NCBI GenBank assembly: GCA_024742935.1
Contig: JANSXN010000003.1
Span: 4,757-68,756 of the forward strand
Direction: 5' to 3'
Length of the DNA stretch: 64,000 bases
Source of the DNA: Flavobacteriaceae bacterium
Lineage (GTDB): Bacteria; Bacteroidota; Bacteroidia; Flavobacteriales; Flavobacteriaceae
Made by a program: the position numbers and the translations under genes. The notes under the pieces were generated by a model. That model ran no database searches, was not told the DNA's origin, and saw nothing but the letters and a program-made list of their open reading frames with translations. The number at the start of each line of letters is the position of its first letter. Within the stretch, counting starts at the first letter, position 1. This document shows, in pieces, positions 1 to 64,000 of the stretch.

Positions 1-489
1 ACTGAAGTTTCTACCGATACTTCCATATACTGAAATAATAAACGAGTTACTGAAATTCCATTTATACCCTGAACCCAGTCCAAGAATAAAGGTGTTCATA
101 TCTGTAGTCACTTCTTCAATGAGTGGTGGAAAAAAATCATTGTCTCGGGTCACTTCCTCAAAATCACCAAAACGATATTTTACAAAGGGGTTGAAATACA
201 AACCCGAACCGGGATTTTCAGTTCCAAAATAAAAATTGTATCCCAATTTGACACTGTTTGTATTAAATTTATTGGTGTTTGTTTCATCGTAAAAATTAAC
301 GCGATCATTGATTAAAACTTCAACATCTATGGATTGATTGTAATCAAAAAGGTATTCATAACCCACTTCCACCGATGCAAAAGCAATCACTCCGGCAATG
401 TTTAGTTTTACTTCATTGTTTGGAAATTCCTGAGCAAAAAGTTGAATAGAAAAAATGATGGCTAAAATTAGAAGGACTGTTTTCTTCAT
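1..489 (-). CDS. Outer-membrane beta-barrel protein (DUF3575-like), runs off the left edge
   Basis: Not in the ORF track. Hand translation from ATG at 489 gives MKKTVLLILAIIFSIQLFAQEFPNNEVKLN...VGYEY...LGLGSGYKWNFSNSFIISVYGSIGRNFS: a signal peptide plus alternating aromatic beta-strands, open to position 1. Confidence 0.6.
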   Translation of the reverse strand, partial: MKKTVLLILAIIFSIQLFAQEFPNNEVKLNIAGVIAFASVEVGYEYLFDYNQSIDVEVLINDRVNFYDETNTNKFNTNSVKLGYNFYFGTENPGSGLYFNPFVKYRFGDFEEVTRDNDFFPPLIEEVTTDMNTFILGLGSGYKWNFSNSFIISVYGSIGRNFS

Positions 490-538
490 TCGATTAAGTT
501 TATGAAATGTGCTACTAAAGTAGTTATTTTTTGCATAG

Positions 539-1270
539 TTAAATGACATTTCTCCCTTTTTCATCCGGATATAAAGTCCAAACAGGGTCACTTTGCCAAA
601 ACTCCTTTGTGTCAACATCAAAAACAGTTACCGGTCCTTTAAAAGCCGCTCCGGTGTCGATATTCCAAACACTAAGCGCACGTTGAGGAGTGGTTTTACC
701 TATGCGCGTCACGGGAGTATGACCTATGTAGATTTCGTCAAATAATTTAAGCCTTTCCGGAAATTTCAGGTCGTCTTTTTTAAGGTTTGTATCAGTGGCC
801 AATGCCGTTTCCCATAAGGTCCTGTCCCAGTAAAAGGCTGTTTTATGATGTTCATATTGTGGCCCTTTTAGGTTTTGAAAACCGGCATGTGTAAAAAGAC
901 GATTTTTCTCATCGATGTAATAATCTTGGAGATTTTCAAAAAAATTTTTATGGCTTTCGATTTCGTGTCTGCTTAAATTGTCATAACTGTCAATAGAAGA
1001 TTGACCGCCTTGTTCAACCCATTGCAATGGCTTTTCATTGTTTGCAAGAAAATGATAGCACAAATCATCGTGATTGCCTCTAATAAAAATGCACTTGTTT
1101 TTTGCTGTCAACTCAATTAAAAATGAAACTGTCTCAGCGCTTTCGCTCCAGCCATCCACATAATCGCCTAAAAAAATCAAGGTGTCATCGGGGGTTATTT
1201 TTGCTCTGTTTATTGCTTGAACAACGCCTTTATACCCACCGTGAATATCTCCAATTACAAGTGTTCTCAT
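539..1270 (-). CDS. Calcineurin-like metallophosphoesterase (bacterial PPP/ApaH-like family)
   Basis: Motifs GDIHG, GDYVD, GNHD, HAG, GHTP, DTG. Confidence 0.9.
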   Translation of the reverse strand: MRTLVIGDIHGGYKGVVQAINRAKITPDDTLIFLGDYVDGWSESAETVSFLIELTAKNKCIFIRGNHDDLCYHFLANNEKPLQWVEQGGQSSIDSYDNLSRHEIESHKNFFENLQDYYIDEKNRLFTHAGFQNLKGPQYEHHKTAFYWDRTLWETALATDTNLKKDDLKFPERLKLFDEIYIGHTPVTRIGKTTPQRALSVWNIDTGAAFKGPVTVFDVDTKEFWQSDPVWTLYPDEKGRNVI

Positions 1271-1271
1271 T

Positions 1272-2408
1272 TTAATTATAATTTACCTTTCTCAATATAC
1301 GCATTGCTTCTTTATATGAATCATAAACGGTTTTATTGTACTCTTTAATATAAGGTTTTGCAAGTTCCAGTTTGTCTTTGGCTTCTTCAAAATTGTTGAG
1401 GTAGCAAAGCAAATAAGTGGCCGGTAAATTGGTTATGTCTTGTTCCTCACGTTTGCTAAGGGAACTATTTTTTTTCAACTTTTCCAGCAAGGCATTATTA
1501 CTGTTGTATATGTGATACAGTGTTTTTTTATTGAATTGGGGTGGTTCAAAAATAAGGTTGGTGTTGATGTTGTAAGAACCGTTTTCATTAAAATCTATAG
1601 TAAGTTCTTCAAGTGGGTAGTATTTGATTTCGTTGTGAAGTCCCAGTTTGACATATTCAACAATTTTAAAATGGTCTTCTGTAAAATCAATTGTAATTTC
1701 ATCGAGGGCTGAATAAAATAACCGTACTTGCTCATTTATCAACTCAATATCAACCCGTGAATAAAAAATGTTGCCTTTTACTTTTTTAGGAATCCCGGCC
1801 CAACAAACCACAAAAATTTCTTTAAAGACTTTGTAGTGCGCATCCAGATTATTATGCCGGATGTTCATAAAGTCCATCACGCCATCCAGAGTCAACTTGA
1901 TGTTATTCTTTGCATGATTCTCAATTTGAGCGACAATCTGAGAATTGACATCTTTAATTTCAATATCAAAAACTTTAGGCATTGAAATACTTCCATCTCT
2001 GAAAAAAACACTGCCTCCCCAGTATTTCCAAATGTTCTTTCTCAGGGAAGTAATTTTATTATTGGGTCTAATAGTCACCAAACCCACAACTTTTCCTTCG
2101 GCTAAATGTGGAAATGGGATGTTTTCATAAGATATTAAAGGTGCGTTATCCATATAAGCATTGACCAAGTTCTGAATCTTACTGTCATCAAAAAAATCAA
2201 CGCCCACAATTTCATTTGTACTGTCATCAACCCCAACTACGATGTATGAGTTATTTTTAGGATTGGAATTGCTAAGGGCGCAAATGTGTTTTAAAAACTT
2301 GGCCTTCCCTTCTTTATTGCTAAAATCAAACCGTAGCTTTTTATCATAAAAACTACACTCATCATTGTGAGCAAGTAAATTTTTGATAAGAAGTCGTTTG
2401 TTAATCAT
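1272..2408 (-). CDS. Schlafen/AlbA_2-domain protein with a C-terminal domain of unknown function (DUF5929-like)
   Basis: N-terminal E-x4-D-x-K (DECSFYDKK), then ICALSN, YIVVGVDD and FFRDGS, typical of AlbA_2. ATG at 2408 preferred over the TTG at 2414. Confidence 0.75.
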   Translation of the reverse strand: MINKRLLIKNLLAHNDECSFYDKKLRFDFSNKEGKAKFLKHICALSNSNPKNNSYIVVGVDDSTNEIVGVDFFDDSKIQNLVNAYMDNAPLISYENIPFPHLAEGKVVGLVTIRPNNKITSLRKNIWKYWGGSVFFRDGSISMPKVFDIEIKDVNSQIVAQIENHAKNNIKLTLDGVMDFMNIRHNNLDAHYKVFKEIFVVCWAGIPKKVKGNIFYSRVDIELINEQVRLFYSALDEITIDFTEDHFKIVEYVKLGLHNEIKYYPLEELTIDFNENGSYNINTNLIFEPPQFNKKTLYHIYNSNNALLEKLKKNSSLSKREEQDITNLPATYLLCYLNNFEEAKDKLELAKPYIKEYNKTVYDSYKEAMRILRKVNYN

Positions 2409-2414
2409 ATCCAA

Positions 2415-2434
2415 ATTCCTGCGTAGGCAGGAAT
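2415..2434. repeat. REP-like palindrome ATTCCTGC-GTAG-GCAGGAAT
   Basis: Perfect 8-bp inverted repeat with a 4-nt loop in the short SDR/AlbA spacer; resembles the ATTCCC-N8-GGGAAT (dRS3-type) pattern. Confidence 0.55.
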
Positions 2435-2440
2435 CCCATT

Positions 2441-3205
2441 TTAAATATCCTCTTTTTTGTTCACAATAGTACTAGTTGCCTGGTCGATACTCATCACTAC
2501 AAGGTCTGCTATATTGACATGTGCTGGGCGTGTGACTGTAAACCAAATTATTTCAGCGATATCCAAAGGTAAAAGTGGTTGATATCCCTGATAGACTTTA
2601 TCGGCGCGATTTTTATCTCCTTTAAAACGCACTTCACTAAACTCAGTTTTTACAAGACCCGGGTGGATGGCTCCCACTTTAATTGCGCTGCCATTAAGAT
2701 CAATGCGCAGTCCTTGATTTATGGCGTCAACGGCAGCTTTACTTGCACAATATACATTGCCTTTTGGATACACCTCCTTTGCAGCTGTTGACCCAATGTT
2801 AATAATATGCCCCGAGTTTTTTTCAAGCATACCGGGTAATACAGCTTTAGTGACATAAAGTAAGCCTTTAACATTAATGTCCATCATAGCTTCCCAATCG
2901 TCGAGATTTCCATCTTGAAAAGTATCCAGACCGTGGGCATTTCCTGCATTATTAATTAGGATGTCAATAGAGGAAAACAGTTCCGGAAGTGAGGAAAGAC
3001 TTTTGAAAACATCTTCTTTATTTCTCACATCAAAATTTAAAGTATGGACCCTTGTAAACTCCTCTAATTCAGCTTTCACGCTTTTTAACCTTTCCTGTCT
3101 TCTTCCGGAAAGAATAATATTGAAATTTTTTTTAGCAAATACTCGGGCTGTCTCAAGACCAATTCCTGAAGTGGCTCCCGTGATTAGAACTGTTTTTGTA
3201 TTCAT
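2441..3205 (-). CDS. SDR-family NAD(P)-dependent oxidoreductase (YdfG-like)
   Basis: TGATSGIG, NNAG and YCASK catalytic motifs. Confidence 0.92.
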   Translation of the reverse strand: MNTKTVLITGATSGIGLETARVFAKKNFNIILSGRRQERLKSVKAELEEFTRVHTLNFDVRNKEDVFKSLSSLPELFSSIDILINNAGNAHGLDTFQDGNLDDWEAMMDINVKGLLYVTKAVLPGMLEKNSGHIINIGSTAAKEVYPKGNVYCASKAAVDAINQGLRIDLNGSAIKVGAIHPGLVKTEFSEVRFKGDKNRADKVYQGYQPLLPLDIAEIIWFTVTRPAHVNIADLVVMSIDQATSTIVNKKEDI

Positions 3206-3256
3206 GTCTGTTTTTAGAAATTCTTTAAAATTAGCGCTTTTATGTTTTATATGGAA

Positions 3257-3294
3257 GTTAATTTTAAGTTAAGCGGAGCGTTAAGTAGTGTTAA
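3257..3294. promoter_or_regulatory. Four helically phased GTTAA direct repeats (possible regulator site)
   Basis: GTTAA at 3257, 3268, 3280 and 3290 (spacing 11, 12, 10) between divergent genes. Confidence 0.3.
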
Positions 3295-3361
3295 AATAAT
3301 AATTTTCGATTCTTTGAGGGGTTACCTGTACATAGAACAATTAACAAATAAAATAAAAATC

Positions 3362-4141
3362 ATGAAAAATTTAATTAAAATTAGTTTAGTATTTATTGCG
3401 CTTTTTGCATTTATCTCTTGTAGTGACGATGAATCTAACGATGATGGAACTTCCAGAATAAAGGTAAGTTTGACCGATGCTCCGGGTGATTATGAGCATG
3501 TATATGTTGATGTACAGGATGTTGTTGTAAAATACAGTGACATTGAAGGGGAGGTTTCACTGGGAAATATCAATGCCGGAATTTATGACTTACTTGAATT
3601 AACAGGCGGAATAAGTGTTTTGTTAGCAGATGAAGAAGTACCCTCAGGAAACATTTCTCAGATGAGACTTGTTTTAGGTTCTGAAAACTCTATTGTTATT
3701 GAAGGCGAGACTTACCCCCTTCAAACACCAAGTGCACAACAATCTGGATTAAAACTTACAATTAATCAAACTCTTGAAAATGGAATTTTATATGAGTTTG
3801 TGCTTGATTTTGATGTTGAAGAATCTATCGTTGTACAGGGTAATGGTGGTTATTTGCTCAAGCCAGTTATAAGAGCAAGTACCTTAGCAGAATCTGGTTC
3901 AATCTCTGGAACTGTGCTGCCATTGGGAATACAAGTATTAGTAACAGCTTCCAATGAAGTTAACACAATCTCTGCATATACCAATGCTGAAGGTAATTTT
4001 GTTCTTCACGGTGTGCCGGAAGGAACTTATACTGTTACAATTGAGCCCGAACTAGCCTCAGGATTTGAGATTATGATACTTGAAGATGTGGAAGTTGTCA
4101 ACGGACAAATAACCGCTTTGGGTAGCATAACGCTGCTTTAA
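3362..4141 (+). CDS. DUF4382-domain lipoprotein with C-terminal carboxypeptidase-regulatory-like domain
   Basis: Lipobox FISC followed by an acidic tract; LTDAPGDY, DLLELTGG, SAQQSGLKL, DFDVEES and LKPVIR motifs. Start moved to ATG 3362. Confidence 0.82.
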   Translation: MKNLIKISLVFIALFAFISCSDDESNDDGTSRIKVSLTDAPGDYEHVYVDVQDVVVKYSDIEGEVSLGNINAGIYDLLELTGGISVLLADEEVPSGNISQMRLVLGSENSIVIEGETYPLQTPSAQQSGLKLTINQTLENGILYEFVLDFDVEESIVVQGNGGYLLKPVIRASTLAESGSISGTVLPLGIQVLVTASNEVNTISAYTNAEGNFVLHGVPEGTYTVTIEPELASGFEIMILEDVEVVNGQITALGSITLL

Positions 4142-4168
4142 ATAACAGGAATTAAATAAATTATTCAT

Positions 4169-4204
4169 ACAGGTGGTGCTAAATAGCACTGCCTGTTATT
4201 TTTA
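4169..4204 (+). terminator. Intrinsic terminator after the DUF4382 gene
   Basis: ACAGGTGGTGCTA/TAGCACTGCCTGT stem followed by TATTTTT. Confidence 0.7.
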
Positions 4205-4281
4205 ACCAATTGTTAACAGCATAACTGCTCAGAATTTTTCAATTTGCATCCCCAATAATCCTTGCTAAAAAAACAGTAATT

Positions 4282-5286
4282 ATGGAAGAAATTAACGCAA
4301 CAATAGACATTGGAGCATTAAATGAAAAGATTGAAAAAGAAAGTGCATTTGTTGATATTCTCACCTTAGAAATGAATAAGGTAATCGTGGGTCAAAAACA
4401 CATGATCGAACGTCTTTTAATTGGTCTCTTAGGACAAGGCCACATTCTTCTCGAAGGAGTTCCCGGTCTTGCTAAAACTTTAGCCATAAACACTCTCTCA
4501 CAGGCGGTTCACGGTACTTTTAGCAGAATTCAATTTACGCCAGATTTACTACCGGCAGATGTTATTGGAACTTTGATTTACAATATGAAACTCAATGATT
4601 TCAGTATCAAAAAAGGTCCTATTTTTGCCAATTTTGTACTGGCAGATGAAATAAACCGTGCCCCTGCCAAAGTTCAATCAGCATTACTGGAAGCTATGCA
4701 GGAGAAGCAAGTAACTATTGGCGAAGAAACCTACACGCTTGACAAGCCTTTTTTAGTAATGGCAACAATGAATCCTATTGAACAGGAAGGAACATACCCA
4801 TTACCGGAAGCTCAGGTAGATCGTTTTATGTTAAAAACGGTTATCAAATACCCTCAATTAAACGAGGAACAACTCATCATTAGACAAAACCTAAAAGAAG
4901 GGTTTAGCAAAGTAAATCAAGTGGTTACTCTTGAACAAATTAAACGTGCTCAAGACGCTGCCAGAGAGGTCTACATGGATGAAAAAATTGAAAAATACAT
5001 TCTCGATATTATTTTTGCAACCCGAAACCCTGAAAAATTCAACCTCGCAGAAATCAAGCCCCTTATTCAATATGGAGCTTCTCCTCGTGGAAGTATTAAC
5101 CTGGCAATCGCTTCAAAATGTTATGCATTTATCAAACGAAGAGGTTATGTAATTCCAGAAGACGTACGTGCTGTTGTGCATGATGTGCTTCGCCACAGAA
5201 TAGGTATTACGTATGAAGCTGAAGCCGAAAACATCACCTCAGAAGATTTAATCAACAAAATCGTCAATCAAATAGAAGTACCTTAA
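4282..5286 (+). CDS. moxR: MoxR-family AAA+ ATPase (Bat cluster)
   Basis: Walker A GVPGLAKT, RIQFTPDLLPAD, Walker B LADEINRAP, and YPLPEAQVDRF. Confidence 0.95.
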   Translation: MEEINATIDIGALNEKIEKESAFVDILTLEMNKVIVGQKHMIERLLIGLLGQGHILLEGVPGLAKTLAINTLSQAVHGTFSRIQFTPDLLPADVIGTLIYNMKLNDFSIKKGPIFANFVLADEINRAPAKVQSALLEAMQEKQVTIGEETYTLDKPFLVMATMNPIEQEGTYPLPEAQVDRFMLKTVIKYPQLNEEQLIIRQNLKEGFSKVNQVVTLEQIKRAQDAAREVYMDEKIEKYILDIIFATRNPEKFNLAEIKPLIQYGASPRGSINLAIASKCYAFIKRRGYVIPEDVRAVVHDVLRHRIGITYEAEAENITSEDLINKIVNQIEVP

Positions 5287-5368
5287 TTAGTTATTAGTTA
5301 TGGGTTAATAGTGGTTAGTAAAAATTTAAACCCTAAAACTTTTATAGTTTAGAGCCTGAACTTAAAAC
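5287..5368. repeat. Degenerate 7-nt repeat array
   Basis: TTAGTTA TTAGTTA TGGGTTA ATAGTGG TTAGTAA directly after the stop, then C-rich TAAACCC TAAAACT ... CCTGAAC TTAAAAC before the next ATG. Confidence 0.6.
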
Positions 5369-5370
5369 AC

Positions 5371-6237
5371 ATGGATACGAAAGAACTTCTAAAAAAAGTC
5401 AGAAAGATTGAAATCAAAACCCGAAGGTTGAGTGACAACCTTTTTGGTGGTGAATATCACAGTGCTTTCAAGGGAAGAGGAATGACTTTTAGTGAAGTGA
5501 GGCAGTACCAATTTGGTGATGATGTGAGAAATATTGACTGGAATGTAACGGCGCGCTACAACGAGCCCTTTGTAAAAGTTTTTGAAGAAGAACGGGAATT
5601 GACATTGATGTTACTAGTTGACATTAGTGCCTCTGAAGTTTTTGGTTCCACACAGCAATTTAAAAATGAAATTATAACTGAAATAGCCGCGACATTAGCT
5701 TTCTCTGCATTACAAAACAATGACAAAATAGGTATAGCACTTTTTACAGATCAAATTGAATTATACATTCCACCAAAAAAAGGAAAGTCACACGTGTTAC
5801 GCATCATTAGAGAATTGATTGAGTTTAAACCCAAAAGCAAAAAAACCAATATCGAGCATGCCCTTCAATTTTTAGCAAATGTGCAGAAGAAAAAAGCCAT
5901 CGCTTTTGTGCTTTCAGATTTTATTACTGATGAAAATTATGAAAGCGCTCTGAAAATAGCAGCTAAAAAACACGACCTTACCGGTATACGCATTTATGAC
6001 CCGCGTGAGGAGCAAATACCAAACCTTGGAGTTATCCAAACACAGGATGGGGAAACGGGCGAGGCGCTGCTTGTAAACACAAGCTCAAAAAAAGTGAGAG
6101 CAGCTTATTCAAAATACTATATTGAAAAAGTAAGTTTTTTCCAGGAAACTTTTCAAAAAAGCGGAGCCGGAACAATGAATTGCAGAGTTGACGAAAGTTA
6201 TGTTAAAAAATTAATGGGATATTTTAAAAGACGATAG
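5371..6237 (+). CDS. DUF58 / vWA-domain protein (MoxR partner)
   Basis: GRGMTFSEVRQYQFGDDVRNIDWNVTAR, EEERE, and MIDAS-like DISAS. Confidence 0.92.
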   Translation: MDTKELLKKVRKIEIKTRRLSDNLFGGEYHSAFKGRGMTFSEVRQYQFGDDVRNIDWNVTARYNEPFVKVFEEERELTLMLLVDISASEVFGSTQQFKNEIITEIAATLAFSALQNNDKIGIALFTDQIELYIPPKKGKSHVLRIIRELIEFKPKSKKTNIEHALQFLANVQKKKAIAFVLSDFITDENYESALKIAAKKHDLTGIRIYDPREEQIPNLGVIQTQDGETGEALLVNTSSKKVRAAYSKYYIEKVSFFQETFQKSGAGTMNCRVDESYVKKLMGYFKRR

Positions 6238-6248
6238 CCGGCAGCTTA

Positions 6249-6290
6249 TAGATACTAGATATTAGACAAAAGATTTTAGATGTTAGACAA
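6249..6290. repeat. Degenerate 7-nt repeat array
   Basis: TAGATAC TAGATAT TAGACAA AAGATTT TAGATGT TAGACAA; overlaps the called ATG at 6280. Confidence 0.7.
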
Positions 6291-7920
6291 GATAAAAAAT
6301 AGAACCATTTTTTCCAATAAGCTTCTGCTGTTGGTGTTTCTTTTTGTCTTTAGTATTCTTTTCAGTTTTTCCGGTTTCTCCCAAATCAAGGCGACGATTG
6401 ACACAACTTCAATCAAAATAGGTGAAGAAATTACGTATCACATTGAAGTTTTGACAGATTCAAGCTCAGTCGTTCTCTTTCCTGAAGGGCAGAGCTTCTT
6501 CCCGCTTGAAGTAATTGAGTTTTACCCCACAGATACCACTTTCGAAAACGAAAAAACCAAACTCATCAAAAAATATGGCCTCACACAATTTGATTCAGGC
6601 AGGTATGTGATTCCGAGTCAACTTTTACGCATCAATGAAAAGGCTTTTTATACAGATTCCTTACTTGTAGAAGTAGCAGATGTTGAAGTGGACACTTTAA
6701 AGCAACCCATGTTTGATATCAAACCTGCTATAGAGGTGCCTACTGTCAAAACTGACTGGTTAAAATACATTCTTTGGGGATTGCTTATCATTGCAATTAT
6801 AGCAGCATTGATTTATTTTATATTGCGTCAAAAGAAAAAAATTGAAGAAGCAAAAAGACAATTACCCCCTTTTGAAGAAGCACTTGTTGCTCTAAAAACT
6901 TTAGACACTTCAGGTTATCTGAAAGAAAATAAAGTCAAAGACTACTACTCATCTCTCACAGAAATTGTAAAACGCTACCTAGACCGCGAAGTCGATGATG
7001 CTGCTCTTGAAAGCACGACTGATGAATTAATTTTAAAGCTGGAGCTTCATAAAGACTCCGGTCATCTGGACTTTGACAAAGCAACTATAAACAGGCTTAG
7101 AGAAATTTTAAAACGGGCTGATTTAATCAAATTTGCCAAAATGCAAATGGAATCGGGTCAGGCTCACCTGGACAGAACAGACATTGAAGAAATCATTAAA
7201 GAAACGCACGAATCCATACCCGAGCCCACCGAAGAAGAAAAACTAAAAGACGCTCTGTATCAAGAAGAGCTTCTGAAGAAAAAGAAAAAACAAAAGCGTC
7301 TCTACATTGCAGGAGGTATTGCCTCCGTAATCATCTTTGGTTTGGGTGTCTTGTCTTTGATATTTGGTGTAAATGAAGTGAAAGACAAGGTATTTGGAAA
7401 TTATACCAGATCCCTAGTTGAACAAACCTGGATAAAAAGTGAGTATGGAAGTCCGGCAGTCATACTTGAAACCCCTGAAGTTTTGGTCAGAAAAACAACT
7501 GATGACGAATTTGTTATTACCAAAAACCTGGATGATATTTTTACGTTTGGAGACATTCAAAAGAAACTCTATATCTATGTGGGAGCAGCTAAAACTCAAG
7601 ATACAACAGCTCAAAATTTGGGAAAATTGCTTGAGGAAAAAATGGTGCTTCTAGAGGAAGCCGGAGCAACAAACCTCATCGTTATGGATGAACCTTTTAC
7701 TACTGAAAAAGGAGTTACAGGAATCAAAGCTGCAGGTGAGTTTAATATCAATTTAGGTGAGAACAAATTTAAAAAAGCAAAAAGCGACTATGAACTTGTC
7801 ATTTTTTCTCAAAATGGAAGCATTCAGGAAATCCTGATAGTCACAGAAAAAGAAGATGTCTATGCGCAACAAATTAAAGAACGTATTTTAAAATCTGTTG
7901 AAATCGAAGTTTTAAAATGA
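6280..7920 (+). CDS. Bat-cluster membrane protein (BatD-like Ig domain, DUF4381-like segment, two TM helices)
   Basis: Signal peptide, IKIGEEI...QFDSGRYVIP beta-domain, TM helix, LKFAK-like motif (LIKFAK), second TM helix; lies between DUF58 and batA. Exact start uncertain. Confidence 0.7.
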   Translation: MLDKIKNRTIFSNKLLLLVFLFVFSILFSFSGFSQIKATIDTTSIKIGEEITYHIEVLTDSSSVVLFPEGQSFFPLEVIEFYPTDTTFENEKTKLIKKYGLTQFDSGRYVIPSQLLRINEKAFYTDSLLVEVADVEVDTLKQPMFDIKPAIEVPTVKTDWLKYILWGLLIIAIIAALIYFILRQKKKIEEAKRQLPPFEEALVALKTLDTSGYLKENKVKDYYSSLTEIVKRYLDREVDDAALESTTDELILKLELHKDSGHLDFDKATINRLREILKRADLIKFAKMQMESGQAHLDRTDIEEIIKETHESIPEPTEEEKLKDALYQEELLKKKKKQKRLYIAGGIASVIIFGLGVLSLIFGVNEVKDKVFGNYTRSLVEQTWIKSEYGSPAVILETPEVLVRKTTDDEFVITKNLDDIFTFGDIQKKLYIYVGAAKTQDTTAQNLGKLLEEKMVLLEEAGATNLIVMDEPFTTEKGVTGIKAAGEFNINLGENKFKKAKSDYELVIFSQNGSIQEILIVTEKEDVYAQQIKERILKSVEIEVLK

Positions 7921-8927
7921 TGAACCCATTGCAGTTTGAATTTGTAAATCCCGAGTTTTTCTGGCTGTTTTTAGCACTGCCGGTTGCAATCGCTTGGTTT
8001 TTATGGAAGCGCAAAGAGTTAACCGCTTCTTTAAAACTATCTTCTTTGAAGGGATTTAAAACATCATCAAATTGGTTGGCCAAACTGCGCCCTCTTCTTT
8101 TTGTTTTTCGTCTTATTGCATTATCGTTGTTTATCATTGCAATGGCAAGACCCCGTTATGTTGACACCACAACGAGGATTAAAACAACCGAAGGCATTGA
8201 TATTGTGATGGCGATGGATGTTTCCGGAAGTATGCTGGCACGCGATTTAAAACCAAATAGACTGGAAGCTCTTAAAAAAGTAGCCGCAAACTTTGTAATG
8301 GAACGACCCAATGACCGCATTGGAGTGGTAATTTATGCCGGTGAAAGCTACACCCAAGTACCATTAACAACAGACAAGGCTGTGGTAGTAAATGCTATCA
8401 ATAGTATTTCCTATGGAAACACCATTGAAGATGGAACAGCTATTGGCGAAGGTCTTGCCACGGCAGTAAACCGTCTCAAAGACAGTTCCTCAGAAAGCAA
8501 AGTGGTTATTTTACTCACAGATGGAGTAAATAACACGGGCTATATAGACCCCATGATTGCGACAGAACTTGCGCTAGCTTTTGATATAAAAGTTTACGGA
8601 ATAGGTCTAGGCACCACAGGCAATGCGATGGCTCCGGTTGCTATCAATCCAAATGGCAGCTTCAGGTATGCAAATATTCCGGTTGTAATTGATGAAGATT
8701 TATTAAAAGAAATATCCAAAGCAACAGGAGGAACGTATTTTAGAGCAACCAGCACCTCAAAACTTGAAGAAGTGTATGAAGAAATAAACAAACTTGAAAG
8801 AACAGAAATTGAAGAATTTCAATACACCAGTTTTGAAGAACTCTTTCGCATTTTTGTTCTATGGGGTAGCGCCTTTTTGCTAATTGAAATTCTATTAAGA
8901 TTTACTTTATTTAGAAGTTTTGTATAA
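7917..8927 (+). CDS. batA: vWA-domain protein BatA
   Basis: FxNPxxFWL BatA N-terminus, MIDAS DVSGSM, GTAIG, LLTDG. Confidence 0.92.
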   Translation: MMNPLQFEFVNPEFFWLFLALPVAIAWFLWKRKELTASLKLSSLKGFKTSSNWLAKLRPLLFVFRLIALSLFIIAMARPRYVDTTTRIKTTEGIDIVMAMDVSGSMLARDLKPNRLEALKKVAANFVMERPNDRIGVVIYAGESYTQVPLTTDKAVVVNAINSISYGNTIEDGTAIGEGLATAVNRLKDSSSESKVVILLTDGVNNTGYIDPMIATELALAFDIKVYGIGLGTTGNAMAPVAINPNGSFRYANIPVVIDEDLLKEISKATGGTYFRATSTSKLEEVYEEINKLERTEIEEFQYTSFEELFRIFVLWGSAFLLIEILLRFTLFRSFV

Positions 8928-9964
8928 TGTATCAATTTGAAGACACTACATATTTTATAGTACTTGCAGTCATACCGCTGTTAATAGTCGTGTATCTGAT
9001 TTTTACAGTATGGAAAAACCGCGCTCAAAAAAACTTTGCTCAGAGGGAAGCTCTCAATAGATTGAGCCCTTCCAAATCAACATTTAAAAGCATTTTAAAA
9101 CTCACTTTGGTTTGCCTTGCGTTCTTTTTATTGGTAATAGCACTTGTCAATCCAAGAATTGGCACCAAAACCGAAGAAATTAAACGGGAAGGTGTTGATG
9201 TAGTATTTGCTATTGATGTTTCCAAAAGTATGCTCGCAGAAGACATTGCTCCCAACAGGCTTGAAAAATCAAAACAAATCGTCAACCAGTTGCTCAATAA
9301 ACTGGGTGGTGACAGGGTGGGTATTATTGGATATGCCGGAAGTGCATTCCCCCAATTGCCCATCACAACAGATTATAATGCTGCACGAATGTTTTTAAGT
9401 GCAATGAATACAGAGATGGTTTCTTCTCAGGGCACAGCTATTGCAGAAGCCATTGAATTATCAAAAACCTATTTTGATCAGGAAAACCCCACCAGCAAAG
9501 TATTAATCATCATCTCTGACGGGGAAGATCATCAGGGAAATGCAACAACCATTTCTACTGAAGCTTCAAATCAAGGTATTAAAATAATCTCAATCGCAGT
9601 GGGAAAAACTTCAGGTGGTCCCATACCAATTAAAAGAAATGGCATTCTGCAGGAATATATGCGAGACAGCAATGGAGAGCGTGTCATCACCCGAATGGAA
9701 GAGGATGTACTCAGAGAAGTCGCTACAAAAACCGAGGGTCTGTTTCTCTATGGCGAAATCACTTCAGATGTTGTTGAGGAAGTCTCAAAATTCTTAAACA
9801 CATTAGATAAAGAAGCCTTTGATTCAGTTCAATTTTCTGAATTTAAAAATCAGTTTCAATGGTTTCTGGGCGTGGCGTTGCTACTTTTGTTTATTGATAT
9901 ATTTCTTTTAGAGAGAAAGACTTTCTGGCTAGAGAAGTTGAACCTTTTTAATGAAAAGAAATGA
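8927..9964 (+). CDS. batB: vWA-domain protein BatB
   Basis: MIDAS DVSKSM, QLPITTD, ISDGEDH; translationally coupled to batA. Confidence 0.9.
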   Translation: MYQFEDTTYFIVLAVIPLLIVVYLIFTVWKNRAQKNFAQREALNRLSPSKSTFKSILKLTLVCLAFFLLVIALVNPRIGTKTEEIKREGVDVVFAIDVSKSMLAEDIAPNRLEKSKQIVNQLLNKLGGDRVGIIGYAGSAFPQLPITTDYNAARMFLSAMNTEMVSSQGTAIAEAIELSKTYFDQENPTSKVLIIISDGEDHQGNATTISTEASNQGIKIISIAVGKTSGGPIPIKRNGILQEYMRDSNGERVITRMEEDVLREVATKTEGLFLYGEITSDVVEEVSKFLNTLDKEAFDSVQFSEFKNQFQWFLGVALLLLFIDIFLLERKTFWLEKLNLFNEKK

Positions 9965-10770
9965 TGAAAAAGCAAGTCCTTTATATAGCACTCTTGGTTT
10001 TCTCTTTTGCATTTTCACAAACAAAAGAGCAAGAGACTCTCGCTAAAGAAAATCAGGAGCTTTTATCTCAAGCTCAAAAAAACATTGAAAAAGGTGATTT
10101 TGCTTCCGCGGAAGCGAAATACAGAAAAGTAATTGGCCGTGACCCAAAAAACACCGAAGCCAAATATAACTTAGGAAACCTCTATTATAGTATGGGCAAA
10201 AGTAATGAAGCTCAAAAACGCTACATACAAGCAATTGAAACCGCCCAGTCAAAGTCTGAAAAACACAAGATTTACCACAACCTGGGAAATGTGTTTATGA
10301 ACGAAAAACAATACCGCCCGGCCGTTGAAGCTTATAAAAATGCGTTGCGAAACAACCCAACAGATGATGAAACGAGGTACAATTTAGCTTTAGCCAAAAA
10401 AATGCTGGAAGAACACGGTGATGACGGTGGAGGCGGTGATGATCAAAATGAGGAAAATCAAGACGAAAAACAAGAAGGCGATAACGAAGAAGAACAGGAC
10501 CAGGGTGATGAAGGAAATGAAAATGAAGACAAAGGTGATGAAGGAGATGATGATGAACAAGATGCTCCTGAAAAAGATGAGGAAGGTGAACCCAAAGAGC
10601 CTCAAGATGGTGAAGAAGATGGAACTCCTCAACCCAGAGAAGGAAAGCTTTCTCCCCAACAAATTCAAAGCTTGCTTGAAGCCATGAACAATGAAGAGAA
10701 AAAAGTTCAGGATAAAATAAATGCTGAAAAACAAAAAGGAGCCAAAGTAAAGCCTGAAAAAGACTGGTAA
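9961..10770 (+). CDS. batC: TPR protein BatC with an acidic low-complexity linker
   Basis: Signal peptide, TPRs (YNLGN, HNLGN, RYNLA), D/E/Q/G-rich tract, C-terminal KDW. Confidence 0.9.
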   Translation: MMKKQVLYIALLVFSFAFSQTKEQETLAKENQELLSQAQKNIEKGDFASAEAKYRKVIGRDPKNTEAKYNLGNLYYSMGKSNEAQKRYIQAIETAQSKSEKHKIYHNLGNVFMNEKQYRPAVEAYKNALRNNPTDDETRYNLALAKKMLEEHGDDGGGGDDQNEENQDEKQEGDNEEEQDQGDEGNENEDKGDEGDDDEQDAPEKDEEGEPKEPQDGEEDGTPQPREGKLSPQQIQSLLEAMNNEEKKVQDKINAEKQKGAKVKPEKDW

Positions 10771-10819
10771 ATAGAGTAGTAAGAATTGAGTATTAAGTAT
10801 TAAGAATAAAGTGTTTAGG
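10771..10819. repeat. Degenerate 7-nt repeat array
   Basis: ATAGAGT AGTAAGA ATTGAGT ATTAAGT ATTAAGA ATAAAGT GTTTAGG starting at the first base after the batC stop. Confidence 0.7.
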
Positions 10820-10978
10820 CTTTATAAAATCAATTAAAACCAATAAAATATTTCGCCATTAACTAATCTCCTTTTGTCTTAAAATGAGCTTTTTATGAAT
10901 TTTTTTAATTTTTTTAAGTAAAAATTAATATGATTGTATGAAATTGAGTTTTACATTCGCACTTGCTCATATTGTACA

Positions 10979-12754
10979 ATGAAAACAAGATTAATATTCA
11001 CAACACTGCTCTTTCTGCTTGCAAGCCCATTGTTTGCACAGGTAAGCTTTGTTGCTAAGGTAAGCAAAGAAAAACTAGGCGTAAATGAGCGTTTGCGTGT
11101 AGATTTTGAGATGAATCAGGATGGAGATAACTTTCAACCTCCTCAATTTACTGGATTCAAAGTGGTTGCAGGACCCAACCAATCGGTTAGCAATATGTGG
11201 ATTAATGGAAAGCGCACCTATTCTAAAACCTTTAGTTACTTTTTATCTCCCACAGCCAGAGGCACTTTTACCATAGGACAAGCATCCATTGAAATTGATG
11301 GCGAAATTTATAAAACGGTTCCCATTAATGTTGAAGTTGGCGCTGCAGTTGACACCCCAAAAGACGGTGACAATATAGACATTGCTTCTCAGGGTGACCT
11401 CCATCTGGTTGCTGAAATATCAAAAGCAAGCCCTTATCTCAACGAGGCAATCACTGTTGTTTACAAGCTTTACTTTTCTCCTGAAACATCTATTAGTGGT
11501 TACAGAGTGATAGACAATCCCACTTTTGCTGACTTCTGGAGTCAAAACATCGACAACAATCAAATCCAGGTACAGGAAGGCACTTATCAAGGAAAACCCT
11601 ATTTATATACCATTTTGAGGAACACCTTATTGTATCCTCAAAAAACAGGAAAAATTCAAATTGAACCTCTTTCGCTTGATGTACAGTTACAAGTGAGAAC
11701 AAACAGAAGAGATATTTTTGGGCGACCTTTTATGACCCGAACAAACAGAACGCTCTCTTCTGTAAATAGAACCATAGACGTCAAGCCTCTGCCACTTGAC
11801 GGCCAACCGGCAAATTTTTCTGGAGCTGTTGGCACATTTAATTTAGATGTAAAAACAAGCAAAACAAAACTTGATGCCAGAGAATCTCTGGAATTAACTG
11901 TTGAAATTTCAGGTACAGGAAACTTAAAGCTTTTCAGACCTCCTTCAATAACATCCCCAACTACTTTTGAAGTGTATGAGCCTGAGTTCATTGATCGTGT
12001 TACCACTACTCAATCAGGCATGAGAGGTTCTATTTCTGAGAACTATACCTTGGTCCCCCAGTTTCAGGGAGATTATACAATTGACCCTGTTATTTTCAGC
12101 TATTTTGATCCCACTTCAGGTAGCTATAAAACCATCACTTCCGGTGAACTCTTGATTGAGGTGGAACAAGGCCCTGTGGCAAGTACACCAGCTGCCGGTA
12201 CTGGTTCTCAAGCTGTATATAGACAACCAGTTGTCATGGCAAATGAGCAATTTAAGTATATCAAGTTAGATGCAAACCTTAAAGCAATTGACAGTCCGCG
12301 CTTTTTTAATTCTGTTGCGTTTTGGTCACTTTTTACCGGACCGTTGTTGCTTATCCCATTGTTTATTTTCATAGGAAGAAAACAAAAAAATCTTCAGGCA
12401 GATATCGCAGGACAACGACTCAAAAAAGCAAACAGACTGGCCAAAAAGTATCTTTCTGAAGCTAAGAAAAACAGAGGAAATCAAGCCCATTTCTATGATG
12501 CCCTTGAGCGTGCCTTGCACAACTATCTCAAAGCAAAATTATCGATAGAGACTTCAGATTTCTCCAAAGAACGCATTGAAGGAATTTTACTGGACAGACA
12601 AGTCTCTTCACAAGCAAGCTCAGATTTTATTGCATTACTAAAGAGCTGTGAGTATGCAAGATATACCCCAACTACAGAAGGAGCTATCCAGCTTGATTAT
12701 GATAAAGCTGCAGAGGTAATTTCTACTATTGATAAACAAATTAAAAAGGCATGA
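10979..12754 (+). CDS. batD: BatD family protein
   Basis: Signal peptide, repeated Ig-like BatD domains, GAVG motif, C-terminal TM helix and KCEYARY-like tail (SCEYARY). Start moved to ATG 10979. Confidence 0.9.
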   Translation: MKTRLIFTTLLFLLASPLFAQVSFVAKVSKEKLGVNERLRVDFEMNQDGDNFQPPQFTGFKVVAGPNQSVSNMWINGKRTYSKTFSYFLSPTARGTFTIGQASIEIDGEIYKTVPINVEVGAAVDTPKDGDNIDIASQGDLHLVAEISKASPYLNEAITVVYKLYFSPETSISGYRVIDNPTFADFWSQNIDNNQIQVQEGTYQGKPYLYTILRNTLLYPQKTGKIQIEPLSLDVQLQVRTNRRDIFGRPFMTRTNRTLSSVNRTIDVKPLPLDGQPANFSGAVGTFNLDVKTSKTKLDARESLELTVEISGTGNLKLFRPPSITSPTTFEVYEPEFIDRVTTTQSGMRGSISENYTLVPQFQGDYTIDPVIFSYFDPTSGSYKTITSGELLIEVEQGPVASTPAAGTGSQAVYRQPVVMANEQFKYIKLDANLKAIDSPRFFNSVAFWSLFTGPLLLIPLFIFIGRKQKNLQADIAGQRLKKANRLAKKYLSEAKKNRGNQAHFYDALERALHNYLKAKLSIETSDFSKERIEGILLDRQVSSQASSDFIALLKSCEYARYTPTTEGAIQLDYDKAAEVISTIDKQIKKA

Positions 12755-13500
12755 AAAAAATAATCTGTTTGTTGTTTATAGCAATGAGCCTCTTTGCCTT
12801 TTCGCAAAACGAGCAAAAGTTTGATCAGGGTAAAGTGCATTACAAAGAGTCCAATTATGAAGCGGCTATTTCCTCATGGGAGTCCATTTTAGAATCTGGT
12901 GAGCACTCTGCTGCCTTATATTTCAACTTAGGAAACGCTTACTATCGCATTGATCAAATTGCACCAAGCATTTATTATTATGAAAAAGCGTTGCAGCTTG
13001 CTCCCGGTGACTCTGAAATAAAAAACAATTTGGCGTTTGCTCAAAATCAAACGATTGATATTATTGAACCTTTGCCAAAAAATTTATTCAGTTCTTGGAT
13101 TGAGAGAACCACACAACTTTTTTCTTTTAACAATTGGGCAAAAACTGCTGTCGTATTTATAATTGGTTTTGTACTGTTGTTTTTGTTATACTACTTTTCA
13201 GTTGCTGCAATGAAAAAGCGTCTGTTCTTTATAAGTTCTTTTCTTTCTTTATTCCTTTCATTGGGCTGCGTATTTTTTGCCTTTAATAATTATGCTCAGG
13301 TCAATGACGCTAAAACTGCCATATTATTTGCATCGAGTTCGCAGGTGAGAAGTGAGCCTTTAGAGAGAGCAGATATCTCTTTTGTTATTCACGAAGGCAC
13401 CAAAGTAAAAATCATTTCTGAAGAAGAGGAGTGGGTGCGTATAAAACTTGCCGATGGTAAAGATGGATGGATGATTAAAACAGGTTTAAAACAATTATAA
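12751..13500 (+). CDS. batE: BatE (TPR, two TM helices, SH3b)
   Basis: LYFNLGNAYYR TPR and C-terminal IHEGTKV...DGKDGW SH3b. Confidence 0.9.
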   Translation: MKKIICLLFIAMSLFAFSQNEQKFDQGKVHYKESNYEAAISSWESILESGEHSAALYFNLGNAYYRIDQIAPSIYYYEKALQLAPGDSEIKNNLAFAQNQTIDIIEPLPKNLFSSWIERTTQLFSFNNWAKTAVVFIIGFVLLFLLYYFSVAAMKKRLFFISSFLSLFLSLGCVFFAFNNYAQVNDAKTAILFASSSQVRSEPLERADISFVIHEGTKVKIISEEEEWVRIKLADGKDGWMIKTGLKQL

Positions 13501-13547
13501 GTTTTTAAAATTATTATTATTTTAACAGTAATATTCTTCAGCCTGTT

Positions 13548-13555
13548 TATTTTTG
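13548..13555 (+). promoter_or_regulatory. Bacteroidota sigma-70 -7 element
   Basis: TATTTTTG matches TAnnTTTG, 20 nt upstream of ATG 13576. Confidence 0.6.
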
Positions 13556-13575
13556 CATTCAAATTAATAGACTTA

Positions 13576-13875
13576 ATGCGTCGTTTTCTCAGCATATTTT
13601 TAATTTTACTTTTTGGAGCATTTATAGCTACCCCCACCTTTGTTGTTTTAAATGAAATTCCAATTGACATTTCCAATTTACATACAAGTACTGAAGAAGA
13701 AAAATCTCAGAAACAGAGTACTTTTGAAGAATCTGAAACTAAACGAATACACAATTTCCATGCTTTTGAAGCTACTTTTGAAGGTCTGTTTCAAAAGAAT
13801 ATTTTAAAAAGTCCAAATTCACTTTGGAACGTTATCTACTTTGATATTCATATCCCACCTCCAGAATTAGTCTAG
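13576..13875 (+). CDS. Small membrane-anchored protein ending in ...FDIHIPPPELV (candidate leader/arrest peptide)
   Basis: 99 aa: N-terminal hydrophobic helix, acidic EEE segment, PPP three residues before the stop; has its own promoter. Confidence 0.65.
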   Translation: MRRFLSIFLILLFGAFIATPTFVVLNEIPIDISNLHTSTEEEKSQKQSTFEESETKRIHNFHAFEATFEGLFQKNILKSPNSLWNVIYFDIHIPPPELV

Positions 13876-13893
13876 TTTTTTATCTTAGTTTTT

Positions 13894-13955
13894 TTCCTGA
13901 GCATTCATTTTTATGCTTATCATAAGCAAACTGAATCACTTTGTCAGGAATTTTT
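13894..13955 (+). promoter_or_regulatory. Extended irregular hairpin with U-tract (possible attenuator)
   Basis: TTCCTGA 13894-900 pairs with TCAGGAA 13944-50; ATTCA pairs with TGAAT; apical TGCTTAT-C-ATAAGCA; followed by TTTTT. Confidence 0.4.
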
Positions 13956-14031
13956 CACAATCGCTCTCAGTAGAGTACTCTATTTTGTTCTGATTTAGAA
14001 ATAATAAATTAAATTCATAAATTATAGATTA

Positions 14032-14691
14032 ATGAAAAACTTAGCATTGGTAATTTTACTCCTTGTAGTTTCAAAACCCGGAAACTCCCAAGACAGTGAT
14101 ATTGGCAACTGGTTGATTTATTTTGGAAACAAACAAATCAATGAAAAATGGAACCTGCACCACGAAGTTCAATATCGAAATTTCAACTTTATTGGTGATA
14201 CAGAGCAATTGTTGTTGAGAGCCGGTTTGGGTTACGATTTAAGTGAAAACAACAACAATCTATTGTTGGGTTACGGTTTCATTTATAATGAACCCTACAT
14301 AGCAAATACAAATGAAAAAATAAATTTTAACGAACACCGTATTTACCAACAATTTATCACTCGTCAAAAATTTAACAATCTTTCTGTTCAACACCGCTAT
14401 CGTTTTGAACAACGTTTCATTGAAGAGGATTTTAAACTTCGGCTCCGTTATTTTCTAGGGCTCAACTATACATTGAGTAATAAGGAAATTCTAGATAATA
14501 CACTGTATCTTTCTATGTACAATGAAGTTTTCCTGAATACTGAAGCTAATTTTTTTGATAGAAATCGTATTTATGGCGGAGTTGGGTACCGAGTTAATTC
14601 AAAAGTAAGATCCGAAATAGGTCTAATGAACCAATTAACCTCTGGAGGCTCTGGAAACCAATTCAATATTATTACGTTTTTTAATTTTTAA
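14032..14691 (+). CDS. DUF2490 outer-membrane beta-barrel protein
   Basis: Signal peptide, EVQYR, EHRIYQQF, RYRFEQRF and NRIYGGVGY motifs; terminal Phe. Confidence 0.88.
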   Translation: MKNLALVILLLVVSKPGNSQDSDIGNWLIYFGNKQINEKWNLHHEVQYRNFNFIGDTEQLLLRAGLGYDLSENNNNLLLGYGFIYNEPYIANTNEKINFNEHRIYQQFITRQKFNNLSVQHRYRFEQRFIEEDFKLRLRYFLGLNYTLSNKEILDNTLYLSMYNEVFLNTEANFFDRNRIYGGVGYRVNSKVRSEIGLMNQLTSGGSGNQFNIITFFNF

Positions 14692-14751
14692 ATAATCGGA
14701 AAAGCTGAACACCGAAAAACAAGGTAAGCATCAATAATTAAAACTAAAACC

Positions 14752-15513
14752 ATGAAAAAAATATTTTTACTAAGCATATCTATGCTAATAACAACGCTCA
14801 TTTCTTGTAAAGAAGATTCTTCAAATAAAAAAGAATCAACAGCTCAGAATGTACAAGAAACTATTGAAATAGCACAAGTCCCATTGGTAAATGAGGTATT
14901 AACAAAAGAGGAGCGCGACGCTATGTCTCCAGACGATGTAATTGCTCTCTTTAAAGAAGGAAACGAGCGTTTTATGAATAACAATTTAACGCTTAGAGAT
15001 CATTCTGCACAAGTTAGAAAATCGGCTTCTGGTCAATTCCCAAAAGCAGTCGTATTATCTTGCTTAGACAGTCGTGTCCCTGTTGAAGATGTTTTTGACA
15101 GAGGAATTGGGGATATATTTGTGGGGCGTGTTGCAGGAAATTTTGTGAATGAAGATTTATTAGGAAGCATGGAATTTGGGTGTAAAGTAGCAGGATCAAA
15201 ATTAATTTTAGTAATGGGTCACGAGCATTGTGGAGCTGTTAAATCTGCCATTGATGATGTAAAACTTGGAAACATAACAAGCATGTTGTCAAAAATAAGA
15301 CCCACAGTAGAGACCACTCAATATGAGGGAGACAGAACTTCATCAAATCCAGAGTTTGTTCAACATGTTTGTGAAAACAATGTCTTAAACACTATTGCAG
15401 AAATAAGAGCAAAAAGTCCCATCTTAAAAGAAATGGAAGACAATGGTGAAATAAAAATTGCCGGAGCAGTTTATGATATGGATACCGGAAAAGTAGAGTT
15501 TCTAAATGAGTAA
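14752..15513 (+). CDS. Beta-class carbonic anhydrase, predicted lipoprotein
   Basis: Lipobox LISC; zinc ligands in CLDSR and HEHC; EGNERF. Confidence 0.9.
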   Translation: MKKIFLLSISMLITTLISCKEDSSNKKESTAQNVQETIEIAQVPLVNEVLTKEERDAMSPDDVIALFKEGNERFMNNNLTLRDHSAQVRKSASGQFPKAVVLSCLDSRVPVEDVFDRGIGDIFVGRVAGNFVNEDLLGSMEFGCKVAGSKLILVMGHEHCGAVKSAIDDVKLGNITSMLSKIRPTVETTQYEGDRTSSNPEFVQHVCENNVLNTIAEIRAKSPILKEMEDNGEIKIAGAVYDMDTGKVEFLNE

Positions 15514-15542
15514 CTCATTATAAATCAATTTAAGTGGTTGTT

Positions 15543-15592
15543 AAAAGCCATAAATGCATTATAATTTAAATAAAAGCATTTATGGCTTTTTT
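15543..15592 (+). terminator. Intrinsic terminator between the two carbonic anhydrase genes
   Basis: Perfect 15-bp stem AAAAGCCATAAATGC/GCATTTATGGCTTTT followed by further T residues. Confidence 0.75.
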
Positions 15593-15671
15593 GGTTTATT
15601 GAAGTAAGAAATATGCTTTATTTATAAAGGTGTTTTTTTAAAAAACCTATATTTGTTTTAATTAAAAAACA

Positions 15672-16307
15672 ATGGACACATTCTATAAATCACTTCTTGA
15701 CAACAACAAAAAATGGGTGGAAAGCAAACTGGCTTTAGACCCTGAATATTTTGAAAAACTTGCAAAAGGACAACAACCACCATTGTTGTGGATTGGATGT
15801 GCAGACAGCAGAGTTCCTGCAAATGAGATTATTGGAGCTCAACCCGGTGAAGTATTTGTACATAGAAACATTGCCAATATGGTTGTGCACACTGATATTA
15901 ATATGCTTAGTGTGGTTGATTATGCTGTAAATGTTTTAAAAGTAAAACATATTATTGTTTGTGGTCACTATAATTGCGGAGGTGTGCAAGCCGCTATGGG
16001 TAACAAGTCTTATGGTATTATTGACAACTGGATAAGGCATATAAAAAACACCTATCGCCTTCACAAAAAAGAGCTTGACGCCATTGAAGATGAGCACAAA
16101 CGCTTTGACCGTTATGTGGAGTTAAACGTAAGCGAACAGGTATTTGATCTTGCCAAAACGTCTATTGTTCAAAACGCTTGGAAAAACAATCAGGATTTAA
16201 TGCTTCACGGCTGGGTGTATTCAATCAAAAAAGGTGTCATTCAAGAGGTTGTTTCCAGAGTAGCAAACAACTCAAAACTCGATGAAGTGTATCAGTTAGA
16301 TTTCTAA
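15672..16307 (+). CDS. can: Cytoplasmic beta-carbonic anhydrase (Can/YadF type)
   Basis: CADSRVP, HRNIAN and GHYNCGG; own -7 box TATATTTG at 15648-15655. Confidence 0.92.
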   Translation: MDTFYKSLLDNNKKWVESKLALDPEYFEKLAKGQQPPLLWIGCADSRVPANEIIGAQPGEVFVHRNIANMVVHTDINMLSVVDYAVNVLKVKHIIVCGHYNCGGVQAAMGNKSYGIIDNWIRHIKNTYRLHKKELDAIEDEHKRFDRYVELNVSEQVFDLAKTSIVQNAWKNNQDLMLHGWVYSIKKGVIQEVVSRVANNSKLDEVYQLDF

Positions 16308-16817
16308 ATCCTCCTCCTCATTCACATACTCATTGAGCTCTTTAATCAATTTAGGGAGCACCATTGGCGCAAGAGAAGCAACAGGTTTGTATAATAAGGA
16401 TGCATCCTTTTTTTCTTCATCCATAAAAGAAAGCTCATTTTCTATAGCGTTTATAAAAAGAATTAACACACTCAAAAAGAAAGCTGTTTTAAGTACTCCA
16501 AATAAACCTCCCAGAAGTTTATTAACCAACCCCAAGGCAACTAAATCTAAGGTTTTAGTAAGAAGTTTTGCGATGGAGGAGATCAAAATTACAATCCCAA
16601 TAAATGTAATAGCAAATGCAGCCATGTTGAGTGTTTGCTCGCTCCAGTCTGTAAAAGAAGCTAAAAACCCGGCTACAAAATGAGAAAAATAAATAGCTCC
16701 CACTACTCCAAGTACAAGACCCAAAAGTGAGGCCAACTCAATAAAAAAACCTTTTCTAAAACCTTGAAACAAACCAATAGCAAGAAAAATAGCTAAAAAA
16801 ACATCTAGACTGTTCAT
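16296..16817 (-). CDS. cvpA: CvpA family membrane protein
   Basis: GFRKGF...LASL and NKLLGGLFG motifs, four TM helices. Confidence 0.88.
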   Translation of the reverse strand: MNSLDVFLAIFLAIGLFQGFRKGFFIELASLLGLVLGVVGAIYFSHFVAGFLASFTDWSEQTLNMAAFAITFIGIVILISSIAKLLTKTLDLVALGLVNKLLGGLFGVLKTAFFLSVLILFINAIENELSFMDEEKKDASLLYKPVASLAPMVLPKLIKELNEYVNEEEDLEI

Positions 16818-16922
16818 AAAATGGAGTTATAGCCTGTAAATATAGTAAAACTTGAAAAGGGGTTTGTATCTTTGTAAACATTAATTAGTAACATAGCTTT
16901 TTTTTAAACACAGGCAGAATAA

Positions 16923-17279
16923 ATGGCAAGAGATGAAGCATTAAAAACCCGTTGGGAAACCCTTGTAAAATTGTTGAGTAACAAATTTGCCGATGGCGAC
17001 AAACTCGATTTGGATGCCATAATTTATTTAGTTGGCATTCAGGAGTTGGGTCGTTTTCAACGCAAATTTAAGAAAGATGAAAAACTCGACCTTATGCACA
17101 TCGCTATTTGCAGGCTGCTGGAGCCTTTTGGATTTTATGAATTTGACTATCAAGATGAAGATGGCTGGCCACATTATACTGTTAAAGAACAATTGCCTCC
17201 TCTCAAAGCCGGCGAACAATCCATTTTAATGAAAGAGGCTATTGTACAATATTTTCTGGAGAAAAAGCTTATCACTTAA
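16923..17279 (+). CDS. Conserved hypothetical protein
   Basis: Clean ORF with a TATCTTTG promoter box at 16867-16874; GIQELG and HIAICRLLEP segments; no function recognised. Confidence 0.75.
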   Translation: MARDEALKTRWETLVKLLSNKFADGDKLDLDAIIYLVGIQELGRFQRKFKKDEKLDLMHIAICRLLEPFGFYEFDYQDEDGWPHYTVKEQLPPLKAGEQSILMKEAIVQYFLEKKLIT

Positions 17280-17289
17280 AATCACAAGC

Positions 17290-17390
17290 ACCAATTTCCA
17301 AATTCCAAAATCTTTTAACTTAAAAACTCAACACCCAACATCCAGCGCCCAACAATACTTCAAACTTTGTACCTCTAAGCTCGTACTTCT
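17290..17390. repeat. C-rich compound 7-nt periodic array
   Basis: ACCAATT TCCAAAT TCCAAAA; TCAACAC CCAACAT CCAGCGC CCAACAA; TACTTCA AACTTTG TACCTCT AAGCTCG TACTTCT. Confidence 0.6.
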
Positions 17391-17404
17391 AAAATAATAT
17401 TTAA

Positions 17405-17412
17405 TAAATTTG
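17405..17412 (+). promoter_or_regulatory. Bacteroidota -7 element for pheS
   Basis: TAAATTTG, 23 nt upstream of the ATG. Confidence 0.6.
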
Positions 17413-17435
17413 CCCTCAGATAAATCGCAATAAGG

Positions 17436-18455
17436 ATGTTGGACAAAATAAAAGAGGCTATCGCTGAAGCGGAAAAATTTACAGCGACTTCTCTTCAGGA
17501 AGTAGAAGAATTTCGCATAAAATATCTCGGAAAAAAAGGTCTTTTGAAAGACTATTTTGACGCTTTTAAAGAAGTCCCCAATGAGCAGAAAAAAGAATTT
17601 GGGCAAACCATAAATACACTTAAGCAAACCGCACAGGAAAAAGTGGATTCACTCAAATCTGAGTTGGAAAGTAAGGTCATCCAAAAAGGAATTTACGGTG
17701 ATTTAACACGCCCCGGAGACCCTATAACAGTGGGTGGAAGGCATCCCATTTCCATTGTAAAAAATCAAATTATTGAGGTATTTTCACGCATTGGATTCAA
17801 CGTCTCAGAAGGGCCAGAAATTGAAGACGACTGGCACAACTTCACTGCATTGAATTTACCCGAGTACCACCCTGCACGTGATATGCAGGATACCTTTTTT
17901 ATCCAAACCAATCCTGATGTGTTGCTGCGCACGCACACCTCATCAGTACAGGTGCGTTATATGGAAAATAACAACCCACCCATTCGCACCATTTCCCCTG
18001 GAAGGGTGTTTAGGAACGAAGCCATTTCAGCGCGTTCACATTGTATATTTCATCAAGTGGAAGGTCTCTATATTGATAAAGATGTCTCTTTTGCCGATTT
18101 AAAACAAACACTCATTTACTTCTGTACAGAAATGTTTGGCAAATCTAAAATCAGACTTCGCCCTTCTTATTTTCCATTTACAGAACCCAGCGCCGAGGTT
18201 GATATTTACTGGGGATTGGAAACAGAAACCGATTACCGCATCACCAAAGGAACCGGCTGGCTGGAAATTATGGGTTGTGGTATGGTTGACTCAAATGTAT
18301 TGAAAAACTGCGGTATCGATCCGGAAACTTACACCGGTTTTGCTTTTGGAATGGGGATTGAACGCATTGCGATGTTACTGTATCAAATTGGTGACATCAG
18401 GATGTTTTATGAAAACGATTTGCGATTTTTAGAACAATTTAAAAGTGCGTTATAA
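17436..18455 (+). CDS. pheS: Phenylalanine--tRNA ligase alpha subunit
   Basis: [34 protein letters not shown] and [10 protein letters not shown]. Confidence 0.98.
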
Positions 18456-18457
18456 GA

Positions 18458-18853
18458 ATGCGTAAAGACATTGAAATCCCAAAAGTTAAGGACATTTACA
18501 TTGCTGCCATCAAAGAGTGGGATGAAGCCTTTTTAAACCAAAGTTGGAACGTTTATCTCATCAACAATAGTAATTTAAAGATGGAAGTGACAATCGTAGT
18601 TTCACGCGGAAGCAAGGATGACCAAAAAACAGCAACCCTGCGTCACGGACTGGGAATTATAGAACCCAAAACTTCCAGAAAAGTTGAATTTATTACTGAA
18701 GAAGTCCTGCCTTTTAAAAATGAGTTTTTGCTCACCTTTTTCTCAGAGGGTAAACTTTATGACCGCAATTTTACTTTTGAACCTTACTCTATTTCTGAAG
18801 ATAATTTAAGAGCCGTTCCGGTTCTTGATTCTGAAGGGGTTTTTGCAGATTAA
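18458..18853 (+). CDS. Conserved hypothetical protein
   Basis: Clean ORF 2 bp after pheS; function not recognised. Confidence 0.7.
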   Translation: MRKDIEIPKVKDIYIAAIKEWDEAFLNQSWNVYLINNSNLKMEVTIVVSRGSKDDQKTATLRHGLGIIEPKTSRKVEFITEEVLPFKNEFLLTFFSEGKLYDRNFTFEPYSISEDNLRAVPVLDSEGVFAD

Positions 18854-19845
18854 TCCAACTTCTCTGTCAACTTCTTAAATACCTTTTTAGGGTTTTTGTT
18901 TTCGTAAAGAATTTCATAGACCGCATTGATGATGGGTGTTTTGGCTTTCTTTTTTTGATTGACAATCCAGGCACTTTTAGTGGCATAATACCCTTCTGCC
19001 ACCATACTCATTTCCATTTGAGCGCTTTTGACGGTATATCCTTTCCCAATCATATTCCCAAACATTCTGTTGCGGCTAAAGGTGGAATAACCCGTCACCA
19101 ACAAATCCCCCAAATAAGCCGAGTCGTTGATATTGCGTTTCATTTTATAGACCTTCCTGATGAATTTTTTCATTTCCCTGATGGCGTTGCTCATCAATAC
19201 ACTCTGAAAGTTGTCGCCATAACCCAATCCGTGGGCAATTCCGGCAGCAATGGCATAAATGTTTTTAAGCATTGCGGCATACTCGGTACCAATCACGTCA
19301 TCACTGGTCGTGGTTTTGATGTAATCGCTACTTAGATACTTTGCAATGAGTTTGGCTTTTTCTTCATCTGCACAAGCGAGTGTCAAATAAGAAAGACGCT
19401 CAAGAGCTACTTCTTCTGCGTGACAGGGCCCGGTAATCACCCCGATATTCTCAAAGGGAATATGGTACTTTTCATTAAAATGCTCACCAACAATCAATCC
19501 GGTTTCCGGGACGATTCCCTTGATGGCTGAAAAAATGATTTTGTTTTCCAAAGAAACCGTCAGCTTTTCAAGTTCGCCGCTCAAAAATGCTGAGGGTATA
19601 GCAAAAATTACAATATCTGCATCTTTGACTACTTTGTTGATGTCATTGCTTAATAAAAGCTGTTTCGTATCAAACTCAACAGAACTTAAATAGTTAGGGT
19701 TATGGTCTTCTTTTTTGATGTGTTCGATGGCATAAATGCTTCGCATATACCAACTTACTTTTGGCAGGTTTTCACATAACATTTTAACGATAGCGGTTGC
19801 CCAGCTACCACCTCCAATTACTGCAAAACTTGGATGTTTTTCCAT
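18850..19845 (-). CDS. gpsA: NAD(P)H-dependent glycerol-3-phosphate dehydrogenase
   Basis: GGGSWATA, GPCHAEEVA, LKNIYAI, and GDLLVTGYSTFSRN. Confidence 0.95.
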   Translation of the reverse strand: MEKHPSFAVIGGGSWATAIVKMLCENLPKVSWYMRSIYAIEHIKKEDHNPNYLSSVEFDTKQLLLSNDINKVVKDADIVIFAIPSAFLSGELEKLTVSLENKIIFSAIKGIVPETGLIVGEHFNEKYHIPFENIGVITGPCHAEEVALERLSYLTLACADEEKAKLIAKYLSSDYIKTTTSDDVIGTEYAAMLKNIYAIAAGIAHGLGYGDNFQSVLMSNAIREMKKFIRKVYKMKRNINDSAYLGDLLVTGYSTFSRNRMFGNMIGKGYTVKSAQMEMSMVAEGYYATKSAWIVNQKKKAKTPIINAVYEILYENKNPKKVFKKLTEKLD

Positions 19846-20076
19846 TCAACTGTATTTTTTCCAAAATTCAAAAATACATATTTTATATCTTAAAAGCAGA
19901 ACCCACTATTTCTTTCTTAAAACAATTGAATAGTAAAATAAAATTTTAACAACAGATTAGCATTTTTAATACAATTTAAAAAACAAACTCACCGTTCTTG
20001 AAAATAAGAAACCCAAGTGAAACTTCTGTGTAAATAGAAGTTGAAGTAAAGGTTTTTTGGTTGGTTATTTAGTTTG

Positions 20077-20112
20077 AAAGCCGCTCTTGTTTCCCAACAA
20101 GGGCGGTTTTTT
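20077..20112 (+). terminator. Intrinsic terminator that pairs best on the + strand
   Basis: 15-bp stem AAAGCCGCTCTTGTT/AACAAGGGCGGTTTT with two G-U pairs on +, followed by a T6 run; abuts the nadD stop. Confidence 0.7.
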
Positions 20113-20701
20113 ATTTCCTGTAAAAATTCATTTCATCTATATACTTCCAGACTTCTGCGGGAAGTAAAGGAGTGACGTTTTTTCCTTCAGCAATTGCATT
20201 TCTGATATGAGTTGAGGAAATTTGCATGATGGGCGCATCTACGTGAATAATTTTAGGGTGTTTGGTAAACTGGTTTTCGTGACCATTGTCTGCAATGCGC
20301 GGATAAACATAAATTTGATTGTTTTCAAGAATCACTTCATGATTTTTCCATTTGTGAAAGGTATTGAGATTGTCTTCACCCATTAGAAGACAAAATTCAC
20401 TATTTGGGTATTTTTCTTTTAGGTGTGCCAAAGAATTTACTGTATAACTGGGCTGTGGGAGTTTAAATTCAATATCGCTAGGCAATATTTTTTCATAGCT
20501 TTCACAGGCTCTTCGCACCAGTTCAAGTCTGTGGTGGTCTTCAAGAAGTGTTTTCTTCTTCTTAAAAGGATTGTGTGGAGAAACTACCAGCCAAACCTCA
20601 TCCAGGTCACTGTATTCCACAAGGTGGTTTGCAATCACAAGATGCCCTATGTGAATGGGGTTAAATGAACCAAAATACAAACCTATTTTTTTTGAAGCCA
20701 A
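20111..20701 (-). CDS. nadD: Nicotinate-nucleotide adenylyltransferase
   Basis: GSFNPIHIGH, PSYT, GEDN and ISSTHIR. Confidence 0.96.
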   Translation of the reverse strand: MASKKIGLYFGSFNPIHIGHLVIANHLVEYSDLDEVWLVVSPHNPFKKKKTLLEDHHRLELVRRACESYEKILPSDIEFKLPQPSYTVNSLAHLKEKYPNSEFCLLMGEDNLNTFHKWKNHEVILENNQIYVYPRIADNGHENQFTKHPKIIHVDAPIMQISSTHIRNAIAEGKNVTPLLPAEVWKYIDEMNFYRK

Positions 20702-20714
20702 TACAGTTTAGTTT

Positions 20715-21290
20715 TTATTGGTTTATAAAATTTGCAACCAGATTATGTGCTTCCTGAAGTGCAACTTCGAGATCATTATTTTCTATCACGTGGTCAAATT
20801 GAGGTGCGGTAGCTAATTCAATAGAAGCTTTTGCAATACGCATATTTATTTTTTCTTCGCTTTCAGTTTTGCGTTCTTTTAATCGACGCTTTAGTTCGTC
20901 AACACTGGGTGGTTTTACAAAAACGGCTAAGGTCTCTTTTGGGAATTTCTTCTTGATGCGCAGCCCTCCCACAACATCTATATCAAAAATAACATGTTTT
21001 CCTTCTGCCCAGATGCGTTCTACTTCGGTTTTTAATGTGCCGTAGAAATTATCCCGATAGACTTCTTCCCATTCCAGAAAATCATCGTTTTTGATGTGTT
21101 GTTTAAACTCTTTAAAGGACATAAAATAATAATGTTGCCCGTTTTTTTCTTCTCCTCTTGGTTCCCGAGAAGTTGCCGAAATTGAAAACTCAAGATTGAG
21201 GTCTTGCTGTTTCAAAAGGTGTTGAACAATCGTTGTTTTTCCAGAGCCTGAAGGTGCAGAAAAAACAATAAGCTTTCCTTTTCCTTCCAT
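20715..21290 (-). CDS. gmk: Guanylate kinase
   Basis: SAPSGSGKTT, SATSREPR and YGT. Confidence 0.96.
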   Translation of the reverse strand: MEGKGKLIVFSAPSGSGKTTIVQHLLKQQDLNLEFSISATSREPRGEEKNGQHYYFMSFKEFKQHIKNDDFLEWEEVYRDNFYGTLKTEVERIWAEGKHVIFDIDVVGGLRIKKKFPKETLAVFVKPPSVDELKRRLKERKTESEEKINMRIAKASIELATAPQFDHVIENNDLEVALQEAHNLVANFINQ

Positions 21291-22147
21291 TACAACACGT
21301 TTAATAATTGTTCTTTTATTTTTTCTAACTCGTCTTTCATTTGAACAACGAGTTGTTGCATTGCGGCAAAGTTTGACTTTGAGCCAATTGTGTTGATTTC
21401 CCTACCAATTTCCTGAGAGATAAAACCCAGTTTTTTGCCATTAGAGTCTGATGAATTGAGAGCTTCAGTAAAATACTTAAGATGGTTGTCCAGACGTACT
21501 TTTTCTTCAGTGATATCATATTTTTCAAGGTAGTAAATGAGTTCTTGTTCAAAACGGTTTTCATCTACTTGCTCTTTTAAATCGCTAACTGCTTTTCGCA
21601 ATCGTTCTTTTACTCCTTGAATACGCTCCGGATCCATCGCGATTACTTTTTCAAGTAAATCGGCAATGTTTTGAATGCGCATTTTAAAATCGTTTTTTAG
21701 AATTTCCCCTTCATCGCTCCTGTAAGTATTAATTTCCTTTAGCGCTTCTTCAATAGCAGTTGTAATTTGCTTGAATTCTTCCTCATCGATTTCTTCCCTT
21801 TCCGTTTTTAAAGCATCAGGCATTCTAATAGCCATTTTAAGCAACTCAGTGCGGTCTCCGTTAACAATAAGGCTTAATTGTTTGATATATTCTTCCACAA
21901 CAGCTGCATTCACCTGTGATGAGGTCTCTTCGCCTGAAAGCTCTATATATAGATTAAAATCAACCTTTCCACGCTCCAATGAGCTTGACAGCAAGTTTCT
22001 TATTTGAAGCTCCTTTTCGCGGTAAGCAGAAGGAAGGCGGGCATTTAAGTCGAGGCTTTTGCTGTTTAGAGATTTTATTTCTACGGTGATTTTTTTATTG
22101 GGTAACTGCTTAATGGCTTTCCCAAAACCGGTCATGGATTGTATCAT
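21290..22147 (-). CDS. yicC: YicC/YloC family endoribonuclease
   Basis: MIQSMTGFG, RGKV and QEIGREINTIGSK; TAACTTTG promoter box at 22168-22175 on the minus strand. Confidence 0.93.
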   Translation of the reverse strand: MIQSMTGFGKAIKQLPNKKITVEIKSLNSKSLDLNARLPSAYREKELQIRNLLSSSLERGKVDFNLYIELSGEETSSQVNAAVVEEYIKQLSLIVNGDRTELLKMAIRMPDALKTEREEIDEEEFKQITTAIEEALKEINTYRSDEGEILKNDFKMRIQNIADLLEKVIAMDPERIQGVKERLRKAVSDLKEQVDENRFEQELIYYLEKYDITEEKVRLDNHLKYFTEALNSSDSNGKKLGFISQEIGREINTIGSKSNFAAMQQLVVQMKDELEKIKEQLLNVL

Positions 22148-22289
22148 GGCTTGTTTTTAAATTCCTGCAAAGTTAACTAAAAAAGAGGGAACGCTTTCTG
22201 TAAGGTTTTTGATAATATAGATTTTCAAATATTAATTTGATGCTGCATATAAAGAATGGTTTTTTTTAATTATTTTTGATCCCTCAATC

Positions 22290-22363
22290 GGGGATGTAGC
22301 TCAGTTGGCTAGAGCGCTTGGCTGGCAGCCAAGAGGTCGTGGGTTCGAATCCCATCTTCTCCA
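22290..22363 (+). tRNA. tRNA-Ala (anticodon GGC)
   Basis: Cloverleaf GGGGATG...CTTGG-CTGGCAG-CCAAG...GTGGGTTCGAATCCCAT CTTCTCC A; G3:U70 alanine determinant; CCA not encoded. Confidence 0.96.
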
Positions 22364-22370
22364 CCCTATG

Positions 22371-22400
22371 AACCACAAGCCTTAACGCTTGTGGTTTCTT
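22371..22400 (+). terminator. Terminator after tRNA-Ala
   Basis: AACCACAAGC/GCTTGTGGTT 10-bp stem, then TCTT. Confidence 0.7.
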
Positions 22401-22412
22401 ATTTAAAGTTTT

Positions 22413-23759
22413 TTGGTTTTGAGAAACGAACTCTCCTTTAAAAACATTCACCGTCTTGCCATCCCGGCATTAATTGCCGGTATTGCTGAGCCTGTTATTT
22501 CCATAACAGACGCTGCCATAGTGGGAAACATCCCTGTTAATGGCACTGAAGCACTTGCAGCGGTGGGGATTGTGGGTTCTTTTCTTTCTGCATTGATCTG
22601 GATTTTGGGTCAAACCCGCAGTGCTATTTCTGCGATAATCTCTCAATATTTGGGTGCCGGTAAATTAGAGGAGTTAAAAACCCTTCCGGCGCAAGCTATC
22701 TTTCTCAATGTACTATTAAGTATTTTAATTTTATTGAGCACTATTTTTTTTGTAGAAGGTATTTTCAAACTTTACAATGCCTCAGGGCTGGTACTTCAAT
22801 ACAGTGTGGAGTACTACAACATCAGGGTTTGGGGCTTTCCTTTGACCTTGTTTACTTTTGCTGTTTTTGGGGTCTTTAGAGGCTTGCAAAACACCTTTTG
22901 GCCAATGGTCGTTGCGCTCATTGGTGCAGGCACAAATATTGGACTGGATTTTGCTTTGGTCTATGGAATCGAGGGCTGGATTGAACCCATGCATTTAAGT
23001 GGTGCTGCCTGGGCGAGCTTGATTTCGCAGGCATTGATGGCGGTTATTTCACTGGTACTTTTGTTATGGAAAACAAATGTGAGTCTAAAATTAACAATGC
23101 CATTGCATCCGGAAATGTACCGGCTTGTTAGTATGGCATTTAACCTGTTTATCCGTTCTATTGCTTTAAATACCGCTATTTATTTCTCTAATGCTTTTGC
23201 AACAGATTATGGAACTTCTTTTATTGCAGCACAAACCATTGCATTGAATCTTTGGTTGTTTTCAGCATTTTTTATTGATGGGTATTCATCATCTGGCAAT
23301 ATACTTTCGGGAAAATTACTTGGTGCCAAAGACTATCAAGGCCTTTGGAAGTTAAGTAAAATCGTATCGCTTTATGGAATGCTGGTCTCAGTGGTTTTAA
23401 TGGGTGTGGGATGGTGGTTGTATGAACCGTTGGGTTTGCTATTTACGAAAGACCCTGAGGTTTTATACAGGTTCAAACAAATTTTTTTCATCGTGATTCT
23501 TGTCCAGCCCATAAATGGTTTTGCCTTTATTTTTGATGGAATTTTTAAGGGAATGGGCGAGATGAAATACTTAAGAAATGTGTTGCTTTCTGCTACATTT
23601 CTAGGGTTTATTCCTGTTTTATTTGTTTGTGATTACTATGGTTTGGAATTGTATGGCGTTTGGATTGCCTTTGTCGTATGGGCTTTGGTGAGATCACTTT
23701 CGCTAATTATAAAGTTCCGAAAAATGTTATTGCCTAAATTGGACTCGTTGACAAAATAA
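22413..23759 (+). CDS. MATE family efflux transporter (DinF-like)
   Basis: LAIPALIAGIAEP, DAAIVG and FRGLQNT; about 12 TM helices. TTG start is 22413 or 22419. Confidence 0.9.
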   Translation: MVLRNELSFKNIHRLAIPALIAGIAEPVISITDAAIVGNIPVNGTEALAAVGIVGSFLSALIWILGQTRSAISAIISQYLGAGKLEELKTLPAQAIFLNVLLSILILLSTIFFVEGIFKLYNASGLVLQYSVEYYNIRVWGFPLTLFTFAVFGVFRGLQNTFWPMVVALIGAGTNIGLDFALVYGIEGWIEPMHLSGAAWASLISQALMAVISLVLLLWKTNVSLKLTMPLHPEMYRLVSMAFNLFIRSIALNTAIYFSNAFATDYGTSFIAAQTIALNLWLFSAFFIDGYSSSGNILSGKLLGAKDYQGLWKLSKIVSLYGMLVSVVLMGVGWWLYEPLGLLFTKDPEVLYRFKQIFFIVILVQPINGFAFIFDGIFKGMGEMKYLRNVLLSATFLGFIPVLFVCDYYGLELYGVWIAFVVWALVRSLSLIIKFRKMLLPKLDSLTK

Positions 23760-23788
23760 TCAAGGGATTGATTACTAATCCTTAGATT

Positions 23789-24430
23789 CTAACGCGTCTT
23801 CAACCAGCCGGTAATGCTCATTCGTTTTTGTTCTACAGGTTTGACTTCGTGTTCCAGGATCTGACTTTCAAAAATGACCATCCTTCCTGGAAAGGGATAG
23901 ATAGTTTTTGCGACTTCCCCTCCGTTTTCGTTTAGATATAATACGAGTTCGCCGCCATACTCCGGTTGCCAGTTTTCTTCATTGAGATAACACACCATCG
24001 ATAATTTTCTACGGTCGTCGTTTTGGAACGTATCGAGATGTCTCTTGTAAAAAGTGCCTTTGGGATACAGTGCATAGTGGAATTCCTTGAAGAGAATTCC
24101 CATAAAACAGGTTTTATTCAGGTAAGAAACCATGTCGTTGATTCGGTTAAAAAAGGTTATTTCTGCCGAATTGGCTTCCTTTTCATTCAACCAAAGAATA
24201 AAATCACCACGCACAGATTTCTCTATAATTTCGTTAACCTTGTTTCCGATTGCCGCTTTTTTAAAGGCATCTTCTTCAAACTTTTCAAGCAGCGAAGAGC
24301 GCAAAGCAATCACTTCATAAGAGGTAAAAAACCCTTCAACAATACTGTATTGCTTCTCCATCAAGTCGCTGATGACAGTCTCATACATTGGATTTTCAAC
24401 AAAATCGAGTTGATCAAAGAGTTCTTGCAT
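23789..24430 (-). CDS. 2OG-Fe(II) oxygenase (prolyl-4-hydroxylase-like)
   Basis: HLD (HxD), HEV and R-x-S; TATATTTG promoter box at 24459-24466 on the minus strand. Confidence 0.9.
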   Translation of the reverse strand: MQELFDQLDFVENPMYETVISDLMEKQYSIVEGFFTSYEVIALRSSLLEKFEEDAFKKAAIGNKVNEIIEKSVRGDFILWLNEKEANSAEITFFNRINDMVSYLNKTCFMGILFKEFHYALYPKGTFYKRHLDTFQNDDRRKLSMVCYLNEENWQPEYGGELVLYLNENGGEVAKTIYPFPGRMVIFESQILEHEVKPVEQKRMSITGWLKTR

Positions 24431-24542
24431 AGCCCCTTACGGTATTTAAAAAAGTTCGCAAATATAGTTTAGAAACCAATTGGTTTAACAACTCTCTGAA
24501 AAAGAATCAAATTCACCTATCTTTGCATTAGAAATTTGAAGC

Positions 24543-24995
24543 ATGAGTACTATTAGAATCACCAAACAATTCAATTTTGAAACCGGCCACGCCTTGTATG
24601 GCTATGACGGCAAATGCCGCAATGTACATGGGCACAGTTATAAACTTTCTGTCACGGTCATCGGCAAACCCATAACCGATTCAAATCACGTAAAATATGG
24701 CATGGTCATAGACTTTAGTGACTTAAAAAAAATCGTCAAGGAGGAAATAGTCGATGTGTTTGACCACGCTACCGTTTTTAATAAAAATACGCCTCACGTT
24801 GAGTTGGCCAAAGAGCTTTCAGAAAGAGATCATCACGTGATTTTGGTAGATTACCAACCCACCAGCGAAAATATGGTGATCGATTTTTCAGAAAAGATAA
24901 AGGCCCGTCTTCCGAAAAACATTCAGCTACACTCCCTGAAACTTCAGGAAACCGAAAGTAGTTTTGCAGAATGGGTTGCCTCAGATAATGAATAA
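24543..24995 (+). CDS. queD: 6-carboxytetrahydropterin synthase
   Basis: FETGHAL, CRNVHGHSY, PTSEN and ETE; TATCTTTG promoter box at 24518-24525. Confidence 0.92.
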   Translation: MSTIRITKQFNFETGHALYGYDGKCRNVHGHSYKLSVTVIGKPITDSNHVKYGMVIDFSDLKKIVKEEIVDVFDHATVFNKNTPHVELAKELSERDHHVILVDYQPTSENMVIDFSEKIKARLPKNIQLHSLKLQETESSFAEWVASDNE

Positions 24996-25038
24996 AACTT
25001 CATTCATTTACTTATATTTACAACATCAAAACAATTGA

Positions 25039-25794
25039 ATGAACATTCCTGAAGGTAAAAAAGTCTATTTTTCCAGCGACAATCATTTGGGTGCACCCAC
25101 AGCCGCAGAGAGCCTCCCGAGGGAACGCATCTTTGTGCGCTGGCTGGACACAGTAAAAGAGGATGCTGCTGCCATTTTTTTGCTGGGTGATTTGTTTGAC
25201 TTCTGGTTTGAATACCGGCAAGTAGTCCCCAAAGGATTTGTACGCGTACTGGGAAAACTCGCCGAAATAAGAGATAGCGGCATTCCCATCTACTTTTTTG
25301 TGGGCAATCACGATTTGTGGATGAATGGCTATTTTGAAAAAGAACTCAATATTCCTGTTTACCATAAACCACGGGAGTTTACCATTGAAAATAAAAAATT
25401 CTACATAGGCCATGGTGATGGTTTAGGACCAAACGATAGGGGCTTCAAACGTATGAAAAAAGTGTTTACCAATCCTTTTTTTAAATGGCTGTTCAGGTGG
25501 ATGCATCCTGATATTGGGGTTGCTGTCGCAAAACATCTTTCTGTAAAAAACAAGCTCATCTCAGGTGAAGATGATAAAGAATTTCTGGGGGAAGAAAATG
25601 AATGGCTGGCGCAATATGCCAAGCGCAAACTGGAAACCAAACACTATGACTACTTTATTTTTGGTCACCGCCATTTCCCGATGGAAATCAAGGTGGGACC
25701 TGAAAGTACTTACTTTAACCTAGGCGACTGGATAAGTCACTTTACCTATGGGGTATTTGATGGCGAACGGTTTGAGTTGAAGGAGTTTAAATAA
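25039..25794 (+). CDS. lpxH: UDP-2,3-diacylglucosamine diphosphatase
   Basis: SDNHLG, GDLFDFW, GNHD, HGDG, GHRH and NLGDW. Confidence 0.85.
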   Translation: MNIPEGKKVYFSSDNHLGAPTAAESLPRERIFVRWLDTVKEDAAAIFLLGDLFDFWFEYRQVVPKGFVRVLGKLAEIRDSGIPIYFFVGNHDLWMNGYFEKELNIPVYHKPREFTIENKKFYIGHGDGLGPNDRGFKRMKKVFTNPFFKWLFRWMHPDIGVAVAKHLSVKNKLISGEDDKEFLGEENEWLAQYAKRKLETKHYDYFIFGHRHFPMEIKVGPESTYFNLGDWISHFTYGVFDGERFELKEFK

Positions 25795-25816
25795 TCTCTA
25801 TTTTACAAAAAAGCTT

Positions 25817-25890
25817 TCTGCGAAAATCAGCGAAATTAGCGGGCTTATTACCCTTTTAAATCTCCCGCAGATCGCGCGGATATGCGCAGA
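25817..25890. repeat. Inverted doublet of GC-rich REP-like units
   Basis: 27-nt arms at 25817-43 and 25864-90, 20/27 complementary, 20-nt spacer, between convergent genes. Confidence 0.5.
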
Positions 25891-25918
25891 TTATATGATT
25901 TAAAGCGTTTATTTTACC

Positions 25919-26278
25919 CTAATTTTTACACTGGTTCTTCAAATAATCCTCCAGGTTTAACCAAAACAACGTCCCGTTCAATAAATCATCCAGTTGCTCC
26001 AACTCCTTTTCATTTACTGCCAGACTCACAGAAGCTGAAGGCGTTTCCAGTAAAATATTTTTACATTCCTTTATGAAAGCACAACGGTCACAACTTGAAA
26101 GCGATTCTCTTGAACATGCCACTTGATTTGAGAACAGCTCGATTTCCTCTTTGTTAAGGTGAAAGCCCATATGATTGAACACCACCTGTACTTTTTCTGA
26201 AGCTTTTTCCAAAGGCGTTTGCCACCTAAAGGCAATCCCGATGGGGTTGTGATATATTTGGCAGATTTCCTTTTCCAT
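25919..26278 (-). CDS. Hypothetical protein with a Cys cluster
   Basis: Clean ORF downstream of recJ containing C-x7-C-x2-C-x5-C. Confidence 0.65.
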   Translation of the reverse strand: MEKEICQIYHNPIGIAFRWQTPLEKASEKVQVVFNHMGFHLNKEEIELFSNQVACSRESLSSCDRCAFIKECKNILLETPSASVSLAVNEKELEQLDDLLNGTLFWLNLEDYLKNQCKN

Positions 26279-26337
26279 AACTGAAAGTTGATGCTACAAA
26301 AATAAAAATTTTATTTAGAATGGTTTTAAATAATAGA

Positions 26338-28029
26338 CTAATTTTTCAAATCCCTCAACCGCAATTGAATGCTCGTGGTCCCATTCCAGGTATTTTCATC
26401 CAGTGAGTACACCGCTTTAAAAGGTTTTTTGTCTTTGATCAGGTCATAGTTGTCCCCCATTCCAAAACCAATGCCGGTAAAATTGGGGGAGTTGCCCTGC
26501 TTGATGACTACGCGCAAATGGTCTTCATTTTCACCCACCTTTTTGCTCCATCCTGTATCCTGCAGGTTTTGCGTGATAAAAACCGGAGTCATATTCCCGG
26601 GACCAAAAGGGGCAAATTGTTTTAAAACCCTGAAAAATTTGGAGGTGATGTCTTTTAAATCAATTTCAAGATCTACTGAAATCTCAGGGGTGAGTAGTTT
26701 TTTATCGATGGTTGCCTTGACAACATCTTCAAATTTATTTTTAAAATCCTCAAATTGTTCAGGCAACAAGGTGAGTCCCGCGGCATATTTGTGACCGCCA
26801 AACTGTTCCAGACAATCTTCACAGGCCTCAATGGCATTATACACATCAAAATGTTTTACGGAGCGCGCGCTGGCTGCTAATTTATCGCCACTTTTGGTAA
26901 AGACGAGGGTGGGACGGTAATAGGTTTCAGTCAATCGGGAAGCAACAATACCAATCACACCTTTGTGCCAGTGTTCCTGATAGACTACCGTTGTAAATCG
27001 TTCTTCTTCGCCGTTGGTTTTAATAAGTTCGAGGGCTTCTTCGGTGATTTCCCGGTCAGTTTCACGGCGGTCGAGGTTGTAGGCTTCTATTTCCTGAGCG
27101 TAAATTTTTGCTTGTTCGAGGTCTGTTTCAGTCATTAAGTTGACAGCGTGTTGCCCGTGCTTCATTCTTCCGGCGGCATTGATGCGTGGGGCAATGATAA
27201 AAACCACATCACTCACTTCCAGTGTGTCCTTTTTGAGTTGCTCAATAATCGCTTTAAAACCCGGCCGCGGATTGCTGTTAATTACTTTCAAACCAAAATA
27301 AGTCAGTACCCTGTTCTCCTCGGTCATTGGAACAATATCTGCGCCAATGGCTGTTGCAACCAGATCTAGATAGAGCATCAAATCATCGATGGTTTGACCA
27401 CGTCTTCCGGCAAGTGCTTGTATGAGTTTGAAACCTACACCACATCCGCAAAGTTCATCATAGGGATATGTACAATCTTCTCTTTTTGGATCCAAAATGG
27501 CTACTGCCTCAGGAAGATTTTCGCCGGGCCTGTGGTGATCACAGATGATGAAGTCAATGTTTTTTTCTTTCGCGTAAGCGACCTTGTCAATGGCTTTTAT
27601 ACCACAATCCAAAGCGATAATCAACGAAAAGTTATTATCTGCCGCAAAATCGATGCCCTGATAGGACACGCCATAGCCCTCTTCATACCTATCGGGAATG
27701 TAGGTCGCCACATTGGGATAATAGGAAAGTAAATAAGACGACATCAACGCCACCGAAGAGGTGCCATCCACATCATAATCACCAAACACGAGGATGTTTT
27801 CTTCATTGGTAATGGCTTGTTCAATGCGTTCCACTGCTTTATCCATATCTTTCATCAGAAAGGGATCGTGCAAATCCTCCAGCGACGGACGGAAAAACTT
27901 TTTGGCATCCTCAAAACTTTCCACGCCACGTTGCACTAGGAGTGTCGCAATGGTTTCATCAACCTGCAGGTCCTGAGCCAGGGTGCTTATTTTATTAGCT
28001 TCGGGTTTTGGTTTGAGGGTCCAATGCAT
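26338..28029 (-). CDS. recJ: Single-stranded-DNA-specific exonuclease RecJ
   Basis: GDYDVDG, DHH, PRINAAGR and FGGHKYAAG. Confidence 0.97.
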   Translation of the reverse strand: MHWTLKPKPEANKISTLAQDLQVDETIATLLVQRGVESFEDAKKFFRPSLEDLHDPFLMKDMDKAVERIEQAITNEENILVFGDYDVDGTSSVALMSSYLLSYYPNVATYIPDRYEEGYGVSYQGIDFAADNNFSLIIALDCGIKAIDKVAYAKEKNIDFIICDHHRPGENLPEAVAILDPKREDCTYPYDELCGCGVGFKLIQALAGRRGQTIDDLMLYLDLVATAIGADIVPMTEENRVLTYFGLKVINSNPRPGFKAIIEQLKKDTLEVSDVVFIIAPRINAAGRMKHGQHAVNLMTETDLEQAKIYAQEIEAYNLDRRETDREITEEALELIKTNGEEERFTTVVYQEHWHKGVIGIVASRLTETYYRPTLVFTKSGDKLAASARSVKHFDVYNAIEACEDCLEQFGGHKYAAGLTLLPEQFEDFKNKFEDVVKATIDKKLLTPEISVDLEIDLKDITSKFFRVLKQFAPFGPGNMTPVFITQNLQDTGWSKKVGENEDHLRVVIKQGNSPNFTGIGFGMGDNYDLIKDKKPFKAVYSLDENTWNGTTSIQLRLRDLKN

Positions 28030-28033
28030 GTGT

Positions 28034-28062
28034 AAATTCCAAATTTAAAAATTCCAAATTCC
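28034..28062. repeat. Degenerate 7-nt repeat array
   Basis: AAATTCC AAATTTA (A) AAATTCC AAATTCC on the + strand, i.e. TTGGAAT repeats on the coding strand between osmC-like and recJ. Confidence 0.55.
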
Positions 28063-28079
28063 AAAAACGGATCTTAAAA

Positions 28080-28502
28080 CTAAGATTCTATAAATTGTAT
28101 TTCAATTGTGACATCAGCAAATTTTCGGAACATTTCCATGACACCACAGTATTTTTCTACAGATAAATCTACGGCTTTTTTTAATTTGTCCTGGGGCAAG
28201 TTTCTTCCAAAAAACTGATACATCACGTTGACCTTGTTGTAATATTTGGGATGCTCCTCTGTGAGATCACCGGTGGTGGTGATTTGAAATTGATAGTTTT
28301 CAACTTTCATTTTGTTGAGGATGGAAACCACATCAAGCCCTGAGCAACCGGCCAAAGCCGAAAGCATCATGGCTTTAGGGGCCAGCCCTTTGTTTGTTCC
28401 TCCGTTTTCAATTGAAGTGTCAATTAATACACTATGCCCCGAGGGATTGTCTGATTCAAACAACAGGTTTTCTTTCCAAATGGTGGTGACGGTGTGGTTC
28501 AT
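28080..28502 (-). CDS. OsmC/YhfA family protein
   Basis: LAGCSGLD and EKYCGV two-Cys signature. Confidence 0.88.
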   Translation of the reverse strand: MNHTVTTIWKENLLFESDNPSGHSVLIDTSIENGGTNKGLAPKAMMLSALAGCSGLDVVSILNKMKVENYQFQITTTGDLTEEHPKYYNKVNVMYQFFGRNLPQDKLKKAVDLSVEKYCGVMEMFRKFADVTIEIQFIES

Positions 28503-28558
28503 GTCTAAAAAAATTCTTTAATTGTACTCATCAAAAATACAAATTAAACTCTTTAATT

Positions 28559-29149
28559 ATGGCATTAGTAACTCCTCTTTCGCCAGAGCATGACAAAGAA
28601 ACTCGTGAACTCGCAGCCTTTTTTAATGAGACGCTAGGGTTTTGTCCCAATTCGGTTTTAACTATGCAACACCGACCGGCAATTTCGAAAGCGTTTATCA
28701 ATCTCAACAAAGCGGTGATGGCTAATGAAGGCCGGGTCACATCTGCTTTAAAACGTATGATTGCCTGGGTGAGCAGCAATGCCACCGGTTGCCGGTATTG
28801 TCAGGCACACGCCATCAGAGCCGCAGAGCGGTATGGCGCAGAGCAGGAACAACTGGACAACATCTGGGAGTACCGCACCCATCCTGCTTTTTCAGAGGCA
28901 GAAAGGGCAGCGCTGGATTTTTCACTCGCGGCCTCGCAAGTGCCCAATGCCGTTGATGAGTCTATGAAAAAGCGACTTTACGAACATTGGAATGAAGGCG
29001 AAATCGTGGAAATGCTGGGAGTAATTTCGGTCTTTGGCTACCTCAACCGCTGGAATGACTCGATGGGAACTACCATTGAAGAAGGTGCTGTGGAAAGTGG
29101 TGAAAAGTATTTGGGCAAACACGGATGGGAAAGCGGGAAGCATCAATAA
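28559..29149 (+). CDS. Carboxymuconolactone decarboxylase / AhpD-like peroxidase
   Basis: CRYCQAH (CxxC) and the ERAALDF helix. Confidence 0.85.
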   Translation: MALVTPLSPEHDKETRELAAFFNETLGFCPNSVLTMQHRPAISKAFINLNKAVMANEGRVTSALKRMIAWVSSNATGCRYCQAHAIRAAERYGAEQEQLDNIWEYRTHPAFSEAERAALDFSLAASQVPNAVDESMKKRLYEHWNEGEIVEMLGVISVFGYLNRWNDSMGTTIEEGAVESGEKYLGKHGWESGKHQ

Positions 29150-29150
29150 A

Positions 29151-29822
29151 TTATGATTTCCCTGCAACCACCACCACAATTTCGCCTTTAGGTGGTTTTG
29201 AAGTATAGTGTTCCAAGACCTCTTTGACGCTTCCGCGAATGGTTTCTTCATGCAGTTTTGAAATTTCGCGGGAGACAGAAATTTTTCGGTCCTCACCGAA
29301 AAAGTCTGCAAAATTTGACAAGGTTTTTAAAAGTTTGTGGGGAGATTCATAGAAAATCATGGTGCGGGATTCTTCAGCGAGTGCGAGCATTCTGGTTTGG
29401 CGTCCTTTTTTAACGGGAAGAAAGCCTTCAAATACAAATTTATCATTTGGCAAGCCGCTGTTGACCAATGCGGGCACAAAAGCTGTGGCGCCCGGCAGGC
29501 AATCCACTTCAATACCGGCCTCAATACAGGCACGAGTGAGTAAAAACCCCGGGTCGCTAATGGCGGGCGTGCCGGCATCACTGATTAATGCAATCGTTTT
29601 TCCGGCTTTGATTTGATTGACGATGTTTTCAACGGTTTTATGCTCATTGTGCATATGGTGAGAATACATCTGCGTGGGAATATCTAAGTGCTTCAGTAAT
29701 TTACCGCTGGTTCGGGTGTCTTCAGCAAAAATAAGATCCACTTCCTTAAGAACCCTAACTGCCCTGAAAGTCATATCTTCCAGATTACCAATGGGCGTGG
29801 GTACTAAATAGAGTTTTGACAT
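29151..29822 (-). CDS. rsmI: 16S rRNA (cytidine1402-2'-O)-methyltransferase
   Basis: PTPIGNLEDMT, EDTR, SDAGTPAISDPG and ESPH. Confidence 0.96.
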   Translation of the reverse strand: MSKLYLVPTPIGNLEDMTFRAVRVLKEVDLIFAEDTRTSGKLLKHLDIPTQMYSHHMHNEHKTVENIVNQIKAGKTIALISDAGTPAISDPGFLLTRACIEAGIEVDCLPGATAFVPALVNSGLPNDKFVFEGFLPVKKGRQTRMLALAEESRTMIFYESPHKLLKTLSNFADFFGEDRKISVSREISKLHEETIRGSVKEVLEHYTSKPPKGEIVVVVAGKS

Positions 29823-29829
29823 CCGTTAA

Positions 29830-30594
29830 TTAATCAAATCGTTTTTCAATAAGCATTATAAATCGCTCAACATGTACCTCTTTTCCTTGCCAGTTGTAAT
29901 CGGGCTTTACACTTGTCTCTATAAAATTCTGAGCTTCCCTAAAGCTGTTTAATGTGGTTACTTGTGAAATCACACGATTGTAATCATCTGCATTTCCATT
30001 AAAAAGATGTTTTGTGAGTGAAAGACGGTCATTAAGACCAATTTGCAGGTTTTTAGTAAGCCTGTCGTTAAGGGATTTTGGTTTTAAATCACCTTTTACA
30101 TCCTGTTTTGATTCCTGTTTTGGATTCTCTTTTGGTTCTTCTTCCTTGATGGTTTCCTGTGATATCTTAATTTCTTTCCTCTCAAAAGTGGGCGTTTGCT
30201 GATATTGTGATGCAAAATCTTCCAGTTCACTGGCAGATGCTGTTTTCTTTGGTAATATTTCTTCTAAAATCTCATCAATTCTATGAGTTTCAGAAGGCAT
30301 TTGCGCCACAATATCCTTAATTTTTTCAATTAAGGGCTCGGCAAGATTATCTGAGTGTTTGGGTTGTTCAACCGGTTTGGGTTCGTCGTTCTGACGCTTT
30401 GCGTAACTGTTAGAGTCCATTGCTCCGTTTTTAGCTTCAGGCTCTTTTTGATTTTCTTCCAGATACAATTGGACAGTCAAGGCATCATAGAGATTCTTTG
30501 TTTTTTCCTGAAGTTGTTCCAAAGAGGAAAACTCTTTATTCTCTAAAATTTCTGCTGCAAGTTGCCTTAATTGCTCCTCAATCTTCTTCTTCAT
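29830..30594 (-). CDS. Hypothetical protein with a disordered middle and a helical C-terminal domain
   Basis: Long clean ORF 7 bp upstream of rsmI; IGLNDR...LF...YN..I motif at the C-terminus. Confidence 0.75.
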   Translation of the reverse strand: MKKKIEEQLRQLAAEILENKEFSSLEQLQEKTKNLYDALTVQLYLEENQKEPEAKNGAMDSNSYAKRQNDEPKPVEQPKHSDNLAEPLIEKIKDIVAQMPSETHRIDEILEEILPKKTASASELEDFASQYQQTPTFERKEIKISQETIKEEEPKENPKQESKQDVKGDLKPKSLNDRLTKNLQIGLNDRLSLTKHLFNGNADDYNRVISQVTTLNSFREAQNFIETSVKPDYNWQGKEVHVERFIMLIEKRFD

Positions 30595-30695
30595 AACTTT
30601 TTTATTTTATTTCGATAGCGCGTTTTGTTTTTTATAAATTTACGTTTCCGTAATATAACGGTTTTGATATTAATTTTCGCATTGAAAAGTACAAA

Positions 30696-31334
30696 ATGTT
30701 TCTCGAAAATACAGTAAATCACAAAGAGCAATTTGGCTGGATTGAAGTCATCTGCGGTTCGATGTTTTCCGGTAAGACTGAAGAACTTATCAGAAGGCTC
30801 AAGCGCGCCCAGTTTGCAAAGCAGCGCGTTGAGATTTTCAAACCCGCTCTTGATGTGCGTTATGATGACGAGATGGTGGTCTCACATGACAGTAATGAGA
30901 TTCGCTCCACACCGGTTCCGGCTGCGGCAAATATTCCTATACTGGCAGACAATTGTGATGTGGTGGGGATTGATGAAGCACAGTTTTTTGATGACGAAAT
31001 TATAAAAGTATGCAACGATTTGGCAAATCGCGGCGTGAGGGTTATTGTTGCAGGTTTGGATATGGACTTTAAAGGCAATCCCTTTGGACCTATGCCGGCA
31101 TTAATGGCAACAGCAGAATATGTGACTAAAGTTCACGCCGTCTGTACACGCACCGGAAATCTGGCACAATACAGTTTTAGAAAATCCAAAAATGACAATC
31201 TGGTGATGCTTGGGGAAACAGACGAATATGAACCGCTGAGCAGAGCCGCTTATTATAAAGCAATGCTGAACGAAAAAATAAAAAAACTAAACGTCAAAGA
31301 CCCCGAAATTATCACTACTAAAAAGTCTTCCTGA
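30696..31334 (+). CDS. tdk: Thymidine kinase
   Basis: [16 protein letters not shown] and YEPLSR. Confidence 0.96.
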
Positions 31335-31337
31335 TTT

Positions 31338-32444
31338 ATGCCTAAAGCTACTGAAACGACACTGGAAATCAACCTGAATGCATTGACTCATAACTTTACT
31401 TACCTCAAATCAAAGTTACAACCCGGTGTGAAATTAATGGGCGTTGTCAAAGCGTTTGCTTATGGAAGCGATAGTGTGGTTATCGCCAAAAAACTGGAAC
31501 AGTTAAAAATAGACTATTTAGCAGTGGCTTATGCTTCAGAAGGTGTTGTTTTGAGAGATGCCGGCATCAAATCACCTATTTTAGTTTTACACCCACAAAC
31601 GGTAAATTTTAACAAGATTGTTGACCGCTGTTTGGAGCCGGGGATATACTCCCCTTTAATGTTGAAGCGTTTTATCGCTTTCGCCGAAAGTTTAAACCTC
31701 CAAGATTACCCTATTCATATAAAGATAAATACAGGTATGAACCGCATTGGATTTGCCCCTGAAGAAGCCTCGTCAATCACGGAAATTTTAAAACAAACAA
31801 CAGCCGTCAAAGTAAAATCCATTTTTTCTCACCTCGCAGCCAGTGAAGATGTTGCAAACAAGGCTTTCGCCGAAAGGCAAATCAAACTATTTCAAAAAAC
31901 ATCTGATGATTTAATTAGTGAATTGGGATATGCACCCCTGAGACATACATTGAATACATCGGGAATTCTCAATTTTCCTGAAGCTCAATTTGATATGGTG
32001 CGCAGCGGGATAGGTCTTTACGGTTTTGGAAACGACGCCAATGAAAATAAAAATTTAGAACCCGTAGCCTCTTTAAAGACTATTATTTCACAGATTCATC
32101 ACATCAAAAAAGGAGAAAGTGTGGGTTATAATTTTGGGTTTATTGCCCCAAAAGACAGCGTTACAGCCACCTTGCCCCTTGGGCACGCAGATGGTATTCA
32201 CCGCGGTTATGGAAAAGGAAAAGGTTTTGTTACCATCAAGGGGGAAAAAGCGCCTATGATTGGCAATATTTGTATGGACATGCTTATGGTTGATATCACG
32301 GATATTGATTGCAATGAAGGTGATGAAGTGCTTGTTTTTGGGAAATCTACAACCGCCGAAGAATTTGCTGAAACTATAAACTCCATTTCTTATGAAGTCA
32401 TAACAGCCATTTCACAACGTGTAAAAAGAATTGTGATCGACTAA
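31338..32444 (+). CDS. alr: Alanine racemase
   Basis: PLP lysine in VVKAFAYG; HIKINTGMNRIG, GHADG and CMDM. Confidence 0.95.
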   Translation: MPKATETTLEINLNALTHNFTYLKSKLQPGVKLMGVVKAFAYGSDSVVIAKKLEQLKIDYLAVAYASEGVVLRDAGIKSPILVLHPQTVNFNKIVDRCLEPGIYSPLMLKRFIAFAESLNLQDYPIHIKINTGMNRIGFAPEEASSITEILKQTTAVKVKSIFSHLAASEDVANKAFAERQIKLFQKTSDDLISELGYAPLRHTLNTSGILNFPEAQFDMVRSGIGLYGFGNDANENKNLEPVASLKTIISQIHHIKKGESVGYNFGFIAPKDSVTATLPLGHADGIHRGYGKGKGFVTIKGEKAPMIGNICMDMLMVDITDIDCNEGDEVLVFGKSTTAEEFAETINSISYEVITAISQRVKRIVID

Positions 32445-32492
32445 ATAAAAATTACTATATTCGATACTATCAAACTTTAAAACCCTATAAAA

Positions 32493-32900
32493 ATGTTCAA
32501 AGAATTTAAAAACTTTATTATGACCGGCAATGTTATCGACCTTGCCGTTGCGGTAATTTTAGCCGGTGCCGTAGGTCTTGTCGTCAATGGCTTTGTTGCT
32601 GATGTAATGATGCCCATCGTGGGTCACTTTGCCGGCGGCATGGACTTTGCAGATTTGAAAGTAATTCTCTCTGATGCAGTTGTAGCAGCAGATGGCTCTA
32701 TCACTAAACCGGAAAATGCGATTAGATATGGTGCCTGGATTAATGCACTTATCAATTTAGTAATCGTTGGATTTGTTTTGTTTATGATTGTAAAAGCATA
32801 CAACAAAACAAAAAAACCAAAAGTAGAAGCACCCGCAGCTCCAAAGGGCCCAACGCAAGAAGAGTTGTTAGCAGAAATAAGAGATTTATTGAAGAAATAA
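32493..32900 (+). CDS. mscL: Large-conductance mechanosensitive channel
   Basis: FKEFKNF..GNVIDLAVAVI and LLAEIRDLL. Confidence 0.96.
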   Translation: MFKEFKNFIMTGNVIDLAVAVILAGAVGLVVNGFVADVMMPIVGHFAGGMDFADLKVILSDAVVAADGSITKPENAIRYGAWINALINLVIVGFVLFMIVKAYNKTKKPKVEAPAAPKGPTQEELLAEIRDLLKK

Positions 32901-32924
32901 TCCCGCTCACTATATATTCTAACT

Positions 32925-32956
32925 AAAGCCACTTGTCAAAAACAAGTGGTTTTTTT
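32925..32956 (+). terminator. Terminator after mscL
   Basis: AAAGCCACTTGT/ACAAGTGGTTTT stem followed by a T-run. Confidence 0.78.
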
Positions 32957-33059
32957 ATTTAATATTTAACCTTTTTAAGTTGGGTTCTTTTTAACTTTGC
33001 AAGGCTGTTGAAAAGCAGGGTATTTATAAATAAATTAGGAGTTTAATTAATGAGATACC

Positions 33060-33079
33060 TCCCCAAGAAGGCTTGGGGA
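33060..33079. repeat. GC-rich hairpin in the asd leader
   Basis: TCCCCAAG-AAGG-CTTGGGGA, a perfect 8-bp stem 12 nt before ATG 33092; TAACTTTG promoter box at 32992-32999. Confidence 0.45.
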
Positions 33080-33091
33080 CGGGTGATAGGT

Positions 33092-34081
33092 ATGAGAATA
33101 GCAGTAGTAGGTGCCACCGGAATGGTAGGCGAGGTTATGCTTCAGGTACTTGAAGCGCGAAATTTTCCCATTACAGAATTGATGCTTGTCGCGTCTGAAC
33201 GCTCTGTGGGCAAAAAGTTAACTTTCAATGAAAAAGAACATACCGTTATTGGTTTGCAAGCTGCCGTAGACGCAAAACCGGATATCGCGTTGTTTTCTGC
33301 AGGTGGCGAAACTTCAAAAGAATGGGTGCCAAGATTTGCAGCAGCCGGAACCACTGTTATTGACAACTCCTCTGCATGGAGAATGGATCCTTCAAAAAAA
33401 CTCATCGTTCCTGAAATAAACGCTTTGCAATTAACAAAGGAAGATAAAATCATTGCCAATCCTAACTGTTCCACCATTCAAATGGTGCTGGTCTTATACC
33501 CGCTCCACAAAAAATATGGTGTAAAACGTGTTGTAGTATCTACCTATCAATCCATCACAGGCACCGGTGTGAAAGCAGTAGAGCAATTGCAAAACGAAAT
33601 GAAAGGCATTAAAGGCGACATGGCTTATCCATACCCCATTCATCAAAATGCCATCCCGCAGTGTGATGTTTTTGAAGAGAACGGTTATACAAAAGAAGAA
33701 ATGAAGCTAGTGAGGGAAACACAAAAAATCCTCAACGACAGAAGCATTGCTGTTACCGCAACGGCTATTCGCATCCCGGTTGTAGGAGGCCACAGTGAGT
33801 CTGTTAATATTGAGTTTGAAAATGAATTTGATGAAAGCCACATAAGAACTTTGCTACATGATACCCAAGGAGTCACTGTTCAAGACAACACAGACACAAA
33901 CACCTATCCTATGCCCATTTATGCCAAGGGAAAAGATGATGTTTTTGTGGGGAGAATTCGTCGTGATTACTCAAAGGAAAACTCCTTAAACCTTTGGATT
34001 GTGAGTGACAATCTCAGAAAAGGTGCTGCAACAAATGCAGTGCAAATAGCTGAATACCTTTTAAAAGCCCAACTTGTCTGA
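33092..34081 (+). CDS. asd: Aspartate-semialdehyde dehydrogenase
   Basis: GATGMVG, NPNCST (catalytic Cys), GHSE and DNLRKGAATN. Start moved to 33092. Confidence 0.96.
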   Translation: MRIAVVGATGMVGEVMLQVLEARNFPITELMLVASERSVGKKLTFNEKEHTVIGLQAAVDAKPDIALFSAGGETSKEWVPRFAAAGTTVIDNSSAWRMDPSKKLIVPEINALQLTKEDKIIANPNCSTIQMVLVLYPLHKKYGVKRVVVSTYQSITGTGVKAVEQLQNEMKGIKGDMAYPYPIHQNAIPQCDVFEENGYTKEEMKLVRETQKILNDRSIAVTATAIRIPVVGGHSESVNIEFENEFDESHIRTLLHDTQGVTVQDNTDTNTYPMPIYAKGKDDVFVGRIRRDYSKENSLNLWIVSDNLRKGAATNAVQIAEYLLKAQLV

Positions 34082-34169
34082 GAATTAGGTTTTTGTAAGA
34101 AGCTGTAGTTTGTAATCTGAAATGAATTTTTTATCTTTCCACTACAATACTAACCAAAACCTTCTTCCT

Positions 34170-34544
34170 ATGAATTCAACATTTACTAAAATCATTCGGT
34201 TTTTACTGGCAGTTATTTTAATTTTAATTGGTCTGAACAAGTTTTTAAACTTTATTCCGGCTCCGGCCATTCCTGAGGATGCTTCTCAATTTATGGGCTC
34301 ACTCAAAGCAACCGGGTATATTCTTCCGGCTCTTGGGGTTATCGAAATTGTCATTGGGTTACTTCTTCTATTAAATAAGTGGGTGGCTTTTGCGGTTTTA
34401 GCTTTGATTCCCATTTCAGTAAATGTGTTGCTTTATCATTTATTTTTGGATATTCCCAGTATTGGAATAGCTGCTTTAGTGGCAGTGATTAACTTTATTT
34501 TAATTTATAAACTTTGGCCAAAATATAAACCCCTCTTTCATTAA
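34170..34544 (+). CDS. DoxX family membrane protein
   Basis: GLNKF, EIVIG and PISVN...YH; about four TM helices. Confidence 0.8.
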   Translation: MNSTFTKIIRFLLAVILILIGLNKFLNFIPAPAIPEDASQFMGSLKATGYILPALGVIEIVIGLLLLLNKWVAFAVLALIPISVNVLLYHLFLDIPSIGIAALVAVINFILIYKLWPKYKPLFH

Positions 34545-34592
34545 TACTTATTCTACATTTTAGTAAGTTTGTACTTATTTAAACCTTCAAAC

Positions 34593-36719
34593 ATGAAAAA
34601 TATTTTTTTAGTTGTTTTTTCTTTGGCTCTATTTATGGGTTGCAAAGAAGAAAACAAGAGAACTGCTATGACTTTAGAATATCCTGATACAAAAAAAGTT
34701 GATACTGTTGACGCCTATTTTGGAACAGAAGTTCCTGACCCCTACAGATGGCTGGAAGACGACTTATCTGATGAAACAGCTGCCTGGGTAAAAGCCCAAA
34801 ACGAAGTTACTTTTGGATTTTTAGAAAAGATTCCTTTTAGAAACGAAATCAATAACCGCCTTACCGAGCTTTGGAATTATGAAAAGGTGAGCGCCCCATT
34901 TATTGAAGGTGATTACACCTATTATTACAAGAATGACGGTCTGCAAGATCATTATGTTGTTTATCGCGAAAAAGAGGGCAATGAAGAAGTATTTTTGGAT
35001 CCAAATTCCTTTTCTGAAGACGGAACCACATCTCTTGATGCTTTACGGTTTTCAAAAAGCGGAAAACTTGCTGCCTATTCTATCTCTGAGGGTGGAAGTG
35101 ACTGGAGAAAAGTAATTGTAATTGATGCAGAAACCAAAGAACAAATTGGCGATACACTGGTTGATTTAAAATTCACGGGAATTGCCTGGAAAGGTGAAGA
35201 AGGGTTTTATTATTCTACTTACGAAAAACCCAAAGGAAGTCAGCTTTCTGCCATGACAGACCAGCACAGACTTTTTTACCACAAACTAGGTACAAAACAA
35301 AGTGAGGATCAAGTTGTTTTTGGAGAAATTGACAGCCAAAAAGCGAGATATATCTGGGGAGACGTATCTGAGGATGGCCGTTTTCTTTATATTTCAAGAT
35401 CCATATCAACAAGTGGTAATGAATTATACCTTGTTGATTTAGAAAGTACAGATAAAAAAATAGTTCCCGTTATTTCCGGATTTGATAACTCAACCTCCGT
35501 TCTAGATAATGAGGGAAGCAAACTTTTTATACAAACCAATCTGGATGCGCCTAATGAAAAGGTCGTCACTGTTGATGCTTCAAATCCATCTCAAGAAAAT
35601 TGGACAGATTTAATTCCTGAAACTGAAAATGTTTTAAGTCCGTCAACCGGAAGCGGCTATCTGTTTGCCCGCTATATGGTGGATGCTGTTTCAAAAGTTT
35701 TACAATATAATTTTGATGGAACTTTAATTCGCGAAGTAGAACTACCCGGTGTGGGAACTGCAAGTGGTTTTGGTGGAAAAAAGGATGCAGAAACTATGTA
35801 TTACTCCTTTTCAAATTACAACACTCCCGGAAGTATTTATACTTATGATGTGGAAACCGGTGCCTCTGCAGTTTACTGGAAGCCCGAAATAGATTTCAAC
35901 ACTGATGAATTTGAATCAAATCAGGTGTTTTATACCTCAAAAGATGGCACAAAAGTACCCATGATTATTACGCATAAAAAAGGATTGGACCTCAACGCTA
36001 AAAACCCAACCATTTTATACGGTTATGGCGGGTTTAATGTTAGTATGAGACCCGGCTTTTCTATTGTAACTGCCGTTTGGCTTGAGATGGGTGGTGTATA
36101 TGCTGTGCCAAACATAAGAGGTGGTGGAGAATATGGAAGAAAATGGCATGACGCTGGAACCAAACTCAACAAACAAAATGTGTTTGATGATTTTATAGCA
36201 GCTGCAGAATATTTGATAGATAGGAACTATACCTCATCAGATTATCTCGCTGTTAGAGGTGGTTCAAACGGTGGTCTTCTTGTGGGAGCAGTAGTTAATC
36301 AGCGCCCTGAACTCTTTCAAGTAGGAATTCCTCAAGTGGGCGTTATGGATATGTTGCGCTATCACACTTTCACTGCCGGAGCAGGTTGGGCTTATGATTA
36401 TGGAACTGCAAATGATAGTGAAGAAATGTTTCAATACTTAAAGGGTTATTCCCCATTACATAACATAAAAGAAGGTCAAAATTATCCTGCCGTTATGGTG
36501 ACCACTGCAGATCACGATGACAGGGTGGTACCTGCTCATTCATTTAAATATGCAGCAGAATTACAGTCAAAAGAAACAGGAGATGCTCCCAAATTAATTC
36601 GAATTGATGTAGGAGCCGGTCATGGTGCCGGAATGCCTGTTTCAAAAATAGTAGACCTTCATACAGACATTTTTGGATTTATTCTATATAATATGGGATT
36701 TGATGAGCTACCTCAATAG
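34593..36719 (+). CDS. Prolyl oligopeptidase (S9A), lipoprotein
   Basis: Lipobox FMGC, DPYRWLE, GGSNGG (Ser), DHDDRV (Asp) and AGHG (His). Confidence 0.95.
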   Translation: MKNIFLVVFSLALFMGCKEENKRTAMTLEYPDTKKVDTVDAYFGTEVPDPYRWLEDDLSDETAAWVKAQNEVTFGFLEKIPFRNEINNRLTELWNYEKVSAPFIEGDYTYYYKNDGLQDHYVVYREKEGNEEVFLDPNSFSEDGTTSLDALRFSKSGKLAAYSISEGGSDWRKVIVIDAETKEQIGDTLVDLKFTGIAWKGEEGFYYSTYEKPKGSQLSAMTDQHRLFYHKLGTKQSEDQVVFGEIDSQKARYIWGDVSEDGRFLYISRSISTSGNELYLVDLESTDKKIVPVISGFDNSTSVLDNEGSKLFIQTNLDAPNEKVVTVDASNPSQENWTDLIPETENVLSPSTGSGYLFARYMVDAVSKVLQYNFDGTLIREVELPGVGTASGFGGKKDAETMYYSFSNYNTPGSIYTYDVETGASAVYWKPEIDFNTDEFESNQVFYTSKDGTKVPMIITHKKGLDLNAKNPTILYGYGGFNVSMRPGFSIVTAVWLEMGGVYAVPNIRGGGEYGRKWHDAGTKLNKQNVFDDFIAAAEYLIDRNYTSSDYLAVRGGSNGGLLVGAVVNQRPELFQVGIPQVGVMDMLRYHTFTAGAGWAYDYGTANDSEEMFQYLKGYSPLHNIKEGQNYPAVMVTTADHDDRVVPAHSFKYAAELQSKETGDAPKLIRIDVGAGHGAGMPVSKIVDLHTDIFGFILYNMGFDELPQ

Positions 36720-36776
36720 CTTAATTAACTGAACTTTTAAAACGTTCTGACTTTTAAAGTGATGTAATGATGACAA

Positions 36777-38381
36777 TTAATCCTCGTTTTGGTTTTCTTC
36801 AGGATATTCCATTTCTAAGACCCTGTCTATCATTACATCATTTTGAATGAGGATTCTTTCATAGTAATCACCCCCAAATAGTTGCTGAGCGATGGTTGCC
36901 TTTAAATGTGTTTTCATAAGGGATTCATACCCGTGAAGCTGAAAATTGGTTTCTATGAGTCGTGAATAAAAGATAAATTCATCCAATAATTCATCGGCTA
37001 CTTCATAGTTTGTAAAAAATTCTTGGGGCGTAAAGCCTTCAAACAAGGCTCGGTTTTTATCAAGTTGCTCAAATACAAAATAGTTTAACAAACCCGATTG
37101 TGAGATGTAACTTATAATTTCTCCTTCTTCGCTCAGGTCTTTGGGTATAAAAACATCCGGTAAAATACCACCGCCTCCATAGACAACCTTCCCTTTTGGA
37201 GTTACATAACGCAAGCTATCATTCACTGAAATGCTGTCTGCGCTAATGAGTTCACCATTGTTATATCGTTCCTGATAGTCTTTAAAGTAGGTTTTGTCAC
37301 CATTCACATAAGGCCGTTGGATTGACCTTCCTGTAGGAGTATAGTAACGCGCCACTGTTAATCTTACAGCACTGCCATCGCCCAACGCCATTTCTCTTTG
37401 AACAAGACCTTTCCCGTAGGTTCTGCGACCAACAATAACTCCTTGATCATTATCTTGTAACGCTCCGGCTACAATTTCACTGGCTGAAGCCGAGTTTTCA
37501 TTGACCAGAACATAGACCTTTCCGTTTTCAAAAAGGCCTCTCCTCTTTGCAATTGTATTTTCAATGACTCCTGCTTTGTTTTTGGTTTTCAATAGTAGTG
37601 TTCCTTTTGGCAAAAACTCATCAAGCATGCGTTCAGCAGCAAAAACATAACCCCCGGGATTGTTTCTCAAATCTAATATAAGTGTTGAAATATCCTGATT
37701 AACCAAATCTCTAAGTGAGGCTCTAAATTCATCATCTGTTGTTTCTGCAAAGCGGTTTACCTTGATATATCCCAGCTCCTCATTGATTTTAAAACCGGCA
37801 TCGACACTTTTAATAGCTACTTCTTTTCGCGTAAGCTTAAACTTCATTTCTTTTTTTTCGCTACTGCGAAAAACAGTAAGAGCTACCTTTGAATTTAATT
37901 CTCCCCTTAAAGAAGATACAATGGAGTCCCTATTGCTGAATTCCCCAAAAAGGGGCATATCGTCTGCATACAATATGCGATCACCGGCTTTGATTCCTGC
38001 TTTTTCGGCGGGACCATCATCAATGGTTGAAATTACTGAAACTGTGTCATTATAAATGTAAAAGCTAACGCCAATACCTACAAATTTTCCCCGCATATCA
38101 TCAGCAACCGACTCATAGTCGCTCACAGGGATATACACCGAGTGTGGATCTAGATTTTTTAGAATACTGTTTACTGTCACATCAACAATACTGTCTGTAT
38201 TAATTCTGTCAACATATTCAAAATCAATGTAATCAATGAGCCTGTTTAATTTATCCTTTTTAGAATTTGTTGCAAAAATCTTTTCGGTGGTGTCTCCAAA
38301 ATTGAGTTTTGAACCAATAAAAATCCCTGCTGCAATTGCAACACCTATCAATAGGGGGATATATTTAGATGATTTTTGCAT
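36777..38381 (-). CDS. S41 C-terminal processing peptidase with PDZ domain
   Basis: LDPHS, GIGV PDZ loop, DLRNNPGG, SASASEI and YGKG. Confidence 0.93.
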   Translation of the reverse strand: MQKSSKYIPLLIGVAIAAGIFIGSKLNFGDTTEKIFATNSKKDKLNRLIDYIDFEYVDRINTDSIVDVTVNSILKNLDPHSVYIPVSDYESVADDMRGKFVGIGVSFYIYNDTVSVISTIDDGPAEKAGIKAGDRILYADDMPLFGEFSNRDSIVSSLRGELNSKVALTVFRSSEKKEMKFKLTRKEVAIKSVDAGFKINEELGYIKVNRFAETTDDEFRASLRDLVNQDISTLILDLRNNPGGYVFAAERMLDEFLPKGTLLLKTKNKAGVIENTIAKRRGLFENGKVYVLVNENSASASEIVAGALQDNDQGVIVGRRTYGKGLVQREMALGDGSAVRLTVARYYTPTGRSIQRPYVNGDKTYFKDYQERYNNGELISADSISVNDSLRYVTPKGKVVYGGGGILPDVFIPKDLSEEGEIISYISQSGLLNYFVFEQLDKNRALFEGFTPQEFFTNYEVADELLDEFIFYSRLIETNFQLHGYESLMKTHLKATIAQQLFGGDYYERILIQNDVMIDRVLEMEYPEENQNED

Positions 38382-38387
38382 TAAAAA

Positions 38388-38819
38388 TTAAGGTTCAACA
38401 GATTCTAAATGTTCCAGAGCGACTCCTGCTTTTTCCAAAAAACTTACGCCGGAATTATCTTTGTAGGCCTCCAGATAAACCAACCGAGTGATTCCCGCCT
38501 GATGAATCAACTTACTGCACTCTTTACAGGGAGACATTGTGATATAAAGTGTTGCGCCTTTGCAGGATTGGGTTGACGAAGCAACTTTCAAAATAGCATT
38601 TGCTTCTGCATGAAGTACATACCATTTTGTATATCCCTCATCGTCTTCACAATAGTTTTCAAACCCTGAGGGTGTGCCATTATAGCCGTCTGAAATAATC
38701 ATTTTGTCCTTTACAATGAGTGCTCCAACTTGCTTACGCTTGCAATGGGATAATTTTGCCCACTCCAGTGCCATGCGCATGTAGGCGATGTCATATTTAC
38801 GTTGTTTTTTATTTGGCAT
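38388..38819 (-). CDS. dCMP deaminase (ComEB family)
   Basis: GYNGTP, HAE and SPCKEC. Confidence 0.93.
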   Translation of the reverse strand: MPNKKQRKYDIAYMRMALEWAKLSHCKRKQVGALIVKDKMIISDGYNGTPSGFENYCEDDEGYTKWYVLHAEANAILKVASSTQSCKGATLYITMSPCKECSKLIHQAGITRLVYLEAYKDNSGVSFLEKAGVALEHLESVEP

Positions 38820-38904
38820 TTGGAATACTAACTAAGCTGCGAAGATAAAATTTTATCAACGGATTAAATATGAATGATTCGTTAAATATTGGGCAATGAA
38901 TGAT

Positions 38905-39486
38905 TTAAAATATCCAGTTTGAAATAAGTAGCGGAATTGCCAGACCCAAAATAACAGAAGAAATAACCAGCACCCAGTCTTTTTTATTAAACCGGAAAAT
39001 AGTTTGAACAACCGTACCTATAATCAAAACAATTAAAGCCACGATAATTTGCCCGGCTTCAACGCCCAAAGCCACTTCAAAAAGTGGCAGTATTTTACTC
39101 TTTTGACCAACAGCTTCTATAAATTGTGGAGCAAATCCAAGTCCTCTCAATAGTCCCAGAAAAATGGAAAGTCCAAACAAGAACCCCAGCTTTTCACGTC
39201 GTTTTTCTTTTCCGGCCGTAAAAATATTAAAGAGTGCTGTAAAAATAATGACAATTGCGATGAGAAATCCCACCATACCCAGACTCACTTTCACTACGCC
39301 ATAAGAAACCATCAAAACAGCAATTAAGTGCCCAAGGGTAAACAAGGTGACAAGCAGCAGCAAACGCTTCCAAGCATTGAATTGATAGGCAACTGTCAAT
39401 AATATGATAAATAAAATATGGGAATAATTATACCAGTTTATAACGTGGTCAAGACCCATTTTGAAGTAAAGCCAAAATTCAGCCAT
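38905..39486 (-). CDS. HupE/UreJ family membrane protein
   Basis: GLDHVI, FTLGH and LGVEAGQ; multiple TM helices. Confidence 0.8.
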   Translation of the reverse strand: MAEFWLYFKMGLDHVINWYNYSHILFIILLTVAYQFNAWKRLLLLVTLFTLGHLIAVLMVSYGVVKVSLGMVGFLIAIVIIFTALFNIFTAGKEKRREKLGFLFGLSIFLGLLRGLGFAPQFIEAVGQKSKILPLFEVALGVEAGQIIVALIVLIIGTVVQTIFRFNKKDWVLVISSVILGLAIPLLISNWIF

Positions 39487-39599
39487 TATTGGGGGATTTT
39501 TAGATAGTTATCAAAGTTAGTAAATGTTGATAGAAATGCGGGTAACAAGAGGTTATAATTTTAATAGAATTTTTAAAGAACACTATCAACTATAAACAA

Positions 39600-39628
39600 C
39601 AAAAAGCTCCAACAAATGTTGGAGCTTT
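39600..39628 (-). terminator. Terminator after tRNA-Leu
   Basis: AAAGCTCCAACA/TGTTGGAGCTTT 12-bp stem; T-run on the minus strand. Confidence 0.75.
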
Positions 39629-39629
39629 G

Positions 39630-39711
39630 TACCTTGGGTGGGAATCGAACCCACACGTCCGAGGACACAGGATTTTGAATCCAGCGCGTCTACCAATTCC
39701 GCCACCAAGGC
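39630..39711 (-). tRNA. tRNA-Leu (anticodon CAA)
   Basis: Minus strand GCCTTGGTGGCGGAATTGGTAGACGCGCTGGA-TTCAAAA-TCCTG, long variable arm, GTGGGTTCGATTCCCAC, CCAAGGT A; TAATTTTG promoter box at 39732-39739. Confidence 0.95.
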
Positions 39712-39864
39712 ATTTTCAAAGAATTGGACGACAAAATTATAAAAATATTTACATATACACCCTAAATAAGAAGTAATTATGCTTCCTTGATTGAAATTAT
39801 TTTCTAAATTTGCACCTCGTAAAAACAAGCAGACAGCAAAACCCTATTTTACAACCAGTTAACA

Positions 39865-40806
39865 ATGGCCATTCCAACTCCCGAACCAAAGATTTTTGCT
39901 TGCTCACAAAGCATCGTGCTCGCTGAAAAAATTGCTGACGCTTTTGGTATGCCTCTTGGAAATGTAATTACATCTCATTACAGCGACGGTGAGTTTCAAC
40001 CTTCTTTTGAAGAATCAGTGAGAGGAAGCCGGGTTTTTATTATAGGATCCACTTTCCCAAATAGTGACAATTTGATGGAAATGCTCCTGATGATTGATGC
40101 TGCAAAACGCGCCTCAGCAAGACACGTAACCGCTGTGATGCCCTACTTTGGGTGGGCAAGACAAGACAGAAAAGACAAACCCAGAGTGCCAATCGCCGCA
40201 AAATTGGTCGCCAAAATGCTGGAAACAGCAGGTGCCACACGCATAATCACCATGGACTTGCACGCAGACCAGATTCAAGGCTTTTTTGAAAAACCGGTCG
40301 ATCACCTTTTTGCGTCTACCATTTTTTTGCCTTACCTGAGAAGTTTAAACCTTGAAAATTTAACCATTGCATCACCTGATATGGGAGGTTCAAAAAGAGC
40401 CTATGCCTATTCTAAGTTTTTGGAAAGTGATGTAGTCATTTGTTATAAGCAACGCGAAAAAGCAAATGTGATATCACACATGGAACTCATTGGAGACGTT
40501 ACCGGAAAAAATGTTGTGCTGGTTGATGATATGGTAGATACCGCCGGCACACTCACAAAAGCAGCAGACGTAATGATGGAGCGAGGTGCATTAAGCGTTA
40601 GAGCCATTTGTACTCATGCCATACTTTCCGGAAATGCTTATGAGAAAATAGAAAAATCAAAGCTTGTAGAATTGATTGTAACAGATTCGATTCCGCTAAA
40701 GCAAGAAAGTAATAAAATTAGAGTGCTTACGTGCTCAAAACTGGTGGCAGATGTAATGATTCGTGTGAATACAAACAGTTCCATCAGTTCAAAATTTTTA
40801 ATGTAA
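39865..40806 (+). CDS. prs: Ribose-phosphate pyrophosphokinase
   Basis: YSDGE, PYFGWARQDRK, DLHADQ and VDDMVDTAGT; TAAATTTG promoter box at 39805-39812. Confidence 0.97.
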   Translation: MAIPTPEPKIFACSQSIVLAEKIADAFGMPLGNVITSHYSDGEFQPSFEESVRGSRVFIIGSTFPNSDNLMEMLLMIDAAKRASARHVTAVMPYFGWARQDRKDKPRVPIAAKLVAKMLETAGATRIITMDLHADQIQGFFEKPVDHLFASTIFLPYLRSLNLENLTIASPDMGGSKRAYAYSKFLESDVVICYKQREKANVISHMELIGDVTGKNVVLVDDMVDTAGTLTKAADVMMERGALSVRAICTHAILSGNAYEKIEKSKLVELIVTDSIPLKQESNKIRVLTCSKLVADVMIRVNTNSSISSKFLM

Positions 40807-40812
40807 TAAAAG

Positions 40813-40866
40813 GCGCCCAAAACAATTTAAACATAAAGGAAAGATGATAACAAGGGCGCATCATCT
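40813..40866 (+). promoter_or_regulatory. Possible pseudoknotted RNA leader of rplY
   Basis: GCGCCC 40813-18 pairs with GGGCGC 40854-59; AGATGAT 40842-48 pairs with ATCATCT 40860-66. Confidence 0.35.
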
Positions 40867-40889
40867 AACCTATATAACAAACAAAAATA

Positions 40890-41549
40890 ATGAAATCAAT
40901 TACAATCAAAGGATCTCAAAGAGAAAGCGTGGGCAAGGTAGCAACCAAAGCCCTACGTAATGCTGGAAAGGTACCCTGCGTAGTTTACGGAGGAGACAAG
41001 CCAATTCACTTTTCAGCTGAAACATTAGCATTTAAAGACTTGGTTTACACTCCAGATGTACACACAGTAGTAATTGCTTTAGAAGATGGCTCAAAAATCA
41101 ATGCCATTTTACAAGATATTCAATTTCACCCGGTAACAGACAACATCATTCATGTGGACTTCTACCAGATTTTTGACGACAAGGAAATCACCCTTGAAAT
41201 TCCTGTAAGAATTGTAGGTAATTCTCGTGGAGTTAGAAATGGTGGTGTTTTACGCGTTCCTAGACGTAAACTGAAAGTAAAAGCAATCCCTGCTGATTTA
41301 CCTGACTTTATAGAGGCAGATATCACTGAACTTAGAATCGGAAGCAAATTATATGTCACTGAGCTTTCAAGTGAAGGTTACAAAATCATGCACCCAGACA
41401 ACACAGTAGTCGCTCAAGTGAGAACTTCACGTGTGGCTGTTGATGATGTTGAAGAGGAAGAAGAAGGTGAAGAAGGAGCTGAAGGAGCTGAAGGTGAAAC
41501 TGCTGCTGCTGAAGGTGGAAACACTGAGGAAACTCCCGCATCAGAATAA
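40890..41549 (+). CDS. rplY: 50S ribosomal protein L25/Ctc with an acidic tail
   Basis: [19 protein letters not shown] and C-terminal beta-domain; E/A/G-rich tail. Confidence 0.96.
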
Positions 41550-41576
41550 ATTTTCAATGCATTTTGAATTTATAAG

Positions 41577-41603
41577 AAACCCCCACAAGTTGGGGGTTTT
41601 TTT
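41577..41603 (+). terminator. Terminator after rplY
   Basis: AAACCCCCA/TGGGGGTTT stem followed by a T-run. Confidence 0.8.
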
Positions 41604-41624
41604 ATATTTTTACAAAAAAAACAA

Positions 41625-42257
41625 ATGCTACCATTTTTTGGACGACTCTTATCAAAAAAGAAAAGCAACACCCTTGAAGAAAGTGACCCCATGAAGAAGT
41701 TTCTAATTGTTGGCCTGGGAAATATAGGTCCAAAATATGAAAATACCCGCCACAACATCGGTTTTAAAATTCTTGACCGCTTTGCTTACAATGAAAATCT
41801 CGCTTTTGAACCCGCAAAACTAGGTGACATAACAACTCATAAAATCAAAGGCCGAAGTTTACTACTACTCAAGCCCAGCACCTATATGAACCTGAGCGGA
41901 AAAGCAATCCTCTACTGGCTTCAAAAAGAAAAAATTCCTGTGGAAAACTTATTGGTCATAACAGATGATCTCAACCTTCCCTTTGGAACCATCAGAGTGA
42001 AAACCAAAGGAAGCGACGGTGGACACAATGGACTAAAAGACACGCAACTGCAACTGGGAACAACCGCTTACAATCGCTTTCGGTTTGGAATTGATAATGA
42101 ATTTGGCAGAAGAAGTCAAGTTGATTTTGTACTGGGTGAATGGGAGCCCGAAGAGGAAGCCAAGCTTCCTGAACGCCTTGACAAATCTGTAGAACTCATA
42201 AAATCATTTGCGCTTGCCGGAATCACAAACACAATGAATACCTTTAACGGAAAATAA
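41625..42257 (+). CDS. pth: Peptidyl-tRNA hydrolase
   Basis: GLGNIG, TRHNIG, TYMNLSG and GGHNGL; alternative start at 41691. Confidence 0.96.
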   Translation: MLPFFGRLLSKKKSNTLEESDPMKKFLIVGLGNIGPKYENTRHNIGFKILDRFAYNENLAFEPAKLGDITTHKIKGRSLLLLKPSTYMNLSGKAILYWLQKEKIPVENLLVITDDLNLPFGTIRVKTKGSDGGHNGLKDTQLQLGTTAYNRFRFGIDNEFGRRSQVDFVLGEWEPEEEAKLPERLDKSVELIKSFALAGITNTMNTFNGK

Positions 42258-42261
42258 TTCA

Positions 42262-43197
42262 GTGAAAGTCCACCATTCCATAACAGATTATAAAAACAAC
42301 TCCCAATCTGTCATCACCATTGGCACTTTTGATGGTGTTCACATAGGCCATCGAGAAATCCTGAAAAAACTCACTTCAGAAGCTGAAAAACTCAATCTGG
42401 AATCGGTAATACTTACTTTTTTTCCCCATCCGCGTATGGTTCTACAAAAAGAAAGCAACATCAAACTCATCAACACCATAGATGAACGTGTTTCCATTTT
42501 TTCAAAAACAGAGCTCGATCACCTCATTATTCATCCGTTTACAAAAGAATTTGCAAACCTTTCGGCGGAAGCCTTTGTGAAAAATATTCTGGTTGAAAGT
42601 TTAAATGTTAAAAAAATAATCATTGGTTATGACCACCGTTTTGGAAAAAACCGAAGTGCCAACATTGACGATCTGAAAAAATTTGGCAAATTATACCATT
42701 TTGAAGTTCAGGAAATATCAGCGCAAGAGCTAGATGATGTTGCTGTGAGTTCAACCAAAATTAGAAAAGCATTGGACCGTGGTGACGTAGAAACTGCAAA
42801 TAATTACCTGAGTTACCCCTTTATGCTCAACGGTACTATTGTAAAGGGAAAAGGAATTGGTAAAACCATCAACTTCCCCACCGCAAACCTGCACATTGAA
42901 GAATCCTACAAACTCATACCAAAAAATGGGGTCTATGTTGTGAAAGCTGTTATAGAAAACGAGGAAGTTTTTGGAATCATGAGCATAGGCACCAACCCCA
43001 CCGTTGGTGGGAAAAACAGAACTATTGAAACCTATTTCCTGGATTTTGAAAAAGACCTCTATGGTAAAAAAATTACTGTTGAAATGCTTTCAAAAATCAG
43101 AGAAGAAGCTACTTTTGACTCTTTGGAGTCCTTGCAATTTGCTATTAAAAATGACGAGGCTTTCGCCCGAAAATACATAGCCGGCTATGATGAATAA
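42262..43197 (+). CDS. ribF: Bifunctional riboflavin kinase / FAD synthetase
   Basis: GTFDGVHIGH, GYDHRFG, SSTKIR and FPTAN. Confidence 0.96.
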   Translation: MKVHHSITDYKNNSQSVITIGTFDGVHIGHREILKKLTSEAEKLNLESVILTFFPHPRMVLQKESNIKLINTIDERVSIFSKTELDHLIIHPFTKEFANLSAEAFVKNILVESLNVKKIIIGYDHRFGKNRSANIDDLKKFGKLYHFEVQEISAQELDDVAVSSTKIRKALDRGDVETANNYLSYPFMLNGTIVKGKGIGKTINFPTANLHIEESYKLIPKNGVYVVKAVIENEEVFGIMSIGTNPTVGGKNRTIETYFLDFEKDLYGKKITVEMLSKIREEATFDSLESLQFAIKNDEAFARKYIAGYDE

Positions 43198-44506
43198 AAT
43201 TCTTTTTAAACACATCGACAATAGCGGACTTATCATTTTTAGGGTCGTTTTTGGTTTATTGATTACTCTGGAAGCCTTTGGCGCTATCGCGACAGGATGG
43301 GTGAGACAAGTACTTGTTGAACCTGCATTCACTTTTTCGTTTATTGGTCTTGAGTGGTTGCAACCGCTTCCCGGGAATGGAATGTACTTTTATTTTGCCG
43401 TGATGGGAATTTTTGGATTGATGGTGATGCTGGGTTTTAAATACCGGCTTGCCATAATTGCATACTTAGTGATGTGGGCCGGCGTCTATTTTATGCAAAA
43501 ATCGGCTTACAACAACCATTATTACTTGATGCTTTTGTTACTGGGTTTTATGAGTGTGCTTCCGGCAAACAGGTGGTTTTCGCTTGACGCGAAATACAAT
43601 CCGGAAATCAAAAATCCCTCCATGCCCCAATGGTGTGCGTTAGTGATTATTCTTCAGGTTTGGATTGTTTATACCTATGCCTCTATTGCAAAACTGTATC
43701 CTGACTGGCTTGATGCCTCAATGGCGCAAATACTCATGAGTGGAAAGGCCAACTACTGGTTAATAGGGGATGTTTTACAACAACCCTGGGTGCATTGGTC
43801 AATCGCTTACACCGGCATTTTATTTGATTTGCTTATTGTTCCTCTTTTGCTATGGAAACGCACACGAATGCTGGGGTTTGTCATTTCTATATTTTTCCAT
43901 TTGTTCAATTCCATCGTTTTTCAAATTGGTATTTTTCCCTATATGTCCATTGCTTTTGCCTTGTTTTTCTTTACTCCGAAAACTGTGCAAAGACGTTTTT
44001 TGCCCAAAAAGGAATTCTATGACAAAGCAGAAATTATCGTTCCTGCATATAAAAAAACACTCATTACGCTTTTTTCAATTTATTTTATCATTCAGGTTGG
44101 GTTACCCCTGCGACACTGGGCTATACAAGACAATGTACTCTGGACTGAAGAAGGACACCGCCTCAGTTGGCGCATGATGTTGCGCACTAAATCTGGTTCA
44201 GTCAAAGTAACCGTCAAAGATAAAAACACCCAGGAGGAGTTTCGTGTAAACATCTATGACGAACTCTCAACCAAACAACGAAGAGGCCTAGCCACAAAGC
44301 CTGACTATATGTGGCAATATGCACAGCGATTAAAAAAACGCTATGCAGAAGAAGGCAAGGATGTTGCTGTTTATTTTGATGCCCGGGTGAGTGTAAACAA
44401 AAGACCTATGGCTCCATTGATAAATCCCGAAGTGGATCTCGCGGCAGAAAAATGGAATCATTTCAAACACCACGACTGGATTCTACCGGCGCCGGAGGGG
44501 TTGTGA
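43187..44506 (+). CDS. HTTM-domain protein, vitamin-K-dependent gamma-carboxylase homologue
   Basis: NNHYYL, YASIAKLYPDW and WTEEGHRLSWRMML; 11-bp overlap with ribF. Confidence 0.85.
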   Translation: MMNKILFKHIDNSGLIIFRVVFGLLITLEAFGAIATGWVRQVLVEPAFTFSFIGLEWLQPLPGNGMYFYFAVMGIFGLMVMLGFKYRLAIIAYLVMWAGVYFMQKSAYNNHYYLMLLLLGFMSVLPANRWFSLDAKYNPEIKNPSMPQWCALVIILQVWIVYTYASIAKLYPDWLDASMAQILMSGKANYWLIGDVLQQPWVHWSIAYTGILFDLLIVPLLLWKRTRMLGFVISIFFHLFNSIVFQIGIFPYMSIAFALFFFTPKTVQRRFLPKKEFYDKAEIIVPAYKKTLITLFSIYFIIQVGLPLRHWAIQDNVLWTEEGHRLSWRMMLRTKSGSVKVTVKDKNTQEEFRVNIYDELSTKQRRGLATKPDYMWQYAQRLKKRYAEEGKDVAVYFDARVSVNKRPMAPLINPEVDLAAEKWNHFKHHDWILPAPEGL

Positions 44507-44582
44507 TAAAACTTTCTTTTGTTCTAAAAAATAAGCTGCCTTTTAGGCTATTTCACTAAATTTGCCCTTTCAAACCAACACT

Positions 44583-45854
44583 ATGTTACAAGTTACAGAC
44601 ATTCGCGACCACAAAGAGGCTTACATTGCCGCTTTGCAAAAAAGAAATTTTAATGCTACCCCTCTTTTTGAGGAGGTATTGCAGGCAGATGAAACCCGAA
44701 GAAGTACCCAGGCAAAACTCGATAACATCCTGGCCGAGTCCAATAAAATTTCGAAGGAAATAGGGATTCTTTTTAAAAGCGGAAATACCCAAAAAGCGAA
44801 TGAATTGAAAGATCAAACAGCCCAATTCAAAGAAGATTCCAAAGTACTTCAGGATGAATTGAACAAGGCGGTTGAAATCTTGCAACAATTGCTTTACAAT
44901 ATCCCAAACATCCCAAATTCACTGGTTCCTGCAGGAAGCAGTGAGGATGATAACGAAGAAGTTTATCGCGCAGGCGACATCCCAAAACTGGCAGACGGCG
45001 CACTCCCCCACTGGGAACTCGCCAAAAAATATGACATCATCGATTTTGAACTGGGCAATAAAATCACGGGAGCCGGTTTTCCGGTTTATAAAGGAAAAGG
45101 TGCCAGATTGCAACGCGCTTTAATTGCTTACTTTCTCGATAAAAACACCGCTGCTGGATATACTGAATATCAAGTGCCACATTTAGTAAATGAAGCCTCC
45201 GGTTTTGGAACAGGGCAATTGCCGGACAAGGAAGGACAAATGTACCATGTCACTGAAGACAACCTCTACCTGATTCCCACTGCCGAAGTGCCGGTGACAA
45301 ACATGTTTCGGGACGAAATCCTTCAGGCAAAAGACCTGCCGGTTTTGTGTACAGGCTACACACCTTGTTTCAGGAGAGAAGCAGGAAGTTATGGTGCCCA
45401 CGTGCGTGGTTTGAATCGTTTGCACCAATTTGATAAAGTGGAAATCGTGCGAATTGAGCATCCCTCAAACTCATACAAAGCCCTTGACGGAATGGTGGAA
45501 CACGTGAAAGAAATCCTTAACGAACTCCAACTTCCTTACCGCATCTTAAGACTTTGTGGTGGTGATTTGGGCTTTACCTCAGCCCTTACCTATGATTTTG
45601 AAGTATTTTCAACCGCACAAGACCGCTGGCTGGAAATTTCTTCAGTATCCAATTTTGAAACCTTTCAGGCCAACCGATTGAAACTGCGCTTCAAAGATGA
45701 AAACGGAAAAAACCAACTGGCACACACCTTGAACGGAAGTGCCTTGGCACTACCCAGAGTACTTGCCGGAATTCTGGAAAACTACCAAACCCCTAATGGC
45801 ATTAAAATTCCTGAGGTGTTGGTGCCTTATACAGGTTTTACAGTTATTGATTAA
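44583..45854 (+). CDS. serS: Serine--tRNA ligase
   Basis: LIPTAEVP, FRREAGS, HQFDKVE and HTLNGSALA; TAAATTTG promoter box at 44557-44564. Confidence 0.98.
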   Translation: MLQVTDIRDHKEAYIAALQKRNFNATPLFEEVLQADETRRSTQAKLDNILAESNKISKEIGILFKSGNTQKANELKDQTAQFKEDSKVLQDELNKAVEILQQLLYNIPNIPNSLVPAGSSEDDNEEVYRAGDIPKLADGALPHWELAKKYDIIDFELGNKITGAGFPVYKGKGARLQRALIAYFLDKNTAAGYTEYQVPHLVNEASGFGTGQLPDKEGQMYHVTEDNLYLIPTAEVPVTNMFRDEILQAKDLPVLCTGYTPCFRREAGSYGAHVRGLNRLHQFDKVEIVRIEHPSNSYKALDGMVEHVKEILNELQLPYRILRLCGGDLGFTSALTYDFEVFSTAQDRWLEISSVSNFETFQANRLKLRFKDENGKNQLAHTLNGSALALPRVLAGILENYQTPNGIKIPEVLVPYTGFTVID

Positions 45855-45860
45855 ACCGTT

Positions 45861-45893
45861 AACCCTTTCAGGGTTTCAAACCTTGAAAGGGTT
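45861..45893. repeat. REP-like long palindrome / bidirectional terminator
   Basis: AACCCTTTCAGGGTTT-C-AAACCTTGAAAGGGTT: 16-nt arms with one G-T pair. Confidence 0.6.
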
Positions 45894-45900
45894 GGGATAA

Positions 45901-46701
45901 TTATTTCTTTATAAATTTTCTCGTGGTTAAATTCCCATTTTCACTTTCAAAAACCACAAAATACAGACCTTCATTAAGCTTACTTACATCTATTAGTGAT
46001 TGCCCTGCTTTGACTAGGAGGCTTTGCTGGAGTTTTCCAGTTATGTCATATAGCGTAGCAACTACATCTTGATTGAAGATATTATTGATGAATACGTTTT
46101 CTTTAGCTGGGTTGGGGTACAAGGTAAAACTGTTATGATGAAAAGATGGTGTTGAAAGAAAAGCTGTTCGATATATCAACCAGTCACCATTTGCATTAAT
46201 TATTTTTAAATCATCCACAGGAAATTGAGTTTCTATCCATTCATAAGTAAAAGGATTTTTGGGTGTGCTATTGGTATCAAAGGGCAAATTAAAATAAAAA
46301 CTTTGATAAAGCTCCACAGCTTCAATTTCATCTGGGTCTGTATAGTTACAGGAAACATAGTCGAAGATAGTACTTAAATTAAAACTCGTCTCAGTAACAT
46401 CAATATAATTGACTTTAAAAGATTCAAAACAACTTACACCATAATAGTGTTGAAAAAAATCATCATTATGAGGAGAATAAAAAATTGGTGTGCCAGAATT
46501 TTCAAGAGAAATTGAAACACCATTCACACTTGACTCTTCCAACCACCATTCAGAGTTTAGCAAAAAATCACTGGTTTGAGCTTTGACACTCTGCCCAAAA
46601 CCTTGAAAAGTATCTGGAGCAAGAGATCCAATGGAGGGTAACAAAAAGAGTAGAGTTACAAACTTTAAAAGTTTTATTTTTAAATTGATTATCGTTTTCA
46701 T
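45901..46701 (-). CDS. T9SS type-A sorting domain protein with an uncharacterised N-terminal domain
   Basis: Signal peptide and C-terminal LYPNPAK...LYDITGK...GLYFV...KFIKK CTD. Confidence 0.85.
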   Translation of the reverse strand: MKTIINLKIKLLKFVTLLFLLPSIGSLAPDTFQGFGQSVKAQTSDFLLNSEWWLEESSVNGVSISLENSGTPIFYSPHNDDFFQHYYGVSCFESFKVNYIDVTETSFNLSTIFDYVSCNYTDPDEIEAVELYQSFYFNLPFDTNSTPKNPFTYEWIETQFPVDDLKIINANGDWLIYRTAFLSTPSFHHNSFTLYPNPAKENVFINNIFNQDVVATLYDITGKLQQSLLVKAGQSLIDVSKLNEGLYFVVFESENGNLTTRKFIKK

Positions 46702-46949
46702 AACAGTTGGTTTTTATTGTTTCATTAAATTTTTAGATCCTTGAATTTCAAGACTAAAGATTAAAATTAGTTAAAATTAATTAAAGAACCTTATTGCTAT
46801 CTATCTTTATTTACCTTATGAAAATACGCCAAGCATTCTTTTAAAAAATTTATGCTTTGCTTTAACGTTGTGAATTTTATCAAGTACTTAACAAATTTAT
46901 AACTAGATTACCAATCCACATTTTGCTATATTTACCAAAAAGTAACAAA

Positions 46950-48731
46950 ATGCGTTTTACCCTTTGCCTTCTAATCTTTTGCTTTGGCATGGTTTCTTTC
47001 TCTCAAAATGAGAACCTGGCTAAAAACTATTTTGACAGGGGTGATTTTGAAAAAGCCTTGCCCATTTACAGAGCCCTTTTTGAAAACAATCAAAACCGCA
47101 ACGACTATTTTCTTTCATACATCGCTACGCTTCAACAGCTTGAAAATTTTGAAGAAAGTCAAAAACTACTTCAGGAACGACTCACATTAACCAGAAATCA
47201 CCCCTTGTTTTTAATTGAAATGGGAAGAAACCATCTCATTCAAAATCAAAGTGAAGAAGCAAACTCCTATTTTCAACAAGCACTACAGGCCATTGATGAA
47301 AACCCGAGAATAACTTATACAGTTGCCAATTCTTTTGAAAAATACAGTTTGCTGGACCTGGCGGTAAGTGCCTATGAAAAAGGAGCTTCACTTGACGAAA
47401 ATCTCAATTTTGACAGTCAGTTGGCGCGTATTTATGGTGAGCAGGGCGAGTTGGAGAAAATGTTTGACAGTTATTTGAGGATTATTGAAAGAAATCCCTC
47501 GTTTTTAATCTCTGCGCAGCGCAATTTTAGTCGATATGTGACAGATGACCCTCAAAATGAGGCCAATGATTTGTTGCGCAAGGCACTTTTGAGGCGCTCT
47601 CAAAACAATCCTGACTTATTTTACAATCAGTTACTCAGTTGGTTGTTTGTACAGCAAAAACAATATGACAGAGCCTTTATACAAGAAAAAGCCATTTTCA
47701 ACCGCACCTTTGAAAGCCTAAATGAAATGATGGAATTGGCATTAATTGCCCTCGACGATGAAGCGTATGAAGTATCAAACGAAATTTTATCTTACATAAT
47801 CGAAAATAGTACTTCAGAGAGAGACCGCCTTCAGGCCTTTCAATACGCTATGAAAATTGAAGCAAAAACGGCAAAAAAAGAAAACTTCGCTGAGGTAGAA
47901 AAAAAATATCAAAATTTGATTGGACTCTTTGGAGAAGACACCAAGACTTTTGAAATACAGCTCGATTACTATCACTTTTTGGCTTTTCAGAACAATAAAA
48001 AGCAAATTGCCGTTGAAAATCTTAAAAAATTAAGTCGTGAGAATCTGAGTAGGTATCAAGAAGCCCGGGTTTTAATGCAACTAGCAGATATACTGGTGTT
48101 TGATGAAAAGTTTAATGAAGCGCTCATTTACTATTCACAAATTCAGAATAAAGTTAAAAATGATCCCATAGCACAGGAAGCCCGTTTTAAAGTAGCCCGC
48201 ACAAGTTATTTTAAAGGAGATTTTGAATGGGCCAAAACACAGCTTGACATCCTAAAAAAATCAACTTCCCAACTCATTGCAAATGATGCGATGGAGCTCA
48301 GTTTGCTCATCAGTGACAACTCACTGGAAGACAGCTTGCAAACCGCACTAAAAAAATATGCGCGAGCAGATCTGTTGGACTTGCAAGGAAAACATCAGGA
48401 GGCCATTGCCATTCTGGAAACTATTTTAGGCAATCACATAGGAGAGTCAATAGAAGATGAAGCTTTACTCAAACAAGCACAGGTATTTGAAAAGACAAAC
48501 CAATATGATAAAGCAAAAGATAATTATCTAAAGATAATAGAGTTTCACAACGAAGATATCCTGGCAGATAACGCCTATTTTTACCTCGCAGAATTGTACA
48601 ACAAAACCCTTCAACAACCTGAAAAAGCAAAAGAATTCTATGAGCAAATCATTTTTAACCATCAGGATTCCATCTTTTTTGTAGAAGCCCGAAAACAATA
48701 CCGAAGCATAAGAGGGGACGCAATTAATTAG
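46950..48731 (+). CDS. Periplasmic tetratricopeptide-repeat protein
   Basis: Signal peptide and many TPR helices. Start moved to ATG 46950. Confidence 0.85.
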   Translation: MRFTLCLLIFCFGMVSFSQNENLAKNYFDRGDFEKALPIYRALFENNQNRNDYFLSYIATLQQLENFEESQKLLQERLTLTRNHPLFLIEMGRNHLIQNQSEEANSYFQQALQAIDENPRITYTVANSFEKYSLLDLAVSAYEKGASLDENLNFDSQLARIYGEQGELEKMFDSYLRIIERNPSFLISAQRNFSRYVTDDPQNEANDLLRKALLRRSQNNPDLFYNQLLSWLFVQQKQYDRAFIQEKAIFNRTFESLNEMMELALIALDDEAYEVSNEILSYIIENSTSERDRLQAFQYAMKIEAKTAKKENFAEVEKKYQNLIGLFGEDTKTFEIQLDYYHFLAFQNNKKQIAVENLKKLSRENLSRYQEARVLMQLADILVFDEKFNEALIYYSQIQNKVKNDPIAQEARFKVARTSYFKGDFEWAKTQLDILKKSTSQLIANDAMELSLLISDNSLEDSLQTALKKYARADLLDLQGKHQEAIAILETILGNHIGESIEDEALLKQAQVFEKTNQYDKAKDNYLKIIEFHNEDILADNAYFYLAELYNKTLQQPEKAKEFYEQIIFNHQDSIFFVEARKQYRSIRGDAIN

Positions 48732-48733
48732 AA

Positions 48734-48768
48734 AACTCACCTCTCACAACTAATTACTAATAACTACT
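48734..48768. repeat. Degenerate 7-nt repeat array
   Basis: AACTCAC CTCTCAC AACTAAT TACTAAT AACTACT, ending at the base before ATG 48769. Confidence 0.65.
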
Positions 48769-49086
48769 ATGCACATCTACAACGTCACCATAAACATAGA
48801 AGAAGACATTCACGACCGCTGGTTACTTTGGATGAAAGAGGAACACATCCCGGAAATGCTGGCAACCGGAAAATTCAGCGCTGCAAAAATGTGCCGCGTT
48901 CTGGTGGAAGAAGAAATGGGCGGACTCACTTATGCCGTGCAATACACTACAGACAGTAAAGAAACATTGGAAAAATATTATCAAGAAGACGCAGACCGCC
49001 TGCGTTCAAAAAGCACTATTTTTGCCGGAAAATTTGTCGCATTCAGAACAGAGCTTCAAATCATTAGTGAACACACATCCGGATGA
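48769..49086 (+). CDS. DUF4286 family protein
   Basis: [22 protein letters not shown] and FRTEL. Confidence 0.85.
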
Positions 49087-49958
49087 GAAAATTTTATAAG
49101 AAAGAACAAAGAGCAAAAAACACAAACAGCACTTCAGAGGGAACTAATGAAAGTGAAGTGAGTGCAAAAAAGCACTTAGGCCAGCATTTCTTAAAAGATG
49201 AGCACATCGCTCAAAAAATAGCAGACACACTCACCTTACAAGGCTATAAACACGTTATCGAGATTGGCCCCGGAATGGGCGTGCTTACCAAATACCTCAT
49301 TCAAAAAGACATCGACCTCATCGCGATGGATATTGATACAGAATCTGTTGCTTATCTTAACTCCAGTTTTATTTCACAGCACAGTGATCTCCTTAAAACC
49401 AAAAATTTTAAAGTCGCAGAGGCCGATTTTTTAAAAATTGACCTTTCAGATTACTTTAGAGACACACCCTTTGCTATCACAGGAAATTTTCCATACAACA
49501 TCTCCACCCAAATCGTTTTTAAAATGCTGGAATGGAGACATCAAATCCCGGAATTTACCGGTATGTTTCAAAAAGAAGTGGCTCAGCGCATTTGTGAAAA
49601 ACCGGGCAGTAAGACCTATGGTATCCTTTCCGTTTTGGTTCAGGCGTTTTATGTTGCAGAGTACCTGTTCACCGTTCCACCTTCCGTTTTTAGCCCGCCG
49701 CCAAAAGTGGATAGTGGTGTGTTAAGACTCATCAGAAAAGATGATTTTTCACTTCCTTGCAATGAAAAATTATTCTTTACAGTTGTAAAAACTGCTTTCG
49801 GTCAACGCCGAAAAACATTGAGAAACAGTTTAAAATCTTTCGCTTTAAGCGAAAATTTAAAAGAAGATACTATCTTTGACAAACGTCCGGAGCAATTAGG
49901 CTTTGAAGTCTTTATTGCTTTAACCCAAAAGATAGAAAGCGATGCAGTTTCAAATTAG
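49083..49958 (+). CDS. rsmA: 16S rRNA adenine dimethyltransferase RsmA/KsgA
   Basis: [30 protein letters not shown] and QRRKTLRN. Confidence 0.97.
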
Positions 49959-51291
49959 TCCAGAACTTATTGAAAAAATCGAGCAACTTGTCGAAGAACA
50001 AAACGACAAGGAACTGCTAGCGCATCTTGAAGACCTTCACCACGCTGATATTGCCGAAATTCTCGATGAGCTGGATCTGAATGAATCTACTTATATCATC
50101 AAGTTACTCGACAGTGAGAAAACTTCAGAGGTACTTATGGAACTCGATGAAGGCGATCGAGAAAAAATACTCGACAACCTCTCCTCCAAAGAAATTGCTG
50201 ATGAGCTGGAAGAAATGGATACTGATGATGCCGCTGATATTATTGCCGAACTGTCTGAAGAACGACAAGAGGAGGTTATTTCAAACATTGAAGACCGCGA
50301 ACACGCTCAAGATATACAAGAGCTCTTGCGATATGATGAAGACTCTGCCGGCGGATTGATGGCAAAAGAACTTATCAAGGTTAGGGAGACCTGGACCGTT
50401 GCGGGTTGTGTGAGAGAAATGCGCAGGCAAGCAGAAAATGTAACCCGCGTGCACTCCATTTATGTTGTTGATAAAAGAGATAAACTCATTGGAAGATTAT
50501 CTTTAAAAGATCTTTTGACTGTACCGCCTCAAACTAAAATATCAGAAATCTATATTCCCCGTGTTGACTTTGTTGATGTGCATACAGAAGGAGAAGAAGT
50601 CGCACGAATTATGCAAAAATATGACTTGGAAGCCATTCCTGTGGTTGATGAAATAGGCAGATTGGTAGGTCGTGTTACCATTGATGATATTGTTGACTTT
50701 ATCAAAGAAGAAGCTGAAAAAGATTATCAGCTCGCTGCCGGTATCTCACAAGACGTAGAAGCAGATGACAGTATCTGGCAATTATCAAAAGCACGTTTAC
50801 CCTGGCTGGTATTAGGTCTTTTTGGAGGGTTGGGTAGTGTGTACATTATGCAAGGATTTGATGAGGCTTTGGAGAGCTTTCCAATACTTTTTTTCTTTAC
50901 ACCCCTTATTGCCGCGATGGCTGGAAATGTTGGTGTTCAATCGAGCGCTATTATTGTGCAGGGACTTGCAAATGATAACATTAGAGGAAGTCTGTTTCAT
51001 CGTTTATTAAAAGAAGTTGGGTTGAGTCTACTCAACGGGTTTGCTCTGGCTGCCCTCGTTTTCCTTTTTGGGTTTATTGTGGGTCAGGATCAATTGACCA
51101 GTTTGGCGATTGCGCTTTCTATGCTTCTGGTTATTATTGTTGCCGCACTTGTGGGGACTTTTGTACCCATCATACTTGATAAACGAGGTATTGATCCGGC
51201 CATTGCTACCGGTCCTTTTATCACAACTTGTAATGATATATTCGGAATCTTTTTGTTTTTTTATATCTCCAAATTGATCCTTGGTTTTTAA
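49942..51291 (+). CDS. mgtE: Magnesium transporter MgtE
   Basis: Acidic N-domain, CBS pair, RLPWL, GNVGVQS and GPFITT.ND. Confidence 0.95.
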
Positions 51292-51319
51292 ACTTCAATC
51301 CAACTTATAGTTCAATATT

Positions 51320-51709
51320 TTGAATTACTTTAAATCTGAAATAACCGTTCCTAAAACCGCTATTGACAACCTAAAACATGTTAATAATGTAGTTTATTTA
51401 CAATGGGTTCAAGATGTGGCAGAACAACATTGGATTGAAAGGACTGATACTGCTTTACGCAATAAAATTGCCTGGGTTGTCCTCAATCATTTTATTGAAT
51501 ACAAAGCCCCCGCTTTTGAAAACGATGTTTTAATTATGAAAACCTGGGTTGATAATTATAGCGGAGTTACCAGTGAACGTCACACAGAAATTCTTAGAAA
51601 AACAGACCAAAAATTATTGGTTCAAGCCAAAACGGTTTGGTGTATGATTGATAAAGAAACCGGAAAGCCGATGCGGATTACTGAAAAATTGATTAACAAA
51701 TTTCCTTAA
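51320..51709 (+). CDS. Acyl-CoA thioesterase (hotdog fold, FadM/YbgC-like)
   Basis: IDNLKHVNNVVYLQW. Confidence 0.88.
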   Translation: MNYFKSEITVPKTAIDNLKHVNNVVYLQWVQDVAEQHWIERTDTALRNKIAWVVLNHFIEYKAPAFENDVLIMKTWVDNYSGVTSERHTEILRKTDQKLLVQAKTVWCMIDKETGKPMRITEKLINKFP

Positions 51710-51711
51710 AA

Positions 51712-52443
51712 ATGAACTTATTAAAAACTACATTACTTTTTTTGATTTCAGTTATACTTTTTTCAGGGTGTTTAGAAACTCGGAAAACACCTCAGAAAGT
51801 AAATCCTTCAACTGAGGTAAAAATCTCAGGGGAGATGAAAAACGTCATGCGTCTAGGAAAACTTGAAGGCAGCATTTCTTTAGATACACTAAACAAAAAG
51901 AACCTTTATGGTATTGGCCCGGTGGAAAATCTGCAAGGGGAGTTGATGATTTTTGATGGAATTTCCTATGTATCAAAAGTGAAAACTGACAGCTCCATGA
52001 CCGTCGAGACCTCTTTTGATATTAAAGCACCTTTTTTTGTATATGCACAAGTTGATGAATGGGAAAGTGAAACATTACCGAGCTCGATTAGCAATCTTGA
52101 TACATTGGAACGTTACCTAGATGAAAAGTTTAAAGAAAGGTATGAGCCTGTTGTCTTTAAAATTGAAGGACAAATTGATTCCGCCACCATTCACATTGTA
52201 AACCTTCCTGATGGCTCCACAGTTAGCTCTCCTGAAGAAGCCCATCAAGGCATTGTTTATTATCCAATCACAAACGCAAAAGTGGATATTTTAGGCTTTT
52301 TTTCCAGAAAACATCAGGCGATTTTCACACATCACGATACTTTCATGCACCTGCATTTGATTACTAAAGACCGAGAAATGATGGGGCATTTAGATGAAAT
52401 TGACTTTGGTTCTAATCAACTAACTTTGTACTGGTCAAAGTAA
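51712..52443 (+). CDS. Alpha-acetolactate decarboxylase homologue, predicted lipoprotein
   Basis: YGIG...LQGELMIFDG, APFF, GFF, and zinc ligands MHLH...GH; lipobox FSGC. Confidence 0.78.
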   Translation: MNLLKTTLLFLISVILFSGCLETRKTPQKVNPSTEVKISGEMKNVMRLGKLEGSISLDTLNKKNLYGIGPVENLQGELMIFDGISYVSKVKTDSSMTVETSFDIKAPFFVYAQVDEWESETLPSSISNLDTLERYLDEKFKERYEPVVFKIEGQIDSATIHIVNLPDGSTVSSPEEAHQGIVYYPITNAKVDILGFFSRKHQAIFTHHDTFMHLHLITKDREMMGHLDEIDFGSNQLTLYWSK

Positions 52444-52458
52444 CAATACAACTCTGTA

Positions 52459-53814
52459 ATGAAAATCCTCCACCTCGATAAAAACCACCCACTTCTCCAA
52501 GATCAACTTGCAGCCGCCGGTTTTCAAAATGAGGAGGATTACACTTCTTCAAAAAAAGAAATTGAAGCAAAAATTGCCCTTTATGAAGGCATTGTCATTC
52601 GCAGTCGTTTTGAAATTGATAAAACCTTTCTCGCAGCTGCCAAAAACCTGAAGTTCATAGCACGAGTAGGCGCCGGATTGGAAAGTATAGAGACCGCTTA
52701 CGCCGAAAGCAAAAACATCACCCTCATCGCAGCCCCTGAAGGCAACAGCAACGCGGTAAGCGAACATGCACTGGGAATGCTGCTGAACCTTTTCAACAAA
52801 CTCAAACAAGCAGATAACGAAGTAAAAAACGGATTGTGGAATCGTGAGTCAAACCGAGGTGTGGAACTCGACGGAAAAACCGTGGGCATCATCGGGTATG
52901 GGAATATGGGTAAAGCCTTCGCCAAAAAATTACGCGGCTTTGAAGTGGACACTCTTTGTTATGACGTCAAAGAAAATGTGGGCGACCAAAACGCAAAACA
53001 GGTCCCGCTGCAAGAACTCTTTGAAAAAACAGATGTGTTGAGTTTACACATCCCCTGGGATGAAACAACCGACAAAATGGTCAATGCGCAATTTATCTCT
53101 AAATTCAAAAAATCGTTTTGGCTGCTAAACACTGCAAGGGGAAAATGTATAGTCACAACCGATTTAGTAGCAGCTTTAAAGTCAGGTAAAATTCTGGGAG
53201 CCGGATTGGATGTTTTGGAATATGAAAAAAACTCATTTGAATCCTTATTTACAACAAATGACCTTCCGAAAGCTTTAGAGGAATTGATCCAAATGGATAA
53301 TGTGGTCCTAAGCCCCCATATCGCAGGGTGGACGGTGGAAAGTAAAGAAAAACTGGCACAGGTGATTGTTGATAAAATCAAGAATTTATATGGTTTGAGT
53401 GGAAATGAGAAGAGACTCTTGCCTGCGCAGGAGTTTGGAGTTTCAGGCCTTGGCGGATTTTTCTTTAAAACCAAAGACCCAGACGCCATCAAAAGCTGGT
53501 ATAAAAAACACTTAGGAATGAATACAGACCAATATGGCTGGACATTCTGGTGGAAAGACAGGGATGGAAATGACTGTTCAACACAATGGAGCCCGTTTAA
53601 GGATGATACCTCTTATTTCGCTCCAAGTGAGAAACCCTTTATGATGAATATGAGAGTTAAGAACCTTGATAAACTTTTAGAGCAACTTAAAGTAGAAGGA
53701 ATAACTGTGGTGGGAAATGTGGAAGAGTTTAGTTATGGAAAATTTGGCTGGATTCTCGACCCTGAGGGCAATAAAATAGAGCTTTGGGAGCCAAATGACA
53801 GGGCTTTTTTATAA
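52459..53814 (+). CDS. D-isomer-specific 2-hydroxyacid dehydrogenase (SerA-like) fused to a VOC/glyoxalase domain
   Basis: ARVGAG, GIIGYGNMG, NTARG, DVLEYE and SPHIAG, then GLGGFFFK...DPEGNKIELWEP in one frame. Confidence 0.85.
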   Translation: MKILHLDKNHPLLQDQLAAAGFQNEEDYTSSKKEIEAKIALYEGIVIRSRFEIDKTFLAAAKNLKFIARVGAGLESIETAYAESKNITLIAAPEGNSNAVSEHALGMLLNLFNKLKQADNEVKNGLWNRESNRGVELDGKTVGIIGYGNMGKAFAKKLRGFEVDTLCYDVKENVGDQNAKQVPLQELFEKTDVLSLHIPWDETTDKMVNAQFISKFKKSFWLLNTARGKCIVTTDLVAALKSGKILGAGLDVLEYEKNSFESLFTTNDLPKALEELIQMDNVVLSPHIAGWTVESKEKLAQVIVDKIKNLYGLSGNEKRLLPAQEFGVSGLGGFFFKTKDPDAIKSWYKKHLGMNTDQYGWTFWWKDRDGNDCSTQWSPFKDDTSYFAPSEKPFMMNMRVKNLDKLLEQLKVEGITVVGNVEEFSYGKFGWILDPEGNKIELWEPNDRAFL

Positions 53815-53900
53815 CTGTTTAAAGAAATGGTAAGCCCAAGATTTTTAATTCATTAAAAATTTACTACTTTTAACTTAAACTGCTAATCATTTTTTAAATC

Positions 53901-54251
53901 ATGGAAGAAAACAAAAACTCAGACAACCTTGGCGATGAAGCCAAAAAAACAGCAAATGAATTTAAAGAAAGCTGGAACAAATCCATCAATGAAAACAAAG
54001 AAAACAAAAAGTTAATTGCCGGTATTTTGGCGATACTTTTAGGTGGCTTTGGTATTCACAAATTTATTTTAGGTTACAACAAAGAGGGTATAATTCTTTT
54101 AATTGTAACTGTGGTATTAGGAATTATTACCTGCGGTGTTGCAGCATCTGCAGCCTGGATTGTTGGTCTTATAGAAGGAATCATCTATTTGACTAAAAGT
54201 GATGAAGAATTTTTTGAAACTTATCAGGCTAACAAAAAACCTTGGTTTTAA
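53901..54251 (+). CDS. TM2-domain membrane protein
   Basis: AGILAILLGGFGIHKFILG and EGIIYL. Confidence 0.88.
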   Translation: MEENKNSDNLGDEAKKTANEFKESWNKSINENKENKKLIAGILAILLGGFGIHKFILGYNKEGIILLIVTVVLGIITCGVAASAAWIVGLIEGIIYLTKSDEEFFETYQANKKPWF

Positions 54252-54265
54252 AAGTTTCTTAAAAA

Positions 54266-56083
54266 TTACTCTTTATTTTCCTCATTTTTTGAGGCAAATT
54301 TTTGTTCCATTTCGGCTTGAAACTCTTCCAGAACAGGTTTGACTGTACTTTCAGGCAAATCTGCTATGCGAATATACATCAAGCCGTCAACCGCATTATT
54401 AAAGAGCGGATCCACATTAAAAGCGACCACTTTTGCGTTTTGTTTGATGTATTTTTTAATCAATACCGGCAGACGCAATTCGCCTGGCTCAAGTTCGTCG
54501 ATAATTCTATCAAACTTGTTTAAGTCAGCTTCGGTTTCATCAAAAACAAAGTCTTTGTCGGCATCTTTTAATTTTACTTTAAAATCTTTTTTGGGGTGAA
54601 TAAACTGCGCCACATAAGGGTCATAATAGTTAGATTTCATAAATTCTATCATCAACGATTTTGAAAACTCTGAAAATCGGTCACTTATGGTAACCCCACC
54701 AATGAGGTAACGATGTTCAGGAAAACGCAGTGTGGTGTGAACAATTCCTTTCCAAAGCAGAAAGAGCGGCATAGGTTTTTGCTGGTATTCTTTGATAATA
54801 AAGGCGCGTCCCATTTCTATAGACTGGCTCATCATTTTATGCAATTCAGGCTCAAACCTGAAAAGGTCATGAAGGTAAAACCCCTCAATTCCATAAGCTT
54901 CATAGATTTTTGAGCCCAAGCCCATTCGGTAGGCTCCGGCAATTTTTTTGGTCTCGTTGTCCCATAAAAACATGTGGTGGTAGTATGCATCAAAAACATC
55001 AAGGTCTATGTCTTTATTTGTTCCTTCACCCACTTCCCTAAAAGTAATTTCGCGTAAGCGTCCTATTTCCTGAAGAATGTTTGGGATGTGCTCCGGGTGA
55101 GAAAGAAAAACTTCATAGTTTTTACTAATCAACAATCGTTTGTCCAATTCCTGAAGTTTGAGCACTTCCTTTTCAAGAATATGGGAGGCAACAGGCGTTG
55201 CAATACTTTTTGGAGGTTTTGGAAACTTCAGTTTTTTTGGAATATTGTCCAGTAATTTTTTCTTTGCAAAAGTGTTGGCAAGCATATAGGTTTTCTTGCG
55301 AAGAAAGGCTGTAAAATCTTGCAATGATTCTTGTTCCTGCTGATCTTTAACTGAAATGGCATTCCCAATTCTTATTTTTATTGTACGTTCTCGCTGACTC
55401 AATAATTCTGAAGGAAGTTTTGCTGTACGAAAAGTAGAACTCAACTTAGCAAGCTTATAAAACAACAAGCTGTTTTTTGCGTGAAAGTAAATGGGCACTA
55501 CAGGTACCTCCGCTTTTTTGATTAGTTTCATCGCGGCCTCTTCCCATGGTTTGTCAGTAATGCGTTTGTCTTCTTTATATGTTGAAACCTCTCCTGCGGG
55601 AAAAAGACCTAAAGGATGTTCTTCCTGAAGATGTTTTAGTGCATTTTTGAAGCCACTCACACTTGATTTTACTTCCTTTTTGTTTTCAAAAGGATTTACA
55701 GGCATCACGTAAGGCTTAAGTGGCTCAATGCGGTGCAGTAAAAAATTGGCGATGATTTTATAATCTGGTCTTTGCTCTAAAAGTATTTTTAACAACAAGA
55801 TACCGTCGATTCCTCCCAGAGGGTGATTTGATATGGTAATAAATGAGCCGGTTTTTGGAATGCGTCTAAGGTCTTCTTCCGGAATTTCAAATTTGACTTC
55901 AAATTCTTCAAGCAACGCGTTGATAAAATCAATTTCTTCCAGGTGTTTGTGTTTATCATAAATGCGATTGCAGGCAGAAATGCGCATTGTTTTCATTAAA
56001 GTCCAGCCAATGAAAGTGCCTAAAAACCCAAGTTTATGGACATTAATAGCTTGCGCAATTTCTTTTGGGGTTACTAATGGCAT
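54266..56083 (-). CDS. Bifunctional PlsC-like O-acyltransferase + GNAT N-acyltransferase (OlsF-like amino-lipid synthase)
   Basis: NHPLGGID and FPAGEVS (acyltransferase); EIGRLREITFR, DLDVFD, EMGRAF and PVLIKKY (Acetyltransf_5). Start moved to 56083. Confidence 0.8.
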   Translation of the reverse strand: MPLVTPKEIAQAINVHKLGFLGTFIGWTLMKTMRISACNRIYDKHKHLEEIDFINALLEEFEVKFEIPEEDLRRIPKTGSFITISNHPLGGIDGILLLKILLEQRPDYKIIANFLLHRIEPLKPYVMPVNPFENKKEVKSSVSGFKNALKHLQEEHPLGLFPAGEVSTYKEDKRITDKPWEEAAMKLIKKAEVPVVPIYFHAKNSLLFYKLAKLSSTFRTAKLPSELLSQRERTIKIRIGNAISVKDQQEQESLQDFTAFLRKKTYMLANTFAKKKLLDNIPKKLKFPKPPKSIATPVASHILEKEVLKLQELDKRLLISKNYEVFLSHPEHIPNILQEIGRLREITFREVGEGTNKDIDLDVFDAYYHHMFLWDNETKKIAGAYRMGLGSKIYEAYGIEGFYLHDLFRFEPELHKMMSQSIEMGRAFIIKEYQQKPMPLFLLWKGIVHTTLRFPEHRYLIGGVTISDRFSEFSKSLMIEFMKSNYYDPYVAQFIHPKKDFKVKLKDADKDFVFDETEADLNKFDRIIDELEPGELRLPVLIKKYIKQNAKVVAFNVDPLFNNAVDGLMYIRIADLPESTVKPVLEEFQAEMEQKFASKNEENKE

Positions 56084-56133
56084 TGTAGAAATGTTGTTTT
56101 GGGTAAATATAGTGAAATAGTATTTATCTTGAA

Positions 56134-57384
56134 TCACCTCACCACCAGTTGCATAGTATCTCTGCTTTGTTGTTTTAAGAGTACTTCATATCCCTTTTCC
56201 AGTTTATCTACTTCTTTTTCTTTAAAGTGGCGAATCGTGTATAGTGCTACATTTTCGTTGTAGCGCACTTTAAAATTGGAACGCAATCGGGTTAAAAGTT
56301 CGTCCAGCTTATTGTATTTGTTGTCAACCACAACAGTAAAGCTAATGGCCGAATTTTGAATCAAATTGACTTTCATCTTGTATTTGTGAAGTAGTTTAAA
56401 GACCTCGCCAATGTTATCCTCTACCATAAATGAAAAATCCAGTGAAGAGAGTGAAATCAAAACCTGTTCTTTTTTAATGATATAGCAAGAAACTGCCGGG
56501 ATTAAATCCTTCCCTTTTGCAACTGAAGTGCCTGTTTGAGAAGGATTTAAAAAGGATTTAACAAACAAGGGTATTTCCTTTCTCTGCAGTGGCTGAAGTG
56601 TTTTTGGGTGAATCACTGACGCTCCATAAAAGGCCATTTCTATGGCTTCGCGGTAAGAAATTTGTTCTAACAGTATCGTCTTATTAAACGTGCGAGGATC
56701 GGCATTGAGAACACCGGGTACATCTTTCCAAATAGTAACACTTTCCGCTCCCAGGCAGTAAGCAAAAATTGCAGCGGTATAATCACTTCCTTCTCTGCCT
56801 AAAGTGGTGGTGAAATTATTATCATTGGAACCCAAAAACCCTTGAGTAAGAGTGAGGATTTTAGGATTCACTTTTTCTTTAATTTTGGATTGTGTCAATT
56901 CCCAGTCAACGCCCGCATCACGGTAATTATTGTCTGTTTTAATACACTCACGACTGTCAATCCAGGTATTTTTGATTTGCTGATTATTTAAAAAACTACT
57001 CACAATTTTAGTGGAAACCAATTCACCATAACAGACCACCTGATCATAGACGTATGCGTGATTTGTTGATTTATTGTGTGCTAAAAAATGCTTTAATTCC
57101 TCAAAAAGAAAATGAACTTCTTTATAAACGGCATGGCTTTTTTCCGGAAATAATTCCTGAAGTATATTGTAATGATAATCGATTACCTCAGCCAAAGCAG
57201 CATCCATTTGCAATGCTTTTTGCAAGTAAGCAGACACCACTTTCTCCAGGGCATTAGTCATTTTTCCCATTGCCGAAATAACTACCACCAGATTTTCAAA
57301 ACCGGTTGTATCCAAAACGGTTTTAAGGTTTTTTATACTTTGGGCATCTTTTACAGATGCCCCTCCAAATTTGAATACACGCAT
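56134..57384 (-). CDS. lysC: Aspartate kinase
   Basis: FKFGGASV, TTLGREGSDY, KDVPG and IHPKT; C-terminal ACT domains. Confidence 0.93.
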   Translation of the reverse strand: MRVFKFGGASVKDAQSIKNLKTVLDTTGFENLVVVISAMGKMTNALEKVVSAYLQKALQMDAALAEVIDYHYNILQELFPEKSHAVYKEVHFLFEELKHFLAHNKSTNHAYVYDQVVCYGELVSTKIVSSFLNNQQIKNTWIDSRECIKTDNNYRDAGVDWELTQSKIKEKVNPKILTLTQGFLGSNDNNFTTTLGREGSDYTAAIFAYCLGAESVTIWKDVPGVLNADPRTFNKTILLEQISYREAIEMAFYGASVIHPKTLQPLQRKEIPLFVKSFLNPSQTGTSVAKGKDLIPAVSCYIIKKEQVLISLSSLDFSFMVEDNIGEVFKLLHKYKMKVNLIQNSAISFTVVVDNKYNKLDELLTRLRSNFKVRYNENVALYTIRHFKEKEVDKLEKGYEVLLKQQSRDTMQLVVR

Positions 57385-57863
57385 TAATTAAAGTCTAAAA
57401 AATTAGTAATTCCTTGTTCATCCATATGTACTGTTCGCCAGTCTTTTAGAATCTTAGCTCCGCTGCGTTCATAAAATTTTATGGCTCCTTCATTCCAGTC
57501 AAGAACCACCCATTCTACGCGCTTTACGCCCTGAGATTTGGCATATTTAAGTACTTCCTGATAGAGGGCACTTCCAAGGCCTGAACCTCTCATTTTTTCT
57601 TTTACAATTAAATCTTCCAGATGAATGGTGCGGCCTTTCCAAGTTGAAAACCGAAAATAAACCAGCGCCATCCCAACAATTTCAGAATCAGTTTCGGCTA
57701 CAAAGCATTTAAACAAGGGGTGTTCACCAAAACCTTCCCTTTGAAGTTCTTCCACAGTGACGACAACGGCTTCGGGTTCTCGCTCAAAAGTGGCCAGTTC
57801 TTGAATGAGTTCTAACACCTGTGGCATATCGCCTTTATTACTTTCTCTTATTATAAAGTTCAT
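57384..57863 (-). CDS. GNAT N-acetyltransferase (SSAT-like)
   Basis: FSTWKG, LEDLIV, RGSGLG and AIKFYE. Confidence 0.9.
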
Positions 57864-58070
57864 ATCGCTTTGAATTTTTTTTATGATAAAAGTTTGATTC
57901 TTTACAAAAATATCGATATTTCCTCTGTATCAAACTATAAATTGAAGAATAAACATCATATTTATGTTCTCAAGCCCGGAAAATCAAAGTGCTTTTTACA
58001 TTTTGTTTATTTAGTTTTGATTGGGGAAAATTCATGTACTTTTGTATGGAAATCACATCTTTTTCAAAAA

Positions 58071-59078
58071 ATGGCTGACCACAACAAAACTTTAGGCGAA
58101 TTTATCATTGAAAACCAAAAGGATTTTGCTTATTCATCAGGTGAACTTTCCCGATTAATTAACTCTATAAGACTAGCGGCTAAGGTTGTAAACCACGAGG
58201 TGAACAAAGCAGGCTTGGTTGATATTTTGGGGGGCTTTGGTGATAAAAACATTCAAGGTGAAGAACAGCAAAAACTGGATGTATTTGCTAACGAAGCTTT
58301 TATTAAAACATTGACCAATCGCGAAATCGTTTGCGGAATTGCTTCTGAAGAAAACGATGGGTTTATAACCATTTCAGGACGTGAAAAGAATAATCAGAAC
58401 AAATATGTTGTACTTATTGACCCATTGGATGGGTCATCAAACATAGATGTGAATGTTTCTGTAGGAACCATTTTTTCGATTTACAGAAGGGTCACTCCTG
58501 CCGGTACACCTGTGACTTTGGAAGATTTTCTTCAACCGGGCATTAATCAAGTGGCGGCGGGTTATATTATCTATGGAACTTCTACTATGATAGTTTATAC
58601 AACCGGTCACGGAGTGAATGGTTTTACTTTAAATCCGGCGATTGGGACTTATTATTTATCGCATCCCAATATGTGTGTTCCGGAAGATGGAAACATTTAT
58701 TCTGTTAATGAAGGTAATTATATTCATTTCCCTCAAGGTGTAAAAGATTACATCAAATACTGCCAGATGGAAGAGGATGACAGACCTTATACATCCAGGT
58801 ATATTGGGTCGTTAGTTTCTGATATTCACAGAAATATTTTAAAAGGCGGTATTTATTTCTATCCAAAAAGCTCCAAAGCAACAAACGGAAAACTGAGATT
58901 GCTTTATGAATGCAATCCTATGGCATTCATTGTTGAACAGGCTGGAGGAAAAGCAAGTGATGGTTTTAACCGTATTATGGAGCTCCAGCCCACAGAATTA
59001 CACCAGCGTGTGCCATTTTTCTGCGGCAGTAAAAATATGGTTAATAAAGCTGAAGAGTTTATGGCAAAGGCCAAGTAA
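58071..59078 (+). CDS. fbp: Class 1 fructose-1,6-bisphosphatase
   Basis: [18 protein letters not shown] and LRLLYECNP; TACTTTTG promoter box at 58037-58044. Start moved to 58071. Confidence 0.96.
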
Positions 59079-59106
59079 AAACCCGAAATAAAACTCGGGG
59101 GTTTTT
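59077..59106. terminator. Bidirectional terminator between fbp and the TerB-like gene
   Basis: AAAAACCCGA...TCGGGGGTTTTT imperfect stem between convergent genes. Confidence 0.6.
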
Positions 59107-59115
59107 CAATTTATT

Positions 59116-59541
59116 TTACTTCTTGTTTAACAAGTATTCATAATCATAAAAATCAAGCCCACCTGTGAAAATTTCAATTGACCGCTTGATAAGTCGTTCT
59201 GCTTCTTGATCTTTAAAACCTAATGCAATTGCATAACGGTTTAGAAATGCAGCCTCTTCAACATCTATTTCGCCATCAGAAAAAATCATTCTGAAAATGT
59301 CATGTAACTGTTTCAGTCTGATTTCTTGAGAATGTGTTGGGTAAATAGTATATTTCTTGGGGTTTTTAATAATTTCATTGTATTCTAACTCGTTGATGTC
59401 AAGTTTTCTTGCAAACCGTAATAATAAAAACTCTTCTTCTGTTGTGATGGGCCCATCAACCAAGGCAACATTAACAAGGGCTGAAAAGTGGCCCAACTTT
59501 CGCTTGTGGCTTCCGCCGCTAAATAAATCTTCTAATGACAT
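59116..59541 (-). CDS. TerB family (tellurite-resistance-like) protein
   Basis: ALVDGPITTEE and IFSDGEIDVEE, the duplicated DG..EE TerB motifs. Confidence 0.8.
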   Translation of the reverse strand: MSLEDLFSGGSHKRKLGHFSALVNVALVDGPITTEEEFLLLRFARKLDINELEYNEIIKNPKKYTIYPTHSQEIRLKQLHDIFRMIFSDGEIDVEEAAFLNRYAIALGFKDQEAERLIKRSIEIFTGGLDFYDYEYLLNKK

Positions 59542-59646
59542 GAGGTAAGTTATTTTGTACAAAGATAGAATTTCGAAAAGATTTTATGAAAATTATAATT
59601 GTCTTTTTTAAAAACATAGTTACCTTTAAGAATAAGATACTATGAT

Positions 59647-60429
59647 ATGAAAAAGACATTGCAAGTTTTAAATGGAATCGCTTTTGTTTCCATGATATTT
59701 ATCAATTATTTGTCAAACACTGGGCTTATCAATGGTAATACAAACGCATCTGTTTCCCGCGAGGTTGAAAATCTATTTACTCCGGCTGGTTATGCCTTTT
59801 CTATTTGGGGTATAATTTATTTATTCCTTTTTGGATTTGTTATTTATCAAGGGCTTGGTTTGTTTAGCAAGTCTAAAGACAATGATTTTGCTGATCAAGT
59901 GGGTTGGTGGTTTGTGATTTCTTGTTTGGCTAATTCATTGTGGCTCTTTGCCTGGTTGCATGAGTCTTTGGGACTCGCTTTGGTCATTATGCTTGTTTTA
60001 CTTTTTTCTCTAATAAAAATAGTGCGCAGAACAAATATGGCACTTTGGGGCGCACCACTTAAAACCAATCTTTTTCTATGGTGGCCGTTTTGTCTTTACA
60101 TCGGATGGATTTCTGTGGCTTTGATTGCCAATGTAGCTGCTTATCTAACCAAAATCAATTGGGATGGATTTGGGCTGAATGAGGTATTCTGGACCATCTC
60201 GATGATAATTGTCGCAGGTCTCTTGAACCTTTTTGTCACCTGGAAACGCAATATGCGTGAATTTGCCTATGTGGGTGCTTGGGCATTAATAGCAATTGCT
60301 GTAGCAAACCTAGAAAGGGAGCAAACAATTTCCGTTACAGCAACAGTGGTCGCTATAGTTTTGATTTTAAGCAGTGTATTTCACACGATCAAAAAATGGA
60401 AAGTGTTGTCTTCGCTTCAGAAAAAATAG
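59647..60429 (+). CDS. Tryptophan-rich multi-pass membrane protein (TspO-like)
   Basis: TPAGYAFSIWGIIY, NSLW and YIGWISVA. Confidence 0.75.
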   Translation: MKKTLQVLNGIAFVSMIFINYLSNTGLINGNTNASVSREVENLFTPAGYAFSIWGIIYLFLFGFVIYQGLGLFSKSKDNDFADQVGWWFVISCLANSLWLFAWLHESLGLALVIMLVLLFSLIKIVRRTNMALWGAPLKTNLFLWWPFCLYIGWISVALIANVAAYLTKINWDGFGLNEVFWTISMIIVAGLLNLFVTWKRNMREFAYVGAWALIAIAVANLEREQTISVTATVVAIVLILSSVFHTIKKWKVLSSLQKK

Positions 60430-60452
60430 TAGTGCATTCTGCAGTTAGATGT

Positions 60453-62051
60453 CTACTTTTTAATAAACTTTAATTGAGCCGTTTGACCGTTTGAATTAAG
60501 GTTTAAAAAATACATACCGGTATTAAGATTTGAAACATCAATAGAATTACTCTCAAGTGTATTTCTTAATACAGTTCTTCCCATCACATCATAAACAGCT
60601 ACTGCAGATCCTTTTAGGTTTTCGCTGTAGTTGATTGTTATTAAACTTGTAGCCGGGTTTGGAGACAATGAAATATTTGTGAGTGTATTTTCATCAACAC
60701 TAAGTGTTTGACCTTCTATGATTAGGTGAGCAGTGTTAATGTCAGGATTAGTGATTACATCAACAATGCCTGAAGGCCATTTAATGACAATTTCATCAAT
60801 TTCTGTGTCGCCTCCAATACCAAAGTGAGTGTTCAAAGTGCTCATGTATCTAAACCCTTCGCCACTTCTTACATCTCTTATTTGTGTGCCAAGGGCACTT
60901 GTAATTTCAACTCTTGCCCCAATACCATTCCTGTTGCTTTCTACGCCCTGTGTATTAATTACTATCCAGTTATTGTCATTGCCGTCATTATAATGAATAG
61001 TACCTGATCTAAAAGCATCAAGGAAACCATCATTATTTAAATCGGCAATTGATGCTGATGAAAAAGGTGCCGCGACTGGTGTAAAAGTCATATCGCCGTT
61101 ATTCAAAAAAATTGTGCTTGAATTTCCCATGATGTCTAAATAACCATCATTATTAAAATCATATGTGGCGTGCTCAGTACTCGTTCCAGAAAAAATATCA
61201 AAGCCAGAGCCGGCAGTAATATCTGTAAAAGTACCGTCGCCATTATTTTTCATAAGTGCGTGTCCTCCATCTGAAAAGGAACTTACGCCAACCATCAAAT
61301 CCATAAAGCCATCATTATCAAAATCACCTGCAGCAGCAGACCAGGTTTGATGAGGGTTGTCTAAGCCTGCTTCAACAGCAACATCAGTAAATGTTCCGTC
61401 ACCATTATTTTTAAACAGCTGGTTGGTTCTTCTGTCAATGCCTCCACCACACTTTGCCATGAACATATCTTGAAGTCCATCGTTATTATAATCAAACCAA
61501 ACTGATCCATAGTGCCCACCCGAAGGGAAGTCGCCAATACCTCCTTGATTGAACTCCAAATTTCCAGCTCCATCATTAATGTAGTAAACATTAGGAGCGA
61601 CGTCATGACAAACAAAAGCATCTAGATGTCCATCGTTATTTAAGTCTACAAAATTTGTTCGTTGTGAAAAAACAAATTGAGGGAAAGATACTTCTTCATA
61701 TTGCGTGCCGTCTTCATTTGCCATCATAAAAGTAACTCCAGACCCCCCACCATAAAGTAAATCGTTAAATCCGTTTCCCGTTAAATCGCCAGCAGCAAGA
61801 CTCCAGGAAGGCATGTTTTCTGCGGGAGTGGTTGTAAAGTTTTCTTCAGTAAAAGTGCCATCAGGATTTTGATAAAAAATCTGAATGTTTGTGCTGTTTA
61901 TTGAAACAATATCGTCAAGATAATCTCCGTTCATATCTACCGCACAAATGTTATACTGACCAGAGGAGATAAAACCTTCCGTTGTGAAACTGATTTGTGA
62001 GTAAGAGCTTGTATAGATTAGCAATGCTAAAAAAAATATACTATTTTTCAT
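60453..62051 (-). CDS. T9SS-secreted FG-GAP/VCBS beta-propeller + ASPIC/UnbV protein (paralogue 2)
   Basis: Repeated DxNxDG(xxD) blades, NRNGIGARV, IKWPSG and SPNPA...KFIKK CTD. Confidence 0.9.
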   Translation of the reverse strand: MKNSIFFLALLIYTSSYSQISFTTEGFISSGQYNICAVDMNGDYLDDIVSINSTNIQIFYQNPDGTFTEENFTTTPAENMPSWSLAAGDLTGNGFNDLLYGGGSGVTFMMANEDGTQYEEVSFPQFVFSQRTNFVDLNNDGHLDAFVCHDVAPNVYYINDGAGNLEFNQGGIGDFPSGGHYGSVWFDYNNDGLQDMFMAKCGGGIDRRTNQLFKNNGDGTFTDVAVEAGLDNPHQTWSAAAGDFDNDGFMDLMVGVSSFSDGGHALMKNNGDGTFTDITAGSGFDIFSGTSTEHATYDFNNDGYLDIMGNSSTIFLNNGDMTFTPVAAPFSSASIADLNNDGFLDAFRSGTIHYNDGNDNNWIVINTQGVESNRNGIGARVEITSALGTQIRDVRSGEGFRYMSTLNTHFGIGGDTEIDEIVIKWPSGIVDVITNPDINTAHLIIEGQTLSVDENTLTNISLSPNPATSLITINYSENLKGSAVAVYDVMGRTVLRNTLESNSIDVSNLNTGMYFLNLNSNGQTAQLKFIKK

Positions 62052-62070
62052 TTGATTTTGCTTTAGTATA

Positions 62071-63684
62071 CTACTTTTTAATAAACTTTAATCGAGCCGT
62101 TTGACCATTTGAATTTAGATTTAAAAAATACATCCCGGTATTAAGATTTGAAACATCAATAGAATTACTCTCAAGGGTATTTCTTAATACAGTTCTTCCC
62201 ATCACGTCATAGATAGCTACAGTAGATCCTTTTAGGTTTTCACTGTAGTTGATTGTTATTAAACTTGTAGCCGGGTTTGGAGACAGTGAAATGTTTGTGA
62301 GTGTATTTTCATCAACACTAAGTGTTTGACCTTCTATAACTAGGTGAGCAGTGTTAATGTCAGGATTAGTGATTACATCAACAATGCCTGAAGGCCATTT
62401 AATGATAATTTCATCTATTTCAGTATCGCTTCCAATACCAAAGTGTGTGTTCAAAGTGCTCATGTGTCTAAACCCTTCGCCACTTCTTACATCTCTTATT
62501 TGTGTGCCAAGGGCACTTGTAATTTCAACTCTAGCGCCAATACCATTTCTGTTACTTTCTACGCCCTGAGTATTTAATACAATCCAGTTATTGTCATTGC
62601 CGTCATTGTAATGAATATTACTTGCTCTAAAAGCATCAAGGAAGCCATCGTTGTTTAAATCGGCAATTGAAGCTCCTGAAAATGGCACTATAAAGGGCGT
62701 AAAAGTCATATCACCATTGTTGAGGTAAATAGTGTTTGAATTCCCCATTATGTCTAAATAACCATCGTTATTAAAGTCATAAGTGGCATGCTCTATACTT
62801 GTTCCACCAAAAATATCAAAGCCAGATCCTGCAGTAATATCTGTAAAGGTACCGTCTCCATTGTTTCTCATCAGTTTGTGACTTCCGTCTGAAAATGAAC
62901 TTGCGCCAACCAAAACATCCATGAAGCCGTCATTGTCAAAATCTCCCCAGGCAGAAGACCAGGTTTGTATAGGGTCTCTCAATCCAGACTCAACGCTCAC
63001 GTCTGTAAATGTGCCGTCTCCATTATTTCTGTGAAGTTCATTGTATTTTGCCGTGGCACCTTGACCTCCTCCACTACACTTTGCAATGAATAAATCCAGA
63101 TTACCGTCATTGTTGTAGTCTATCCAAATAGACCCATAATGGCCTCCAACAGGAACATCTCCTAGACCCCCTTGATTGTATTCTAAATTCCCCTCACCAT
63201 CATTAATATAGTAAACATTGGGAGCAATATCGTGACAGGCAAAAGCATCTAAATTACCATCATTGTCAATATCAACAAAGTTTGTGCGTTGTACAAAAAC
63301 AAATTCAGGATAAGATACTTCAGTAAAACCAGTTCCATTGTTATCTGCATACATAAAAGTAACACCACTGCTACTTCCGTACATCAAATCGTTGAAGCCG
63401 TTGCCGGTTATATCACCGGCTGCGAGACTCCAGGACGGCAAGTTGTTTGCCTGGGTAGTAGTAAAGTTTTGTTCTGTAAAAGTGCCATCAGGGTTTTGGT
63501 AAAACACCTGAATATTTGTACCACTTACTGAGACAATGTCGTCAAGATAGTCTCCGTTCATATCTACAGCACATATATTGTATTGCCCAGATGTGGGAAT
63601 TATTTCGGTTGTGAAACTAATTTGTGCATTAAAGCCTTGGATACTTAAGCCGAAGGCAAAGATTGCTAATGTAATTTTTTTCAT
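62071..63684 (-). CDS. T9SS-secreted FG-GAP/VCBS beta-propeller + ASPIC/UnbV protein (paralogue 1)
   Basis: Same architecture as the neighbouring gene; near-identical 3' third. Confidence 0.9.
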   Translation of the reverse strand: MKKITLAIFAFGLSIQGFNAQISFTTEIIPTSGQYNICAVDMNGDYLDDIVSVSGTNIQVFYQNPDGTFTEQNFTTTQANNLPSWSLAAGDITGNGFNDLMYGSSSGVTFMYADNNGTGFTEVSYPEFVFVQRTNFVDIDNDGNLDAFACHDIAPNVYYINDGEGNLEYNQGGLGDVPVGGHYGSIWIDYNNDGNLDLFIAKCSGGGQGATAKYNELHRNNGDGTFTDVSVESGLRDPIQTWSSAWGDFDNDGFMDVLVGASSFSDGSHKLMRNNGDGTFTDITAGSGFDIFGGTSIEHATYDFNNDGYLDIMGNSNTIYLNNGDMTFTPFIVPFSGASIADLNNDGFLDAFRASNIHYNDGNDNNWIVLNTQGVESNRNGIGARVEITSALGTQIRDVRSGEGFRHMSTLNTHFGIGSDTEIDEIIIKWPSGIVDVITNPDINTAHLVIEGQTLSVDENTLTNISLSPNPATSLITINYSENLKGSTVAIYDVMGRTVLRNTLESNSIDVSNLNTGMYFLNLNSNGQTARLKFIKK

Positions 63685-63710
63685 TTTTATAAGGTTTTAA
63701 TATTTGGTAA

Positions 63711-64000
63711 TTATTCGCAGTTGCCCTCTAGTGAATTTATCCATTCAACCAGTAATGAAACTGCTTCTTCGTGAATTAAGTTTCTGCCAATAAGTGGCAT
63801 TTTTATAGCGTCTTCAGTAGTATTCATTCTGAAGTAAATAACTGAGTTTTCAATATCTCCGGGAGCAATCAAATGTGTGGGATCTTCTTCAATCCAAATA
63901 CTGATATCTCCTTCTGGTTCTACACAAATTCCCAAATTTTCTGGGTTTGAAGACTCGTTATATGCAAGTCTTATGGGCCTGTAATCACAATGCCCCCCCG
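63711..64000 (-). CDS. C-terminal part of a gene entering from the right edge; resembles SO2930/HNE_0200-type c-cytochrome-like proteins
   Basis: The frame stays open to the window edge (GGHCDYRPIRLAY...APGD...S...RM...KMPLIGR..IHEE...EWI). No haem motif lies inside the window. Confidence 0.5.
   Translation of the reverse strand, partial: GGHCDYRPIRLAYNESSNPENLGICVEPEGDISIWIEEDPTHLIAPGDIENSVIYFRMNTTEDAIKMPLIGRNLIHEEAVSLLVEWINSLEGNCE

Follow-up and report, generated by a model that had tools for sequence, protein, structure and literature searches.

A pSlfn4-type Schlafen gene held at a fixed chromosomal locus in the Flavobacteriaceae: a candidate for a role outside immunity

The window analysed here, a stretch of 64,000 nucleotides from contig JANSXN010000003.1 of a Flavobacteriaceae bacterium, carries three genes on its minus strand in the order short-chain dehydrogenase (SDR), AlbA_2/Schlafen protein and metallophosphoesterase (MPE), followed on the other side of the SDR gene by a divergent Bat operon (Table 1). 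The order and common strand of the three genes agree with a previous sequence-only reading of this DNA, as does the tight junction that it described, in which the stop codon of the AlbA_2/Schlafen gene (TAA, 1274..1272) is separated from the ATG of the MPE gene (1270..1268) by base 1271 alone. The ATG of the AlbA_2/Schlafen gene is at 2408..2406, and the residues MINKR open all 43 aligned orthologs. The SDR is YdfG-like, matching the YdfG model with E 6.4e-79, which is below the model's own cut-off. The 32-nt gap between the SDR and AlbA_2/Schlafen genes contains a hairpin with an RNA minimum free energy of -13.7 kcal/mol (z -2.98), which is retained in seven close relatives with compensatory or expanded stems. 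No terminators were found by pattern scan between the three genes, and a scan for sigma-70-type promoters and terminators gave counts no different from those in shuffled sequences. Promoters of the Bacteroidetes type have the -7 motif TANNTTTG; a scan for this motif gave 97 matches where 87 were expected, with no convincing placement, and the nearest minus-strand match falls inside the SDR gene (2564-2571). Searches of the surrounding DNA with Rfam (E<=1) and for tRNAs found nothing relevant. The sequencing data listed as containing this DNA were DNA metagenome contigs only, with no RNA run among them.

Table 1. Features of the locus, with positions in the window
Feature	Position	Strand	Basis
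Metallophosphoesterase (MPE) gene, 243 aa	539..1270	minus	Pfam Metallophos E 4.2e-17
pSlfn4 nuclease gene, 378 aa, AlbA_2/Schlafen + DUF5929	1272..2408 (incl. stop)	minus	ORF + Pfam
DUF5929 (PF19351), aa 157-378	1275..1940	minus	Pfam E 7.7e-107, full length 1-222/222
SLFN_AlbA_2 nuclease domain, aa 19-142	1983..2354	minus	Pfam PF04326
D62 (GVDD), predicted third acidic active-site residue	2223..2225	minus	
Predicted catalytic motif E17-x4-D22-x-K24 (ECSFYDKK)	2337..2360	minus	
Hairpin, 8-bp stem / 4-nt loop, between SDR stop and nuclease ATG	2415..2434	minus	
SDR gene, YdfG-like short-chain dehydrogenase	2441..3205	minus	adh_short E 1.6e-53
MoxR-type AAA ATPase, first gene of divergent Bat (aerotolerance) operon	4282..5286	plus	Pfam AAA_3 E 2.3e-64

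The genome has no AlbA_2 gene other than the predicted nuclease gene (2408..1272). The product of this gene matches PF04326 with E 3.2e-13 and 50.7 bits, where the gathering score is 25.3, and the structural domain extends over approximately residues 2-168, so that the Schlafen/AlbA_2 domain with an E-x4-D-x-K motif reported previously is borne out, with E17, D22 and K24 all intact within DECSFYDKK (residues 16-24). E17, D22, K23, K24 and D62 are invariant in 43/43 orthologs, which share 54-74% identity, and in a divergent set of 20 sequences (that of the window and 19 others) E17 and K24 are retained in at least 90%, position 22 is D or E, and D62 is replaced by N in three. A family profile aligns residues 17-152 with the CRISPR-associated Schlafen tRNase CbCash (9ylu; E 3.1e-6), bringing the E-x4-D-x-K motifs of the two into register, and also aligns the D62 segment with GVDD segments in the SLFN11 and SLFN13 chains; the motif is thus beyond chance, given its invariance in the 43 orthologs and its alignment with that of CbCash. 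It took the family profile to reach CbCash and the SLFNs, as a phmmer search of PDB sequences with the nuclease sequence alone gave no matches at E<=10, and no NCBIfam family matches the protein.

Comparison at the level of predicted structure, which had been proposed for SLFN11 and SLFN13, gives a consistent picture. With the AF2 model (pLDDT 86), Foldseek finds the SAMD9 tRNase (9o0d, E 4.7e-5), SLFN13 (5yd0, E 2.6e-4) and SLFN11 (7fex, E 8.1e-4), the matches to the SAMD9 tRNase, DIP2311, SLFN13 and SLFN11 together spanning E 3e-5 to 8e-4. When residues 2-168 of the model are compared using VIA, the matches include 2kyy (Z 10.3), 3lmm (Z 9.8) and 7ksp (Z 9.3, rmsd 4.0 over 151 aligned residues of the predicted model), and SLFN11 (7fex) is matched with Z 7.8 over chain residues 187-348, within the motif-bearing part of the SLFN nuclease domain. 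The modelled protein fold thus resembles the SLFN/SAMD9 nuclease domain, and superposes on the active-site-bearing part of the SLFN domain and on the SAMD9 tRNase domain. That the AlbA_2 domain might only bind nucleic acid, as a DNA/RNA-binding or regulatory element devoid of nuclease activity, has some precedent, in that 7ksp is the SAMD9 AlbA_2 domain crystallized with DNA, some mammalian Schlafens are described as having no catalytic residues (PMC13462974), and the automatic cluster names of relatives include 'DNA-binding protein'. We nonetheless consider this quite unlikely, given that the four residues E17, D22, K24 and D62 are invariant and fit the Ex4(E/D)xK catalytic consensus given for prokaryotic Schlafens (pSlfns; PMC13056530), and that Pfam reveals neither an HTH nor any other DNA-binding domain in the protein.

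The C-terminal part of the protein is occupied by DUF5929, a domain that went unnamed in the sequence-only reading. In the model, two helices are accompanied by a beta-meander of eight strands (aa 189-285) and a repeat made up of six helices (aa 294-377). The beta domain, when folded alone (pLDDT 87), has no Foldseek match at E<=1e-3, and in VIA it matches propeller-blade-like rows with a best Z of 6.5, while the helical part (aa 292-378) gives only generic helical-repeat matches in VIA (Z<=8.4). Neither Foldseek nor VIA thus finds a recognizable enzymatic fold or a known-fold match for DUF5929, a negative result that does not by itself make the fold a new one, and the best-scoring entries for residues 150-378 in the ESM Atlas (0.90) are unnamed clusters together with DUF5929 clusters, none of them informative. 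DUF5929 is presumed to be a regulatory or substrate-selecting module.

The combination of PF04326 and PF19351 is that of the pSlfn4 (pSlfn.DUF5929) group in the catalogue of Perez Taboada et al. (Nat Microbiol 2026; PMC13056530), the fourth commonest architecture with 305 of 5,930 pSlfns (5.1%), a group that the study counted without testing any of its members. The window protein is identical in architecture and similar in length (~380 aa), at least 11 of the 305 catalogued members are its Flavobacteriaceae orthologs (for example the Flavobacterium johnsoniae ORF NC_009441.1_732), and it is a member of this group. Among solved structures the best sequence-profile match is CbCash, with which the window protein shares, in addition to the aligned E-x4-D-x-K motif, a G-[VI]-x-D segment and the arrangement of one AlbA_2 domain followed by a C-terminal regulatory domain. 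The two differ in that CbCash carries a Csx15 cA4 sensor and belongs to a type III CRISPR system, whereas the window protein has DUF5929 and housekeeping neighbours; activation by filament formation is likewise a CbCash feature, demonstrated in the available account for Cash only (PMC13462974). The mammalian proteins SLFN11/12/13/14 and SAMD9 share its fold and acidic motif (Foldseek E 3e-5 to 1e-3; VIA Z 7.0-9.3) at 9-21% identity, but have two AlbA_2-like lobes per chain along with linker, helicase or other domains; with its single lobe, the window protein would therefore need to oligomerize to form a comparable RNA clamp. RorSlfn5 and EcoSlfn7 share with it the nuclease module of the pSlfns, Ex4(E/D)xK motif included, but these proteins have Ig-like or DUF262 partners, were selected because numerous defence genes lie near them, and confer protection against T5 or T7, whereas the window protein has no defence neighbours and the distribution of a core gene.

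These comparisons, together with the recent portrayal of bacterial Schlafens as immune effectors, raise the possibility that pSlfn4 is itself a phage-defence effector, in which DUF5929 would sense a phage cue and free the tRNase to shut down translation, and which has become fixed and immobile in the Flavobacteriaceae. The tested pSlfns RorSlfn5 and EcoSlfn7 are antiviral (PMC13056530), as is CbCash in experimental tests (PMC13462974), 97.1% of pSlfns carry a fused domain that is a putative sensor (PMC13056530), and no enzymatic fold is recognizable in DUF5929. The gene is also not universal, as DUF5929 was undetected in 28 of 201 family genomes, and is therefore dispensable in some lineages. 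Against this stands a distribution that is near-universal, single-copy and confined to one family. DUF5929 was detected in 173 of the 201 Flavobacteriaceae genomes (one per genus) and in 155 of the 170 of high quality, with a single match in all positive genomes but one, and in a sample of the phylum all 28 genomes belonging to the family had it, while none of the 372 others had a match above cut-off. Among the best-scoring 150 clusters at 50% identity, 19 are full length, and all of these are 351-396 aa long.

The surroundings of the gene are also those of a resident of the chromosome rather than of a mobile defence gene. In 39 of 40 genus loci the nuclease gene has MoxR and DUF58 genes at a distance of no more than 7 kb, a housekeeping synteny, and in 32 of the 40 it is preceded by the SDR gene on its own strand (within 150 bp in 23), which makes the SDR gene the best-conserved same-strand neighbour. 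Pairwise identities of the nuclease correlate with those of MoxR (r 0.77, a value reached in 0/999 permutations) and of DUF58 (r 0.85), and the mean identity of the nuclease (71%) is close to that of the SDR (72%), the corresponding value for MPE being 60%; its divergence is thus congruent with that of its neighbours. No relative of the nuclease was found in the viral contigs, plasmids and phages of IMG/VR, PLSDB and INPHARED. The nuclease gene behaves as a core, vertically inherited gene, fixed between the SDR gene and the Bat operon, and its retention at the same chromosomal spot by nearly all members of the family suggests a cellular RNA role over phage defence.

A published neighbourhood score appears to point the other way, as the defence score of the pSlfn4 group is 0.85 (PMC13056530), and this counts in favour of a defence function. 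In the window, PADLOC found no defence match at E<=1e-5 among the 15 neighbour proteins encoded in flanks of ~5 kb and ~11 kb, whose Pfam families are those of metabolic, secreted or Bat-operon proteins, so that the absence of mobile or defence genes nearby noted in the sequence-only reading holds for these 15. With lenient scoring, the neighbours gave one match of MoxR to DolB (E 9.4e-5, 19.8 bits) and a further two matches, both with E>1e-3. In the published rows that we could consult, which cover 11 of the 305 pSlfn4 members, DolB is the only 'defence' neighbour in 9 of 11, and we conclude that the score of 0.85 probably comes from weak DolB cross-matches on the MoxR of the Bat operon, because the DolB model scores this MoxR at 19.8 bits only while AAA_3 matches the same protein with E 2.3e-64. 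A complete Dodola system requires DolA as well as DolB. The nuclease itself has a weak, partial match to the PADLOC model PDC-S50 (E 1e-9), which could be taken as favouring defence, although residues 7-90 align with only positions 8-87 of the 387 in the profile, a stretch that corresponds to the shared Schlafen N-terminus. Taken with the tested relatives, these points leave a defence function for pSlfn4 unlikely in our judgement, while still deserving serious consideration; the earlier view, which rated housekeeping no less probable than defence, is upheld by the core distribution, the synteny and the lack of defence neighbours.

The MPE gene product is, as judged from its sequence, of the PPP / lambda-phosphatase / ApaH-PrpE type. 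It matches Pfam Metallophos with 63.7 bits against a cut-off of 21.5, and its PDB matches include lambda phosphatase over the full length (1g5b, E 3.4e-7) and the CthPnkp phosphatase (4j6o, E 3.1e-6). The motifs GDxHG, GDxxD, GNH[D/E], H, GH and xIDTG are present, and the predicted metal ligands D8, H10, D36, N66, H67, H128 and H184, as well as D39 of the GDxxD motif, are invariant in 23/23 orthologs. In PPP-type phosphatases the motif GDxVDRG carries a phosphate-binding Arg; MPE has GDYVDGWS in its place and so does not have this Arg, and as this sequence is likewise invariant in 23/23 orthologs MPE therefore represents a variant subfamily. PrpE, ApaH, PrpA and the Pnkp phosphatase domain match it about equally well among NCBIfam models, all far below their cut-offs (for Pnkp E 5.6e-11, with 41.4 bits against a cut-off of 750), and no NCBIfam equivalog cut-off is reached. 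It thus shares metal-binding motifs with lambda phosphatase, PrpA-PrpB, PrpE and ApaH, but with all family scores below cut-off, and differs from bacterial Pnkp in having the phosphatase domain only, with no kinase or ligase-like domains.

The close spacing of the two genes had led to the proposal that the nuclease and MPE form a functional pair, in which MPE would process the cut RNA ends or would act as an antidote that neutralizes the nuclease or a signal. Besides the 1-nt spacing, what speaks for this is that no more than 150 bp lie between the nuclease gene and a directly adjacent MPE ortholog in 33 of 80 close loci and in 6 of the 40 genus loci, that MPE follows downstream on the same strand, at a distance of up to 7 kb, in 18 of 40 genera, a linkage above random, and that nuclease and MPE co-occur in 124 of 201 genomes; the likeness of MPE to the Pnkp phosphatase domain, albeit weak (E 5.6e-11 to the model, and E 3.1e-6 to 4j6o), and its intact predicted metal ligands would also fit. 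The pair is, however, largely not co-conserved in the Flavobacteriaceae survey, the comparison by which the sequence-only reading had itself proposed to judge it. Of 173 nuclease-bearing genomes, 49 yielded no MPE ortholog (E<=1e-30), one is present in 6 of 28 genomes in which the nuclease was not found, and there are strong MPE orthologs in at least five genomes of other Bacteroidota families with no detected DUF5929. In 12 of 40 genera MPE is separated from the nuclease by 1-6 kb, with unrelated genes intervening, some of them on the opposite strand, and in 22 of 40 a search of ~7 kb around the nuclease did not reveal it (the flank being short at one of these loci); in 13 of the 22 it lies at least 8 kb away or on another contig.

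Other comparisons point in the same direction. MPE is less conserved than the nuclease on the same loci (60% versus 72%), and is as close to PrpE, ApaH and PrpA as to Pnkp. An RNA-repair search limited to RtcB and Pnkp found no match to RtcB (PF01139) in the 99.4%-complete genome, a control search being positive in 10 of 14 reference genomes, and the sole match to full-length Pnkp (TIGR04075) was MPE itself, at 38 bits. Prediction of a complex between nuclease and MPE gave a score of 0.00 against a mark of 0.32, which is neither for nor against binding. With adjacency in only 6 of 40 genera and MPE undetected in 49 of the 173 genomes, the proposal of a nuclease with an end-processing or antidote partner is not supported, and we regard it as very improbable; MPE is a neighbour, and no demonstrated partner, of the nuclease.

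The overall reading that we favour, to which we give slightly better than even chances, is that the window encodes a vertically inherited, non-immune RNase of the pSlfn4 group, with MPE independent of it. The nuclease would be an active, divalent-metal-dependent endoribonuclease, and its likeliest target, by analogy with other Schlafens, would be a structured RNA such as tRNA or rRNA. DUF5929 would gate the nuclease activity or pick the substrate, and the role of the protein would lie in RNA processing, turnover or stress-triggered translational control, over phage defence. MPE would be an independent and, to judge by its sequence, catalytically competent PPP-type phosphoesterase, and the 1-nt spacing would represent the state of one clade within a decaying ancestral gene order, with no cut-and-heal or toxin-antidote module involved. 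Two observations count against a non-immune reading: fused domains typify defence proteins of the sensor-effector kind, and every tested prokaryotic Schlafen described in the parts of the two studies drawn on here is an immune effector (PMC13056530, PMC13462974). The further proposal, that pSlfn4 provides the first case of a bacterial Schlafen with core work outside immunity, as a lineage-specific endoribonuclease kept by vertical descent for processing RNA or for the stress-triggered control of translation, is a tentative one, to which we give somewhat less than even chances.

In summary, a cut-and-heal pair is unsupported at this locus, where the phosphoesterase is an ordinary neighbour and the tight spacing an accident of local gene order, and the DolB matches serve as a warning that lenient neighbourhood scoring may mislead where synteny is conserved. 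The pSlfn4 group behaves as a housekeeping gene of one bacterial family, and provides a concrete candidate for the 'non-immune' Schlafens that, in the parts of the catalogue considered here, its authors merely suspected (PMC13056530). If pSlfn4 does have such core work outside immunity, DUF5929 would represent a novel type of module for regulation or substrate recognition, and the Schlafen tRNase fold would be used for ordinary bacterial physiology, beyond immunity.

The SDR (short-chain dehydrogenase), nuclease and MPE (metallophosphoesterase) genes follow one another on the minus strand, all in one orientation and in the order given by the sequence-only reading, and the spacing noted there is exact: base 1271 alone separates the nuclease stop codon TAA (1274..1272) from the MPE ATG (1270..1268). 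The segment DECSFYDKK, in which an E-x4-D-x-K motif had been recognized, is indeed present at nuclease residues 16-24, giving E17-x4-D22-x-K24, and Pfam places SLFN_AlbA_2 on residues 19-142 (E 3.2e-13) and a full-length DUF5929, a domain left unnamed in that reading, on residues 157-378 (E 7.7e-107). The hairpin ahead of the nuclease gene (MFE -13.7 kcal/mol, z -2.98) has its 3' end 6 nt before the start codon; close relatives retain it, either with changes that compensate each other or with the stem expanded, and it is absent from more distant genera, whose SDR-nuclease gaps are shorter. A possible effect is to reduce or adjust translation or read-through into the nuclease gene.

Genes and features at and around the nuclease gene, in window coordinates
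Feature	Position	Strand	Remarks
Outer-membrane protein with DUF3575-like match	1-489	-	downstream of MPE
Protein with T9SS sorting tail			downstream of MPE
Aldehyde dehydrogenase			downstream of MPE
3-Hydroxyanthranilate dioxygenase			downstream of MPE
CAP-domain protein			downstream of MPE
MPE	1270..539	-	243 aa
Nuclease	2408..1272	-	378 aa; Pfam SLFN_AlbA_2 and DUF5929
Hairpin	2415-2434	-	8-bp stem, 4-nt loop; between SDR stop and nuclease ATG
SDR	3205..2441	-	YdfG-like
DUF4382 lipoprotein			upstream, divergent; ahead of Bat operon
Bat/aerotolerance-type operon, preceded by DUF4382 lipoprotein	3242-13500	+	divergent from SDR-nuclease unit
MoxR ATPase of Bat operon	4282-5286	+	Pfam AAA_3

An AlphaFold2 model of the nuclease with 43 orthologs as input (mean pLDDT 86) was compared with the PDB by Foldseek, where the top matches include the SAMD9 DNA-binding/tRNase domain (7ksp, E 3.4e-5; 9o0d, E 4.7e-5) and the bacterial AlbA_2 protein DIP2311 (3lmm), and where SLFN13 (5yd0) and SLFN11 (7fex) are reached at E 2.6e-4 and 8.1e-4. 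Independently of Foldseek, VIA placed residues 2-168 on 2kyy (Z 10.3), 3lmm (Z 9.8) and 7ksp (Z 9.3), and also on residues 187-348 of the pig SLFN11 chain (Z 7.8), which lie inside the catalytic-motif-bearing part of the SLFN nuclease domain; the predicted fold thus appears to match the SLFN core, the comparison proposed from sequence. A profile built from divergent members of the family reaches CbCash, a solved CRISPR-associated Schlafen tRNase (9ylu, E 3.1e-6), and the two E-x4-D-x-K motifs align position by position; in the same profile the G-[VI]-x-D segment is aligned with the GVDD segments of SLFN11 and SLFN13. All 43 of the 43 orthologs have E17, D22, K23, K24 and D62. When the window nuclease is aligned with the 19 cluster representatives (50% identity) that are full length, E17 and K24 are retained in at least 90%, position 22 is D or E, and position 62 is D except in three members with N. 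This conservation agrees with the prokaryotic Schlafen consensus Ex4(E/D)xK in the accessible text of Perez Taboada et al. (PMC13056530). The identity of the nuclease and the conservation of its active site are established by these comparisons, beside which the alternative that the AlbA_2 protein is a non-catalytic nucleic-acid binder seems improbable.

The window's genome has a single DUF5929 copy, in its only AlbA_2 gene, and the domain is found in 173 of 201 Flavobacteriaceae genomes sampled at one per genus (155 of the 170 high-quality ones, with one match apiece except in a single genome). Across 401 genomes of at least 90% completeness sampled from the whole phylum, it exceeds the cut-off in 28 of 28 Flavobacteriaceae and in none of 372 genomes outside the family, where two matches lie below the cut-off. 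Searching 1.84 billion cluster representatives gave 1,081 matches at E<=1e-3; among the best 150 of these, 19 are full length, all of 351-396 aa, and the remaining 131 are shorter, partial matches to the profile. The named relatives are Flavobacteriaceae (Planktosalinus, 96% and 84%; Aequorivita, 71-75%; Flavobacterium, about 60%). Searches of viral contigs (IMG/VR), plasmids (PLSDB) and phages (INPHARED) turned up no relative.

The Bat operon of the window is complete (MoxR, DUF58, an unnamed 546-aa protein, two BatA/VWA proteins, TPR, BatD and TPR-SH3). We examined 40 genus-level loci, namely the first 40 genomes with a listed DUF5929 match, more divergent unlisted matches being left out; these loci share kinship, so that the counts are descriptive and not independent trials. 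In 39 of them both MoxR and DUF58 occur no further than 7 kb from the nuclease. The SDR precedes the nuclease on the same strand in 32, and in 23 the distance is at most 150 bp. Pairwise identity of the nuclease, which averages 71%, is correlated with that of MoxR (r 0.77, reached in 0 of 999 permutations) and of DUF58 (r 0.85; MoxR with DUF58, 0.75); on the same loci mean identity is 72% for the SDR versus 71% for the nuclease, and 60% for the MPE versus 72%. We consider this evolutionary pattern well established: as judged from sequence, synteny and correlated divergence are those of a gene passed on vertically and kept by purifying selection. For the family, synteny as stable as the divergent Bat-operon/SDR-nuclease arrangement, seen in 39 of 40 genera, is unusual, a hint that there could be shared regulation.

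The association of the nuclease with the MPE, proposed from their adjacency as an RNA cut-and-heal or antidote pair, is loose. The MPE is within 150 bp in only six of the 40 genus loci, further downstream on the same strand in 12 (1,052-5,906 bp) and not found in 22 (one with a short flank); in these 22 genomes it is 8-11 kb downstream in three, 40 kb away in one and elsewhere in nine, with no ortholog found in nine. For the 80 closest loci, many from Flavobacterium and not independent, the corresponding counts are 33, 19 and 28 (eight with short flanks). The 1-nt spacing is a feature of a Planktosalinus-like clade, in which tblastn gaps are 3-11 nt, stop codon included. Genes between separated nuclease and MPE are unrelated; judged by N-terminal sequence and ORF length, they include an SPFH-like and a zinc-ribbon protein on the same strand, and a PfkB-type kinase and large enzymes on the opposite strand. 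Several genera (loci L085, L092, L104, L105, L110, L112 and L121) have a conserved same-strand two-gene insert encoding a protein of about 379 aa, starting MGIFD and SPFH-like in appearance, and one of about 360-376 aa with CxxC...CxxC zinc-ribbon motifs. Cross-tabulation by hand over the 201 family genomes gave an MPE ortholog in 124 genomes with the nuclease and none detected in 49; where the nuclease was not found, the counts were six and 22. MPE-profile orthologs also occur in eight genomes of other families without detected DUF5929 (five at E<=1e-105), and neither RtcB nor full Pnkp was found in the window's genome. An enzyme serving as antidote or healer would be expected to accompany its nuclease from genome to genome, which the MPE does not do; the two as a system are not supported, and we regard such a pair as very improbable.

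The MPE itself looks catalytically competent from its sequence, with D8, H10, D36, D39, N66, H67, H128, H184 and D205 invariant in 23 of 23 orthologs, and the whole length of the MPE can be aligned with lambda phosphatase. The usual PPP-type phosphatase motif is GDxVDRG; the MPE family has an invariant GDYVDGWS instead, and so is missing the phosphate-binding Arg. NCBIfam matches are to PrpE (E 6.7e-13, 48.7 bits, cut-off 340), ApaH type (E 4e-11, 42.7 bits, cut-off 176), Pnkp phosphatase domain (E 5.6e-11, 41.4 bits, cut-off 750) and PrpA type (E 5.7e-11, 42.8 bits, cut-off 326). All are far under their cut-offs, and Pnkp is no nearer than the others; the family appears to be an undescribed metallophosphoesterase subfamily, present in 130 of 201 Flavobacteriaceae genomes and sporadic in other Bacteroidota families. 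The window gene that follows the MPE encodes a small, beta-barrel-like signal-peptide protein whose DUF3575 match is weak; among loci L002, L025 and L027-L034 it is conserved together with the MPE, both in the close clade and, at 43-47% identity, in some Flavobacterium loci.

The pSlfn.DUF5929 architecture accounts for 305 of 5,930 prokaryotic Schlafens (5.1%) and is named pSlfn4 in PMC13056530, whose experiments, in its accessible text, included no pSlfn4 member; this makes the nuclease a new member of a group that has been catalogued but not characterised. That it is an immune effector which has become fixed and immobile is an alternative that we think unlikely, albeit less so than the others: according to the accessible parts of two papers all experimentally examined bacterial Schlafens are antiviral (PMC13056530; PMC13462974), and the nuclease was not found in 28 of the 201 family genomes. 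The group's defence score is 0.85 (Supplementary Table 2, PMC13056530), the fraction of its members for which DefenseFinder HMMs give one or more matches (i-E<0.001) within 10 kb on each side. In the 11 of 305 pSlfn4 rows of Supplementary Table 1 on which our analysis drew, Dodola__DolB, a Dodola defence component, is listed in ten, in nine of them as the sole match, the remaining row has only a type II methyltransferase, and no DolA-like partner is reported (PMC13056530). The window MoxR, an AAA_3 protein by Pfam (E 2.3e-64), is matched weakly by the PADLOC DolB model, at E 9.4e-5 (19.8 bits). Because MoxR is so regular a neighbour, the score is, to judge from these 11 rows, most simply explained by one conserved housekeeping neighbour over a lenient threshold, and looks like an artefact of conserved synteny and that HMM threshold. 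None of the 15 neighbouring proteins matches PADLOC at E<=1e-5, in keeping with the earlier remark that no defence genes lie nearby.

The most likely reading, which we hold with moderate confidence, is that pSlfn4 is an active metal-dependent endoribonuclease in a conserved cellular role (we infer its activity, substrate and role), that DUF5929 would gate the nuclease or select its substrate, and that the MPE would be an independent enzyme. In the AlphaFold2 model DUF5929 is made up of two helices, then an eight-strand beta-meander and a six-helix repeat, and no known fold was assigned to it: VIA matched its helical part to nothing beyond generic repeats, and the beta domain, when folded alone (pLDDT 87), had no Foldseek match at E<=1e-3 and reached at most a Z of 6.5 by VIA. 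The suggestion that a housekeeping role is at least as likely as defence is supported, the conserved cellular role being the more probable of the two. The nuclease is a genuine, moderately interesting representative of a Schlafen group that is known but unstudied, and the best description of it is as a candidate for a non-immune bacterial Schlafen.

Follow-up and report, generated by a model that had tools for sequence, protein, structure and literature searches.

The STRR repeats of cyanobacteria are heptamers. TAACTGA heptamers, reported from Beggiatoaceae, cyanobacteria and five Bacteroidetes, have been viewed as possible regulator-binding sites in a study that mentions four-helix-bundle or intervening-sequence genes zero times (MacGregor 2015, PMC4679880). 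Open reading frames (ORFs) of the S23p family have been described inside intervening sequences (IVSs) of 23S rRNA in Coxiella burnetii, Leptospira, Brucella and Xanthomonas, and cleavage of the IVS stem by RNase III has been demonstrated in Coxiella, where a variable number of tandem GACAGAT heptamers adjoins the ORF (PMC4990558). The S23p protein was described as a homopentameric toroid by Lin et al. (2006), as cited in PMC4990558.

We compared with these systems six intergenic arrays of 7-nt units (Table 1) located in a stretch of 64,000 nucleotides from a Flavobacteriaceae genome, hereafter the window (C107:4757-68756). Identity at lag 7 was 0.55-0.77 in the six regions against approximately 0.30-0.35 in shuffles, lag 14 was also elevated, the remaining lags were at background, and each region was significant (p<=0.004) relative to the best of lags 3-15 in shuffled sequence. 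The 7-nt periodicity described by the original prediction was therefore real, but its description as "strict" was overstated, since the six arrays consist of degenerate units, went undetected by a stringent match/mismatch run-score and gave only short cores in TRF. Five arrays exceeded the genome-wide lag-7 threshold, the exception being 5287-5368. When checked against ORF coordinates, all six adjoin a stop or start codon, and the names moxR, TPR genes, BatD, OsmC and DUF4286 in the window were confirmed by Pfam. The arrays do not qualify as intrinsic terminators (G+C-rich hairpin with a T-run) or sigma-70 promoters (-35/-10 hexamers): no terminator-like site overlapped any of them, and site counts equalled shuffle expectation. 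An Rfam scan of the window returned two tRNAs and nothing else.

Table 1. Period-7 arrays of the window, with units on the coding strand, placement and predicted folding.
Array	Position	Strand	Units	Lag-7 identity	Placement	Structure
moxR/DUF58 spacer	5287..5368	+	G-containing TTAGTTA TTAGTTA TGGGTTA ATAGTGG TTAGTAA at ~5287-5321, then C-containing (AACCCTA AAACTTT ...)	0.55 (p<0.001)	begins 1 nt past moxR stop; second half extends to DUF58 ATG at 5371	no self-complementarity in this genome, fold z=+0.38
DUF58/next	6249..6290	+	G-containing TAGATAC TAGATAT TAGACAA AAGATTT TAGATGT TAGACAA	0.66	begins 12 nt past DUF58 stop; overlaps called ATG of next ORF at 6280	
post-TPR (batC-like)	10771..10819	+	G-containing GAGTAGT AAGAATT GAGTATT AAGTATT AAGAATA AAGTGTT	0.64 (lag 14, 0.74)	begins 1 nt past TPR/batC stop	less folded than shuffles, z=+1.67
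pre-pheS	17290..17390	+	~14 C-containing heptads in three families: AAATTCC; CCCAACA; GTACTTCTAA	0.55	between 118-aa ORF stop (11 nt before array) and pheS promoter box	unstructured, MFE -1.5 kcal/mol, z=+1.38
osmC-like/recJ	28034..28062	-	GGAATTT GGAATTT TTAAATT TGGAATT	0.77	within 50-nt osmC-like/recJ spacer, ending 5 nt ahead of recJ-side start	
TPR/DUF4286	48734..48768	+	C-containing CTCACCT CTCACAA CTAATTA CTAATAA CTACT	0.68	whole 37-nt TPR/DUF4286 spacer	none predicted, MFE 0

A scan of the whole genome (windows of 35 comparisons with at least 22 matches) bore out a general period-7 signal. It recovered 134 intergenic regions at lag 7, compared with 11-32 at lags 2-6, 8-13, 15 and 16, and 91 at the harmonic lag 14; coding DNA gave 25 regions at lag 7, which is background. 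This intergenic excess indicated that the six arrays are not a selection artefact. G-containing units had been said to follow stop codons and C-containing units to precede start codons, and this polarity is a statistical tendency rather than a rule. Among co-directional spacers, the stop-proximal arrays comprised 33 with G>C and 17 with C>G, whereas the start-proximal ones comprised 28 with C>G and 11 with G>C (Fisher p=6e-4); five of the six window arrays conform, and 28034-28062, a G-type array ahead of a start codon, runs against it. Array-bearing spacers as a group were not more folded than others (z<-2 in 27% vs 35%).

Nine TIGR02436 four-helix-bundle (4HB) genes were found in this genome, none of them in the window; this family (TIGR02436/PF05635) is S23p, the "23S rRNA intervening-sequence protein" family. 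The 4HB profile matches XCC0516 (PDB 2gsc) at 9e-35, the family matches NF033474 (Avd) under its cut-off, and two solved family members, PDB 2gsc and 2rld, contain five chains each. All nine genes follow a host stop codon and precede the next start codon, and all nine are enclosed by a pair of tandem arrays that are inverted, complementary to each other and directly adjacent to these codons, with a period of 7 (8 in two cases), about 4-6 units per arm and a unit sequence unlike at every locus. A complete cassette runs from the host stop through a G-containing array (about 4-6 heptads) and a short A-rich leader to the 4HB ORF, and from there through a reverse-complementary C-containing array to the host start. 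When 1318 testable genes were ranked by flank complementarity, 4HB genes took 7 of the top 11 places, and an array was detected in 12/18 4HB flanks vs 5.6% of all gene flanks (p ~1e-11). In-frame stops occur in one of the nine resident 4HB ORFs and in about 1/10 of those listed in relatives. A gene for RNase III is present, and an RVT_1 reverse transcriptase was not found in the 99%-complete assembly.

The original prediction had also stated that heptads flank TIGR02436 genes in Bacteroidota operons, and this proved correct well beyond the resident loci. Such flanks were present at most of the 29 4HB genes in other genera of the family. In a cross-phylum set of 80 4HB loci from Bacteroidota, Clostridia, Planctomycetota, Ignavibacteria, Betaproteobacteria and one CPR genome, flank complementarity exceeded the 95th percentile of the null in 55, the best lag was 7 in 31/38 upstream and 38/47 downstream flanks, and the 5' arm was G>C in 51/54 cassettes. 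The cassette architecture, its polarity and its recurrence across phyla are thereby shown.

These cassettes share with the 23S rRNA IVSs the cargo family (by the XCC0516 match), an ORF placed in the loop of a stem made by terminal inverted repeats, and frequent decay of that ORF, and they share with the Coxiella IVS variable-number tandem heptamers adjoining the ORF. Unlike the IVSs, they sit between protein-coding cistrons rather than in an rRNA helix (all arrays and all nine cassettes of this genome lie between protein-coding genes, with none inserted in a 23S rRNA helix), their arms are tandem over the full length with a locus-specific unit, the 5' arm is consistently G-containing, gene-less arrays outnumber complete cassettes about 14-fold in this genome, and cleavage by RNase III, demonstrated for the IVS, is here presumptive. 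The TAACTGA-type repeats are likewise tandem, 7 nt long and intergenic, often few nucleotides from start codons; they occur in sporadic lineages including Flavobacteriia such as Gramella and Aequorivita, with several unit families within one spacer (PMC4679880). The arrays described here differ from them in their many degenerate units, their complementary G/C pairs and their tie to 4HB genes. Head-to-tail 7-nt intergenic units with a copy number that varies among close relatives are also a property of LSSR/STRR repeats, although the window units are far more degenerate than those of classical SSRs. As in MITE-type non-autonomous derivatives of inverted-repeat elements, gene-less inverted-repeat hairpins coexist with cargo-bearing copies, and the two have their arms and type of site in common; unlike MITEs, the cassettes have no transposase, evident target-site duplication or conserved terminal sequence, and their sole conserved feature is complementarity between the arms of one locus.

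Presence and absence of the cassette could be compared at two junctions of a fatty-acid operon, fadB/thiolase and thiolase/ACAD (names presumed from position and first residues rather than from a family scan), in 30 loci from 30 genera, G000 included. A 4HB cassette was detected in 8 loci at each junction, two further thiolase/ACAD gaps (L071 and L077) held cargo without identification, and the remaining loci carried gene-less heptad hairpins of the same arm family or bare spacers of 5-30 nt. Occupied cassette, empty hairpin and bare spacer are therefore three states of one junction. The well-supported part of the 4HB tree requires two or more origins at each of the two junctions, and 4HB clades track arm families, not junctions, with GAATCAAGA arms at either junction and the two cassettes swapped in G014. 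This showed co-inheritance of 4HB clade and arm family, and the 4HB gene and its arms appear to move together.

Co-occurrence of 4HB genes with a period-7 excess was shown among seven genomes, which belong to one family and are not independent. Lag-7 arrays per 400 kb numbered 24 in G000 and, with 12 4HB genes in the genome, 11 in G024; in four 4HB-free genomes they numbered 1, 7, 7 and 1 and did not rise above neighbouring non-coding lags, all lags being low in the 4HB-free G029. G005 has five 4HB genes yet no clear lag-7 excess. Within the present genome, 44% of 124 solo arrays have at least two 10-mers in common with resident cassette arms vs 11% of column-permuted controls.

At those junctions of the window that were inspected, the expectation that relatives would carry inserted small genes was not supported. 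Across 29 other genera, neither the moxR/DUF58, the DUF58/next nor the pheS junction contained a 4HB gene, and the first two contained none in 12 congeners either; among about 150 4HB positions in an incomplete list, none was near the DUF4286 ortholog. The pheS-junction array was itself absent from the 29 other genera, which have a short spacer with TAAATTTG instead. In this genome, the six window spacers (37-160 nt) contain no 4HB ORF between arms and no mutually complementary arms, their folding being no better than that of shuffles (z=-1.0 to +1.7). The moxR/DUF58 spacer had been likened to an empty cassette with both halves; the halves are non-complementary here, but 16/27 spacers of other genera at this junction fold with z<-2 and 13/27 show period 7, the hairpin units being non-homologous sequences across genera. 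These hairpins include those of G050 and G029, two genomes without a detectable 4HB gene, which implies that hairpins can persist, or arise, without it.

Considering these results, we propose that the six arrays are gene-less remnants, orphaned or decayed arms of gene-in-hairpin 4HB cassettes, within a population of about 130 arrays that would all be cassette arms, paired or orphaned, and we assign this reading a probability of roughly 0.6. In a polycistronic transcript, the arms would pair into an imperfect stem of 25-40 bp with the ORF as its loop. By analogy with the Coxiella IVS, RNase III may cut this stem, which would free the 4HB message and end the coupling of the cistrons on either side. 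Cassettes would be acquired, change place and disappear; where the ORF or one arm went missing, gene-less hairpins and solo arms would remain, and both would then drift, shift in unit number by slippage and evolve as simple repeats. Both the placement of the window arrays beside stop or start codons and the order of G-containing before C-containing units would be a legacy of cassette design, and the remnant reading is supported by the cassette polarity that solo arrays display. The protein-binding or RNA-processing roles offered as alternatives by the original prediction are compatible with this cassette reading. The lack of a 4HB gene in the window and at the orthologous junctions inspected, the unstructured window spacers, the unremarkable folding of array-bearing spacers as a group, the moxR/DUF58 hairpins without 4HB genes, the absence of a clear excess in G005, the small and non-independent set of seven genomes and the failure to find an RVT_1 reverse transcriptase are points against it.

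The recurrent moxR/DUF58 hairpins, with non-homologous units and never a 4HB gene, would also be expected if heptad arrays and hairpins were intercistronic RNA elements with their own function and the 4HB genes were secondary colonists of hairpin loops, as in rRNA helix loops. Such elements might be unstructured G-poor leaders ahead of start codons (Bacteroidota initiate translation without Shine-Dalgarno pairing), coupling or processing hairpins between cistrons, or Rho-loading sites rich in C and poor in G. The polarity puts C-containing, G-poor sequence right ahead of start codons, and the one-type window arrays fold worse than shuffles (z=+1.4 to +1.7), being unusually unstructured; the 100-nt array at 17290 (34% C, 4% G), with a stop before it and a promoter box after it, may resemble a Rho-loading site. 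However, a generally useful element would be expected in the 4HB-free genomes of the family too, and these have no period-7 excess; moreover, arrays are gained and lost among congeners (3 to 8 units), the pheS array is confined to this genome in the comparison with 29 genera, and 4HB gene and arms appear to travel jointly, so that we regard an independent function as unlikely. Variable unit number among congeners would suit ordinary slippage-prone SSRs arising from a general heptanucleotide bias and unrelated to 4HB genes, with placement and polarity produced by selection against G-rich sequence before start codons. Heptanucleotides are the commonest long SSR class according to Mrazek et al. 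(2007), as cited in PMC4679880, and intergenic heptamer repeats in a few Bacteroidetes were noted there without a 4HB link. This explanation is very improbable, because it leaves unaccounted for the locus-specific complementary arms around all nine 4HB genes, the three states of one junction with arm families in common, the lack of excess in related 4HB-free genomes of similar G+C and the units that solo arrays share with cassette arms.

That sharing of unit families, together with the tracking of 4HB gene presence by arrays among genomes, would be explained differently if the arrays were cis or trans binding sites of pentameric 4HB proteins, each protomer occupying one heptad, with a paralogue-specific unit family and the gene-less arrays as a regulon. 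The approximately 4-6 units per arm and the pentameric solved members fit this, as does the relationship to the nucleic-acid-binding DGR protein Avd, tentative as it is with a match under cut-off; the strand polarity of the arms would be superfluous for a plain RNA stem and would suit single-strand recognition. On the other hand, binding is not known for any family member, no resident 4HB gene carries arms of the abundant unit families TAGAYWW and GTTTCAA/TTGAAAC, and plain linkage would just as well lead to co-inheritance of clade and arm family, which makes binding sites in this sense rather improbable. A broader possibility, which we offer tentatively and hold to be somewhat doubtful, is that the arrays are recognition elements of a widespread, undescribed class of small mobile or selfish elements, in which a pentameric 4HB protein would recognise the 7-nt repeats of its own arms in a strand-specific way (G-containing strand 5') and direct the spread, maintenance or processing of cassettes into operon junctions and rRNA helices, orphan arrays being landing sites or a regulon. 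If true, this would account for the long-standing heptanucleotide excess in bacteria, including the cyanobacterial STRRs, and for the origin of ORF-bearing rRNA intervening sequences. An unexplained 4HB protein family is in any case now tied to an unexplained bacterial excess of 7-base repeats.

Returning to the remnant reading, the suggestion that the arrays are footprints of a cassette found partial support: unit families and the gene-less hairpins at the two fatty-acid junctions agree with it, but no occupied ortholog was seen at the three inspected junctions, and we infer the footprint status of the six from sequence resemblance. By eye, the unit family of each window array reappears as a cassette arm, resident or in a relative. 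The 5' array of 5287..5368 is kept, by substitution, in about 5/12 congeners. The array at 6249 has about 5-6 units in G000, 8 in G066 and 3 in G065 and is missing from other congeners, and its TAGAYWW family forms the arms of 4HB cassettes in other genera beside a gene that is presumably pseudouridine-synthase-like, judged from its first residues. The family at 10771 matches the arms of resident cassette C103:23630 (TATTAAG) and of L067 and L074, and two of the three families at 17290 match those of resident cassettes C11:23134 and C82:14868. The array at 48734 corresponds, on the opposite strand, to the TAGTTAT/AGTAGTTAG family, which supplies 4HB arms in L066 and L067, and the GGAATTT/AAATTCC family of 28034-28062 recurs both in the C11:23134 cassette arms and in many further arrays of the genome.

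Nine genes in G000, the genome that holds the window, matched TIGR02436, the profile of the four-helix-bundle (4HB) family (PF05635), also called S23p or 23S rRNA intervening-sequence (IVS) protein, and none of the nine lay in the window. All nine were tightly placed between the stop codon of the preceding gene and the ATG of the following one, with a tandem array on either side whose units are reverse-complementary to those of the other, among them the arm pairs TATTAAG.../...CTTAATA, CGGGTGA.../...TCATCGG, TACGAAG TTAGAAG.../...CTTCTAA CTTCGTA and TTGATTA.../...TCAATAG. One of the complete cassettes spans C103:23,580-24,045. Heptad repeats at the flanks of such genes had been proposed in the original prediction, and the flanks bore this out, with an arm period of 7 in seven cassettes and 8 in two. 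The arm unit was different at all nine loci; therefore, the conserved feature is complementarity, not sequence. The upstream arm was the G-containing one in eight of the nine. By a blind criterion, 12 of 18 4HB flanks carried an array, versus 5.6% of all gene flanks (p ~1e-11). When flank complementarity was scored for the 1318 genes having usable flanks, the 11 best scores included seven 4HB genes and two GxxExxY (TIGR04256) genes. We had also considered that arrays might pair across any neighbouring gene, which was rejected since only the 4HB genes and these two GxxExxY genes stood out.

Of 29 4HB loci examined in the family's other genera, nearly all had the same layout of host stop, G-containing array, 4HB ORF, C-containing array and host start. 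A profile scan with one genome per species yielded 80 loci from Bacteroidota, Clostridia, Planctomycetota, Ignavibacteria, one Betaproteobacterium and one CPR bacterium. In 55 of these 80 loci, flank complementarity was above the 95th percentile of mismatched-flank controls, and in 36 it was above the 99th; where flanks were strongly periodic, the period was 7 in 31/38 upstream and 38/47 downstream, the remainder being mostly 8. On the 4HB sense strand, G outnumbered C within the 5' arm of 51 of 54 informative cassettes, a polarity that a plain RNA stem would not require.

The fadB-thiolase-ACAD operon, whose genes were named from position and first residues rather than by family scan, holds 4HB genes at both junctions in G000. 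Comparison of 30 loci (G000 and 29 other genera) revealed three junction states: occupied, the gap then measuring 430-520 nt, with a detected 4HB cassette in eight loci at each junction; a gene-less hairpin of 70-110 nt, in which a short loop separates a G-array from its complementary C-array; and a bare spacer of 5-30 nt. Two occupied thiolase/ACAD gaps (L071 and L077) carried cargo other than a detected 4HB gene. The gene-less hairpins shared unit families with occupied cassettes of other genera at the same junction (AGAACCAAGA/TCTTGATTC, TAGAAAATAGA/TCTATTCTC and GAGTATTGAG/CTCAATACT). The stem of occupied cassettes extends to the start and stop codons of the ORF, so that the ORF is exactly the loop, and two-arm mini-constructs had folding energies of -16 to -37 kcal/mol. 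A tree of 40 4HB proteins grouped by junction (7 label changes versus 13.4 in shuffles), and its well-supported branches required at least two origins per junction. The clades tracked arm families: the GAATCAAGA-arm clade was found on the upstream side of the thiolase gene in G014 but on its downstream side in four other genomes (G007, G004, G008 and G057), and the AGTAGTTAG-type-arm clade had the opposite arrangement. As clades follow arm families at either junction, gene and arms appear to travel as one unit. In several genera, the place of the heptad hairpin is taken by another, G+C-rich element of paired small hairpins, for example CCCCACCTAACCTCCCC..GGGGAGG and GTCCCTCTCCTTTGGAGAGGGATATAGGGAGAGGAAA, which ends directly at the downstream ATG; it recurs at fad junctions (L079, L088) and at moxR/DUF58 (L012 and L027, and in the congeners L125, L126, L129 and L134).

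The original prediction had described strict 7-nt periodicity at six window sites. The period was confirmed, with a lag-7 identity (the share of bases equal to the base 7 positions on) of 0.55-0.77 versus 0.30-0.35 in shuffles; the strictness was not, as the units are degenerate. Lag 14 was likewise elevated, the remaining lags were at background, and the observed lag-7 value was matched by 0 to at most 4 of 1000 shuffles, even against the best of lags 3-15. Tandem Repeats Finder recognized cores of just 2.7-5.4 copies, and a stringent lag-match run score (+1/-2) returned no period-7 segments; the arrays being too degenerate for it, this score was replaced by windowed lag identity. Because the six sites had been picked by eye, the whole genome (2.63 Mb, 130 contigs, 37% G+C; gene map from a crude ORF call) was scanned with a criterion that was fixed and identical for all lags, its threshold itself being arbitrary. 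This autocorrelation scan, suggested earlier as a check, revealed an intergenic excess of period 7, with 134 regions versus 11-32 at other lags, the harmonic lag 14 excepted; in coding DNA lag 7 was unremarkable. Five of the six window arrays were recovered, and the unit families were many, including AGTGTTC (x15), CACCCGT (x20), AAATTCC (x10), TTAGATG (x7) and TTAAGTA (x8).

Coordinates of arrays and other features in the window and elsewhere in G000
Feature	Sequence	Position (strand)	Lag-7 identity
Heptad array	window	5287-5368	0.55
Heptad array	window	6249-6290	0.66
Heptad array	window	10771-10819	0.64
Heptad array	window	17290-17390	0.55
Heptad array	window	28034-28062	0.77
Heptad array	window	48734-48768	0.68
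ORF as called	window	6280-7920	
First ~35 residues of this ORF	window	6280-6385	
Low-complexity tail of TPR (batC-like) gene	window	10415-10580	
TAAATTTG(C) box upstream of pheS (other genera: L093-L121)	window	17400-17435	
tRNA gene	window	22290-22363 (+)	
tRNA gene	window	39630-39711 (-)	
4HB gene at thiolase/ACAD junction	C103	25307-25624	
GxxExxY gene	C13	19494-19898 (-)	
GxxExxY gene	C103	37235-37609 (-)	
GxxExxY gene	C24	23679-24029 (-)	

Gene-less arrays outnumbered cassettes by over 10:1 in G000, and three tests indicated that, as a class, they belong to the cassettes. In 44% of 124 solo arrays, at least two exact 10-mers were shared with hand-delimited arms of the nine resident cassettes, compared with 11% of column-permuted controls that retain composition and periodicity; a first test with 8-mers and 75-nt flanks had been uninformative, and the high A/T-rich background was the reason for redoing it in this way. 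The polarity of solo arrays was that of cassettes. Furthermore, in a comparison of 400-kb samples, which is small and whose members are not independent, G000 had 24 lag-7 regions versus 4-8 at other lags and G024, with twelve 4HB genes, had 11 versus 1-5, while the four genomes of the family without a TIGR02436 match (G048, G035, G050 and G029) had 1, 7, 7 and 1. In these four, lag 7 was not above neighbouring non-coding lags, and G029 was low at every lag. G005, with five 4HB genes in 5.2 Mb, had no clear lag-7 excess. The sample from G048 (L222-L241) had 37 period-9 regions versus 0-7 at other lags, which may be coding repeats.

As originally claimed, all window arrays abut a stop or start codon according to ORF coordinates, and the gene names given to their neighbours stand. 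The claimed polarity, G-containing units after stops and C-rich units before starts, was a real tendency genome-wide (33:17 G:C arrays near stops versus 11:28 near starts; Fisher p=6e-4) and not a strict rule. Arrays occurred in 3.8% of divergent spacers, about half the frequency in co-directional (9.2%) and convergent (9.5%) ones, and this rarity fits transcribed DNA, not promoter DNA. No intrinsic terminators, sigma-70 promoters or known RNA families were recognized at the arrays; two tRNA genes were the sole Rfam matches in the window. A stop codon in all three frames as the defining property was rejected, being only mildly enriched (31% of array-bearing 3' regions versus 21% of shuffles and 17% of other spacers). 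Array spacers are also not hairpins in general: array-bearing co-directional spacers were no more folded than others, none of the six window spacers folded better than shuffles, and window arrays of one type were less structured than shuffles.

The spacer between moxR and DUF58 in other genera was significantly folded in 16/27 cases and period-7 in 13/27, with units varying by genus (CAGTxxx/xxxACTG, GTTCAAG/CTTGAAC, GATTTxx/xxAAATC). The inserted 4HB gene predicted for relatives at this junction was found in 0 of 29 genera, two of which carried other insertions. Hairpins at this junction in genomes without 4HB genes show that hairpins can persist after the gene is gone or form in its absence. 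The 5' array of G000 there had substitution-type conservation in about 5 of 12 congeneric species, tandem-array alignments being ambiguous. In three close species the array after DUF58 had 3, about 5-6 and 8 units, and the rest of the genus lacked it, which is ordinary repeat dynamics. This array overlaps the called ATG of the next ORF, so it is uncertain where the ORF truly starts or how far the non-coding repeat reaches; the first ~35 residues are unconserved beyond the closest congeners, and alignments begin at residue 35. For annotation, called start codons can thus be overlapped by arrays, and operons split by inserted cassettes. The 100-nt C-rich array before pheS was absent in the 29 genera examined, which retained a spacer of ~40 nt with a conserved TAAATTTG box. 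In nearly all of them, the TAAATTTG(C) box precedes the pheS ATG by ~20-30 nt. It resembles TAnnTTTG, the Bacteroidota -7 promoter element, and by this likeness pheS is probably driven by its own promoter, the C-rich array probably lying within the upstream gene's 3' region. At the DUF4286 junction, a coordinate comparison found no 4HB gene near the ortholog among the listed positions, a list that is incomplete. Just 5' of one heptad array, the TPR (batC-like) gene encodes an acidic, lysine-rich low-complexity tail with periods of 9, 12 and 15 nt, for example TGATGAAGGAAATGA in 3.5 copies. The six window arrays are best called orphaned or decayed arms, on the basis of class membership rather than of an occupied ortholog.

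The closest documented system for the cassettes is the ORF-bearing 23S rRNA IVS, in which the loop contains an S23p ORF, preceded by tandem heptamers (GACAGAT) whose number varies between strains, and the 5' cut falls at the first repeat (PMC4990558). The gene-in-hairpin design of the Coxiella IVS is that of the cassettes, here at operon junctions. The 4HB profile matched Xanthomonas S23p (PDB 2gsc) at 9e-35, and 2rld as well; the Xanthomonas protein forms a homopentameric toroid built from four-helix bundles (PMC4990558), and a putative reading of about five heptads by one pentamer is attractive. Given this likeness, and as G000 encodes RNase III, we propose that the arms would pair within the operon transcript and be cut by RNase III, so that the 4HB message would be freed and the cistrons on either side separated. 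Retro-mobility by a resident reverse transcriptase found no support, as G000 had no RVT_1 match.

Heptamer repeats, intergenic and near start codons, have been reported for Beggiatoaceae, cyanobacteria and five Bacteroidetes, with heptanucleotides as the commonest long simple repeats, and neither was tied to 4HB genes (PMC4679880). In the open-access literature we found no description linking 4HB genes to heptad repeats outside rRNA. We know of no accepted explanation for heptanucleotide tandem repeats in bacteria, and to our knowledge no function is assigned to PF05635/TIGR02436, a very large family with solved structures. ORF-bearing rRNA IVSs have been described as selfish elements of obscure origin. 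We regard the cassette as an IVS-like element that sits at operon junctions and has a large halo of gene-less arrays. The heptad arms, near-universal strand polarity, excess of gene-less arrays and lack of a period-7 excess in 4HB-free relatives make the case, in G000 and in agreement with the comparisons of relatives, that the 4HB family, heptanucleotide repeats and rRNA IVSs may be one subject.

The 4HB gene at the thiolase/ACAD junction of G000 has an in-frame TAA and keeps long, well-matched arms; stops were also present in about one-tenth of the 4HB matches listed for relatives. The three GxxExxY genes of G000, of ~125-135 aa, lie outside the window. The two with top-ranking flank complementarity have repeat flanks of their own, of non-heptad type, and at the gene on C13 either flank forms a hairpin, the flanks being direct copies of each other. 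The pattern suggests a second family of small genes inserted at junctions.

Follow-up and report, generated by a model that had tools for sequence, protein, structure and literature searches.

A candidate pausing leader peptide at the head of inorganic-carbon operons in Flavobacteriales

The window analyzed here, a 64,000-nucleotide stretch of DNA from a member of Flavobacteriaceae, contains a short open reading frame (ORF) directly upstream of genes for a DUF2490 protein and a carbonic anhydrase. This leader ORF is genuine, evolves under purifying selection, and opens its operon, and its PPP and EEE motifs are conserved together with their spacing. Judging from these sequence features, there is about an even chance that the ORF, as the translated first cistron of an inorganic-carbon operon, encodes a cis-acting exported nascent-chain sensor. 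The pause, the action in cis, the sensed signal, and the output are inferred.

Leader ORF and its family

The leader ORF starts with ATG and occupies positions 13576–13875 of the forward strand, stop codon included (all features below are on this strand). A preliminary description of the window had noted an ORF of 99 aa there with a transmembrane or signal helix at its N-terminus, and both are present. The signal-anchor helix comprises residues 4–25 (13585–13650) and contains F13 and a [T/A]-P20-[T/S] motif; in an AlphaFold model built on an alignment of 80 sequences, residues 2–25 are helical (pLDDT of about 90). The net charge of the peptide is +1.3 ahead of the helix and −5.0 behind it, suggesting an N-in, C-out topology. 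A cleavable signal peptide was considered and rejected, as no small −1/−3 residues follow the hydrophobic core. Next come a juxtamembrane acidic, sensor-like region (D31-x-S33 and E40-E41-E42; 13666–13701) and a variable peptide spacer (residues 43–86; 13702–13833), in which the length is kept and the sequence is not. The latter has pLDDT values of 51–62, and no confident fold was predicted by AlphaFold outside the transmembrane (TM) helix (same alignment, pTM 0.33). Near the C-terminus, the codons of P94–P96 (CCA CCT CCA; 13855–13863) form the candidate ribosome-pause site and are followed by GAA TTA GTC TAG (E-L-V and the stop at 13873–13875). This agrees with the earlier placement of PPP three codons ahead of the stop. 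The ending had been given as HIPPPE; the motif is correct, but the full C-terminus is HIPPPELV, so that the title of that description drops the last two residues. A PEP-CTERM-like sorting signal was rejected, given that neither a TM helix nor a basic tail follows PPPE. PPP occurs once in the 18,002 residues of the long ORFs in the window, and the leader ORF is the sole 50–160-aa ORF there with PPP among its last 12 residues.

A profile search (E ≤ 1e-3) places the leader ORF in an unannotated Flavobacteriales family of 71 clusters at 50% identity, nearly all of which are 93–104 aa long and align over the full length. For the window ORF, Pfam and NCBIfam have no match even at E ≤ 10, and they yielded nothing for its paralog or for 80 family members; the four DUF4179 matches were dismissed as TM-helix noise. 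PPP is found in 88 of 95 family sequences, and PP is retained in most others. In the 80 aligned sequences, P94 is conserved in 97% and P95 and P96 in 100%. The distance from PPP to the stop is 3–5 residues in 81 of the 88 PPP-bearing sequences (range 2–7), and the residue behind PPP is E, K, or D, giving the motif [S/I/T]PPP[E/K/D]. The other conserved positions are F13 (91%), P20 (97%), D31 (81%), S33 (77%), and E40–E42 (96–98%), with no conserved Cys or His column in the family. The histidine of the previously proposed "HxPPP" is kept in close relatives only. Spacing is conserved as well: the TPT motif and EEE are exactly 21 residues apart in 69 of 73 sequences, and EEE and PPP are 52–54 residues apart in 58 of 73. 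The intervening stretch of about 45 residues has a constant length and no sequence conservation. In the variable spacer, the most frequent residue makes up 23% of a column on average, compared with 49–56% in the flanks. The expectation that PPP and its distance to the stop are conserved while the middle diverges therefore holds across about 90 family sequences.

For the whole leader ORF, dN/dS is 0.14–0.40, with values of 0.14–0.75 for residues 43–86 and 0.02–0.26 for the C-terminus, the lowest region. Third positions of the PPP proline codons differ between relatives, indicating selection on the amino acids. Based on the dN/dS values and the 71 clusters, a spurious ORF was rejected. However, these patterns are also compatible with a stable small single-pass membrane protein, such as an accessory subunit, a tether, or a regulator of the inorganic-carbon machinery, in which PPP(E) would have a structural or docking role. 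We regard this explanation as possible, if rather unlikely. It is consistent with purifying selection over the whole ORF (including a middle-region dN/dS of 0.14 for one pair), with the very specific N-terminal motifs F13, P20, D31, S33, and EEE at fixed spacing, and with an alternating hydrophobic pattern just N-terminal of PPP. On the other hand, a stable protein is harder to reconcile with the lack of a confident fold and with the weak TTG or GTG start codons of several members. Furthermore, the sole invariant C-terminal feature is a ribosome-slowing motif located 2–7 residues from the stop.

Operon context, promoter, and transcripts

Behind the leader ORF, the DUF2490 gene (14032–14691; PF10677, E = 1.6e-49, with a weak DUF481 match) encodes a protein with a signal peptide and a C-terminal ...FFNF, which is likely an outer-membrane beta-barrel. 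It is followed by a gene for a lipoprotein beta-class carbonic anhydrase (beta-CA; 14752–15513; Pro_CA, E = 1.2e-41) with a signal peptide and the lipobox LISC, assigned to the PRK15219 subfamily of NCBIfam (NF011765, 300 bits vs. a cutoff of 221). The unit is closed by an intrinsic terminator at 15543–15596 (hairpin 15543–15590, U6 tail, −19.8 kcal/mol, z = −4.1). The two downstream genes and the strong terminator at 15543 had all been named in the preliminary description and were recovered here. A separate unit (15648–16307) follows, with a TATATTTG box at 15648–15655 and a cytoplasmic beta-CA gene at 15672–16307.

For comparison, loci were gathered by the sub-alignment pattern YF[ED][LIM]x[SI]PPPE (9 loci) and by 12 exact-protein look-ups. 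Culturable carriers of the family include Zunongwangia, Polaribacter reichenbachii or vadi, Mesonia, Flavobacterium cheniae, and Psychroserpens algicola. In all 23 units, the leader ORF is the first cistron and lies directly before a gene for SulP, DUF2490, or beta-CA, and a beta-CA gene is found within two genes of it. None of secA, secDF, and yidC lies directly behind the leader ORF, the neighbor being SulP, DUF2490, or Pro_CA at every locus, and a transition-metal homeostasis operon follows it in 0 of 23 units. A place as first cistron and co-transcription would suit a structural gene equally well. However, the gene directly downstream varies among an inner-membrane SulP, an outer-membrane DUF2490, and a soluble beta-CA, such that a stable membrane protein would have no constant physical partner. 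A single genome may also keep two diverged copies in cis, which again argues against such a protein. Two relatives (L003 and L010) have two leader copies each in their genomes, one per unit, that are 34–39% identical to each other. There, the second leader ORF and a SulP gene precede the cytoplasmic beta-CA gene, whereas the window lacks both. A further relative (L011) has a lone copy, which is closest to the SulP-linked one (52–55% identity).

In the window, a Bat (aerotolerance-type) operon ends at 13500, ahead of the leader ORF, and in most Flavobacteriaceae loci the leader ORF lies 58–84 nt behind BatE. SH3 domains can bind proline-rich tails. The leader ORF might in principle close the Bat operon and be unrelated to the carbonic anhydrase genes, with a product that binds, e.g., the SH3 domain of BatE. 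The short distance favors such an assignment, as does a contig from an RNA run that spans the junction between BatE and the ORF, but we consider it very improbable. Three Flavobacterium loci (L019–L021) have no Bat operon nearby, and the leader ORF still precedes SulP-CA-CA. The second copy in L003 and L010 has a terminator ahead of it, lies 2 kb from BatE, and is followed directly by SulP. In addition, the leader ORF has its own conserved promoter box, and its type tracks the downstream gene rather than BatE. The Flavobacterium loci and the placement of the paralogs led us to reject a Bat-operon gene or SH3 ligand.

The promoter box is a Bacteroidota-type −7 element, TATTTTTG, located at 13548–13555, 20 nt before the ATG of the leader ORF; it matches TAnnTTTG and had been listed in the preliminary description. 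A perfect TAnnTTTG is present 4–24 nt before the leader start in 15 of 22 units, while about 1.3 would be expected by chance, and none of the 22 units has one in the downstream spacer. The earlier remark that no perfect box exists between the stop of the leader ORF and the DUF2490 start in the window is also correct. Two perfect boxes inside the leader ORF (13719 and 13773) are absent from its closest relative. The bare motif shows no enrichment across the window (97 matches vs. 87 expected), so the promoter argument rests on box position and conservation.

Transcript evidence was taken from Logan contigs of two sequencing runs, probably of RNA, whose source organisms are relatives about 90% identical. 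In one relative, a contig runs unbroken from BatD through the leader ORF, the spacer, and DUF2490 to CA. It stops about 50 nt past the CA stop, with the next CA gene on a separate contig. In the second assembly, the contig with the ORF has a depth of 5 and the DUF2490 contig, which starts at 13927, has a depth of 28, although depth is a poor measure here. This difference could reflect an internal 5' end, which would speak against the leader reading.

Structure of the spacer RNA

The spacer between the leader ORF and the downstream gene is 156 nt long in the window and ranges from 46 to 253 nt across units. The window spacer contains an imperfect 57-nt hairpin at 13894–13950, followed by AAUUUUUCAC (together 13894–13958), with a weak stability of −12 to −14 kcal/mol. 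In the RNA, the hairpin is followed by AUUUUUC; on its own, it folds at −14 kcal/mol (z = −2.9), a stability reached by 2 of 200 shuffled sequences. Its 3' arm and U-run, TCAGGAATTTTTCAC (13944–13958), form the only conserved spacer block in five DUF2490-type relatives.

The preliminary description had interpreted this extended 57-nt hairpin with its U5 tail as an attenuator. The hairpin and tail are present, but as an attenuator they are weak and restricted to the DUF2490-type lineage. In such a mechanism, the hairpin and U5 (13894–13955) would act as an intrinsic terminator, with read-through set by the ribosome pause at PPP. The comparison with shuffled sequences and the conserved block are consistent with this, as are the long imperfect hairpins with U-rich sequence that can be drawn in all five DUF2490-type spacers. 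Moreover, uncoupling at polyproline favors premature termination (PMC5021804). However, the stem is loop-rich and was missed by a terminator scan, which called neither this hairpin nor the terminator at 15543; sigma-70 and terminator scans are uninformative for this phylum. The spacer as a whole is not unusually structured (z = −0.26 and −0.86), and the covariation term is positive, i.e., unfavorable. The 5' arm begins 20 nt past the stop, so that a ribosome paused at PPP or terminating would not overlap the hairpin. Finally, hairpins in the 17 SulP- or CA-type spacers lack U-runs, and the family as a whole therefore cannot use terminator attenuation. Taken together, we consider control by such an attenuator improbable.

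Over 22 units, the spacers are more structured than their shuffles (mean z of −1.8, with 21 of 22 values negative), in line with the pausing reading. In SulP-type units, hairpins begin 40–60 nt after the leader stop and end 14–19 nt ahead of the ATG in 9 of 13 cases. Over all spacers, the hairpins begin 20–60 nt past the stop, too far downstream to be covered by a ribosome that pauses at PPP or the stop codon. A DNA operator was considered as the origin of the SulP-type hairpins and rejected, the arm sequences being unrelated between lineages. When a ribosome was imposed at PPP or at the stop in partition-function calculations, the downstream start was not consistently freed (mean unpaired fraction 0.44 without the constraint, 0.49 and 0.51 with it). 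RNAalifold gave near-zero consensus energies and no convincing conserved structure for four SulP-type and five DUF2490-type spacers. Neither approach found an alternative pairing that links the pause site to the downstream start. This absence of an RNA switch in the folding tests also fits the alternative of a stable membrane protein.

Relation to known leader peptides and proposed mode of action

Arrest-peptide analogs had been invoked for this ORF, and close functional ones do exist, namely CutF (ending in PPPRL before the stop), CruR (RAPP), and uA_LPPP. The best reading is that the leader family is analogous to these peptides and not homologous. Like other arrest peptides, its members have an arrest-type motif within the last 15 or so residues, behind an N-terminal targeting signal; this motif is [S/I/T]PPP[E/K/D] rather than RAPP or RAGP.

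CutF is a DUF2946 protein and the leader of cutFOG in Rhodobacter capsulatus, in which a PPP-dependent, EF-P-sensitive pause controls cutO (PMC9973294; bioRxiv 10.1101/2025.02.05.636593). Both CutF and the leader ORF are first cistrons of about 100 aa with an N-terminal export signal. Their C-terminal PPP is 2–3 residues ahead of the stop (...GPPPRL in CutF and ...IPPPELV in the leader) and keeps a fixed spacing to a conserved sensor motif in the exported part. In both, the product is poorly structured or unstable and a structured spacer precedes the regulated gene. However, no DUF2946 match was found in 80 leader family members at E ≤ 1. The leader family has D-x-S...EEE instead of a Cys/His metal site, and its signal-anchor is uncleaved, whereas the signal of CutF is cleavable. 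The genes behind the leader family are for bicarbonate/CO2, and those behind CutF are for copper. Furthermore, the phylum hosting the leader family lacks Shine-Dalgarno-based initiation, and the spacer hairpin leaves the start codon uncovered.

CruR of Bordetella pertussis, also a DUF2946 protein, combines conserved motif spacing with a long spacer and Rho-dependent action (PMC9426467). Similar to the leader ORF, it heads an operon, has two conserved motifs at a conserved spacing, is predicted to be poorly structured, and is followed by a long spacer (162 nt, compared with 156 nt in the window). A 3' part of the ORF that is richer in C than in G is another shared feature (PMC9426467); here, C is 0.19 and G is 0.12 in the 3' half, and this bias is found in 20 of 22 units. 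CruR differs in that its pause motif is RAPP rather than PPP, its action is independent of the signal peptide, and its ligand is cytoplasmic copper, bound via CXXC. For uA_LPPP of Planctomycetota, toeprinting located the stall with the second proline in the P-site (Fujiwara et al. 2024, PMC10987492). It shares with the leader family an N-terminal signal, a variable middle, and an xPPP motif that is conserved among the final 15 residues. Unlike the leader family, uA_LPPP precedes secA and serves to monitor protein export; the two belong to different phyla and are not homologous.

The arrest peptides that monitor Sec or YidC, among them SecM, MifM, VemP, and ApcA/ApdA/ApdP, are membrane-targeted or exported and have their arrest site a few codons from the stop, as does the candidate leader. 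Their arrest is released by translocation or insertion force, which resembles the action proposed here. However, they use other arrest motifs (RAGP, a cluster of acidic residues, or a C-terminal proline at the stop), and their regulatory stem overlaps the footprint of the stalled ribosome, an overlap that was not seen for the leader ORF. Consecutive proline codons are also found in the Salmonella leader ORFs mgtP and mgtL, in which they tie translation speed to transcription of the downstream transporter (PMC3641672, PMC5299641). These ORFs read EF-P and Pro-tRNA status. They are very short and cytoplasmic, lack a membrane anchor and a sensor motif, and act by well-defined alternative stem-loops, none of which was found for the leader ORF.

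In the pausing reading, transcription from the TATTTTTG promoter would cover the leader ORF and the genes for DUF2490 and the lipoprotein carbonic anhydrase and would end at the 15543 terminator. The N-terminal signal-anchor would target the nascent peptide to the inner membrane, with the N-terminus inside and the tail exported. Once the ribosome reaches PPP, three codons ahead of the stop, peptide-bond formation would slow. EF-P normally resolves pauses at PPP, and such pauses can be weak, which speaks against this reading. At that moment, the EEE cluster would be 51–56 residues back, at or just beyond the SecYEG channel. Release of the pause may then depend on the fate of the exported acidic segment, i.e., on pulling force, charge, or a ligand, and the length of the pause would set downstream expression. 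As output, termination in the long spacer may be triggered by Rho or by uncoupling, or access to the downstream start may be altered. Bacteroidota initiate translation without Shine-Dalgarno pairing, and the output mechanism must therefore differ from the textbook one. Points against pausing are the varying spacer length, the hairpins beyond the ribosome footprint, and the folding tests that gave neither a conserved structure nor a consistently freed start. In addition, a middle-region dN/dS of 0.14 in some pairs and the specific N-terminal motifs fit a stable membrane protein.

A more specific version, which is speculative and has a low probability in our estimate, is a "ruler" arrest peptide. 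With the EEE-PPP spacing as the ruler, three or more negative charges would have reached the SecYEG channel, or just cleared it, at the very moment of the pause. Membrane potential, or a periplasmic cation or pH acting on the EEE carboxylates, would then pull on the chain or fail to do so and thereby set the pause time. Charge-driven pulling reportedly peaks 47–49 residues from the P-site. The distance from the peptidyl-transferase center to the membrane is about 45 residues (PMC7886326), and a pulling force on acidic stretches that depends on charge has been reported (Ismail et al. 2015, described in PMC6028853).

If the ruler reading is true, bicarbonate uptake and carbonic anhydrase would be coupled to membrane energization or periplasmic ion chemistry, and inorganic-carbon acquisition would for the first time be found under control of the arrest-peptide type, in a phylum without Shine-Dalgarno initiation. 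To our knowledge, exported pausing leaders have so far been linked to protein-export genes (SecM, MifM, VemP, and the RAPP peptides) and to copper genes (CutF and CruR). The leader family has the same architecture and is not homologous to them. A pausing role, if true, would bring the physiology of inorganic carbon and pH under the same principle via SulP bicarbonate-type transporters, the DUF2490 barrel, and beta-carbonic anhydrases. It would also reach the marine Flavobacteriales, which are abundant degraders in algal blooms and in which anaplerotic CO2 fixation matters. The family gives a name to a conserved "hypothetical protein" and a functional context to DUF2490 beside a periplasmic carbonic anhydrase. 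With a 300-nt ORF, three point-mutable motifs, and one spacing rule, it offers a compact, testable system.

Leader locus and transcription unit

The leader ORF of the window has 99 codons with an ATG start (13576–13875, + strand; product MRRFLSIFLILLFGAFIATPTFVVLNEIPIDISNLHTSTEEEKSQKQSTFEESETKRIHNFHAFEATFEGLFQKNILKSPNSLWNVIYFDIHIPPPELV) and encodes PPP with the codons CCA CCT CCA (13855–13863, +), followed by E-L-V and TAG. The promoter box TATTTTTG is located 20 nt upstream of the ATG (13548–13555, +). Downstream of the ORF are an imperfect hairpin followed by AUUUUUC (13894–13950, +; −14 kcal/mol and z = −2.9 when folded alone), a DUF2490 gene (14032–14691, +; domain match), a gene for a lipoprotein β-carbonic anhydrase (CA) with the lipobox LISC (14752–15513, +; domain match), and a strong terminator with a U-run (15543–15590, +; z = −4.1). 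The preliminary description had placed all of these elements here, from the promoter box and the PPP near the stop codon to the terminator, and each was confirmed at its position. Next is a cytoplasmic β-CA gene with its own TATATTTG box (15672–16307, +; sequence and domain match). On the 5′ side is a Bat-type operon, in which BatD ends at 12754 and a BatE-like TPR/SH3 protein is encoded at 12751–13500. PPP is scarce in the window, with a single instance among 18,002 residues of long ORFs; the only other PPP in these (...FSPPPKVDS...) is in a 291-aa ORF (49083–49958, +). Another uncharacterized small protein, encoded by a 118-aa ORF without a Pfam domain (16923–17279, +), is strongly syntenic between CvpA and pheS, with 61–97% identity in most of the Flavobacteriaceae loci examined.

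Among 22 units, 15 have a perfect TAnnTTTG box 4–24 nt upstream of the leader-ORF start (100 nt upstream searched), compared to about 1.3 expected from the background of the loci. The reported lack of this box between the leader ORF and DUF2490 extends to the relatives, as the stretches separating the leader ORF from the following gene in 22 units (2,637 nt in total) contain no such box, with about two expected. The frequency of this motif in the window is at the level of chance. Two perfect boxes (TACTTTTG) are present within the leader ORF (13719–13726 and 13773–13780, +); these come from T-F-E codons and are not conserved in the related locus L001.

Contigs from relatives provide further information on transcription. 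Run X6, called RNA by inference only, has a 3,147-nt contig (about 90% identical) that spans 12405–15513 unbroken and ends about 50 nt past the CA stop codon, at the terminator; the next CA gene is on a separate contig starting from 15684. In the shallower run X9, the leader ORF (13630–13862, depth 5) and DUF2490 (13927–14369, depth 28) are on separate contigs, with contig depth being a poor measure of expression. The start of the latter contig falls within the hairpin loop. This split could reflect processing, an internal 5′ end, or mere poor coverage of a U-rich stretch. Taken together, these patterns favor co-transcription of the leader ORF with DUF2490 and CA, although the boxes and contigs may also be compatible with transcripts that begin internally or are processed in the hairpin.

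Family extent and peptide anatomy

A word index yielded no more than five close relatives of the leader ORF (61–95% identity); a full HMMER profile search against 1.84 billion representatives gave 71 clusters (E ≤ 1e-3), almost all of them 93–104 aa long and aligned end to end. The named members, from Polaribacter, Zunongwangia, Psychroserpens, Aurantibacter, Flavobacterium, and Ca. Ulvibacter, are all annotated as "hypothetical protein"; further loci are found in Mesonia, Salegentibacter, and Planktosalinus. Neither the leader ORF nor any of 80 members has a match among the Pfam and NCBIfam models. Among close orthologs, dN/dS (Nei-Gojobori method) is 0.14–0.40 for the entire ORF and 0.12–0.21, 0.14–0.75, and 0.02–0.26 for the N-terminal part, the middle, and the last 13 codons, respectively; the value for the neighboring DUF2490 is about 0.1. 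These ratios indicate translation of the leader ORF and selection on its sequence. In many members, the start codon can only be TTG or GTG (L007:5001, L014:5959, L015:5989, L016:6001, L017:5980, L018:5983, L023:5001, and L024:4081). AUG starts dominate in Bacteroidota and these alternatives are unusual, and such restriction suggests that leader-ORF initiation may be deliberately weak.

The N-terminus is basic and leads into a hydrophobic helix with F13 (91%) and [T/A]-P20-[T/S] (P 97%), followed by D31 (81%), S33 (77%), and E40–E42 (96–98%). In the approximately 45 residues past EEE, the commonest residue of a column reaches an average of only 23%. Next is a short segment of alternating hydrophobic residues, which leads to [S/I/T]-P-P-P-[E/K/D], in which P94 is found in 97% and P95 and P96 in 100% of 80 aligned sequences. 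Of 95 family sequences, 88 contain PPP; for the seven without it, five keep PP, and a single-proline sequence and two truncated fragments were also found. The tail after PPP has three residues in 49 sequences, four in 21, and five in 11 (range 2–7). This agrees with the expectation of the preliminary description that PPP and its distance to the stop codon would be conserved while the middle diverges. The distance from the transmembrane motif to EEE is exactly 21 residues in 69 of 73 sequences, that from EEE to PPP is 52–54 residues in 58 of 73, and the entire peptide measures 98.5 ± 1.9 aa. Among relatives, the proline codons vary at their third positions, which indicates that selection acts on the prolines themselves rather than on an RNA motif. 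The net charge is +1.3 ahead of the helix and −5.0 across the 22 residues behind it; under the positive-inside rule, this asymmetry implies a predicted N-in topology with an exported tail. In the AlphaFold prediction (80 sequences; pTM 0.33), only the helix is confident (pLDDT about 90), with pLDDT of 51–63 beyond it and 75 for the last ten residues.

Association with inorganic-carbon genes

Gene order was inspected in 23 units. The commonest order in Flavobacteriaceae is Bat operon, leader ORF, SulP (about 526 aa, without STAS), and cytoplasmic β-CA, with CvpA convergent. In the window, L001, and L012, the order is leader ORF, DUF2490, lipoprotein CA, and cytoplasmic CA, whereas L023 and L025 have leader ORF, β-CA, and SulP-STAS. 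In L003 and L010, the arrangement is tandem (BatE, ORFa, DUF2490, CA, terminator, ORFb, SulP, and CA), and the two leader-ORF copies, ORFa and ORFb, share just 34–39% identity. The product may instead be a stable small membrane protein in which the PPPE tail is structural. This is the main rival to a regulatory leader, but it is less likely because the class of the immediately downstream partner differs between loci and some loci retain two diverged copies in cis.

In three Flavobacterium loci (L019–L021), no Bat operon is nearby and the order is leader ORF, SulP, CA, and CA. The single leader ORF of L011, which is beside BatE and ahead of SulP, is more similar to the SulP-linked ORFb (52–55% identity) than to ORFa-type copies (36–41%). 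The sole constant of the neighborhood across units is a β-CA gene within two genes. On these comparative grounds, the leader ORF travels with the downstream inorganic-carbon genes and not with Bat; a role in the Bat operon is very improbable given the Bat-free loci.

The 5′ neighbor in the Flavobacterium loci is a divergent LysR-family regulator or a ferritin gene. The LysR gene (L019:3395–4333, L020:3929–4870, and L021:3099–4040, all −) adjoins the leader ORF in L020 and L021, and the ferritin gene intervenes in L019. This LysR protein may respond to CO2 or bicarbonate and control transcription in addition to the leader. The window (15514–15671), L001, and L012 are all without the second leader ORF and SulP that separate the lipoprotein CA and cytoplasmic CA in L003:7965–10196 and L010:5783–8017, and a 159-nt spacer with the terminator and TATATTTG box is left in the window. 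SulP appears to be absent from the window organism at this locus. DUF2490 (14032–14691) carries a signal peptide, ends in an aromatic C-terminus (...FFNF), and is weakly similar to DUF481; it is paired with the periplasmic lipoprotein β-CA in the window (14752–15513) and is found among SulP genes in L004. Based on these features, DUF2490 is likely an outer-membrane channel for inorganic carbon.

Spacer RNA and candidate mechanism

The spacers are 46–253 nt long, with a mean z of −1.8 relative to dinucleotide shuffles (21 of 22 negative). The 156-nt spacer of the window is not unusually stable overall, and a terminator scan did not call its hairpin (13894–13950). The five DUF2490-type units have a long hairpin with an imperfect stem, followed by a conserved TCAGGAATTTTTCAC-like block; this hairpin, which is the one in the preliminary description, is weak, with an unfavorable covariation term in the consensus and a 5′ arm that starts 20 nt beyond the stop codon. 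In 9 of 13 SulP-type units, representing at least five independent lineages, a hairpin ends 14–19 nt ahead of the SulP ATG. Its sequence is unrelated between lineages and it has no U-run, and it therefore does not qualify as an intrinsic terminator or as a conserved operator. This stem-loop (L003:8523–8545, with equivalents in L010 at about 6340–6365, L011, L014, L004, L005, L007, L016, and L017) is possibly an RNA element whose structure is conserved and which borders the initiation region; Shine-Dalgarno sequences are missing from this phylum. Given these properties of both hairpin types, the hairpin-attenuator part of the arrest-peptide attenuator proposed previously is improbable, whereas its pausing-leader part is retained at about an even chance, based on the conserved anatomy and first-cistron position.

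When the region covered by the ribosome was forced unpaired, the average unpaired fraction of the downstream start region rose from 0.44 to 0.49 (ribosome at PPP) or 0.51 (at stop). With so small a change, no stem overlapping the ribosome footprint in the style of SecM or CutF is evident in this test. In 20 of 22 units, the leader ORF is rich in C and poor in G over its 3′ half (0.19 vs. 0.12; 13726–13875 in the window), partly due to the proline codons, whereas the downstream genes show the opposite (C 0.15 vs. G 0.23). This resembles the C>G "bubble" of the cruR rut site (PMC9426467), as a hint only.

A targeting helix, an invariant exported motif, a spacer peptide of maintained length but free sequence, PPP near the stop codon, first-cistron position, duplication in cis, and lack of a confident fold together form the combination that marks nascent-chain sensors acting in cis. 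In R. capsulatus, CutF ends with ...GPPPRL*, in which PPP is required and EF-P modulates the effect; copper on its exported CxxxC motif prolongs the pause and leads to cutO translation (PMC9973294; bioRxiv 10.1101/2025.02.05.636593). CruR combines RAPP and a conserved spacing of its motifs with Rho and a spacer of 162 nt (PMC9426467), and planctomycetal uA_LPPP stalls with the second proline in the P-site (PMC10987492). Based on the anatomy and these precedents, a PPP-dependent, export-coupled pausing leader is the likeliest explanation. The pause would affect output either through Rho or uncoupling or by way of how the downstream gene is initiated. The family shares its architecture with known systems but fails a defining feature of each: unlike DUF2946, it has no profile match, Cys/His motif, or link to metal genes; compared to Sec/YidC monitors, the downstream genes are the wrong ones; and it is not a short leader of the mgtP type. 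We found no published description of the family, and literature searches on Bacteroidota arrest peptides turned up nothing beyond the NSP-stop and NAP-stop uORFs, which are linked to secA and secDF.

With the second or third proline in the P-site, the EEE cluster would be 51–56 residues back. The pulling distance found by Ismail and colleagues is said to be 47–49 residues. Nascent chains meet SecYEG and the membrane about 45 residues from the peptidyl-transferase center (PMC7886326), and a force attributed to membrane potential pulls on acidic stretches of a translocating chain and can relieve the arrest of SecM (Ismail et al., 2015, as cited in PMC6028853 and PMC12562832). The rigid EEE-PPP spacing would fit a ruler, and a speculative, improbable extension of the pausing leader is that this spacing would read membrane potential or periplasmic cation/pH chemistry at the pause. 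The comparative signal for the leader-ORF family is strong, and its members are putative pausing leaders and regulators.
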